From Candidatus Saccharimonadota bacterium (GTDB lineage: Bacteria; Patescibacteriota; Saccharimonadia; Saccharimonadales; Saccharimonadaceae): a stretch of DNA of 32,000 bases. Position 1 is the stretch's first letter. Every line of letters starts with the position of its first letter. The stretch spans positions 810,001 to 842,000 of the forward strand of contig CP060232.1 of the NCBI GenBank assembly GCA_023898645.1, read 5' to 3'. The translations under genes were made by a program, and so were the position numbers. The notes beneath the pieces are model-generated. The model did no database searches and was not told the origin of the DNA. It was given only the letters and a program-made list of their open reading frames with translations. Below, one piece after another: positions 1-32,000 of this stretch.

Positions 1-159
1 AAACTCGATGCAATCATAAAAAATACCTACCGGACGCTCATGACGCGCGGGCAAAAGGGCTGCTATGTATACTGCACAGATCCTGAGACTGCAGCGTATT
101 TACGTTCGATGATACGAGTCAATCAGGAGAATAGCTTAGCTGATTTTTCTAGGTCGTGA
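1..159 (+). CDS. 3' end of a DUF2075-type P-loop NTPase/helicase-like protein (5' part outside window)
   Basis: Frame 1 is open from the window edge to TGA at 157-159. The translation ...NTYRTLMTRGQKGCYVYCTDPETAAYL... parallels the C-terminal NAYRVLLTRARQGMVIFIP block of the next gene. Confidence 0.6.
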   Translation, partial: KLDAIIKNTYRTLMTRGQKGCYVYCTDPETAAYLRSMIRVNQENSLADFSRS

Positions 160-202
160 CGCGCACAAAGTAGACGTATGGGGCAGTATACACTACTGAT
201 GA

Positions 203-208
203 TATAAT
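203..208 (+). promoter_or_regulatory. -10 box TATAAT 6 nt upstream of ATG 215 (leaderless-type start)
   Basis: gaTATAATacgtgcATG read directly. No Shine-Dalgarno sequence lies between the box and the start. Confidence 0.45.
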
Positions 209-214
209 ACGTGC

Positions 215-2203
215 ATGAGAGCCTGGTGCCGCAATAGTGTTTCTGAATTCTTACTCGAAAATATCAATAGTGTCATAGGCGAGCTGGCAACATCTAGCGT
301 TAATGATGGTTTTGACGTAGAACAACTGCAAAACGATTCATGGCGATATGAAATATCAAATCTCCAAGAAATCTTACCAGCGAATATCCCATGCCATATT
401 TTTTTTGAGTTCAACATTCCTCGTATGGGCCGAAGGATTGACGCCGTATTACTTGGGCCGAATTTTCCGTACGTTTTTGTAATTGAATATAAAGTGGGCG
501 CCGATAAGTTCATGAGATCCGATATTAATCAGGTGCATGATTACGCATTAGAACTCAAGAACTTTCACAAGGGAAGTCACAAATCGACTATTATCCCAAT
601 CTTGGTCGCAACGGAAGCGGAAGATACCGAATTTAACATCAAATATGCTGTTGACAATATAGCAGAACCTATATGCGTGAATCCGGACGGCCTAAAACGG
701 GTGATCGACGGCTTTGCTTTCGAAGGTCAAGTTGATGGCCTAGATTGGGAAAATGCACCATATGAACCAACACCTACGATAATTGAAGCAGCGCGCGCGC
801 TTTACCGCGACCAAAAAGTCGAGGATATCACGCGAAGCGAAGGGGGCTCAGAAAACATCAAGTCTACTTCATCTCGCGTTTCGGATATTATTAATGATTC
901 ACGAATTAATAACAAAAAGACCATTATATTTGTCACAGGCGTACCTGGCGCGGGCAAAACACTCGTGGGCCTAAACATCGCAACTCAAAAACGGCAAAAT
1001 ACTACCGATCATGCTGTCTATCTATCGGGTAACGGTCCATTAGTTGAGGTCTTGCAAGAAGCTCTTGCGCGGGATGATGTAAAACAAACCGGTGTCAAAA
1101 AGGGTAGTGCCGTCACCAAAGCGAAAACATTCATACAGAATATACACCACTTCCGCGACGAGGCTCTTAGATCCGACACTCCACCCTCGGAGCATGTTGC
1201 TATTTTTGACGAAGCACAACGGGCCTGGAACCGTGAACAAACAAGCAATTTCATGCGCCGCAAAAAAGGCGTTCCAGATTTCGATGCTGCCGAATCAGAG
1301 TATCTGATATCATACATGGATCGACACAAGGACTGGGCTACGATTGTTTGCTTAGTTGGGGGTGGTCAGGAGATTAACGTAGGAGAATCCGGCATTTCAG
1401 CTTGGATAGAATCAATTTTCACAAAGTTTCCAAACTGGAATATTGCGATTTCAGACAAATTGCATGACAAAGAATATGCACTACCAGAAGAAATAAACGA
1501 AGAGCTTTATTCGTCACAAAGCGTTTCGGTATTTTCAGAACTTCATCTTGGCGTATCGATGCGCTCATTCAGGGCAGAAAATGTGTCCAGTTTCGTCAAA
1601 GCACTACTCGACCTCAACCACGATCAGGCCAAAGACTACCTAGAAAAGTTTAATGAAAAGTATCCAATAGTAATCACTAGGGATCTAATGGAAGCAAAAA
1701 AATGGGTACGCAAAAAAGCGCGCGGTACCGAGAGGTATGGATTAGTCGCCTCATCCAAAGCTATGCGACTAAAACCATTTGCAATAGATGTAAAATCAGA
1801 GGCAAAGCCAATACACTATTTTCTAGATGGTAGTGATGATTTACGCTCGTCATATTTCCTGGAATCTGCAGCTACGGAATACCAAATACAAGGTCTCGAA
1901 CTAGACTGGACAATAGTAGGATGGGACGCTGATTTACGACTAGTTAATGATAGATGGTCATACCACGATTTCAAGGGTCATAAGTGGCTAAACATCCACA
2001 AAGAAGACAATCGTGTATTTTTGAAGAATGCATATAGAGTACTCTTAACTAGGGCTCGTCAAGGAATGGTTATTTTTATACCTTATGGAAACTATCCGCC
2101 AGATGAGTCACGGCTCCCTGGTTTTTATGACGAAACCTTCGCTTACTTAAAATCGCTTGGGATCCCAGAGCTGCAGTCGTCTGAAATCGATATCGGCTAC
2201 TAA
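215..2203 (+). CDS. NERD/PD-(D/E)xK-like nuclease domain fused to DUF2075 P-loop NTPase (SF1 helicase-like)
   Basis: 662-aa ORF. N-terminal RIDAVLL...VFVIEYKVG gives a D...ExK signature. Walker A is GVPGAGKT and a Walker B-like block is VAIFDEAQRAW. The C-terminal YRVLLTRARQGMVIF block is typical of DUF2075 proteins. Confidence 0.8.
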   Translation: MRAWCRNSVSEFLLENINSVIGELATSSVNDGFDVEQLQNDSWRYEISNLQEILPANIPCHIFFEFNIPRMGRRIDAVLLGPNFPYVFVIEYKVGADKFMRSDINQVHDYALELKNFHKGSHKSTIIPILVATEAEDTEFNIKYAVDNIAEPICVNPDGLKRVIDGFAFEGQVDGLDWENAPYEPTPTIIEAARALYRDQKVEDITRSEGGSENIKSTSSRVSDIINDSRINNKKTIIFVTGVPGAGKTLVGLNIATQKRQNTTDHAVYLSGNGPLVEVLQEALARDDVKQTGVKKGSAVTKAKTFIQNIHHFRDEALRSDTPPSEHVAIFDEAQRAWNREQTSNFMRRKKGVPDFDAAESEYLISYMDRHKDWATIVCLVGGGQEINVGESGISAWIESIFTKFPNWNIAISDKLHDKEYALPEEINEELYSSQSVSVFSELHLGVSMRSFRAENVSSFVKALLDLNHDQAKDYLEKFNEKYPIVITRDLMEAKKWVRKKARGTERYGLVASSKAMRLKPFAIDVKSEAKPIHYFLDGSDDLRSSYFLESAATEYQIQGLELDWTIVGWDADLRLVNDRWSYHDFKGHKWLNIHKEDNRVFLKNAYRVLLTRARQGMVIFIPYGNYPPDESRLPGFYDETFAYLKSLGIPELQSSEIDIGY

Positions 2204-2230
2204 AAAGTTTAATCTAGTAAGCGGCTCTCT

Positions 2231-2290
2231 GGGGATACAGGGTCTAACCCTAAACAGATAGGGGATACAGGGTCTAACCCTAAACAGATA
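2231..2290 (+). repeat. Perfect 2 x 30-bp tandem repeat ggggatacagggtctaaccctaaacagata, each copy carrying a small hairpin (aGGGTctaACCCt)
   Basis: Copies at 2231-2260 and 2261-2290 are identical. Confidence 0.95.
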
Positions 2291-2321
2291 GAATAACTCC
2301 GATTTTTGATATACTGCGTAT

Positions 2322-2912
2322 ATGCCGTCACGCAATACTGTCCGTCAATACGATGCGCCCGCTTATTATCATGTGTATAATCGCGGTGCCGGCGGGATGG
2401 CGATCTTTCGGGACGCTCAAGACAAGCATAAATTCTTAGACCTCTTGCGGAGATATCTCAGTGACGATCCGGATTATGCCAGTTATCCGACATACGACAT
2501 TGAACTTGTTGCATTCTGTATCATGGAGAATCATTTTCACATGCTGCTTTTTCAAGAGCATGATCCGACCTCTATCACACAGTTGATGCGATCCGTATCC
2601 ACTGCTTACTCTATGTACTACAATCTGAAATACAAGTCGCACGGGCACGTTTTTCAAAGTGTTTTCAAGGCATCTAGAATCACCGAAGAGCCGTACCTCG
2701 CACACATTTCGAGGTATATACACCTCAACCCAGAAACGTATAAAACCTACAAGTGGTCGAGCTTGCCATACTACCTGGGCACAAAACCTCCCGATTGGGT
2801 AAAGCCTGACCGCTTGCTCGATATGCAGCCGGCAGCCTACGAACAATTTCTCGAAGACTACGAGGATCGACGAGAGCTCTTAAAAGAAATAGGCGAGCAG
2901 TTAGCACAATAA
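2322..2912 (+). CDS. HUH/Y1 tyrosine transposase, REP-associated (RAYT) / IS200-like TnpA family
   Basis: 196 aa. YHVYNRG, the HUH motif MENHFHMLL, and the catalytic-Tyr region SRYIHLNP are present. TATACT at 2310-2315 lies 6 nt before the ATG. Confidence 0.85.
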   Translation: MPSRNTVRQYDAPAYYHVYNRGAGGMAIFRDAQDKHKFLDLLRRYLSDDPDYASYPTYDIELVAFCIMENHFHMLLFQEHDPTSITQLMRSVSTAYSMYYNLKYKSHGHVFQSVFKASRITEEPYLAHISRYIHLNPETYKTYKWSSLPYYLGTKPPDWVKPDRLLDMQPAAYEQFLEDYEDRRELLKEIGEQLAQ

Positions 2913-2934
2913 TATGAAATTCGTACTTATTATC

Positions 2935-2954
2935 TCTGTTTAGGGTTAGACCCT
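2935..2954 (-). repeat. Inverted copy of the REP-like 20-nt core (right end of the RAYT unit)
   Basis: Exact reverse complement of 2239-2258 and 2269-2288. Confidence 0.9.
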
Positions 2955-3005
2955 ATAGTTTACGACGGGCCAACTGCAGAGTATACCCCAGGTATACTCA
3001 ACATA

Positions 3006-4838
3006 TTGGCTCGAGAACATGTAAAGGCGACTTTCTTTATGACTGGCGTCGACATCGTAGATAATCCAGATTTGGTAAAAAGAATTATTAGCGAAGGCCA
3101 TGCCATCGGTAATCATACTTTGACCCATATCGATTTCGACGAGCATAGCGACTTACGCAATCGCGAAGAGTTAATAGGAAACGATCGCCTCATTCGGGCT
3201 ATCGGCGACTATTCAACTAGATTGTTCAGAATGCCATACGGCGATCCGGACAATAACGTACTTGCGTTGCTGCAGTCTCAACAACTTGGCTATGTCCATA
3301 TTGATGACGACCTCGACAGCAAAGACTGGTCGTATGCACCTGGTGAAAAAGTTCCGACTCCACAGCTCGATGGAAAGGGCTACGTAGTACTCATGCACGA
3401 TGGCGGTGGAGACAGGACCGCAACCGAGCATATGCTAGAAAAGCTTATCAAGGAAGCTAAACAAATGGGATACACGTTCAGTACGGTAGCAGACATGCTA
3501 CCACAGGAACTAAAACCCCACACGTATGACGCATCCTTTAATCCTGACAAAATAACCCTGCACATACTTCAGGCAATCTGGGTACTGCCAGGTAAATTGT
3601 TGGGGTGGCTTTTCTGGCTTGGAGTAAGCACCCTGACGATCATGTCGGTGCTTTACTTGACTCTAGCACTCTACAACAATCGGCAGCGCAACAAGCTCCG
3701 CTGGACACGAGTGCTAGACAAGGATATGCCCTACGTAAGTGCCGTCATTGCGGCATACAACGAAGCGAAGGTCATAACAAAGACCCTTGATGCGTTGCGT
3801 GCTAGCGACTACCCTCAGTCAAAGCTTGAGGTAATAGTTGTTAATGACGGCTCTCAAGATGAGACGCTAGCAATAGTCGAAGACTATGCGCGCAAATGGC
3901 CACAATTGCGAGTGATAAACCAGCCTAACAACGGTAAATCATCCGCGATTAATAACGGCATAGCAAATGCGCGACCAGAGTCGAATATTATTGTAACGCT
4001 CGATGCGGACACGTTGTTTATGCCACAGACGATTCGCCTGATGGTGCGCCATTTCGTGAGAAATAGCCACCAAAAGGATTTCACACCTGTGGGGGCGGTC
4101 GCAGGCCATATCAAGGTCGGCAACCGCCGAAACATCATAACCGCATGGCAGAGCCTGGAATACATTTCTGGCATCTGCGTCACCCGACTAGCCGAGGATG
4201 CAATTGGCGCAATCGCCATTGTACCTGGTGCATGTTCGGCTTGGAACCGGCACGCACTAGAGCAAATCGGTGGATTATCCGAAGACACGTTGGCCGAGGA
4301 CGCCGACGCAACACTCACGCTACACAAGCATGGGTACAGGATACTCCAAGACAACGAAGCAGTAGCCTACACTGAAGCTCCGGAATCAATCCGGACTTTG
4401 GCAAAGCAACGCTTGCGATGGACATTCGGCAACATCCAGGTGCTATGGAAGCACAAATCAATGATGCTACGTCCAAAGTACGGCTTGCTCGGCATGGTAG
4501 CGCTACCGTATTCACTCCTTTCGTTGCTGATACCATTGGCATTCCTACCGCTAATGGTCTTGGCTGCCGCTACAAGTTTGATGAGCGGTAACTGGTTAAG
4601 TATCGTGTTGTTTGCGTCATTTGTGATGGCGCTCCATATGGCCACTTCGACCATTGCAATAGCAGTGGCTCGCGAGCGAGCTTGGCATCTGTTTGTCGTA
4701 CCGATCTACAGACTGATTTATGAGCCACTGAGGGCATACTTGTTGTATGCATCCCTCATGCGAATACTCAGAGGAACATCGGCCAAATGGAACAAGCTGG
4801 AACGTCTAAATAGCGCATCACTACAGTTCGAGGGATAA
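3006..4838 (+). CDS. Bifunctional polysaccharide deacetylase (NodB/CE4) - family 2 glycosyltransferase (processive synthase type), apparently 5'-truncated
   Basis: 610-aa ORF with a TTG start; the next ATG is at 3039. NodB motifs HTLTH, RMPYG, DSKDW and VLMHD are present, but motif 1 (TFDDG) is not inside the ORF. TM segments follow, then a GT2 domain with AAYNE, VVNDGSQD, LDADT and QRLRW, then C-terminal TM helices. Confidence 0.85.
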   Translation: MAREHVKATFFMTGVDIVDNPDLVKRIISEGHAIGNHTLTHIDFDEHSDLRNREELIGNDRLIRAIGDYSTRLFRMPYGDPDNNVLALLQSQQLGYVHIDDDLDSKDWSYAPGEKVPTPQLDGKGYVVLMHDGGGDRTATEHMLEKLIKEAKQMGYTFSTVADMLPQELKPHTYDASFNPDKITLHILQAIWVLPGKLLGWLFWLGVSTLTIMSVLYLTLALYNNRQRNKLRWTRVLDKDMPYVSAVIAAYNEAKVITKTLDALRASDYPQSKLEVIVVNDGSQDETLAIVEDYARKWPQLRVINQPNNGKSSAINNGIANARPESNIIVTLDADTLFMPQTIRLMVRHFVRNSHQKDFTPVGAVAGHIKVGNRRNIITAWQSLEYISGICVTRLAEDAIGAIAIVPGACSAWNRHALEQIGGLSEDTLAEDADATLTLHKHGYRILQDNEAVAYTEAPESIRTLAKQRLRWTFGNIQVLWKHKSMMLRPKYGLLGMVALPYSLLSLLIPLAFLPLMVLAAATSLMSGNWLSIVLFASFVMALHMATSTIAIAVARERAWHLFVVPIYRLIYEPLRAYLLYASLMRILRGTSAKWNKLERLNSASLQFEG

Positions 4839-4849
4839 CACCCGAGAAC

Positions 4850-4888
4850 GGGGGCTTGTATAGCAAAAACTATACAAGCCCCCTTTTC
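4850..4888 (+). terminator. Rho-independent terminator
   Basis: A perfect 14-bp stem (gggggcttgtatag / ctatacaagccccc) with loop caaaaa is followed by ttttc. Confidence 0.85.
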
Positions 4889-4992
4889 ATTGAAAATAAT
4901 AAGTTCTAGTGAACGGTTTTCCTGATAGATACGTCAAAGAATCGGTACTAGTGTAATCGAAATCGAGTAGCCGTTTCTGCTACCATAGCTAT

Positions 4993-5325
4993 ATGCAAAA
5001 ACAAGTCGCTAGAAAAATTATTCGGATTAGCTGGATAGCATTTGGTTTAGCCCTGGCATTGTGGCAACTTGATCCTACCAACCAGTTTGTTATAGACGTA
5101 GTTACAAAGTTTGGACTTTTTGCGTTTTTCACACTTGTAGGCGCCACAATAGCCGTAAACGTTCGCTCGCAAAGCGACAAGAAAGACCCAGAATATGCCA
5201 GCGCGCCACCGCTTCCGACCATCGGCACTGCCATACAAAAATCATTTATGTACGTGATAATACCTGGGATCCTACTGACCGTTATTTTCTTTGCCGTGGC
5301 ATACGCACTTGGCTGGCGCCCGTAG
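4993..5325 (+). CDS. Small integral membrane protein (about 3 TM helices), unknown function
   Basis: 110-aa ORF with hydrophobic stretches WIAFGLALALW, FGLFAFFTLVGATIAV and VIIPGILLTVIFFAVAYAL. It was preferred over the antisense ORF. Confidence 0.55.
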   Translation: MQKQVARKIIRISWIAFGLALALWQLDPTNQFVIDVVTKFGLFAFFTLVGATIAVNVRSQSDKKDPEYASAPPLPTIGTAIQKSFMYVIIPGILLTVIFFAVAYALGWRP

Positions 5326-5399
5326 AAGGCGCATGGCGCAACCATAATGAGCTACGCCAAAATACATAGCTCGACGCTCAAGAACTTTGCTCAAACACT

Positions 5400-5408
5400 T
5401 GCTATAAT
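5400..5408 (+). promoter_or_regulatory. Extended -10 TGcTATAAT, 6 nt before ATG 5415
   Basis: ctTGcTATAATataaatATG read directly; no SD. Confidence 0.55.
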
Positions 5409-5414
5409 ATAAAT

Positions 5415-5627
5415 ATGACCAAAGAACCAAAACGACTCTACCGTTCGCGCAAGGATCGCATGATTGCGGGTGTGTGTGGCGGCATAGCCGAGTATTTCAA
5501 TATCGACCCTGTAATCGTCCGCGTCATCGCAATTCTTCTGCTTTTCCCGGGCGGACTACCAGGCCTCGTTCCATACCTTGTGCTATGGATCATAGTGCCC
5601 GAAAACCCAAGACAAAAAAAGCAATAA
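5415..5627 (+). CDS. PspC domain-containing small membrane protein
   Basis: 70 aa. LYRSRKDRMIAGVCGGIAEYFNIDPVIVRVIAILL is the classic PspC-domain signature, followed by a TM helix. Confidence 0.85.
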   Translation: MTKEPKRLYRSRKDRMIAGVCGGIAEYFNIDPVIVRVIAILLLFPGGLPGLVPYLVLWIIVPENPRQKKQ

Positions 5628-5643
5628 TTAACCAAGATAGAAA

Positions 5644-5673
5644 AAAGCCGCGCAGTATAAGCCGCGCGGCTTT
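5644..5673. terminator. Bidirectional intrinsic terminator between convergent genes
   Basis: Stem aaagccgcgc / gcgcggcttt, flanked by an A-run upstream and a T-run downstream. Confidence 0.7.
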
Positions 5674-5694
5674 GTAGTAGGAAAGGTACGAGGT

Positions 5695-5958
5695 TCAAAG
5701 ATCTTCGTCGTCAGTGCTGGGCCGATTGTCTCGACTCAAGCGTGGTACTGCGCCTTTTGTCAACGCAATCACAACGATGGCTAGCGCGTATAGCGCCACT
5801 GCACCGAAAAACACAGTCAGTCTGTCGCCGTATGATTGCGATGCATCAGGTGGCAGTGTAGCCGCATAGGCAATCCCGGCAGAAGCCGCGACAATCATCA
5901 CGACGTTGAGCCAGCCTTGCCATGCAAAGGGCGGCCGCTTTTTAGGATTTTGTGTCAT
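5695..5958 (-). CDS. Small 2-TM membrane protein with acidic C-terminus (paralogue of 15510-15809)
   Basis: 87 aa counted from internal Met 70 of ORF 5695-6165. The longer form overlaps the upstream gene and is Arg-rich with no recognisable features. Shared blocks with the paralogue are QGWL..., LPP and ...D(D/E)ED(L/F). Confidence 0.6.
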   Translation of the reverse strand: MTQNPKKRPPFAWQGWLNVVMIVAASAGIAYAATLPPDASQSYGDRLTVFFGAVALYALAIVVIALTKGAVPRLSRDNRPSTDDEDL

Positions 5959-5978
5959 GATCAGAAACGTGTCCAATC

Positions 5979-6251
5979 TCACTCGTCGACATAGTGATGC
6001 CGGGCTTCCAGCAACTCCTCGTCGTGCTCTAGCTGCCGTTCCCTCATGGGATGACGCAAGGCCAGCACTACGTACACGGTGAGGAAAGTCAACGCGCCGA
6101 CCGTAGCGTCGTTTGTCAGGTATCCTGCGAAAAACGACACGACACCCGGAACGACCGGAAACCACATGAGCTTACGCTCATATACGCTTACGATCACCAT
6201 GATTACCACGGTTGTCAGACCAGCCCTGAGGACTGCTTCCCACAAACTCAT
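5979..6251 (-). CDS. Small membrane protein, unknown function
   Basis: 90 aa counted from Met 14 of ORF 5979-6290. AAGGAG lies 5 nt upstream of this ATG on the minus strand. TM stretches are present. Confidence 0.6.
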   Translation of the reverse strand: MSLWEAVLRAGLTTVVIMVIVSVYERKLMWFPVVPGVVSFFAGYLTNDATVGALTFLTVYVVLALRHPMRERQLEHDEELLEARHHYVDE

Positions 6252-6390
6252 CTTTGCTCCTTGTTTCAGAACGTTAGCATACGAACGCATGCCAATGGTA
6301 TATTTTTATCACATTTTCACTAAAAATTCAAATAACTAGCAGCCCTTGCGCTTTATTTACTGCTGAGATTACATTTAACAAAATTAATAG

Positions 6391-6420
6391 TTGCAATATT
6401 TGGTGCATGAGGCGTACAAT
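6391..6420 (+). promoter_or_regulatory. Candidate sigma70-type promoter TTGCAA-18 nt-TACAAT for the prkA operon
   Basis: TTGCAA at 6391-6396 and TACAAT at 6415-6420. The -10 hexamer lies inside copy 1 of the duplicated module. Confidence 0.45.
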
Positions 6421-6476
6421 TGCTAGCAATACTCAAGGGGAAAGTATAAGCGTACAATTGCTAGCAATACTCAAGG
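6412..6476 (+). promoter_or_regulatory. Duplicated 27-nt module (period 38 bp), each copy containing TACAAT and the 12-bp palindrome ATTGCTAGCAAT: candidate tandem promoter/operator
   Basis: gcgtacaattgctagcaatactcaagg occurs at 6412-6438 and identically at 6450-6476. The palindromes are at 6419-6430 and 6457-6468. Confidence 0.6.
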
Positions 6477-6485
6477 AGGAGACAT

Positions 6486-8417
6486 ATGGCAGAACGTATC
6501 GAAACGAATAACGCCAAACATAATCTGTTCGCAAAGATCGACCAGCACAAAGGAGATCTGGAACGTTTACGGTGGGAGGGGTCATTCGGGGAATACGTCG
6601 ACATGGTTGTCGAAAATCCTGCTATATCTAGAACTGCGCATCAGACTGTATATAAAGCCCTGACTTCTCGTGAGGACTTCTTTACCACCGGACGCAACGC
6701 GCTGTTTGGAGCCGAAGAAGCAACTAGTCGTTACATCGAAATCCTGAAAGCAGGCGCTGAAGGTTTGGAACTAGGCAAACGAATCATCTTGCTTGTAGGC
6801 CCTCCGGGCAGCGGTAAGTCAACGCTTGTCAACGGAACAAAGCGCGGCATAGAAGAGTACAGCAAGACCGACGAAGGTGCGCTGTACGCGATCAAAGGCT
6901 GCCCAATGTTCGAAGATCCGCTACACCTGATACCACACGACATGCGCCCGATGCTCGGTGAAGAATACGGCGTACATATAGAAGGCGACTTATGCCCTCA
7001 GTGCGCCGACAAATACGGACGAGAACACGTGACCGCAGACAACCTGAAAGATGTTCGCGTAGAACGCCTGATACTTTCCGAAAAAGACCGCGTGGGAATC
7101 GGCACGTTCAAACCGTCTGACCCGAAGTCACAAGACATTACCGAACTTGTCGGTAGCGTGGACTACTCGAAGATCGGCGAGCTTGGATCTGCTTCCGACC
7201 CAAATGCGTACCGTTTTGACGGCGAGCTTAACGTCGCCAACCGTGGCGTCATGGAATTCGTAGAAATGCTCAAGAGCGACGAGCGATTCCTGTACTCACT
7301 GCTCGACCTAGCGCAAGACCGCGTAATCAAAAGCCCGCGATTTTCAAACATCTCGGCCGACGAAGTGATATTAGCTCATACCAACCTGACAGAATACAAA
7401 CGCTACGTCAGCGATCCTAAAAACGAAGCTCTCCGCGATCGAATCGTCGTCATACCAGTGCCGTACTCGCTACGCGTTTCGGACGAAGCGAAGATCCACG
7501 AAAAGCTAATTGGCGACAGCGAGCAGGTACGTGCAGCGTCGGTTCACATCAACCCGCACACACTACAGACCGCAGCAACATTTGCCGTATTGTCCAGACT
7601 CAAGCCGTCTGCCAAATATACAAAGGTGCAAAAACTCAAGATTTATGACGGCAAAGAAACCAACGGTTTGTCGCAGCGCGACATAAAAGAGCTACGTGCC
7701 GAGCACCCAGACGAAGGTATGTCAGGTATATCGCCACGTTACATCATCGATTCACTGTCGATGGCGCTTACCACGCAAGGCAGCAGCAAAAAATGTCTGA
7801 CTCCTATCGACACCATCCGCGCGCTTCGCGAAAACTTAGATCGTCACCCGCACACACGCGACATGAAAAAGGAAGACAAAGACGCGCTGCTCGACGACAT
7901 TGCGAACGTCAAAGCCGAGTTTGACGAAGCTGCCAAAAAGGAAGTACAGAGCGCGTTTATATTCTCATACGAAGACACCGCCCGAACACTTTGCGACAAC
8001 TACCTGGCAAACATCGAAGCGTTTTCGACTCAGTCAAAAATCGTAGACCACATTACCGATGAAGAATCCGAACCAGACGAAAGACTAATGCGCAGCATCG
8101 AAGAGCAGATCGGCGTGAGCGAAAGCGGTAAAAAAGAATTCCGCAACGAACTGTTGATTCGCATAGGCTCGACTCTCCGCAGCGGCAAAACGTTTAACTA
8201 TACGTCGCACCCACGGCTAAAAGAAGCGATTGAAAAGAAGCTATTTGCAGACATGAAAGACGTCGTCAAACTGACCACAAGCACGTCGGTACCAAATGAC
8301 GAACAGCAAGATCGTATCCGCGGCGTGGAACGAACACTTGTCGAAGATCGAGGCTACTGCCCACACTGTGCCTCAGAGCTACTACGCTATGTCGGCACAC
8401 TACTAAGCCGCTCATAG
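6486..8417 (+). CDS. prkA: PrkA/YeaG family serine protein kinase (AAA+ like)
   Basis: 643 aa with Walker A LLVGPPGSGKSTL. Length and overall layout match PrkA/YeaG. SD AAGGAGG at 6473-6479. Confidence 0.93.
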   Translation: MAERIETNNAKHNLFAKIDQHKGDLERLRWEGSFGEYVDMVVENPAISRTAHQTVYKALTSREDFFTTGRNALFGAEEATSRYIEILKAGAEGLELGKRIILLVGPPGSGKSTLVNGTKRGIEEYSKTDEGALYAIKGCPMFEDPLHLIPHDMRPMLGEEYGVHIEGDLCPQCADKYGREHVTADNLKDVRVERLILSEKDRVGIGTFKPSDPKSQDITELVGSVDYSKIGELGSASDPNAYRFDGELNVANRGVMEFVEMLKSDERFLYSLLDLAQDRVIKSPRFSNISADEVILAHTNLTEYKRYVSDPKNEALRDRIVVIPVPYSLRVSDEAKIHEKLIGDSEQVRAASVHINPHTLQTAATFAVLSRLKPSAKYTKVQKLKIYDGKETNGLSQRDIKELRAEHPDEGMSGISPRYIIDSLSMALTTQGSSKKCLTPIDTIRALRENLDRHPHTRDMKKEDKDALLDDIANVKAEFDEAAKKEVQSAFIFSYEDTARTLCDNYLANIEAFSTQSKIVDHITDEESEPDERLMRSIEEQIGVSESGKKEFRNELLIRIGSTLRSGKTFNYTSHPRLKEAIEKKLFADMKDVVKLTTSTSVPNDEQQDRIRGVERTLVEDRGYCPHCASELLRYVGTLLSRS

Positions 8418-8453
8418 ATTTACCCGACACACTAACAAAAGAGGGGAAAGCGC

Positions 8454-9599
8454 ATGGAAAACCACGAACAAAGGAATATGTCGGTATCGCGCCAAGACTG
8501 GACGTTTGATCGGCGCATAGAGCGCGACGAAAACCGTCACAATGACAAAGTTAAAGAAGCGATTCGCGACAACCTAGACTCCGTCGTGAGCGACGGCACT
8601 ATCGTGACGGCCGACCCTCGTAGCAAAAGAATAATCAAGGTACCTATGCGCTCAATCGAGCTGCCGCACATTCGCTATGGCGAACCAAAAGACGGCATAG
8701 GTACGGGCTCGGGCAAGGGCAAACCAAAACCGGGCGACAAAGTAGGTACCGATCCTGAAGCTGGCGACCAAGCAGGCGAAGAATTTTACGAAGCCGAGAT
8801 GACAATCGCCGAAATTCAAGAAATGGTATTTGCCGACCTAGGCTTGCCGAACCTGAAACCCAAAGGCGAGCCGACGATCAACGAAACTGAAATTGTATAC
8901 AACGACGTACGAAAAAAGCGCACAACTACCAACCTAGACATGGGGCGCACCATACTACAAAACCTGTTGCGCAACGCCAAAGAAACAGGCGAGGCAAAAA
9001 TACACGGCATATCACCGGAAGATTTTCGCGTGCGCACATGGGAAGAAGAACAGCGGCCAAAAGACAGCGCCGTAGTCGTAGCCATGGCCGACATATCGGG
9101 CTCGATGGGCGAGTTCGAAAAATACGTCACCCGGGCGTTTTGCTGGTGGACGGTATCGTTTTTGCGTACCAAATATCCGTCGGTCGAAGTGGCATTTATA
9201 GCACACGACACCGAAGCATACGAAGTCACCGAAGAGCAATTCTTTACCCGTGGTTCGAGTGGCGGCACCAAGTGCTCGAGCGCCAATCGCAAAGCACTGG
9301 AACTCATAAATGACCGCTACCAGACCGATCGCTACAACGTATACCCGCTGCATTTTTCGGACGGCGACAACTGGTCGACAGACAACCCCGACTGCGTGAA
9401 TCTGGTACAAGAGCTGCTTAACAGCGACATCAGCCAATACGCCTATGTGCAAATAGGAAAGACCAGCCGCAGCCAGCTACTCGACGCCTACACTGACGGC
9501 ATCCACGACGACCGATTCAAGGGACTCATGATCCAGCAAAAAGAAGACGTACTGAAAGCACTCAAGCAAGTATTTACCGTGGAGCAGGGGAACGCATAA
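8454..9599 (+). CDS. yeaH: YeaH/YhbH family protein (DUF444, VWA-like)
   Basis: 381 aa. N-terminal DWTFDRR...RHNDKVKEAIRDNL and a MIDAS-like DISGSM motif are present. SD GAGGGG lies upstream. Confidence 0.88.
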   Translation: MENHEQRNMSVSRQDWTFDRRIERDENRHNDKVKEAIRDNLDSVVSDGTIVTADPRSKRIIKVPMRSIELPHIRYGEPKDGIGTGSGKGKPKPGDKVGTDPEAGDQAGEEFYEAEMTIAEIQEMVFADLGLPNLKPKGEPTINETEIVYNDVRKKRTTTNLDMGRTILQNLLRNAKETGEAKIHGISPEDFRVRTWEEEQRPKDSAVVVAMADISGSMGEFEKYVTRAFCWWTVSFLRTKYPSVEVAFIAHDTEAYEVTEEQFFTRGSSGGTKCSSANRKALELINDRYQTDRYNVYPLHFSDGDNWSTDNPDCVNLVQELLNSDISQYAYVQIGKTSRSQLLDAYTDGIHDDRFKGLMIQQKEDVLKALKQVFTVEQGNA

Positions 9600-11152
9600 T
9601 GACAGGCGAGTTCCAACCGCAAGCAGCAACAAACCACGAATACGCGGCCGAGGACCAAGAGCTGGAGCAGGCGCTCGAACATATATGGGATATTGCGCTC
9701 GAAAATCACCTTGATCCGTTTCCGACGAATTTTGAAGTAGCGCCAGCTAGTGTCGTGTACCAGATCGGTGCGTACGGCATACCGGGGCGGTTTTCACACT
9801 GGACCTATGGCCGCGCGTACAGGCAGATGAAAACGCAGTACGACTACGGTCTGTCGAAGATTTACGAACTTGTCATCAACAGCAATCCGTCGCAGGCGTT
9901 TTTGCTTGAAAACAATCCGCCAATCGACAACAAATTCGTCATGGCCCACGTGCTGGGACACACTGACTTTTTCAAAAACAACGCAACATTTGCCAACACA
10001 CGCCGCGACATGCCCGAAGCCGCCGCACGTAGCGCTATGCGGATTCAGTCGTACGAAGATCATGAAGGACGCATGGCAGTAGAGCAAACACTCGACGCAG
10101 CACTGGCTATCGAACAGCACATCGACCCGTATCATATCCACCGACTCGACCGCAACGAAGAGCTAAAGCAATGGCGCGCGCAAGCAGCCAAAAACGCTAA
10201 ACCAGCCCGCGAAGGTGATAGTGAGTTTGACGACCTGCTACCACGATCGGGTAGTGTGGAGCAAAACCTCGGACGCCAAGCACTTGCCATGATGATACCG
10301 CCAGCGCCCGACCAAGATTTGCTAGGGTTTATACGCAACCACGCACCATACCTGGAAGATTGGCAGCGCGACGTCGTCGATATCGTACGTAGCGAGTCAC
10401 TGTATTTTTATCCGCAGCGCCGCACCAAGATCATGAACGAGGGCTGGGCCGCCTACTGGCACAAACGAATCATGCGTGAAATGGGCGATCGCGGACTCAT
10501 AACTGACGCCGAAAACGAAGCGTGGTGGAAGCTACACTCGGGCGTAGTAGGACCAAACCCACGATCAATTAACCCGTACTATTTGGGCATGAAGATTTAT
10601 GAATACATCGAAGATTACTACAACGGCACGCTAACCGATGAAGAGACTGCGCAGCTACAAAAAGAGGGTGTACCGACATACCCACGCTACGATGGTCCAC
10701 TCAAAGATAGTCCGGCTATGCCGCACCTGCGCGAAGCCATGATGTACAACGATGATCAATCGTTTATACGCAATTACTTCAACAAGATCATTGCTGATCG
10801 CACCGAGATGTATATATACGAAGAACGTCGGCTCTCGCCGTATCATCAGCCCGAAATGGTAGTTGCCGATGACGGCTGGTTGCGTATACGCGACATGCTG
10901 ACAAAGTCTATGGACAACAACGGTACACCGCGGATAGACGTGATAAACGGTGATCATAGCCGTGCTGGCGAACTATACCTCAAACACGAATTTGACGGGC
11001 GATCGCTCGATCCGCAATACGTCGAAAAGACCCTACCTTACATACACGCTCTATGGCGACGCCCGGTGCACATCGAAACGCGCGAGGCAGCTGGCAACAA
11101 AGTGCTTATATATACGTACGACGGTAAAAAAGTCAAAAAGCACACCAAATAG
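9599..11152 (+). CDS. spoVR: SpoVR/YcgB family protein
   Basis: 517 aa with the blocks FSHWTYGR and MAHVLGHTDFFKNN. The start overlaps the yeaH stop (TAATG at 9597-9601). Confidence 0.9.
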   Translation: MTGEFQPQAATNHEYAAEDQELEQALEHIWDIALENHLDPFPTNFEVAPASVVYQIGAYGIPGRFSHWTYGRAYRQMKTQYDYGLSKIYELVINSNPSQAFLLENNPPIDNKFVMAHVLGHTDFFKNNATFANTRRDMPEAAARSAMRIQSYEDHEGRMAVEQTLDAALAIEQHIDPYHIHRLDRNEELKQWRAQAAKNAKPAREGDSEFDDLLPRSGSVEQNLGRQALAMMIPPAPDQDLLGFIRNHAPYLEDWQRDVVDIVRSESLYFYPQRRTKIMNEGWAAYWHKRIMREMGDRGLITDAENEAWWKLHSGVVGPNPRSINPYYLGMKIYEYIEDYYNGTLTDEETAQLQKEGVPTYPRYDGPLKDSPAMPHLREAMMYNDDQSFIRNYFNKIIADRTEMYIYEERRLSPYHQPEMVVADDGWLRIRDMLTKSMDNNGTPRIDVINGDHSRAGELYLKHEFDGRSLDPQYVEKTLPYIHALWRRPVHIETREAAGNKVLIYTYDGKKVKKHTK

Positions 11153-11192
11153 CCTTCAAGCCTTTTGCGTTATTGCTATTTTATAGTATTTA

Positions 11193-11201
11193 TGCTATAA
11201 T
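11193..11201 (+). promoter_or_regulatory. Extended -10 TGcTATAAT upstream of M54-like gene A
   Basis: taTGcTATAAT, then a 24-nt leader containing GAGG at 11215-11218, then ATG 11226. Confidence 0.5.
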
Positions 11202-11225
11202 AATTATTCTAAACGAGGTTTATCG

Positions 11226-11897
11226 ATGGCAAATTCATTTTCGTTTGAAATTTGTAAGGATGTCAGTGCCACAGACATCTCTATTGACCCTGTAATGGCC
11301 AGTCTCGAAAGTATGCGCGAACATACTGGCGAGATAGATATCATAGATACTGATCACTTGATTGAGTTTCCAGACTCAGACAGCGAAAGAATACGCCCAC
11401 GCCAGCTTGGCATCAAGCAAATGGCAGACTTTGCGTTAGTACTTACCAACAAGCCAATCGGCGAAGAGGACGAAAGAACCAAGGGTTTCACGTATTCATT
11501 CCCAGACGGTAAGCCACTCGGACTTCGCGCGTCAATAATATCTACCCACGACAATTATAATCTTGAAGTCGTGACAGACCACGAGGTAGGGCATTTGTTC
11601 AACATGGTTAACCACGGTGAAAAACACGACGGCAACGGCCACTGCACCGACGAAGAATGTATGATGCACAAGAGCCTTACAAGAGCGCTTGAAAGAACCG
11701 TATACGTGAGCAACGAGAACGGCGAAGAGCATCGCACTATAGGCGAGACTCGACCGACGTACCTCAAAAAGCGCCTGTGTCAGACATGCGAGTCGCTCTT
11801 TGCATACAATACCCAAGTCCTTTTGGACGCAAAGCGAGGCAAAGAGGTCGCGAATAGTCTGGTTTTTGCCGCAATGGCACGCGCCGGTCACCTGTAA
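11226..11897 (+). CDS. Archaemetzincin-like (peptidase M54-like) zinc metallopeptidase, paralogue A
   Basis: 223 aa with the signature HEVGH-x15-HC-x4-CMM-x37-CQTC. The N-terminal layout parallels paralogues B and C. Confidence 0.7.
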   Translation: MANSFSFEICKDVSATDISIDPVMASLESMREHTGEIDIIDTDHLIEFPDSDSERIRPRQLGIKQMADFALVLTNKPIGEEDERTKGFTYSFPDGKPLGLRASIISTHDNYNLEVVTDHEVGHLFNMVNHGEKHDGNGHCTDEECMMHKSLTRALERTVYVSNENGEEHRTIGETRPTYLKKRLCQTCESLFAYNTQVLLDAKRGKEVANSLVFAAMARAGHL

Positions 11898-11900
11898 CAC

Positions 11901-11909
11901 TGCTATAAT
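11901..11909 (+). promoter_or_regulatory. Extended -10 TGcTATAAT, 6 nt before ATG 11916
   Basis: acTGcTATAATgcacacATG read directly. Confidence 0.55.
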
Positions 11910-11915
11910 GCACAC

Positions 11916-12173
11916 ATGACAGCAAACCGAATGCGTAAAAATTTTATGCAAAGTCGCTTAGCAATAGCGCTGCTAATATTGGTAGCAATCTTGGCACTGT
12001 TGATTGGGTTTAGCATACTCCGACAAACCATCGTAAAAAACGACATAAACAGCTTTGAAGACTGCGCAGCTTCTGGCCGACCAGTTCTGGAAACATTTCC
12101 CGAGCAATGTATAGGGCCCGACGGCACACGCTACACAAAACAGTACGACACAACACCAAGAAGCAGTATATAA
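11916..12173 (+). CDS. Small membrane-anchored/secreted protein with a Cys pair, unknown function
   Basis: 85 aa. An N-terminal basic stretch is followed by the TM helix LAIALLILVAILALLIGFSIL, then FEDCAASGRPVLETFPEQC. Confidence 0.6.
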   Translation: MTANRMRKNFMQSRLAIALLILVAILALLIGFSILRQTIVKNDINSFEDCAASGRPVLETFPEQCIGPDGTRYTKQYDTTPRSSI

Positions 12174-12177
12174 AGTC

Positions 12178-12471
12178 TTACAAGTTTTCGGCGCTACGAT
12201 GAAAATCGCATTCGTTCCACAAAATCTTGCGAGCGCATTTTTGCACTTGGGCGATTTTTTGTGGCGAAAAGCCAAGTTCTTCTAGCGCATCTTCGTAGGT
12301 TTTGTCGCGCGCGTCTTCCACGATTTCTTCTGGCGTCATAGCTGATTTGGAGTATGAATACCGACCACCCACAGGATCTTCGATGTCGACCATGCGAGCA
12401 ACCGCAGCGCAAAGCAGGGGAGCGTCGACGTCATTTGAGGCAATAGGGCAGTTTTTGCAGGTTTCGGACAT
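12178..12471 (-). CDS. Hypothetical acidic Cys-containing protein
   Basis: 97-aa ORF with an ATG start (MSETCKNCP...). No family recognised. Confidence 0.5.
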   Translation of the reverse strand: MSETCKNCPIASNDVDAPLLCAAVARMVDIEDPVGGRYSYSKSAMTPEEIVEDARDKTYEDALEELGFSPQKIAQVQKCARKILWNECDFHRSAENL

Positions 12472-12609
12472 AGCTGTTCTCGATTTTACATGGAAATTCA
12501 GATTTGTCTAACGCGGGTAACTACCAAATATTAATAAAAAATGGTATAACTATACAACCGGTCAAATACCGGTGATATTTAAAATCCCACCCCAGAAAGA
12601 GATGATGCG

Positions 12610-13356
12610 ATGCGAATCATGCGGTTGCTTATGGCAGCTACGCTATCGTTTGGCGCTGCACTGATGGGCGCCACTGGTGCTCATGCTGATACATTGCCGA
12701 TCAATTGCAATGCTCACGTTCTAGACGCGACAACCTCGGGAGGTGTCGACACGGCTTTTATCCAGAAAAAGATCGACAGCCTCCGTGCAGTTTCACCGAC
12801 AGCCGATATTTATATCCAGGCGTACCAAAACCTCCCAGGTGGAGGCGCAGGGCAGTTTTGGCAGGCGGGTCTACAACAATGCTCGAATTGGAGATCTGCG
12901 TCGGGCAACCGTGCAGCCGACAATGTACTCGTAGCAGCATATGGCGTTGATTCAGGCGGACTTGCATTGTACTACGGCAAAGATTTCGCCTTGGCGATGT
13001 CTACCTACGAAAAAGAAATCCGCTCCACCGTGTTGATTGAGTTGGCAAATTTGAACGGCCAGCCAGGCAATCTTGACTACGTGACAAGTGGTTTGGCGCA
13101 AGTACTGATGAATGCGGAATTCTATATCAGAAATTCGCAGTACTATTCGGAAGTTGACGGCATCTACTATCCACCGGTAACTTCTGTCCCCGCAGTTGAG
13201 GAATTCCGCTTCGAACCGACTGCGTTCATCAAAGCTAGTGGCCTCGGGCTGCTTTTGATTGTTGGATTTGGACTACTCGTCGTGGTTCTTTCTCCTGCAG
13301 CGAAGCATCTGTCGCGGTTTGTACCGCCCGAACTCAAAATAGGCAGGCCTATGTAA
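12610..13356 (+). CDS. Secreted protein with C-terminal membrane anchor, possibly TPM-like domain
   Basis: 248 aa. Signal peptide MRIMRLLMAATLSFGAALMGATGAHA and C-terminal TM GLGLLLIVGFGLLVVVL are present. The central region only loosely resembles a TPM domain, so the function call is weak. Confidence 0.65.
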   Translation: MRIMRLLMAATLSFGAALMGATGAHADTLPINCNAHVLDATTSGGVDTAFIQKKIDSLRAVSPTADIYIQAYQNLPGGGAGQFWQAGLQQCSNWRSASGNRAADNVLVAAYGVDSGGLALYYGKDFALAMSTYEKEIRSTVLIELANLNGQPGNLDYVTSGLAQVLMNAEFYIRNSQYYSEVDGIYYPPVTSVPAVEEFRFEPTAFIKASGLGLLLIVGFGLLVVVLSPAAKHLSRFVPPELKIGRPM

Positions 13357-13382
13357 GAGCTGGGTCTAATGGGAAATAACTA

Positions 13383-13416
13383 GCCGGAGCTGCGCATCAG
13401 CGTAGCTCCGGCATTT
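13383..13416 (+). terminator. Intrinsic terminator-like hairpin
   Basis: A 13-bp stem (gccggagctgcgc / gcgtagctccggc, one G-U pair) with loop atca is followed by attt. Confidence 0.65.
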
Positions 13417-13504
13417 ACCCCTGTCTTTATATGAAGGTAGAGGTGAATCAAATGTCAGCACGATATCGTTAATCTACGGTGCAATAAAAGGTATTGTCGC
13501 AACT

Positions 13505-13729
13505 ATGAAAATCACAGTCACAGTAAAACCAGGCAGCAAAAAAGGACCGCTAGTTCAGCCAGATCTACTGGGTGGATATTTAGTATACGTGCGCGAGCCA
13601 GCGATTGAAGGCAAAGCAAATCGTGCTGTAGCAGAAATGCTAGCAAAATTTTTTGATATACCGAAAACTAAGGTCATATTGGTGCGTGGTGCAACCAGTA
13701 AGATAAAGGTATTTGAAATCCCAGAATAG
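13505..13729 (+). CDS. DUF167 (YggU-like) family protein
   Basis: 74 aa. The pattern KITVTVKPGSKK...EPAIEGKANRAVAEMLAKFF...VILVRGATSKIKVFEI matches YggU/UPF0235. Confidence 0.8.
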   Translation: MKITVTVKPGSKKGPLVQPDLLGGYLVYVREPAIEGKANRAVAEMLAKFFDIPKTKVILVRGATSKIKVFEIPE

Positions 13730-13730
13730 A

Positions 13731-13955
13731 CTATTCGTTCCAGTCGTCTGGTAGAGTGTCGGGGATTTTAGTATGCCCAACTTCGTAATCTACATAACTG
13801 TCGCGAGAATTTGCAGTAGCAATGCGGCGCAAATCCGCCTCGCCGAAACTGGCTTGTTCAAATCCGTCGCCCATGATGCTAAGCACAGTTCGTGCAGCCT
13901 TTTTTATGCGCGCTGATATGCTCTCACGATTGTCGTTGTATGATTCATAATTCAT
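13731..13955 (-). CDS. Hypothetical small acidic protein
   Basis: 74 aa counted from Met 9 of ORF 13731-13979. TATAAT (minus strand, 13962-13967) lies 6 nt upstream of this ATG. Confidence 0.5.
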   Translation of the reverse strand: MNYESYNDNRESISARIKKAARTVLSIMGDGFEQASFGEADLRRIATANSRDSYVDYEVGHTKIPDTLPDDWNE

Positions 13956-14011
13956 AGATTGATTATACAACAAATGCATGTTTTTAGCAATTTATAAAGA
14001 GGTGAGTGACT

Positions 14012-14800
14012 TTAAGTAATCACTTTTTTGATGGCATCGTACTGCTCGCGGACAACCTTTGCTACGTTTGGCGTAGCAGCGACAAATTCGAGGGTTTTGT
14101 AGTCGTAGTCCCTACCTTCAAACGATACGATTTCGCCACCGGCTTCTTGAACCAACAACACCCCCGGTATGTCGTCGTGTAGCATTGATCCACTACGCAG
14201 TTTGGTGACACCCTGTATGTTGCCCTGAGCCAAACGAGTAAACTCGTATCCCGAAGCACCGATAGGCGCATACATACCGAGCCCCGAATAACTCAGCACA
14301 GGATAAACATCCTTGTATGCCACTGCACCCGCAAATACGATCGAATCGTCTAACACAGTATTATTTATATGTATACTTTCACCGTTGCGATAAGCGCCCA
14401 GCCCGCGGATGGCCGTATAAAGCTCGTCGGTTGCGAAATGATATATGACGCTCGCTACCGTGACACCGTCTACCACCAAGCCCGCCATGTTGCTACAGTC
14501 GGGCAGTCCGTGCATAAAACTTCGCGTACCGTCGATAGGGTCAACGAACCACGTCGCGTCTATAGTGCCTTCGACGTCGTCGGTCTCTTCGCCATGAAAA
14601 CCAAAGTCAGGGTAGGCGTCTGCTAGTTTTGTTTTGAGCGCCTGCTCGATCTTGACGTCGAGTTTGGTAACCGGAGAACCGTCTTGTTTAGATGAGTGCT
14701 TGATCTTGCCGTACGATTCCATAAGTTCATCTCGAAAGCTCTTAAACACGTCGATGACGAGCTGTTGAGACTCACGGATTACTTCTGGCGATATAATCAT
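14012..14800 (-). CDS. Inositol monophosphatase family protein (IMPase/SuhB-like)
   Basis: 262 aa with HGEE, WFVDPIDGTRSF, and a C-terminal DD..G region characteristic of the family. Confidence 0.9.
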   Translation of the reverse strand: MIISPEVIRESQQLVIDVFKSFRDELMESYGKIKHSSKQDGSPVTKLDVKIEQALKTKLADAYPDFGFHGEETDDVEGTIDATWFVDPIDGTRSFMHGLPDCSNMAGLVVDGVTVASVIYHFATDELYTAIRGLGAYRNGESIHINNTVLDDSIVFAGAVAYKDVYPVLSYSGLGMYAPIGASGYEFTRLAQGNIQGVTKLRSGSMLHDDIPGVLLVQEAGGEIVSFEGRDYDYKTLEFVAATPNVAKVVREQYDAIKKVIT

Positions 14801-14806
14801 GGCTCT

Positions 14807-14815
14807 ACTATAGCA
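14807..14815 (-). promoter_or_regulatory. Extended -10 TGcTATAGT, 6 nt before the IMPase ATG (minus strand)
   Basis: The minus strand reads ctcTGcTATAGTagagccATG. Confidence 0.5.
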
Positions 14816-14849
14816 GAGCGGTAATCAAGTAAGGTTTACGGTGTAAAAA

Positions 14850-14877
14850 TTGACTGCATACTTATAAGTGCTATCAT
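14850..14877 (+). promoter_or_regulatory. Promoter TTGACT-16 nt-TATCAT, 8 nt before ATG 14886
   Basis: TTGACT at 14850-14855 and TATCAT at 14872-14877; no SD. Confidence 0.55.
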
Positions 14878-14885
14878 TCACTTAC

Positions 14886-15449
14886 ATGCACTATAACCGC
14901 AATCTCAGCATAGAGATATTCCGGGACAGTGAAACGCCCGATGTCCAAGTTGACCTTGCCGTGACGGCCCTGGAAGAAATACGACAAATCACAAAACATA
15001 TAGAAATCGTTGAACGTGGAAATGTGCTGCAACTGAGCGAGCCAGGTGTCGACGCTGTGTACACAAAAGATGTGCCGCTACACAAAATTCAAACTGATTT
15101 TGGCATTATACTTTCAAGCCGTCCGCTTGTGTTGCCGACTATGCTAGGGCAACCGCCAAACACAGGAAACATAACGGTAGGCAATGCGTGGGTAGGGCTA
15201 GACAAACCATTTGCTGTCATAGACGCTGAGCGTACGTACTCACTCAAAAACTCGACCAAACACGAAGTAGGGCATTTCATAGGAGTGCCGCGAAAAGGCA
15301 AATACTTTGACGGTGACTGTCACTGCAATCGCCCGAACTGCGTGATGCACTCCATGACCAAAATCGAAATCGAACAAGATGATTATTGCCACAACTGTAC
15401 CGCGCAGCTTGCCAAAAATGCGTTTAATTTAATGAGACTCAAAAAGTAA
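14886..15449 (+). CDS. Archaemetzincin-like (M54-like) zinc metallopeptidase, paralogue B
   Basis: 187 aa counted from ATG 14886. The ORF track begins at GTG 14868, which lies inside the predicted promoter. Signature HEVGH-x15-HC-x4-CVM-x13-CHNC. Confidence 0.7.
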   Translation: MHYNRNLSIEIFRDSETPDVQVDLAVTALEEIRQITKHIEIVERGNVLQLSEPGVDAVYTKDVPLHKIQTDFGIILSSRPLVLPTMLGQPPNTGNITVGNAWVGLDKPFAVIDAERTYSLKNSTKHEVGHFIGVPRKGKYFDGDCHCNRPNCVMHSMTKIEIEQDDYCHNCTAQLAKNAFNLMRLKK

Positions 15450-15509
15450 AAACCCGCACCGATAGTTTCGATGCGGGTGTGTTCGGACTCATCCGACTGA
15501 AGTTGTTGG

Positions 15510-15809
15510 TTAAAAATCCTCGTCTGGATTGTCTCCGGGTTTTTTACCCCAGCGCCAGCGCGGAGCAGGGCCTTTGGCACTGGTAATCAGCATAACCGCT
15601 ACAATGTCGGCGACAACTATGCCGATAAACAGTACCAGCTGACTAGCCGTGGGCTGTTCGGGCTTGGGCGGTAGAACGGTAATCCCCGCCGTGATAACCA
15701 CTGCAAACAGTGCAGCAATAATTAGCCAACCCTGCAGGGTGACCGGAGTCCAGCCCCAGCCGTAGCGTTTGCGTTTGAACCAATACTTTTTCGATTGTTT
15801 TTGTATCAT
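15510..15809 (-). CDS. Small 2-TM membrane protein with acidic C-terminus (paralogue of 5695-5958)
   Basis: 99 aa counted from Met 6; an alternative start is at 15824. TATACT at 15816-15821 (minus strand) lies 6 nt upstream of ATG 15809. Confidence 0.6.
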   Translation of the reverse strand: MIQKQSKKYWFKRKRYGWGWTPVTLQGWLIIAALFAVVITAGITVLPPKPEQPTASQLVLFIGIVVADIVAVMLITSAKGPAPRWRWGKKPGDNPDEDF

Positions 15810-15870
15810 AAACTCAGTATACATCTATTCGAGCTTGTAAAAAATATATTCCACTGCCATACTCAAACAT

Positions 15871-16389
15871 ATGAATAAAAGGAGTGGGCACGGCTTCACA
15901 ATCGTTGAACTTTTAATAGTTATTTTCATTATCGGTATTTTGGCGGCAATTGTCATCGCACTGTACAACGGTATCACGCAAAGAGCATACGATAGTCGTT
16001 CTCAATCAGAAATGTCCGCACTCACAAAAGCCGTACAAATATTTCAAGCAGTAAACGGTCGTTACCCCAACGATGTCAGCAGGGGAATCCCGGCCGAAAT
16101 CACACCCTACATAGACGGATCTTCGACTAATTGGCCAAACGCACCGTGGCCAGGAAGTATATACGATTACGACACCTTCACGGGATCTGACGGCAATGAA
16201 GTAGTACAAATGAGTATTCGATTTTGTCCAATGGGCGGGCCACTTAGCGCATGTAAATTCCCTAATGAACCTTGGGCAAGCGGGTTCAATATCGACAGTA
16301 GCGCTTATTGGTGCATTACAGGAAAATGTCGTGCCCATCCATCGCAACCAGACAACTATCCAGGTTACTGTCTAAACTGCGAAAGTTAA
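15871..16389 (+). CDS. Type IV pilin / pseudopilin-like protein (prepilin N-terminal cleavage/methylation domain)
   Basis: 172 aa. MNKRSGHG-FTIVELLIVIFIIGILAAI shows the G/F cleavage site with Glu at +5. The C-terminal domain is Cys-rich. Confidence 0.85.
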   Translation: MNKRSGHGFTIVELLIVIFIIGILAAIVIALYNGITQRAYDSRSQSEMSALTKAVQIFQAVNGRYPNDVSRGIPAEITPYIDGSSTNWPNAPWPGSIYDYDTFTGSDGNEVVQMSIRFCPMGGPLSACKFPNEPWASGFNIDSSAYWCITGKCRAHPSQPDNYPGYCLNCES

Positions 16390-16475
16390 GTTCATTTTGA
16401 TTTAAATACTATGCAAATAGACTCAAATTAACCATGCAGTAACACCATGTGGCCTGCAAAATCAATATAAAAATT

Positions 16476-16489
16476 GGGGCGAGTGCCCC
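16476..16489. terminator. Bidirectional terminator hairpin between the pilin gene and the micro-ORF
   Basis: ggggc-gagt-gcccc, flanked by aaaaatt upstream and gattttta downstream. Confidence 0.65.
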
Positions 16490-16494
16490 GATTT

Positions 16495-16560
16495 TTATAC
16501 CGCTACTTTAGGTTGTTTCGGTTTTTTGACTTCTTTGCGTTTGTTTTGACCTTTTGACAT
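16495..16560 (-). CDS. Candidate 21-aa lysine-rich micro-protein MSKGQNKRKEVKKPKQPKVAV
   Basis: The ATG is preceded by AAGGGG (5-nt spacing) and by TGcTATACT. The stop is followed immediately by the terminator hairpin. The ORF is too short for a homology judgement. Confidence 0.35.
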   Translation of the reverse strand: MSKGQNKRKEVKKPKQPKVAV

Positions 16561-16585
16561 ATTTGCCCCTTTGATTACTAATCAT

Positions 16586-16594
16586 AGTATAGCA
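16586..16594 (-). promoter_or_regulatory. Extended -10 TGcTATACT (minus strand) upstream of the micro-ORF
   Basis: The minus strand reads gcaTGcTATACTatgattagtaatcaaaggggcaaatATG. Confidence 0.45.
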
Positions 16595-16612
16595 TGCGCA
16601 TAGGAGTAAAAG

Positions 16613-16648
16613 AGCCCCCGAGAAAACTCTTTCGAGCTCTCGAGGGCT
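16613..16648 (-). terminator. Terminator-like hairpin after the XRE gene
   Basis: A 10-bp stem with one mismatch (agcccccgag / ctcgagggct). On the minus strand it is followed by ctttta. Confidence 0.5.
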
Positions 16649-16652
16649 TGAT

Positions 16653-17006
16653 CTAGAAACAGAAGTCGCATTGGCCCGTAGGGGGCAGAGTGACGAAGCA
16701 GGTTGGGCAATACGGTGAGCGCTGCTCATCGGAATGCAGAGATCGAACGCTCAAGTCTTTGCTACCCAGTGGCCTACCAAGGTGCGATAAACCATTCGGC
16801 CAGAAAATCTCGTTGATTTCAGTACCGAGAGCCCTGCAAAGTGCGTGTGCCACGTTATAAGACACACCCTGTCCATACCCGCCATGTTCAATGCGTGAAA
16901 TGGTGGATTTCGAGACGTTCGAAAGCTTTGCGAGCTTAGTGAGTGTCATGCCGTGGTCCAGACGAACTTGCCTAAGACTGTGCAACCTAACGTATACAGA
17001 GGTCAC
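16653..17006 (-). CDS. XRE-family helix-turn-helix regulator with C-terminal zinc-ribbon-like tail
   Basis: 117 aa with a GTG start and AGGAG 8 nt upstream. The HTH is LRQVRLDHGMTLTKLAKLSNVSKSTISRIEHG. The C-terminus has CPTC-x10-CDFC. Confidence 0.8.
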   Translation of the reverse strand: MTSVYVRLHSLRQVRLDHGMTLTKLAKLSNVSKSTISRIEHGGYGQGVSYNVAHALCRALGTEINEIFWPNGLSHLGRPLGSKDLSVRSLHSDEQRSPYCPTCFVTLPPTGQCDFCF

Positions 17007-17134
17007 GCAACCAACTCCTAATTATCTAGAACAACACAATTTGTGTATAGGCATGTTTTATCATGAATTTAAATATATTACAAGTAAACACGTGTTGTCT
17101 GCCACGCAATCGACAATATTGAACGTACGGTCAG

Positions 17135-17743
17135 CTAGATGAGTTTTGATTTTTTGGCGGCCGCAATGCCTACAAATACGCCCAAGCCAACTTTTGCCAC
17201 GTCAAGCGCCTGAAAGCCAATTTTTTTGAGTAGTTCTTTGCGTTTGACGCTTGGCTTTTGTTCGTAATTTTCTGCACTAATGGCAGAAAGTTGGTTCATG
17301 TCGGCTTGAAAACACATCTGGTACAACTCGAGAACTTGCTCGGCCACACTCTCGTCATCGTTGTCGTCGCTCTCAGATTCTAGTAAATAGCTGCGTAGCG
17401 AATCAAAAGCATCGTTTGCCACAGTGTATGGCTCATCCTTGCTTCCACTGATTTCATTGAGAAATGCAACGCGTTGGATTTCGAGCCCTCTGGCGTATTC
17501 AATCATTTCATTTATATTTTCAACGCTACCGGACTCGTCGTCGATTTGCTCAAGTGCAATCCGTACCGCACTTAAATGCGCAGATGCGGCCTTTTCAAGT
17601 GGGTCGCCGTTTTTTAAAAGAGGTTTTTCTGCAAAGGCAGTGCATAAGTCCTTGATGTCCGAGAGTTGATCGAGTATACGCATGTCGATGAATGCCGTGC
17701 CTTCCAGCTTGAAATCGTCTTCACCAGTAAACTCGTGATTCAT
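17135..17743 (-). CDS. Acidic, predicted helical protein with C-terminal tail-anchor TM, unknown function
   Basis: 202 aa. An acidic stretch ESESDDNDDES is present, and the C-terminal hydrophobic segment is VAKVGLGVFVGIAAA followed by KKSKLI. Confidence 0.65.
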   Translation of the reverse strand: MNHEFTGEDDFKLEGTAFIDMRILDQLSDIKDLCTAFAEKPLLKNGDPLEKAASAHLSAVRIALEQIDDESGSVENINEMIEYARGLEIQRVAFLNEISGSKDEPYTVANDAFDSLRSYLLESESDDNDDESVAEQVLELYQMCFQADMNQLSAISAENYEQKPSVKRKELLKKIGFQALDVAKVGLGVFVGIAAAKKSKLI

Positions 17744-17749
17744 GACGAG

Positions 17750-17778
17750 ACTATATCATAAGTAACAAAAAACGTCAA
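17750..17778 (-). promoter_or_regulatory. Near-consensus promoter TTGACG-17 nt-TATAGT, 6 nt before ATG 17743 (minus strand)
   Basis: The minus strand reads TTGACGttttttgttacttatgaTATAGTctcgtcATG. Confidence 0.6.
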
Positions 17779-17950
17779 AGATAAATTCTAATACAGAGAT
17801 TTTCTTGGTAATTTGCTTAATTTACAAAAATATGGTAAATTAAGTATAGAAAAGTCATTACGACGAAATCACTAAAAAGAAGTCTCTACCCCAAACTCAG
17901 TAGTTTACTCCCAAACAAGCGATCAGCCTAACGCGCAAGGAGAAACAACT

Positions 17951-18166
17951 ATGAATATTTACAATCACAAAAAAGAAATTTCACTTAATCAATGGCAGAA
18001 AAATCTCGAAATAGCTAACGACATTGAAACAGAAAGAGTTCGAGCAGAAATTGCAGGAATCAAACAAGCATATACGGACAAGTACGGCCCGCCAGACGTA
18101 GTGGAGGGGCTATCTCATGACGGCGTAGTACGGCGAGACTCAAACACGGCGAAGCCGAACTCCTAA
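17951..18166 (+). CDS. Hypothetical small protein
   Basis: 71-aa ORF with SD AAGGAG 8 nt upstream of the ATG. Confidence 0.55.
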   Translation: MNIYNHKKEISLNQWQKNLEIANDIETERVRAEIAGIKQAYTDKYGPPDVVEGLSHDGVVRRDSNTAKPNS

Positions 18167-18169
18167 AAT

Positions 18170-18610
18170 TTGCCAAATATTGCGCAAGGTAAAACCAAGT
18201 TTGATACAATGTACGGTATTATGTCGTCTGTTGAAGAATATGCTTATACGTTTCGGATGATCATACCGGAAAAATCACTGGTAGACTTAGAAAGTATAAG
18301 CGAGAAAATGATGAAAAATTCAGCAGAAGGCTCTACGCCCATGGTTGTATCGACTATTGACGATTACTTAACCATCAGCATCAACGAAGATACTGAATTT
18401 CCCGACGAGCGACTGCCATATGCTGTGATGCTGGCAAAAACCGCCTTGCGCGAATACGGTATAGAACGGCCGATGTTTATAAATGCCTACGCTACACGCA
18501 TGAACGGAGAAGATTTAGCTGACATTCACGAGCAAATAGTAATTGAAACCGAAGAAGACTACATAATCAATCTGACAGACGAACTAATGCAACACGAACT
18601 CAATAAATAG
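18170..18610 (+). CDS. Hypothetical acidic protein
   Basis: 146-aa ORF if it starts at TTG 18170; an alternative ATG is at 18209. No family recognised. Confidence 0.5.
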   Translation: MPNIAQGKTKFDTMYGIMSSVEEYAYTFRMIIPEKSLVDLESISEKMMKNSAEGSTPMVVSTIDDYLTISINEDTEFPDERLPYAVMLAKTALREYGIERPMFINAYATRMNGEDLADIHEQIVIETEEDYIINLTDELMQHELNK

Positions 18611-18661
18611 CGTCGCCTGAATTATTTATTTGCCCAACACCTTAGACCATCTGCGCCTAAG

Positions 18662-20317
18662 GTGTTACTATTAGTAGCTGTGATTGCCGACATTTCCATC
18701 ACCGAAAAATCATTCGGACCAAAAAGCCTCATGCAAAATGTGAGGTTTACGATAAATGACGGCGAAAAAATCGGCATCATCGGCCGCAACGGAGTAGGTA
18801 AGTCGACTTTGTTTGGCATACTTAATGGCACCGACAAAGACTACACCGGTGAAATCATCTACAAAAATGGCTCGGTCGTAGTGGCAACTCAACAGGAATA
18901 CCACGACGTAGGTGACAAAACGGTGCTGCAGTATGTACTACAGGGCTTGCCGGAATACAGCAAACTCAGCCACATCATAGAAACATACCCTGAAACAATG
19001 GGCGACAACATGAAGCTGATAAATGAATATAGCGAAGCGTTGCAGCGGTTCGACGACAAAGGCTTTTACCAAATCGAAGATCAAATCGAGCGAGAACTCG
19101 AAAACTTCCAGCTAAGCGGCATATCGCACCGACATTTTTCTACACTCAGCGGCGGGCAAAAACGACTCGTCGAAGTTGTTAAGATTATGCATTCCGACGC
19201 GCATTTAGCACTAATCGACGAGCCGACTAACCACATGGACTACATCGCCAAACAGCAATTTGTCGACTGGATGAAAAACGCTCGCGAAGCCGTGCTGGTC
19301 ATTACTCACGACCGCGACGTGCTGCGCGAAGTCGACCGTATCGTCGAGCTCAAAGACGGTGGTTCGCAAAGCTTCAAAGGTAACTACGACGCCTATCTAA
19401 AACAAAATGCCGTCAGTACGGGTAGCCAGATGAACGAATTTGAAATGATTGAACGACGCATCACGAACCTGAAAGCCAAGGTCATAGAGTACCAGCGGTT
19501 CAAGGAAAAATCTCGCAACCCTAGCACGATTCAGCGGTTTAAACGATTAGAAGAGCAGTCTCGTAAAGAATTGGCCGAGCTACAGCAAAAAGAAAAGCCG
19601 ACGTTCTGGATAGACAAAGAATCAGCTGCCGACCTTAATTACAAAACTGCCGCCCAATACGAAAAATTCAAAGCCAAAAACGTGCGCATCAATTTAAAAA
19701 ACAATGACTCACGAAGCAAACACGTACTCGTGGCTACTCGCGGCCTAAGCCTTGGCTACGACACTCCACTGTTTGAAGGACTTAACATCGACCTACGCGA
19801 AAGCGAAGCAATTGAGCTGCGCGGCCGAAACGGCGCCGGTAAGACGACACTGATCAAAGCAATCCTGGGCGACAACTCAGTTACGACATTTGACGGCGAG
19901 CTGACTGTCGACAAGCACGTGCGAGTAGGTGTGTACGAGCAAGAAGTATCGCCGACATACTTCGATCTTCCGTTAGAAATAGCGATTGAAAAAATGTACT
20001 TAGATCGTGGGCTTGCGATATCGACGACCAAAATCAGGTCACTGATGAGCGACTATTTGTTTACCGAAGGCGACGGCAAAGTGCCCGTAGAACGCCTCAG
20101 CGGAGGGCAAAAGGCAAGATTCCAGCTGATAGCCATGCTGGCAAATGACCCGCAGCTGCTCATCCTAGACGAACCAACCAACCACTTGGATCTACCGAGC
20201 ATAGAAGAGATGGAAACGGCTCTGAGTAAATACTCCGGTGCAACCATATACGTAAGTCACGACAATTATTTCCGCGATAAAATCGGTGGCGACGTGATAA
20301 AAATCGGCAAGGAATAG
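18662..20317 (+). CDS. ABC-F family ATPase (two ABC cassettes, no TM domain)
   Basis: Walker A motifs GRNGVGKS and GRNGAGKT. Signature motifs LSGGQKRL and LSGGQKARF. Walker B motifs LALIDEPTNHMD and LLILDEPTNHLD. A charged linker lies between the cassettes. The start is uncertain (GTG 18662 or GTG 18680). Confidence 0.9.
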   Translation: MLLLVAVIADISITEKSFGPKSLMQNVRFTINDGEKIGIIGRNGVGKSTLFGILNGTDKDYTGEIIYKNGSVVVATQQEYHDVGDKTVLQYVLQGLPEYSKLSHIIETYPETMGDNMKLINEYSEALQRFDDKGFYQIEDQIERELENFQLSGISHRHFSTLSGGQKRLVEVVKIMHSDAHLALIDEPTNHMDYIAKQQFVDWMKNAREAVLVITHDRDVLREVDRIVELKDGGSQSFKGNYDAYLKQNAVSTGSQMNEFEMIERRITNLKAKVIEYQRFKEKSRNPSTIQRFKRLEEQSRKELAELQQKEKPTFWIDKESAADLNYKTAAQYEKFKAKNVRINLKNNDSRSKHVLVATRGLSLGYDTPLFEGLNIDLRESEAIELRGRNGAGKTTLIKAILGDNSVTTFDGELTVDKHVRVGVYEQEVSPTYFDLPLEIAIEKMYLDRGLAISTTKIRSLMSDYLFTEGDGKVPVERLSGGQKARFQLIAMLANDPQLLILDEPTNHLDLPSIEEMETALSKYSGATIYVSHDNYFRDKIGGDVIKIGKE

Positions 20318-20323
20318 CAACGT

Positions 20324-21085
20324 CTAGTACGCACAATATGCTAGGTAGACAACCGCAGCCAACCCGACAACGATAATGCCTACTCGTAGCCAATGGCCCG
20401 AGATGCGCTGCGCAAATCGAGACCCGCTGTAGCCGCCAACAATACTACCGATCGCCATAATTACGCCTATACGCCAATCTAAGAGGTTCGACCCGTATAG
20501 ACAAATCATAGATGTAACGGCAAGAAACACGGCCGATATATTTTTCATGGCATTCATCATGTGAGTGTCGTGCACGTTCGTAAAACTCAAAAAAGCAAGC
20601 ATCAAAAACCCAAAGCCAGCACCAAAAAAACCACCATAATAACTTACCGGCAACAGAGCGAGACCGAGTAAAAATAGTGGCCAGTTAGACTTTGCACGAC
20701 CTTTCACCAGTTTATGCAGATGGAAATGCATAAGTGGCTGAAAAGCGAACAGTCCAATACCAAACAACACCAATACCGGCACTAATTTGGCGAAATATCC
20801 CGGCTCAGTACCGCGCAAGGTAATAGAGCCTGCAGCCGCACCGATAACCACTGGCACTAGTAGCCACGCATAGCGCAGCGGCACTCGTTTTAGATAATTC
20901 CAGTAACCAATGGCTGACGCTAGCTGACCAGGTGCAGTAATAATAACACCGGTCGCGCTAGCTGTAATTGGCGGTATACCAATTGCAATCATGACAGGCA
21001 GACCAACAAGCATGCCGCCACCAGCGATAGCATTCATAGCGCCCACGACGACGGCAGTTACGAGCAATATAACATCATTTTCCAT
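20324..21085 (-). CDS. TSUP (TauE/SafE, DUF81) family membrane transporter
   Basis: 253 aa counted from Met 21. It is polytopic, with GAMNAIAGGGMLVGLPVMIAIG and repeated G-rich TM helices. Confidence 0.85.
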   Translation of the reverse strand: MENDVILLVTAVVVGAMNAIAGGGMLVGLPVMIAIGIPPITASATGVIITAPGQLASAIGYWNYLKRVPLRYAWLLVPVVIGAAAGSITLRGTEPGYFAKLVPVLVLFGIGLFAFQPLMHFHLHKLVKGRAKSNWPLFLLGLALLPVSYYGGFFGAGFGFLMLAFLSFTNVHDTHMMNAMKNISAVFLAVTSMICLYGSNLLDWRIGVIMAIGSIVGGYSGSRFAQRISGHWLRVGIIVVGLAAVVYLAYCAY

Positions 21086-21231
21086 GTTTGTTTTGTGTTG
21101 TTCCTGTACAAAGTATACCAGACAACACGTCGCAGAATTGTTCAAAAATATTGTCCTATCCTGCTATGAACATCAGCGGGTAGTTATTTAGTGGATTCCG
21201 GCAAAAATACTTGTTGTACCTAAGAAGCTCA

Positions 21232-21240
21232 TGCTATATT
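21232..21240 (+). promoter_or_regulatory. Extended -10 TGcTATATT upstream of the surface-protein gene
   Basis: caTGcTATATT, then SD AGGGGGA (21252-21258), then TTG 21265. Confidence 0.45.
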
Positions 21241-21264
21241 AATAGCAAACAAGGGGGAACGAAG

Positions 21265-22891
21265 TTGAACACTAAACTTATGCGTTTGCGTATGAGAGTG
21301 ACGGTATTGATTTCCGTTGCCGTACTTTTAATTTCACAGTCAGCACCGGCATTTGTACACGCAGTACCTGGCGAGACTATCTACACCGGTGGCAACACTG
21401 GGCTTGCCGGCGACGATGATTACGCAGGTCCAATCAACCTTGGATTTAATTTTGACTTTTACGGCAGCACCTACTCGAGCACCTATGCCAACATCAACGG
21501 TACGTTGAATTTTAGCAGCGGCTCCAGTACATATTCCAATAGTGCTTCCGTACGGAAGTATGAGTAACTCGATCATGGCCTTTTGGGATGATTTAATCAC
21601 AAGGGATTTCAGCGACCAATCTATCTTGTACAAAACAATCGGAACGCCTGGCAGCCAGGAATTCATCATGCAATGGACCAATATGTACTTTTATAGCAAC
21701 CCCAGCCTCCCCATGGGTACATTTCAGGCTATTTTGTACGAAGGGACAAACAAAGTCCAACTACAATATCGAGATTTACTCGGTGGTGACGCGTCCATGG
21801 GAAACTCGGCAACAGTTGGCATAAACAAAGACGGCACGACAGCAAACCAAGTTTCATATAATTCCGCCAGCCTTACCGAAGGGCAAGCCATCAGCTTTAC
21901 GCCAGACGGCGGGGGAGGCTATACGGTCAACACAAGCGCAACATACGACCCTGTCTACTTAGCGGATGCCAGCGCCCCAGACGCACCAATACTCAGTGCA
22001 CCCACAAACAGTACTACCGATGTCAGCACGACACCGACATTTTCGTGGGGAGCTGCAAATCTAGCCGACACATACCAGCTGGTTGTCGCAAGTGATGCAA
22101 ATTATTCAAATATCGTCATCAATGAGAGCGGGCTAACAAACACAACATATACGCCTTCAACGGCACTAGACACAAATACGATGTACTACTGGAAGGTTAT
22201 CGCAGTCAATAGCAGCGGTACAGCAATATCTGACGGATGGAAGTTTACTACTGCGCCGCCAGACGACAATGACGGCGTCTTACAATCCGTCGAAGCGGCA
22301 GCTCCAAACGGCGGTGATGCCAATGGAGACAGCACGCCCGATTCACAACAAACAAACGTGACAAGTTTAGTAGACCCAGTAACAAATAGATATGCCGTTC
22401 TCGATACCGTAGGCTGCCCGACAAATACGAACGTATCCGCGGCCGCCCATACGAACGACGACTCTTACACGTACCCAGCAGGCATGCTCAGTTTCGTTCT
22501 AGATTGCGCCAGCCCTGGCGATACCGCCACGATAACGCAGTATTACTACGGCGTCGACCCAAGCGGACTCGTGCTACGTAAGTACAATTCAACCACGCAC
22601 ACATACCAAAACATCACCAATGCAACAATCAGCAGCGTGCTGATAGGCGGCCAAGCCGCAACCAAAGTCGTATACACCGTTACGGATGGCTCGGCACTCG
22701 ACGACGATGGCACGGTCGACGGCCATATCGTTGACCCAGTCGGCCTAGCCGAAGCCGTTGCGCCTGGCGCGCCCAATACTGGCGTCGGCTCACGTGAAGA
22801 CTATCTGGCAGGCTTGCTCGCCCTGACTTCAATCAGTCTATTCATAACTGCTGGAGCACTCACTCTGAGCCGCAAAAAATCACAATTTTAG
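21265..22891 (+). pseudogene. Frameshifted (or recoded) secreted surface protein: signal peptide, NIDO-like domain, FN3-like repeat, C-terminal APNTG sorting signal
   Basis: ORF 21265-21567 carries the signal peptide and the first half of the domain (INLGFNFDFYGSTYSSTYANINGTLNF). ORF 21542-22891, in the +1 frame, continues the same domain (IMAFWDDL...FIMQWTNMYF...TFQAILYEGTNKVQLQY). The two overlap at 21542-21567. Confidence 0.6.
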
Positions 22892-22904
22892 ACAATGCGC
22901 TCGT

Positions 22905-22947
22905 ACTTAAAATACCCCCGAACGTAAAAGCCGAGGGTATTTTAAGT
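22905..22947. terminator. Bidirectional terminator between convergent genes
   Basis: A 13-bp perfect stem (acttaaaataccc / gggtattttaagt) with a 17-nt loop. Confidence 0.7.
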
Positions 22948-22956
22948 AGCAACTAT

Positions 22957-23343
22957 TTACGATTCAATCGCCGTCAGCTCGATATCAAACACCAAATCGC
23001 TGTTTGGTGGGATGTTTGGCGATGGGCTAGCAGGGCCATAGGCCATAGCTGCCGGTATAACTAAACGGCGTACGCCACCGACTTTCATGCCTGGCACGCC
23101 TTGTGTCCAGCCAGGAATAACGCCGCTAAGTGGAAACGTCACAGGATTTCCAAAGTCGTGGCTGCTTTGAAAAATCGTACCGTCTGCTACGAGAGCACCG
23201 GTGTAATGAGCGGTGATTGTCGCGCCTTGTGGCACTTCGTCACCCGTGCCTACAGTCACGTCAGTGATCTGTAATTCAGTCACTTCAGTCATAGGGTTAA
23301 AGTTTGCTAATTTCGTACCTTCGAGTTTTTGAGTATTATCCAT
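22957..23343 (-). CDS. FKBP-type peptidyl-prolyl cis-trans isomerase
   Basis: 128 aa counted from Met 42. AHYTGALVADGTIFQSS...VIPGWTQGVPGMKVGGVRRLVIP...LVFDIEL is the FKBP_C pattern. TATACT at 23350-23355 (minus strand) lies 6 nt before the ATG. Confidence 0.85.
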   Translation of the reverse strand: MDNTQKLEGTKLANFNPMTEVTELQITDVTVGTGDEVPQGATITAHYTGALVADGTIFQSSHDFGNPVTFPLSGVIPGWTQGVPGMKVGGVRRLVIPAAMAYGPASPSPNIPPNSDLVFDIELTAIES

Positions 23344-23493
23344 GTACCTAGTATAGCTGCAAAAGATCAAAAAAAGTGTTATACTAAAAACAGCAAGTAT
23401 TCTAGACTTATCGCTATATATTGGTTTAGCCACCGACCTGTACGACAAAAGCAACGCATATTGCATCTAAAAGCTTTAAACGAAAGGCAACAC

Positions 23494-23784
23494 ATGGCAA
23501 CAAAACTATTTATAGGAAAACTCTCTTACGATACCGTCGAACAAAGTCTCAATGATTTATTCTCTCAGTACGGACAAGTAAACAGCGCGGACATCATCAT
23601 TGACCGACAGACAAACAAGTCCAAAGGATTTGGATTCGTAGAAATGGCCGATGACGAAGCAGCTAAAAAAGCAATCGCCGAACTCGATGGCAAAGAGTTT
23701 GAAGGACAAAGGTTAGTCGTAAACGTCGCCAAGCCACGCGAGGAACAACCTCGTCACCAAGGCGGCTTCCGACGAAGTTGGTAA
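23494..23784 (+). CDS. RRM-type RNA-binding protein
   Basis: 96 aa. RNP-2 is LFIGKL, RNP-1 is KGFGFVEM, and the tail is Arg/Gly-rich. Confidence 0.9.
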   Translation: MATKLFIGKLSYDTVEQSLNDLFSQYGQVNSADIIIDRQTNKSKGFGFVEMADDEAAKKAIAELDGKEFEGQRLVVNVAKPREEQPRHQGGFRRSW

Positions 23785-23785
23785 T

Positions 23786-24022
23786 ATGACGAATTCTCTC
23801 ACGAGGCAACAATTCTTGAAATCAGAACAAGGGGTGTCGCTTCGGGAGGAACTGATGGTGATGGTAAAAAGTGCCGAGTATAATACTCGGCCTATTTATT
23901 CTTTGGTTTCTGTCGATGAATTCCAATTCGTTGAAAAGCACATGGACTACATGAGTAAACACCCACGCATGAACCATCGGCAGTACGTTCTAAACCTCAA
24001 ACTGATGACAAAAATCCGATAG
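23786..24022 (+). CDS. Hypothetical small protein
   Basis: 78-aa ORF starting 1 nt after the RRM gene stop. No family recognised. Confidence 0.5.
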   Translation: MTNSLTRQQFLKSEQGVSLREELMVMVKSAEYNTRPIYSLVSVDEFQFVEKHMDYMSKHPRMNHRQYVLNLKLMTKIR

Positions 24023-24040
24023 CTAACGAAGGTCCGATAT

Positions 24041-24718
24041 CTACGATACGCGGACGGCGTAGACGACTAGGCGGTGATCGTAAGTACCTTGTGTCGCTAC
24101 ATAAGTTCCGGCGCAAGTCATAAGATTCAATCCTTGAGAACCGTCGCCATAGACACTCAACGCTTTGCCCATGTCAATATCGACTAGGGGTACTGTTTCT
24201 GTGTGTACTACACGGTATTTGAACGTTTGACCACCATAGTTTACGCTGATAATTTGACCTTCACGAACACTGTGAAGCTTAGCAAAGACGCCGTCAACAT
24301 GACCGTCCAAAAATGCCGCGCCATCCACACCGGGTCGAGCGCTACCAATCCAATGACCAACCTGTAGGCTGGAAGGTACGTCAATATTGTTGGTTGCCGT
24401 TACGCCCACCTCGATGATAGACGACTGAAACCCGATAGATGGAATCGAGAGGCTGTTGCCTACGACAGCCGCAGCACGAGGCTTAGCAGGCTGAGCAGCA
24501 GACACGTTCTTAGTCGACGCCGTGAACACTTGTGGTTTAGATATGCTTGAACTTGGAGAATTTTGGCTTGAGTTTTGAGCAGCTTGCGGCAGCGCGAGCT
24601 CTTGCGTGTGAGGGTTTTCTGATGAGTAGGCAGGTGTTGCCGCCCAAACAGTGACACAGAGATTAACACCGACCATAAGAGCGGCGAAAGCTGACAATAA
24701 ACTAGTACGTCGTTGCAT
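24041..24718 (-). CDS. Sortase family transpeptidase (class F-like)
   Basis: 225 aa counted from Met 7, with GGGAG 6 nt upstream. There is an N-terminal TM helix. LSIPSIGF, the catalytic His in FLDGHVD, Cys in LMTCAG and Arg in HRLVVYA are present. Confidence 0.85.
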   Translation of the reverse strand: MQRRTSLLSAFAALMVGVNLCVTVWAATPAYSSENPHTQELALPQAAQNSSQNSPSSSISKPQVFTASTKNVSAAQPAKPRAAAVVGNSLSIPSIGFQSSIIEVGVTATNNIDVPSSLQVGHWIGSARPGVDGAAFLDGHVDGVFAKLHSVREGQIISVNYGGQTFKYRVVHTETVPLVDIDMGKALSVYGDGSQGLNLMTCAGTYVATQGTYDHRLVVYAVRVS

Positions 24719-24890
24719 ATAATTCTCCCAATGCATGTCTGCAAATAAAAAACCCCGGACAGTCGCCCTCCGGGATCTATATGAACTTAATATAATTATA
24801 TCAGAAAACTACAAAAAATGCAAGCGTGTACGAGGGGTCCCGTCTGGTTACGTCTCGTCCGCTAGACAATTGGTATACAATGGGTGCAAT

Positions 24891-25535
24891 ATGACATCGG
24901 AAAACGTTCCCGCCATAAAGCCTAACAAGCAGTTTCCGATAGGTGATGTCGTCTATGATAGCCACCGAAACAAAAAAGTATCTGAGTGGTTCGAAAGAGT
25001 AGAGGACATGGACCGCGACGGGTATTCGGCGCACGTCAACTTCCACCATGCGCCAACATCGCAAGACGGTGAAAAAGCATGTTTGACGCACGACGCTGCA
25101 GTGCGACTTTGTCAAAGTTGGGACAATTCACGAGCAGATGGTGTACCGGCCTCACATGTAGGGTATAGACTAGTTATGACCTTCAATCAGCAGGCTCGAC
25201 TACTACCAAAGTGTGACGTAGACCTGACCAAGCAATTGACTCAAATGTGCGAGCAGCAAAAGCACTTGGCGCGTGAATTCGCGCGCTTTGCATGGGAAAG
25301 TATCGCTGACTATCCGCACGTATACGCAGTTTATGAGCGTTTACTCGAAATTGGCCGGACGCGGTTCGCCCTAGACGACGAAGAAGATCGCGATTATTTT
25401 AAAGCGGGCATGGCGCTGCCATTCATGTTTGCCTGGACAAGCAGGCTCGAAGGCTACACACCGAAATTTTCAGGCATGATAGAAACGACTGGCGAACCAG
25501 ACAGTGACAGTTTCGGTCGATGCTTTACGACCTGA
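24891..25535 (+). CDS. Unknown-family protein, paralogue 1 (family shared with 27923-28642)
   Basis: 214 aa counted from Met 53 of ORF 24735-25535; the longer form would overlap the sortase start region. TACAAT at 24876-24881 lies 9 nt upstream. Confidence 0.6.
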   Translation: MTSENVPAIKPNKQFPIGDVVYDSHRNKKVSEWFERVEDMDRDGYSAHVNFHHAPTSQDGEKACLTHDAAVRLCQSWDNSRADGVPASHVGYRLVMTFNQQARLLPKCDVDLTKQLTQMCEQQKHLAREFARFAWESIADYPHVYAVYERLLEIGRTRFALDDEEDRDYFKAGMALPFMFAWTSRLEGYTPKFSGMIETTGEPDSDSFGRCFTT

Positions 25536-25539
25536 CCAA

Positions 25540-26100
25540 CTAGTTCGAGCCTGATTCGTACGCAAGGCTATATGACGGTGAAATTTCACCGGTTACATTG
25601 TCATACGGCGCACCAAACAGCGCGACGCAACGACGCAACAATTCGGCATGAATGCGCTCCATGTCTGGCTCGCCAATCACTTCCGTCAGCAAATGTTCAG
25701 TCTCTGTAGGTAGATGCTTTGCAATCAAGCTATCGCTCAAGGCAAATGATCGTATGCGCCAGCTTAGCGCGGCGTCTACGGTTGGCAATGGGTTTCCGAT
25801 GCAAGCTTCGCAGGCCGGAACGCCAAGACACGCTACAGTCTTGAGATTTACGTCAGGCTTCGTCCACGTGTCGGGCTTTCCCCATATCATATACGCGAAG
25901 TCTCTTGCGCGTCCTCGATCCATAGTCGGGTCATACGAGTGAACTATCACTGCATCGTCTTCGTTCTGTTTCCTGATACCGATTACTCGTTCGTGCAATA
26001 CGTCGCTAAACACGACCGGATGTAAATCATCCGGCTCAAACGGCTCACCGTTTTCGCATTTCCATAAATCTCGTACTGGAATACCCCAAATTTTTCGCAT
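25540..26100 (-). CDS. Hypothetical protein
   Basis: 186-aa ORF with SD CAGGAG 5 nt upstream (minus strand). No family recognised. Confidence 0.6.
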   Translation of the reverse strand: MRKIWGIPVRDLWKCENGEPFEPDDLHPVVFSDVLHERVIGIRKQNEDDAVIVHSYDPTMDRGRARDFAYMIWGKPDTWTKPDVNLKTVACLGVPACEACIGNPLPTVDAALSWRIRSFALSDSLIAKHLPTETEHLLTEVIGEPDMERIHAELLRRCVALFGAPYDNVTGEISPSYSLAYESGSN

Positions 26101-26203
26101 ATATACTCCTGTTTCGTAGGGACAAGGGTACTACACATTTATCGACCGTACAAATTTAATGTGTAGTTTGTGTCATAATTATATATAGACACAAGGAGGG
26201 TAT

Positions 26204-26602
26204 ATGAGAGGATTCGTAGCCAATATCGAAGAAATATCGAAAGCGAACACAAATTTTCGCCACGTTTTGTACACCGGACACAACGCACAGCTAGTCGTGA
26301 TGAGCATCGCGCCTGGTAGCGAAATCGGCATGGAAATTCACCCGGATAATGATCAGTTTTTGCGATTCGAAAGTGGAACAGGCAAGGTAATCATCGACGG
26401 CAATGAACATGACGTCAGCGATGGTTTTGCCGTGGTCGTACCAGCTGGCTCGGAGCATGACGTCGTAAACGTATCGCAAACCGAGCCGCTCCAGCTCTAC
26501 ACACTTTATTCACCGCCACATCACCAAGACGGGTTAGTACGTGCCACCAAAAAGGACGCCGAAGCTCATGAAATCGAATTCGACGGCGTAACGAGCGAAT
26601 AA
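26204..26602 (+). CDS. Cupin domain protein
   Basis: 132 aa. GSEIGMEIHPDNDQFLRFESGTG...VVPAGSEHDVVN shows the two cupin motifs. SD AAGGAGGG is present, with TGtCATAAT at 26171-26179. Confidence 0.85.
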   Translation: MRGFVANIEEISKANTNFRHVLYTGHNAQLVVMSIAPGSEIGMEIHPDNDQFLRFESGTGKVIIDGNEHDVSDGFAVVVPAGSEHDVVNVSQTEPLQLYTLYSPPHHQDGLVRATKKDAEAHEIEFDGVTSE

Positions 26603-26640
26603 ATAATCTACTCCGATTCTGAGGATGAAAACTTTATTTA

Positions 26641-26669
26641 TTGACAAGTATATTTTTTGATTTTATAAT
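26641..26669 (+). promoter_or_regulatory. Consensus promoter TTGACA-17 nt-TATAAT, 8 nt before ATG 26678
   Basis: TTGACAagtatattttttgatttTATAATcaccggtaATG read directly; no SD. Confidence 0.7.
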
Positions 26670-26677
26670 CACCGGTA

Positions 26678-27271
26678 ATGAAATTACCGCGAATAAGTGT
26701 TGAAGTATTTCGGGATCGCGGTTCGCCAGACGCGGCTGTTGAGCTTGCCGTACGCGCCCTGCAAGAAATGAATCTGATTTTTGATGATGGCTTAGGAGTT
26801 ATTGATAGCGGCCGGCTAGCCCCACTTGGTTATCCGGGCGTTTCACATGTCAATGTAGATGACGTGCCCACTATAGAGACAAGGGCAGATTACGGCGTAG
26901 TTATGACGCACAATCCACTCATATCGTCCCCTGGGCTACAGACAGAGTACGATGAGCGAAATGAAATAATAGTAGGTATAGCAATAACGAACGGTAAAGA
27001 AAAACCGTACGGAATAATCAATTCCGAATATCCAGAAGAAGTGTCAGAACGCGCTGTACAGCACGAGTTTGGTCACCTGATGGACGTCAAACGAAACGGT
27101 GAAAATTATGATGGCGAGTGGCACTGCAGCCTAGAACAGTGCACCATGTATCGTACAGCGACTCGCGAAAAAAGCGATTTTTGCAATGAGTGCGCCGACC
27201 AAGCTGCTAAATATTTGTTCATGCGACGCAGACAAAAAGCCGGACTACTACGCAGGCTTTTCGTCTTGTAA
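26678..27271 (+). CDS. Archaemetzincin-like (M54-like) zinc metallopeptidase, paralogue C
   Basis: 197 aa with the signature HEFGH-x15-HC-x4-CTM-x11-CNEC. The N-terminus ISVEVFRDRGSPDAAVELAVRALQE parallels paralogue B (LSIEIFRDSETPDVQVDLAVTALEE). Confidence 0.75.
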   Translation: MKLPRISVEVFRDRGSPDAAVELAVRALQEMNLIFDDGLGVIDSGRLAPLGYPGVSHVNVDDVPTIETRADYGVVMTHNPLISSPGLQTEYDERNEIIVGIAITNGKEKPYGIINSEYPEEVSERAVQHEFGHLMDVKRNGENYDGEWHCSLEQCTMYRTATREKSDFCNECADQAAKYLFMRRRQKAGLLRRLFVL

Positions 27272-27347
27272 AATTTCATCAGTTCTAAAGACCCTTACAA
27301 TACTCTGATTAGGTTCATATCTTTTAATTTGTTATAGTGTTTTCATT

Positions 27348-27902
27348 ATGTCGAACCCCGAAACACCTGAAGCATCCGGCGGACCAGACTTTGGCAACAT
27401 AGCCCCCGAGGATCAACAGTATTTACAAGAACTTAGTGACGCATTTGACCGATTACCTGAGCAACTCGAACACAGGCGAGCAATCTACATGGCCGATCTA
27501 CATATACGCAAAGAGACAATTGATCGCGCCATAGAGTCGCTGGAGCGGGATCAGCACGAAGCATACAAGCAAATTTATTCTCATGGGTTACGTAATCAAG
27601 AATCAAACACTAGGTTATCCTTTAAACAATACGTCGACACGTTATTTATGCTACCCGAAAGCAAGTTAAATGAACGAGCAAGGGCGCTAGAGTTTGCACT
27701 TAGTAGCGCGGACAGGTCGCAGTCAACTCTTAACGAAGCTATAAACGGGTTTATGAACCATTTCGATCCTTCCACTCTCCGTGATATGGTGGAAGAAATC
27801 ACGGCAATGACAGATTTAACAGAGGCAGCATCGCGCGCATGCGTCATCTACGACGCCTTAGTAAAACCAGCCGATCAATTGCTAAAACGCTTCGACACGT
27901 AA
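27348..27902 (+). CDS. Hypothetical acidic, predicted helical protein
   Basis: 184-aa ORF. No family recognised. Confidence 0.6.
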   Translation: MSNPETPEASGGPDFGNIAPEDQQYLQELSDAFDRLPEQLEHRRAIYMADLHIRKETIDRAIESLERDQHEAYKQIYSHGLRNQESNTRLSFKQYVDTLFMLPESKLNERARALEFALSSADRSQSTLNEAINGFMNHFDPSTLRDMVEEITAMTDLTEAASRACVIYDALVKPADQLLKRFDT

Positions 27903-27922
27903 CATGCTACACTGGGGGGCAC

Positions 27923-28642
27923 ATGTATACGAGGGACACTATACCGAAAATTCTACCCAATGAAAGCTTCCCTCTGGGCGACATAAAAGACTCACTTAAA
28001 GAGCAGGGTGCAAACGGGTGGCTGAACACCATAGAAAAACTGGATAATAATCAATTCAGGGCAAGGGTAAATTTATTTCATGCGCCAACCGCTACCATCG
28101 GATACGGAGCAGGGTACAGGACATTCAAAGCCGCGATGCTACTTTGTGGACAGTGGGACCTCGTGCAAGGCAACAATAGTAGCCTTGCTACTGTCGGGTT
28201 CAAAGTTGCAATGACATTTCAAAACGAAGTCCACTATCTTCCTAGCTCAAATCTAGATCTCACACTCCAACTAGCCCGCATGCAAAACTCAGAAGAACAA
28301 CTTTATCGCGCGCAGGATTTTGCCCGAGCAGCCTGGTACGGTATGTCGCAATATCCTAATGTATATGAAAAATTCGATCGCCTCCTAGAACATTCGCGAA
28401 TCAGATACCGTCTTTCACCTGAAGAAAACCGTGAATATTTCCAAGCTGGCATGGCACTTCCATACATGCTGTCGTTAACAACTGCGCTGGCGGAAAGCAC
28501 ACCTGAAATCAAAGGCATGGCTGACAGAACTGGTAAAAACTGGAACTTACAAACCACGCCGTTTCGTCAATTTTTTACAGACGAAGTAGAACTCGCCGAA
28601 GACAACATTATACCCAGCGACTATCTGGAACGTAACGAATAA
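27923..28642 (+). CDS. Unknown-family protein, paralogue 2 (family shared with 24891-25535)
   Basis: 239 aa counted from Met 29; the longer form overlaps the preceding gene. TACACT at 27908-27913 lies 9 nt upstream. Several conserved blocks are shared with paralogue 1. Confidence 0.6.
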   Translation: MYTRDTIPKILPNESFPLGDIKDSLKEQGANGWLNTIEKLDNNQFRARVNLFHAPTATIGYGAGYRTFKAAMLLCGQWDLVQGNNSSLATVGFKVAMTFQNEVHYLPSSNLDLTLQLARMQNSEEQLYRAQDFARAAWYGMSQYPNVYEKFDRLLEHSRIRYRLSPEENREYFQAGMALPYMLSLTTALAESTPEIKGMADRTGKNWNLQTTPFRQFFTDEVELAEDNIIPSDYLERNE

Positions 28643-28682
28643 ACTTGATAAATACATGAGTGTTTCATGCATAACTCGCTCA

Positions 28683-28691
28683 TGCTATAGT
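28683..28691 (+). promoter_or_regulatory. Extended -10 TGcTATAGT upstream of the small membrane protein gene
   Basis: caTGcTATAGT, followed by a leader with SD GAAGGAG before ATG 28747. Confidence 0.45.
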
Positions 28692-28746
28692 TAATCCACC
28701 ATCTATACAGCTGGTGTCCTTTCCCTACGATTCAGAAGGAGTTGCC

Positions 28747-28920
28747 ATGCAAACCTTCATCAACACGCTGGTCATGTTTCTTTTCATCATGAGTGTTTTG
28801 CTGGTCTCCGGCGCTAGCGTTGGAGGCGGCGTTTTACTCCTCGTCTGCGGCTTTGTATGCCTCGTGGCTTGCATCGCCCTAGGCAAGACCAAGAGCACCA
28901 TCTTTTCTGAAACAGTATAA
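28747..28920 (+). CDS. Small 2-TM membrane protein
   Basis: 57 aa counted from Met 12, with GAAGGAG upstream. The protein is almost entirely hydrophobic (FINTLVMFLFIMSVLLVSG... LLLVCGFVCLVACIALG). Confidence 0.55.
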   Translation: MQTFINTLVMFLFIMSVLLVSGASVGGGVLLLVCGFVCLVACIALGKTKSTIFSETV

Positions 28921-28938
28921 TGTCCGCTAAGGGCAGAG

Positions 28939-28968
28939 ACCCCGGCTCGCACAGTGTGTGGCCGGGGT
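28939..28968 (+). terminator. Terminator-like hairpin
   Basis: Stem accccggc / gccggggt with a 14-nt loop, followed by atttc. The T-run is weak. Confidence 0.45.
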
Positions 28969-28990
28969 ATTTCAATAGAAAGGTGCGTGG

Positions 28991-29539
28991 CTAGTCACGC
29001 GCAAAATCTAAACGGATTTGCAGCGCAGAAATCGTCGCGGCTAGCGCCTCGTACTGGGTAATCAACAGACTAAATTCGATAAGTTGCTTTTCATCGAAAT
29101 AAAACGCCAATCCAGCCCATGTGTTATCCGAAATCGTACGAGTAAGGACCATCTCATCGACCGCTTTGATCATCGCCCTGTGCCGATGCGTCAAACCATC
29201 GCAGTCAGGGTAGACGAACACTCTGTCTTGGAACTCAGAATCCAAGCCGTATTTACGAGCAATCCGACGATGATGCTGCAGCTCATACTCACATTTGCAC
29301 AGATGGGCAACACGTAAAATAACCAGTTCGGTGTCTTGACGCGGAATCCTACCGCCACCGAGAAGCATACCGCTAAACGGTAACCAGGCCCAAAACAGGC
29401 GCTTGTGTAATGCCAGCATGGCAAACAGGTGCATTTCCGGCGCGCCCACGGCGCGTGCGGCAATCCGACAAATTATCCAATTTATCAAACCGATATCGCG
29501 CAGACCGCGTGAGCGTATACGTCGTCGATCAATTGTCAT
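28991..29539 (-). CDS. Carboxymuconolactone decarboxylase (CMD/AhpD-like) family protein
   Basis: 182 aa. TELVILRVAHLCKCEYELQHHRRIARKYGL is a typical CMD-family block. SD AGGAGG lies upstream. Confidence 0.78.
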   Translation of the reverse strand: MTIDRRRIRSRGLRDIGLINWIICRIAARAVGAPEMHLFAMLALHKRLFWAWLPFSGMLLGGGRIPRQDTELVILRVAHLCKCEYELQHHRRIARKYGLDSEFQDRVFVYPDCDGLTHRHRAMIKAVDEMVLTRTISDNTWAGLAFYFDEKQLIEFSLLITQYEALAATISALQIRLDFARD

Positions 29540-29607
29540 AAATCCTCCTAGAAGCGGAGACTAAACAAGGCAGCAATTTGCTGCCCACGCAATCATTATA
29601 TCAATAA

Positions 29608-30147
29608 TCAGATTAATTCAGGCCGATATTCACGTGGCATGATGCGCGTAAAGCACGACACGGAATCAATCGTAAATTGTCGTGGCAACGAAATCGATTC
29701 AGCCACGATAGCGCGCGTCTTATCAATATCGAGTACGTTTGGCTCTGTTACCTGTAGCAACGTAACGTGAGGTGTATACGGACGCTTGTAGTGAGCAGCT
29801 CGTACATCCGGAGGCAGTAGTTTAACCAGTTGCGACTGCAGCGAGTAGAGACTATGCGATTCGGCTCGCAGATAGCAGACTTGCTGGCCAAATATTCCGA
29901 TTTCTTCGAGTGCTATGGTAAGTGGTAAATAACGACTCGCGATTTCGCGGACCTTCGGCAACAGTTCACTCGGCATAATACCGCGAAGGCTCGGCGGATT
30001 AAGTAATGTGACATGGGGCACTAGTGGTTTAAGCGCCACTTCGTTCGTTTCATGCAGCCGCCACTTCAGTTCAGCAATTTGCCGGTCTAACTCTGGCGGT
30101 AGGGCAATCCCGATAAAATACACCTCTTGATGCGGCATGTCATCCAT
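29608..30147 (-). CDS. 2H phosphoesterase superfamily protein (LigT / 2'-5' RNA ligase-like)
   Basis: Two H-x-T-x motifs (PHVTLLNP and PHVTLLQV). The start was chosen at Met 34, giving 179 aa. The longer form would need a TTG start at 30246. The start remains uncertain. Confidence 0.72.
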   Translation of the reverse strand: MDDMPHQEVYFIGIALPPELDRQIAELKWRLHETNEVALKPLVPHVTLLNPPSLRGIMPSELLPKVREIASRYLPLTIALEEIGIFGQQVCYLRAESHSLYSLQSQLVKLLPPDVRAAHYKRPYTPHVTLLQVTEPNVLDIDKTRAIVAESISLPRQFTIDSVSCFTRIMPREYRPELI

Positions 30148-30258
30148 ATATTCATGGTAACGTGGTCGGCAGAGAATAGCTACCGCGCCCGTTAAAAATG
30201 CCCGCGCCGGAAACTCGTATGAATTTCCAGCGCGGGCTTTGCGCAAACTTAGTCAGCC

Positions 30259-30690
30259 TTAGCCGCCACTAATACTATCTATGTAGTCAACGAGGGCTGT
30301 ACGAAGTGATAGATTAAGATATTTTTTGCGTTCGCGCGACGTTACATCACGTACTCGCTCAATCTTCAAGCGATTGAACTGATACAGCTCCGGTGGCTTG
30401 AAGTCATCCGTACCTTCTACGTACGACATCTCTTCGATAAACTGGTGCAGGACAAGCTGCCGAATCGCATGATTGTTAGAATTAGTCAAAGCTTCGGTCG
30501 CCACGCTGTCGAGTAGTGGCATCCGCACCTCAAACTTACCGCAAACAATGTTGTACATACCGATTTGTCGTGCACTCTTCACGATACCGATGAGCCGCTT
30601 GGGCAAGTTCGCTACCTTGATCTGCCTCATTTTCATAGTAACTCTCAATCCTCGAGTTGCGAGCCGCAGTGCGACTATGGCCTCAATCAT
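30259..30690 (-). CDS. Hypothetical protein
   Basis: 143-aa ORF. A possible internal start at 30636 (MKMRQIKV...) has a GAGAG-like SD. No family recognised. Confidence 0.5.
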   Translation of the reverse strand: MIEAIVALRLATRGLRVTMKMRQIKVANLPKRLIGIVKSARQIGMYNIVCGKFEVRMPLLDSVATEALTNSNNHAIRQLVLHQFIEEMSYVEGTDDFKPPELYQFNRLKIERVRDVTSRERKKYLNLSLRTALVDYIDSISGG

Positions 30691-30813
30691 GCCATAAAAT
30701 GCACTAAAATAAAACCATACCGAAATGACAGTCCGTCCTGGAAAGTCATAATGCTCTCGTCTACAAATACCGCAAAACTCATGATATAGTCAGGTAGTAC
30801 ATTAATTAATCAG

Positions 30814-30960
30814 TATCCAGAGTGCAGCGAGAGATCTAGCTCTACGACCTGCCGGCAACCTGTTCGCATACGTGTGCATAAGGTGCCCCCTCTAGCCCTA
30901 GCGGAAAGATAAATGCGCAAGCTCCTTTTCTGCCGCGTGGGCGACAGATACGAAAGGAGT
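30814..30960 (+). promoter_or_regulatory. SAM-I (S-box) riboswitch with SD-sequestering expression platform, upstream of metK
   Basis: The aptamer-like blocks occur in the canonical order: uAUCcAGAG, uGCAGcGAGAGA...GCUCUacGAcCUGCcGGCAACC, AAGGUGCC, GGAAAGAUa (30814-30911). The anti-SD CTCCTTT (30922-30928) is complementary to the SD AAAGGAG (30953-30959). Confidence 0.65.
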
Positions 30961-30967
30961 TATTTTT

Positions 30968-31942
30968 ATGCCAAAATTCAGAACTGCCGAATCGGTAAGC
31001 CCGAAACATCCGGATAAAATATGTGATCAGATTTCTGACGCTATTCTGGATGCGCATCTGACGCAAGATTCTCACGCGAGAGTGGCAATCGATGTAACTG
31101 GCGGTCACGGTACCGTATTTGTAACAGGCGAGGTAACGTCTAAGGCGACTGACATAGACGTAGCCAGCATAGTTCGACGAATCGCAGGCGACGTAGAAGT
31201 CATAGAACATATCTTTAACCAGAGTGGCGAAATTGCCCGCGGCGTGGACACGGGCGGCGCAGGCGACCAAGGCATTATGGTAGGTTACGCCACCGGCGAA
31301 ACTGAAGAACTGCTGCCGCTCGAAGTCGTACTTGCACGTCGGCTCAATCAATATCTATATGAAAAATGGGAATATGATGGCAAGACACAGATCACATTAA
31401 CCGACGGCGAAATCGTCTCTGTAGTAGCTAGTTTTCAGCATGCGCCGAGTAACAAATTGCGACGACGATTGGATGCCTGGCTGGACAATGAACCGCTGGC
31501 AAAACCGGCGAAAAACATTGAATTTCATGTCAATCCAAGCGGAGACTGGGAGCAGGGCGGTTTTGACGCTGACGCCGGCCTGACTGGTCGCAAACTCGTC
31601 GTCGACAACTACGGCCCACGAATTCCGATAGGTGGCGGTGCTTTTAGTGGCAAAGACCCAAGCAAGGTCGACCGTTCGGCAGCATATGCCGCGCGTAAAG
31701 TCGCAATTGATTACTTAAAAAAGGAAAAAGCGAATGAAGTTTTCGTTTACCTTGCATACGCCATAGGCCACGATCAGCCACTTGAAGCTACTGTTGTCGT
31801 GGACGGTCGCGAAGAAAAAGTAGAAGGCTATGATTTGTCGCCAAATGGCATCATAAAACTCCTTGACCTGAAACGTCCTGTTTATGAGCAGACTGCTCGC
31901 TACGGTCACTTTGGCCATCCTGACTTCACTTGGGAAAAGTAG
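30968..31942 (+). CDS. metK: S-adenosylmethionine synthetase (compact 324-aa form)
   Basis: ESVSPKHPDKICDQISDAILD, GAGDQGIMVGYA, GGGAFSGKDPSKVDRSAAYAAR and ARYGHFG are MetK signature blocks. Confidence 0.93.
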   Translation: MPKFRTAESVSPKHPDKICDQISDAILDAHLTQDSHARVAIDVTGGHGTVFVTGEVTSKATDIDVASIVRRIAGDVEVIEHIFNQSGEIARGVDTGGAGDQGIMVGYATGETEELLPLEVVLARRLNQYLYEKWEYDGKTQITLTDGEIVSVVASFQHAPSNKLRRRLDAWLDNEPLAKPAKNIEFHVNPSGDWEQGGFDADAGLTGRKLVVDNYGPRIPIGGGAFSGKDPSKVDRSAAYAARKVAIDYLKKEKANEVFVYLAYAIGHDQPLEATVVVDGREEKVEGYDLSPNGIIKLLDLKRPVYEQTARYGHFGHPDFTWEK

Positions 31943-31956
31943 GATGCAATAAAACA

Positions 31957-31965
31957 TGCTATACT
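31957..31965 (+). promoter_or_regulatory. Extended -10 TGcTATACT, 6 nt before ATG 31972
   Basis: caTGcTATACTttgtatATG read directly. Confidence 0.45.
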
Positions 31966-31971
31966 TTGTAT

Positions 31972-32000
31972 ATGAAAGCAACTTGGAACAACACAGTTAT
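31972..32000 (+). CDS. 5' end of an unidentified gene (MKATWNNTV...), truncated by the window edge
   Basis: The ATG sits in the same TGcTATAnT-6 nt-ATG context as other genes here. Only 9 codons are visible. Confidence 0.3.

Follow-up and report, generated by a model that had tools for sequence, protein, structure and literature searches.

The window analysed here, i.e. the whole 32 kb stretch of DNA, comes from a 1.13 Mb Saccharibacteria-type genome and contains three members of one protein family, ORF1, ORF2 and ORF3, the only ones recovered in it by a family HMM search. All three are present on the + strand where a preliminary description of this DNA had placed them, and are listed here with their associated features.

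11173..11201, + strand: promoter-like site of ORF1, TTGCTA-17-TATAAT, with TG ahead of the -10
11226..11897, + strand: ORF1, 223 aa (NCBI USN96260.1, H6797_04260, 'hypothetical protein'), a long-form family member; motif residues HEVGH 119-123, H139-C140, C145, M147 and C185-x2-C188
11595..11639, + strand: ORF1 loop, residues 124-138 (LFNMVNHGEKHDGNG), from the active-site helix to the HC dyad; canonical M54 plus 10 residues
11682..11762, + strand: predicted beta-hairpin of ORF1, residues 153-179, inside the 37-residue CxM-CxxC spacer (pLDDT ~88-91)
14850..14877, + strand: promoter-like site of ORF2, TTGACT-16-TATCAT, with TG ahead of the -10
14886..15449, + strand: ORF2, 187 aa (P0001, H6797_04295); motif residues HEVGH 126-130, H146-C147, C152, M154 and C168-x2-C171
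15276..15320, + strand: ORF2 loop, residues 131-145 (FIGVPRKGKYFDGDC)
26641..26669, + strand: promoter-like site of ORF3, TTGACA-17-TATAAT (12/12)
26678..27271, + strand: ORF3, 197 aa (P0002, H6797_04385); motif residues HEFGH 129-133, H149-C150, C155, M157 and C169-x2-C172
27077..27121, + strand: ORF3 loop, residues 134-148 (LMDVKRNGENYDGEW)

The three ORFs are paralogues, as had been proposed; pairwise BLASTP alignments are near full length, including the N-terminal stretch quoted earlier, with 33% identity for ORF2 and ORF3 (E 9e-35), 25% for ORF1 and ORF2 (E 4e-18), and 26% for ORF1 and ORF3 (E 6e-14). The earliest possible start of ORF2 is GTG 14868, and NCBI and other gene callers begin the gene at ATG 14886. 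The proposal that each gene has its own promoter agrees with our results, in that each gene is directly preceded by one of the three top-scoring promoter-like matches on the + strand of 10900-27500. In the case of ORF1, the promoter is followed by GAGG (11215-11218), 7 nt upstream of the ATG at 11226, and its mRNA should therefore have a leader. The -10 elements of ORF2 and ORF3 end 8 nt before the respective ATG (14886 and 26678) with no Shine-Dalgarno sequence, so these two mRNAs may be leaderless, as claimed.

The metal-binding signature attributed to the proteins, HExxH-x15-HC-x4-CxM-(x37/x13/x11)-CxxC, was found in all three by regular expression, i.e. as HEVGH-x15-HC-x4-CMM-x37-CQTC in ORF1, HEVGH-x15-HC-x4-CVM-x13-CHNC in ORF2 and HEFGH-x15-HC-x4-CTM-x11-CNEC in ORF3, and the degenerate DNA pattern for HExxH-x15-HC-x4-CxM has exactly three matches in the window and none in 100 dinucleotide-preserving shuffles. 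The HC dyad, C-x4-C-x-M and CxxC elements are thus all kept, and the archaemetzincin signature given in the preliminary description agrees with the published HEXXHXXGXXHCX4CXMX17CXXC (PMC3427221; PMC4681839), the last spacer of which we count as 16 residues long in 119 of the 120 M54 proteins. What had been overlooked is that the 'strictly conserved' metzincin Gly of HExxHxxG, also present in archaemetzincins, is replaced in two of the three window copies, by Asn in ORF1 and by Asp in ORF3. The family comprises at least 266 clusters, every named or titled member being from Saccharibacteria/Patescibacteria. Across the 146 family sequences kept for bearing the full HExxH...HC...CxM...CxxC motif, the ligand set is invariant: the sole invariant columns are H, E and H of HExxH, the HC dyad, C-x4-C-x-M and CxxC, the HC-x4-CxM spacing is 4 in 146/146, and the mean column identity is 18%.

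ORF1-3 fall within the archaemetzincin (M54-like) group, in a divergent branch that carries no annotation, a relationship that is visible at the profile-profile and fold level only. In hmmscan, all three ORFs stayed below the curated cut-offs of Pfam M54 and of the NCBIfam archaemetzincin model, an outcome named in the preliminary description as one that would count against its assignment: with PF07998, ORF2 reached 17.7 bits compared with a threshold of 24.4 and ORF1 and ORF3 gave no match at all, and NF033823 gave 21 and 14 bits compared with 145. By hhalign, the family profile matches 120 Pfam-annotated M54 proteins with a probability of 99.0% (E 2.6e-18), the sole gap in the signature being 10 columns exactly between 'GL' and 'HC', and three solved archaeal AMZ sequences with 99.1% (E 1.1e-18), values that show homology with M54. 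Together with the predicted structures, these matches support the archaemetzincin-like metzincin identity originally suggested. The AF2 model of ORF2 (pLDDT 83, pTM 0.84) has as its top PDB match in Foldseek the M. kandleri archaemetzincin 2x7m (E 9.5e-8, TM 0.63/0.65), followed by ADAMTS-5 and then AfAmzA, and that of ORF1 (pLDDT 82, pTM 0.83) matches only metzincin structures at E <= 0.003, with 2x7m giving the best TM (0.62) and rmsd; both modelled ORFs are thus predicted to have a metzincin fold.

Archaemetzincins (MEROPS M54, PF07998, NF033823; 2x7m, 3zvs/4axq, 3lmc) resemble the window proteins in being small cytoplasmic single-domain metzincins with HExxH, a His-Cys dyad, C-x4-C-x-M and a downstream CxxC, i.e. 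a His3 catalytic and a Cys4 structural site. In contrast, their third His is 5, not 15, residues from the helix, and their CxM-CxxC spacer is 16 residues, compared with 11, 13 or 37 in the window proteins, the 37-residue stretch being that of ORF1. The N-terminal half of the ORF1-3 family, unalignable to M54 by sequence, has its own motif, V-E-I-F-R-D (strand 1), and the named members of this family come from Saccharibacteria/Patescibacteria, not from archaea, Aquificota or eukaryotes.

The segment between HExxH and HC, described as about 10 residues longer than usual, exceeds that of canonical M54 by exactly 10 residues according to both hhalign and HMMER gap placement (RKGKYFDGDC in ORF2 by HMMER), the spacing being x5 in 120/120 canonical M54 proteins. 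However, it is not a special feature shared by three genes, as had been thought; x15 is the modal length of a family-wide hypervariable loop of 5-22 residues. Both x5 (the canonical HEFGHEVGLGHC) and x10 loops occur in ORF2 relatives at 37-42% identity, implying that the fold can do without the loop, and one x5 member (P0136) is just over the Pfam M54 cut-off (24.7 compared with 24.4 bits). The loop is labile in the family. The G-x-x-[YHF]-D-G element is indeed present in all three loops (GEKHDG, GKYFDG and GENYDG), but is typical of the x15 subgroup alone, being missing, for example, in P0014. In the AF2 model of ORF1 the loop is coil, with single beta-bridges at 134, 140 and 148. The additional loop His-Asp (KHDG) of ORF1-type proteins could be an alternative ligand.

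The x15 spacing also occurs in M54 modules of other bacteria that pass the Pfam threshold. HExxH-x15-HC-x4-CxM in modules from Planctomycetota-type contigs (L004, L016, L022, L027, L029 and L030) is identical to that of ORF1-3, with the insertion in the same place relative to archaeal structures (HELGHLFGLGleiplsddrqHC compared with HELGHTFGLG----------HC). Unlike ORF1-3, these modules, most of which lie inside very long stop-free reading frames, score above the M54 cut-off (42-57 bits) and retain the 'FxFGxA' and 'FS..ELD' motifs of M54 as well as the x16 spacer, and their loop sequence, ..RLSD.., differs from G-x-x-[YHF]-D-G. That the metzincin fold tolerates such a loop excursion is shown by leishmanolysin (M8), in which a long insertion (~60 residues) splits HExxHxxG from the third zinc-binding His, although this eukaryotic enzyme is large, is secreted or GPI-anchored, lacks a Cys4 site and is otherwise unrelated.

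The three copies had been taken to suggest a lineage-specific expansion. Their mutual identities of just 25-33% do not fit a recent one, and other genomes encode far more similar orthologues of each (55-93%, 37-75% and 43-45% identity, respectively), so that the paralogues are old.

We consider it reasonably probable (about 0.65) that ORF1-3 are cytoplasmic single-domain two-zinc metzincin peptidases of ~190-220 aa within the divergent archaemetzincin branch. We infer their metal binding, catalysis and loop role as in the following scheme, in which the roles of the metal-site residues are those known from archaemetzincin crystal structures (PMC3427221, PMC4681839). The two HExxH His, on the active-site helix, and the invariant HC His would bind the catalytic zinc, with the HExxH Glu as general base and the invariant Met forming the Met-turn below the metal; the HC Cys, the CxM Cys and the CxxC pair would bind a second, structural zinc, as in solved archaemetzincins. 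Canonical metzincins have their third His three residues past the helix-terminating Gly, whereas ORF1-3 place the variable loop there; the loop, of 15 residues in ORF1-3, would exit the helix, make an excursion and return to deliver the third His, with the aromatic/His-Asp-Gly element of x15 forms probably anchoring it. The N-termini (MANSFSFEICKD, MHYNRNLSIEIFRD and MKLPRISVEVFRD) lead directly into beta-strand 1, and no signal peptide, N-terminal hydrophobic segment or prodomain was found in the three window proteins, so a cytoplasmic location is likely.

The 'peptidase' label is insecure even for the reference family, because archaeal AmzA proteins show no activity in standard assays (PMC3427221). 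By analogy with CarG of Myxococcus xanthus, a zinc-binding archaemetzincin homologue without protease activity that partners a transcription factor (PMC3427221), ORF1-3 might have no catalytic activity and serve as scaffold or regulatory proteins stabilised by zinc. The regulatory role of this bacterial AMZ homologue is documented, its His/Cys-rich two-zinc motif is like that of the window proteins, and non-enzymatic members do arise in the family, HExxH being missing in 5 of the 161 sequences examined (P0112, P0129, P0140, P0144 and P0154). We nevertheless regard this proposal as unlikely, since CarG has Gln at the catalytic Glu position, whereas the Glu, three His and Met are all kept in the window proteins and the 146 full-motif sequences, and neither a DNA-binding or partner domain nor a conserved neighbouring gene was found for the three genes. 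A role for the loop itself in metal binding, with the D-G Asp or the ORF1-type HDG His as third catalytic-zinc ligand and the HC His structural or second-shell, is very improbable: although Asp can be the third metzincin ligand, HEXXHXXGXX(H/D) (PMC3427221), and the Asp four residues before the HC His (D142 in ORF2) is conserved in at least 90% of 14 close homologues, it is not invariant in the wider family, x5 members lacking the loop still keep the HC His, and that His, invariant in 146/146, corresponds in the alignments to the third ligand seen in AMZ crystal structures.

The resemblance to adamalysins/reprolysins (M12B; leucurolysin 4q1l, ADAMTS-5 3ljt), which share the metzincin fold and rank second among structural matches, raises the doubtful prospect of a reduced cytoplasmic M12B lineage rather than archaemetzincin kin, with the loop [H/Y/F]-D-G a remnant of the HExxHxxGxxHD third ligand. 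In plain profile-to-sequence (HMMER) searches snake-venom metalloproteinases (4q1l, E 5e-12; 3gbo, E 1e-10) score highest among solved structures, ahead of 2x7m (E 4e-6), a ranking to which the C-x4-C-x-M Met-turn context and H-D-G-like element give rise; Pfam matches among the family members are to Reprolysin, weakly, in 36 of 146 and to M54 in 19; ORF1 KHDGNGHCTDEECMM resembles leucurolysin RHDGNQCHCNAPSCIM; and Foldseek E-values for the ORF1 model are slightly better for ADAMTS-5 and TACE than for 2x7m. Profile-profile comparison, however, prefers M54, with an alignment reaching through CxxC; snake-venom M12B sequences reach 97.4% (E 1.3e-11), a difference of seven orders of magnitude. M12B proteins have their third His at the canonical position followed by Asp, whereas the position six residues past the second HExxH His is N, R and R in ORF1-3; ORF2 and ORF3 have Y or F in place of the loop His, which is unconserved in the family, and x5 members read HExxHxxGxGHC, which is the AMZ signature. 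Further, M12B proteins lack CxxC, have their Cys in disulfides and are secreted with prodomains, none of these last three being seen in the window proteins, and the sequence resemblance is explained by the published view that the AMZ Cys4 site occupies the place of two disulfides in other metzincins (PMC3427221).

On the preferred reading as archaemetzincin-group peptidases, the loop adjoins the metal and the cleft, and both its length and sequence and the CxM-CxxC spacer vary between subfamilies. Loop and spacer most likely set substrate access and specificity, and the three paralogues would therefore differ in their peptide or protein substrates. ORF1-3 thus widen a known enzyme class to a modest degree and are not a new kind of system.

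The three open reading frames lie at the coordinates assigned to them in the preliminary description, on the 1,134,346-bp contig of a MAG:

11226-11897, + strand: ORF1, 223 aa, NCBI USN96260.1 / H6797_04260, annotated 'hypothetical protein'
14886-15449, + strand: ORF2, 187 aa, H6797_04295, annotated 'hypothetical protein'
26678-27271, + strand: ORF3, 197 aa, H6797_04385, annotated 'hypothetical protein'

The motif ascribed to all three is present, i.e. HExxH-x15-HC-x4-CxM-(x37, x13, x11)-CxxC for ORF1, ORF2 and ORF3, respectively, where HC is a His-Cys dyad and CxM the Met-turn element, with G-x-x-[H/F/Y]-D-G within each x15 segment. Its occurrence by chance is ruled out, since HExxH-x15-HC-x4-CxM, searched as a degenerate DNA pattern, gave three matches in the window and none in 100 shuffles. 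Pairwise comparison agrees with the proposal that the three are paralogues, across nearly their full length (ORF2 with ORF3, E 9e-35, 33% identity; ORF1 with ORF2, E 4e-18, 25%; ORF1 with ORF3, E 6e-14, 26%). No fourth copy was detected in the window by the family HMM, nor did a (non-exhaustive) search of 5.8 billion proteins return any further member encoded on the 1.13 Mb contig. The source MAG carries the label Candidatus Nomurabacteria at NCBI; the named closest homologues of ORF1-3 are from Candidatus Saccharibacteria and Saccharimonadales, and because all named close homologues, together with the GTDB loci carrying family members, belong to Saccharibacteria, Saccharimonadales or the Patescibacteria group, that label may be wrong. 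A protein identical to ORF2, from the same organism, occurs in at least four independent SRA runs.

Archaemetzincins (M54) are widespread, from archaea to humans, and their natural substrates are still unknown. As judged from sequence profiles and predicted structures, ORF1-3 are M54 homologues that would work like archaemetzincins and that fall outside M54 as currently defined. The check proposed at the outset, hmmscan with PF07998, did not recover them: ORF2 scored 17.7 bits against a cut-off of 24.4, over its C-terminal 50 residues only, and ORF1 and ORF3 gave no match. The NCBIfam model NF033823 ('archmetzin') gave 21.1 and 13.6 bits, its cut-off being 145, and an HMM built from 120 PF07998-annotated M54 proteins, including AmzA of Methanopyrus and Archaeoglobus and bacterial members from Aquificota and Thermotogae, gave 20.8, 9.2 and 3.3 bits for the three ORFs. 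Homology emerged clearly on profile-profile comparison, with 146 motif-bearing sequences of the family containing ORF1-3 aligning to the 120 M54 proteins across 100 columns that begin at strand 3 and reach the C-terminal helix (hhalign probability 99.0%, E 2.6e-18), and to the three solved archaeal archaemetzincin sequences alone with 99.1% and E 1.1e-18; the aligned span in such comparisons was 84-122 columns. The same alignment to M54 bears out the reported lengthening by about 10 residues, as a ten-column gap in the metal-binding signature precisely between '...GL' and 'HC'.

HExxHxxGxx(H/D) is the defining signature of the metzincin clan. HExxH, with its Glu, is present in all three proteins, on a helix in the models (residues 120-132 of ORF2 and 113-124 of ORF1), as is the Met-turn Met downstream of the HC His. 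The residue six after the second His of HExxH is N, R and R in ORF1-3, the canonical third-ligand His/Asp thus being absent, and the sole invariant downstream His is 16 residues past the second His. The dyad of ORF1-3 follows HExxH after 15 residues, whereas HExxH-x5-HC is present in 120/120 M54 proteins. Like M54, ORF1-3 have C-x4-C-x-M followed by CxxC, with the four Cys invariant and the x4 fixed, but the CxM-CxxC spacer is 11, 13 or 37 residues, compared with 16 in 119/120 M54 proteins. The Gly of HExxHxxG is kept in ORF2 and is Asn in ORF1 and Asp in ORF3, with G, N and D alternating across the family. We place ORF1-3 outside M54 because their scores lie below the cut-off, the dyad is displaced and, in two copies, the Gly is replaced.

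The predicted structures agree with the M54 reading. The ORF2 model (pTM 0.84, pLDDT 83) has the Methanopyrus kandleri archaemetzincin 2x7m as its top PDB match (E 9.5e-8, TM 0.63/0.65), followed by ADAMTS-5 and AfAmzA, whereas the ORF1 model (pTM 0.83, pLDDT 82) matches ADAMTS-5, TACE and 2x7m at E ~1e-4 to 3e-4, 2x7m giving the best TM and rmsd. For both models every Foldseek match at E <= 0.001 is a metzincin (archaemetzincins, ADAMTS, TACE, MMPs, fragilysin and snapalysin). The 37-residue CxM-CxxC spacer of ORF1 is modelled confidently as a long β-hairpin.

A word-indexed search of 5.8 billion proteins returned 14 relatives, 0 of which had a Pfam domain. With a profile of these 14 as the query, 1.84 billion cluster representatives were searched exhaustively with HMMER; 266 clusters reached E <= 1e-3 and 172 reached E <= 1e-10, all of 170-250 aa and matched end to end. 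The word-indexed search repeated with the 146-sequence alignment returned 5 proteins, probably a limit of the word index. Across the 146 sequences the mean column identity is 18%, and full invariance is confined to the two His and the Glu of HExxH, both residues of the dyad, the Cys and Met of CxM and both Cys of CxxC; the invariance of the Met applies to these motif-bearing sequences, a few members elsewhere in the family having Leu or Gln. The family also has an N-terminal hallmark that M54 lacks, V-E-I-F-R-D on the first β-strand. HExxH is absent in 5 of the 161 family sequences examined (P0112, P0129, P0140, P0144 and P0154), which are probably pseudoenzymes; four of them, i.e. all except P0154, keep the Cys set (HC/C-x4-C/CxxC).

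The segment between HExxH and the dyad varies widely in length within the family, whereas the HC-x4-CxM spacing is constant in all 146 sequences.

Residues between HExxH and HC, counted in the family sequences (n=146)
15 residues: 58 sequences
17 residues: 15 sequences
13 residues: 13 sequences
16 residues: 13 sequences
14 residues: 12 sequences
12 residues: 9 sequences
5 residues: 8 sequences
6-11 and 18-22 residues (all remaining lengths): 18 sequences

The 10-residue insertion is thus real relative to canonical M54 (x5) but is not private to the three genes, given this distribution and the x15 M54 modules found elsewhere. Likewise, the conserved G-x-x-[YHF]-D-G does occur in ORF1-3, but is typical only of the x15 subgroup of the Saccharibacteria family. 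Two relatives in the ORF2 subfamily, within the 37-42% identity range of its members to ORF2, read HEFGHEVGL----------GHC (P0052) and HETAHLLGIRN-----DKEGHC (P0032) where ORF2, in the same alignment, reads HEVGHFIGVPRKGKYFDGDCHC. The occurrence of x5, x10 and x15 forms among proteins that are 37-42% identical implies that the loop has been gained or lost between fairly close relatives. At 24.7 bits, one x5 member, P0136, narrowly exceeds the threshold of Pfam M54. The modelled active-site helix stops two residues past HExxH, and the loop is coil, apart from isolated β-bridges formed by the aromatic/His residue of [YHF]-D-G and by the Cys of HC. Leishmanolysin is another metzincin that tolerates an insertion before the third His.

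The x15 spacing also occurs outside the family. A scan for the DNA pattern across one genome per GTDB species, a collection that lacks the window's own genome and a pattern that finds x15 members only, gave 31 loci, compared with ~17 chance matches estimated from the information content of the pattern. Nine of the 31 carry full-length family members; eight of these belong to Saccharibacteria/Patescibacteria bins and the ninth to an unclassified bacterium. At six others (L004, L016, L022, L027, L029 and L030) x15 modules score 42-57 bits, above the Pfam M54 cut-off, and their alignment to 2x7m, 3lmc and 3zvs shows a clean gap of 10 residues in the same place. Small Planctomycetota proteins (L001, L018, L008 and L023) and DPANN archaeal proteins (L012 and L015) carry HExxH-x15-HC-x4-CxM...CxxC as well, and lie outside both the Saccharibacteria family and, by threshold, M54. 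The Planctomycetota proteins have long N-terminal extensions, that of L001 starting with a lipoprotein-like signal sequence, from which at least some are predicted, with reasonable probability, to be exported. Separately, 23 IMG/VR viral contigs (L037-L059) encode M54-like proteins of 195-236 aa with canonical HExxH-x5-HC, a CxM-CxxC spacer mostly shortened to 12 residues and 47-87 bits against the M54 HMM built here, indicating that archaemetzincin-like genes occur in predicted phage genomes.

The explanation we favour, with a probability of about 0.65, is that ORF1-3 are cytoplasmic two-zinc metzincin peptidases. The HC His would provide the third ligand of the catalytic zinc and the four Cys would hold a structural zinc, while the variable loop and the CxM-CxxC spacer would shape access to the cleft, differences in which may functionally differentiate the paralogues. 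ORF1-3 have no signal peptide or prodomain. For archaeal AmzA no substrate is established (PMC3427221), and our literature search on metzincins in Saccharibacteria found nothing.

An affiliation with the adamalysins/reprolysins (M12B) was considered as a rival reading. Plain profile-to-sequence HMMER puts the snake-venom enzymes first (4q1l, E 5e-12, versus 2x7m, E 4e-6), and weak Pfam matches among family members are to Reprolysin in 36 cases (best E 5.9e-7) and to M54 in 19. This likeness is local, being limited to H-D-G...C-H-C-x4-C-I-M, and fits the observation that the Cys4 site of archaemetzincins sits where other metzincins have two disulfides (PMC3427221). The profile-profile scores argue against M12B, with four snake-venom sequences giving 97.4% and E 1.3e-11, as do the presence of the CxxC pair and the missing His at the canonical position. 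ORF1-3 themselves differ from M12B (PF01421) in having neither a Reprolysin match nor the canonically placed His-Asp, and in lacking secreted zymogen features; their N-termini, in which no hydrophobic leader or extra domain was found, enter strand 1 at residue 5-7. We thus regard the M12B affiliation as improbable. A non-catalytic role like that of CarG, the Myxococcus xanthus archaemetzincin homologue, is unlikely, given that the catalytic Glu is kept in all three proteins, and the provision of the third ligand by the loop itself is very improbable, because the x5 members, which have no loop, still keep the HC His.

We consider it quite unlikely that the family is a separate metzincin family rather than a divergent M54 group, with the hypervariable pre-ligand loop serving as a flap for specificity or gating and with the paralogues each dedicated, as proteases of an obligate epibiont, to processing different cytoplasmic targets. 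The sole hint of a processing role comes from x15 archaemetzincin modules in stop-free, multi-kilobase frames outside the window. In L016, L022, L027 and L030, where the M54 module is above the Pfam threshold, one stop-free frame spans the entire 4.4-8 kb examined, and the L004 counterpart has a single stop:

L016: 1-4857, - strand, stop-free frame
L022: 2-7999, - strand, stop-free frame
L027: 3-4445, - strand, stop-free frame
L030: 2-7999, + strand, stop-free frame
L004: 1813-6324, - strand, frame with one stop

These loci are of 35-51% GC, with dozens to hundreds of stops in every other frame. The frames encode unrelated enzymes in series, among them DUF362, PHP, M54 and full-length phosphoglucose isomerase (PGI) in L030; M54, transaldolase, transketolase and a HAD hydrolase in L027; and M54, HEAT repeats and a PRK/uridine-kinase domain in L022. 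The x15 modules sit between metabolic enzymes, and on their flanks is a conserved junction peptide, [S]-[L/I]-D-N-G-G, which recurs at module junctions with synonymously varying codons. From their sequence the frames resemble giant polyproteins in which an archaemetzincin-type protease is embedded, and the flanking peptide, as expected for a polyprotein-processing protease, is a hint in that direction. The bins are assigned to four different phyla, which makes the binning doubtful. No further contexts of this kind were found in IMG/VR and JGI metagenomes, which returned only ordinary stand-alone x5 M54 genes, and the literature search on such polyproteins found nothing.

With respect to expression, the proposal that each gene has its own promoter is supported at the level of consensus matches, which by themselves do not demonstrate promoter activity, the best three on the + strand each lying directly upstream of one gene; promoter-like matches in 10900-27500 number 27, compared with 26 +/- 5 expected from shuffles. 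ORF3 is preceded by TTGACA-17-TATAAT and ORF2 by TTGACT-16-TG-n-TATCAT, both ending 8 nt before the ATG, and ORF1 by TTGCTA-17-TG-n-TATAAT at a distance of 24 nt; ORF1 also has GAGG, 7 nt ahead of its ATG. No Shine-Dalgarno sequence was found for ORF2 or ORF3, making the leaderless transcripts suggested for these two genes plausible.

A complete PrkA (AAA_PrkA + PrkA)-DUF444 (YeaH-like)-SpoVR operon (6486-11152, +) lies immediately upstream of ORF1, despite the reduced size of the genome (1.13 Mb); a functional tie was rejected, as the operon is not beside the ORF1 orthologue in L032. Across the 13 family loci compared there is no conserved neighbour gene. A convergent FAD-linked oxidase recurs in four (L019, L024, L025 and L028), probably reflecting synteny among relatives, since the window lacks it. 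PADLOC gave no defence-system match for ORF1-3 or their unannotated neighbours. ORF3 is flanked by a second paralogue pair (24735-25535, +, and 27839-28642, +; 266 and 267 aa; 40% identity, E 4e-56) with no Pfam or PADLOC match, and the region around it seems to hold many duplicated, lineage-specific genes of unknown function. A Schlafen group 3-like DNA/RNA helicase (215-2203, +; E 8e-78) adjoins an IS200-like Y1 transposase (2322-2912, +), and the left end of the window, where both lie, may be a mobile or defence-related islet.

The suggestion of a lineage-specific expansion did not hold in the sense of a recent event. ORF1, ORF2 and ORF3 are 55-93%, 37-75% and 43-45% identical, respectively, to orthologues in other genomes, well above the 25-33% identity between the copies in the window, ruling out a recent tandem expansion; the three are old subfamilies retained side by side. 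The ORF1 orthologue in L032 is the sole family member within 20 kb. In L019, another Saccharibacteria genome, two members are in tandem, 3 nt apart (5052-5792, -, and 5796-6620, -), so the family also duplicates locally elsewhere.

The overall results identify a divergent, unannotated relative of a known family, the fold and metal-site architecture of which are already known. What is new is the existence of a family of at least 266 clusters, the named members of which are all Saccharibacteria/Patescibacteria, as well as the lability of its loop and the finding that two of the three window copies have lost the canonical Gly. Every member is labelled 'hypothetical protein'; annotation by signature or HMM misses the family because the third ligand is displaced and the Gly replaced by Asn or Asp. 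In practical terms the gain is modest, i.e. a candidate new Pfam/MEROPS subfamily and corrected annotation, not a new mechanism. The family indicates that a loop with 0-17 extra residues can displace the third ligand with the ligand set still invariant, and that the 'strictly conserved' metzincin Gly can be replaced by Asn or Asp with that set intact; the natural x5/x10/x15 series inside one subfamily is a ready-made experiment on the role of the loop. The retention of three old paralogues in a very small Saccharibacteria genome (1.13 Mb) suggests that they are useful proteins.
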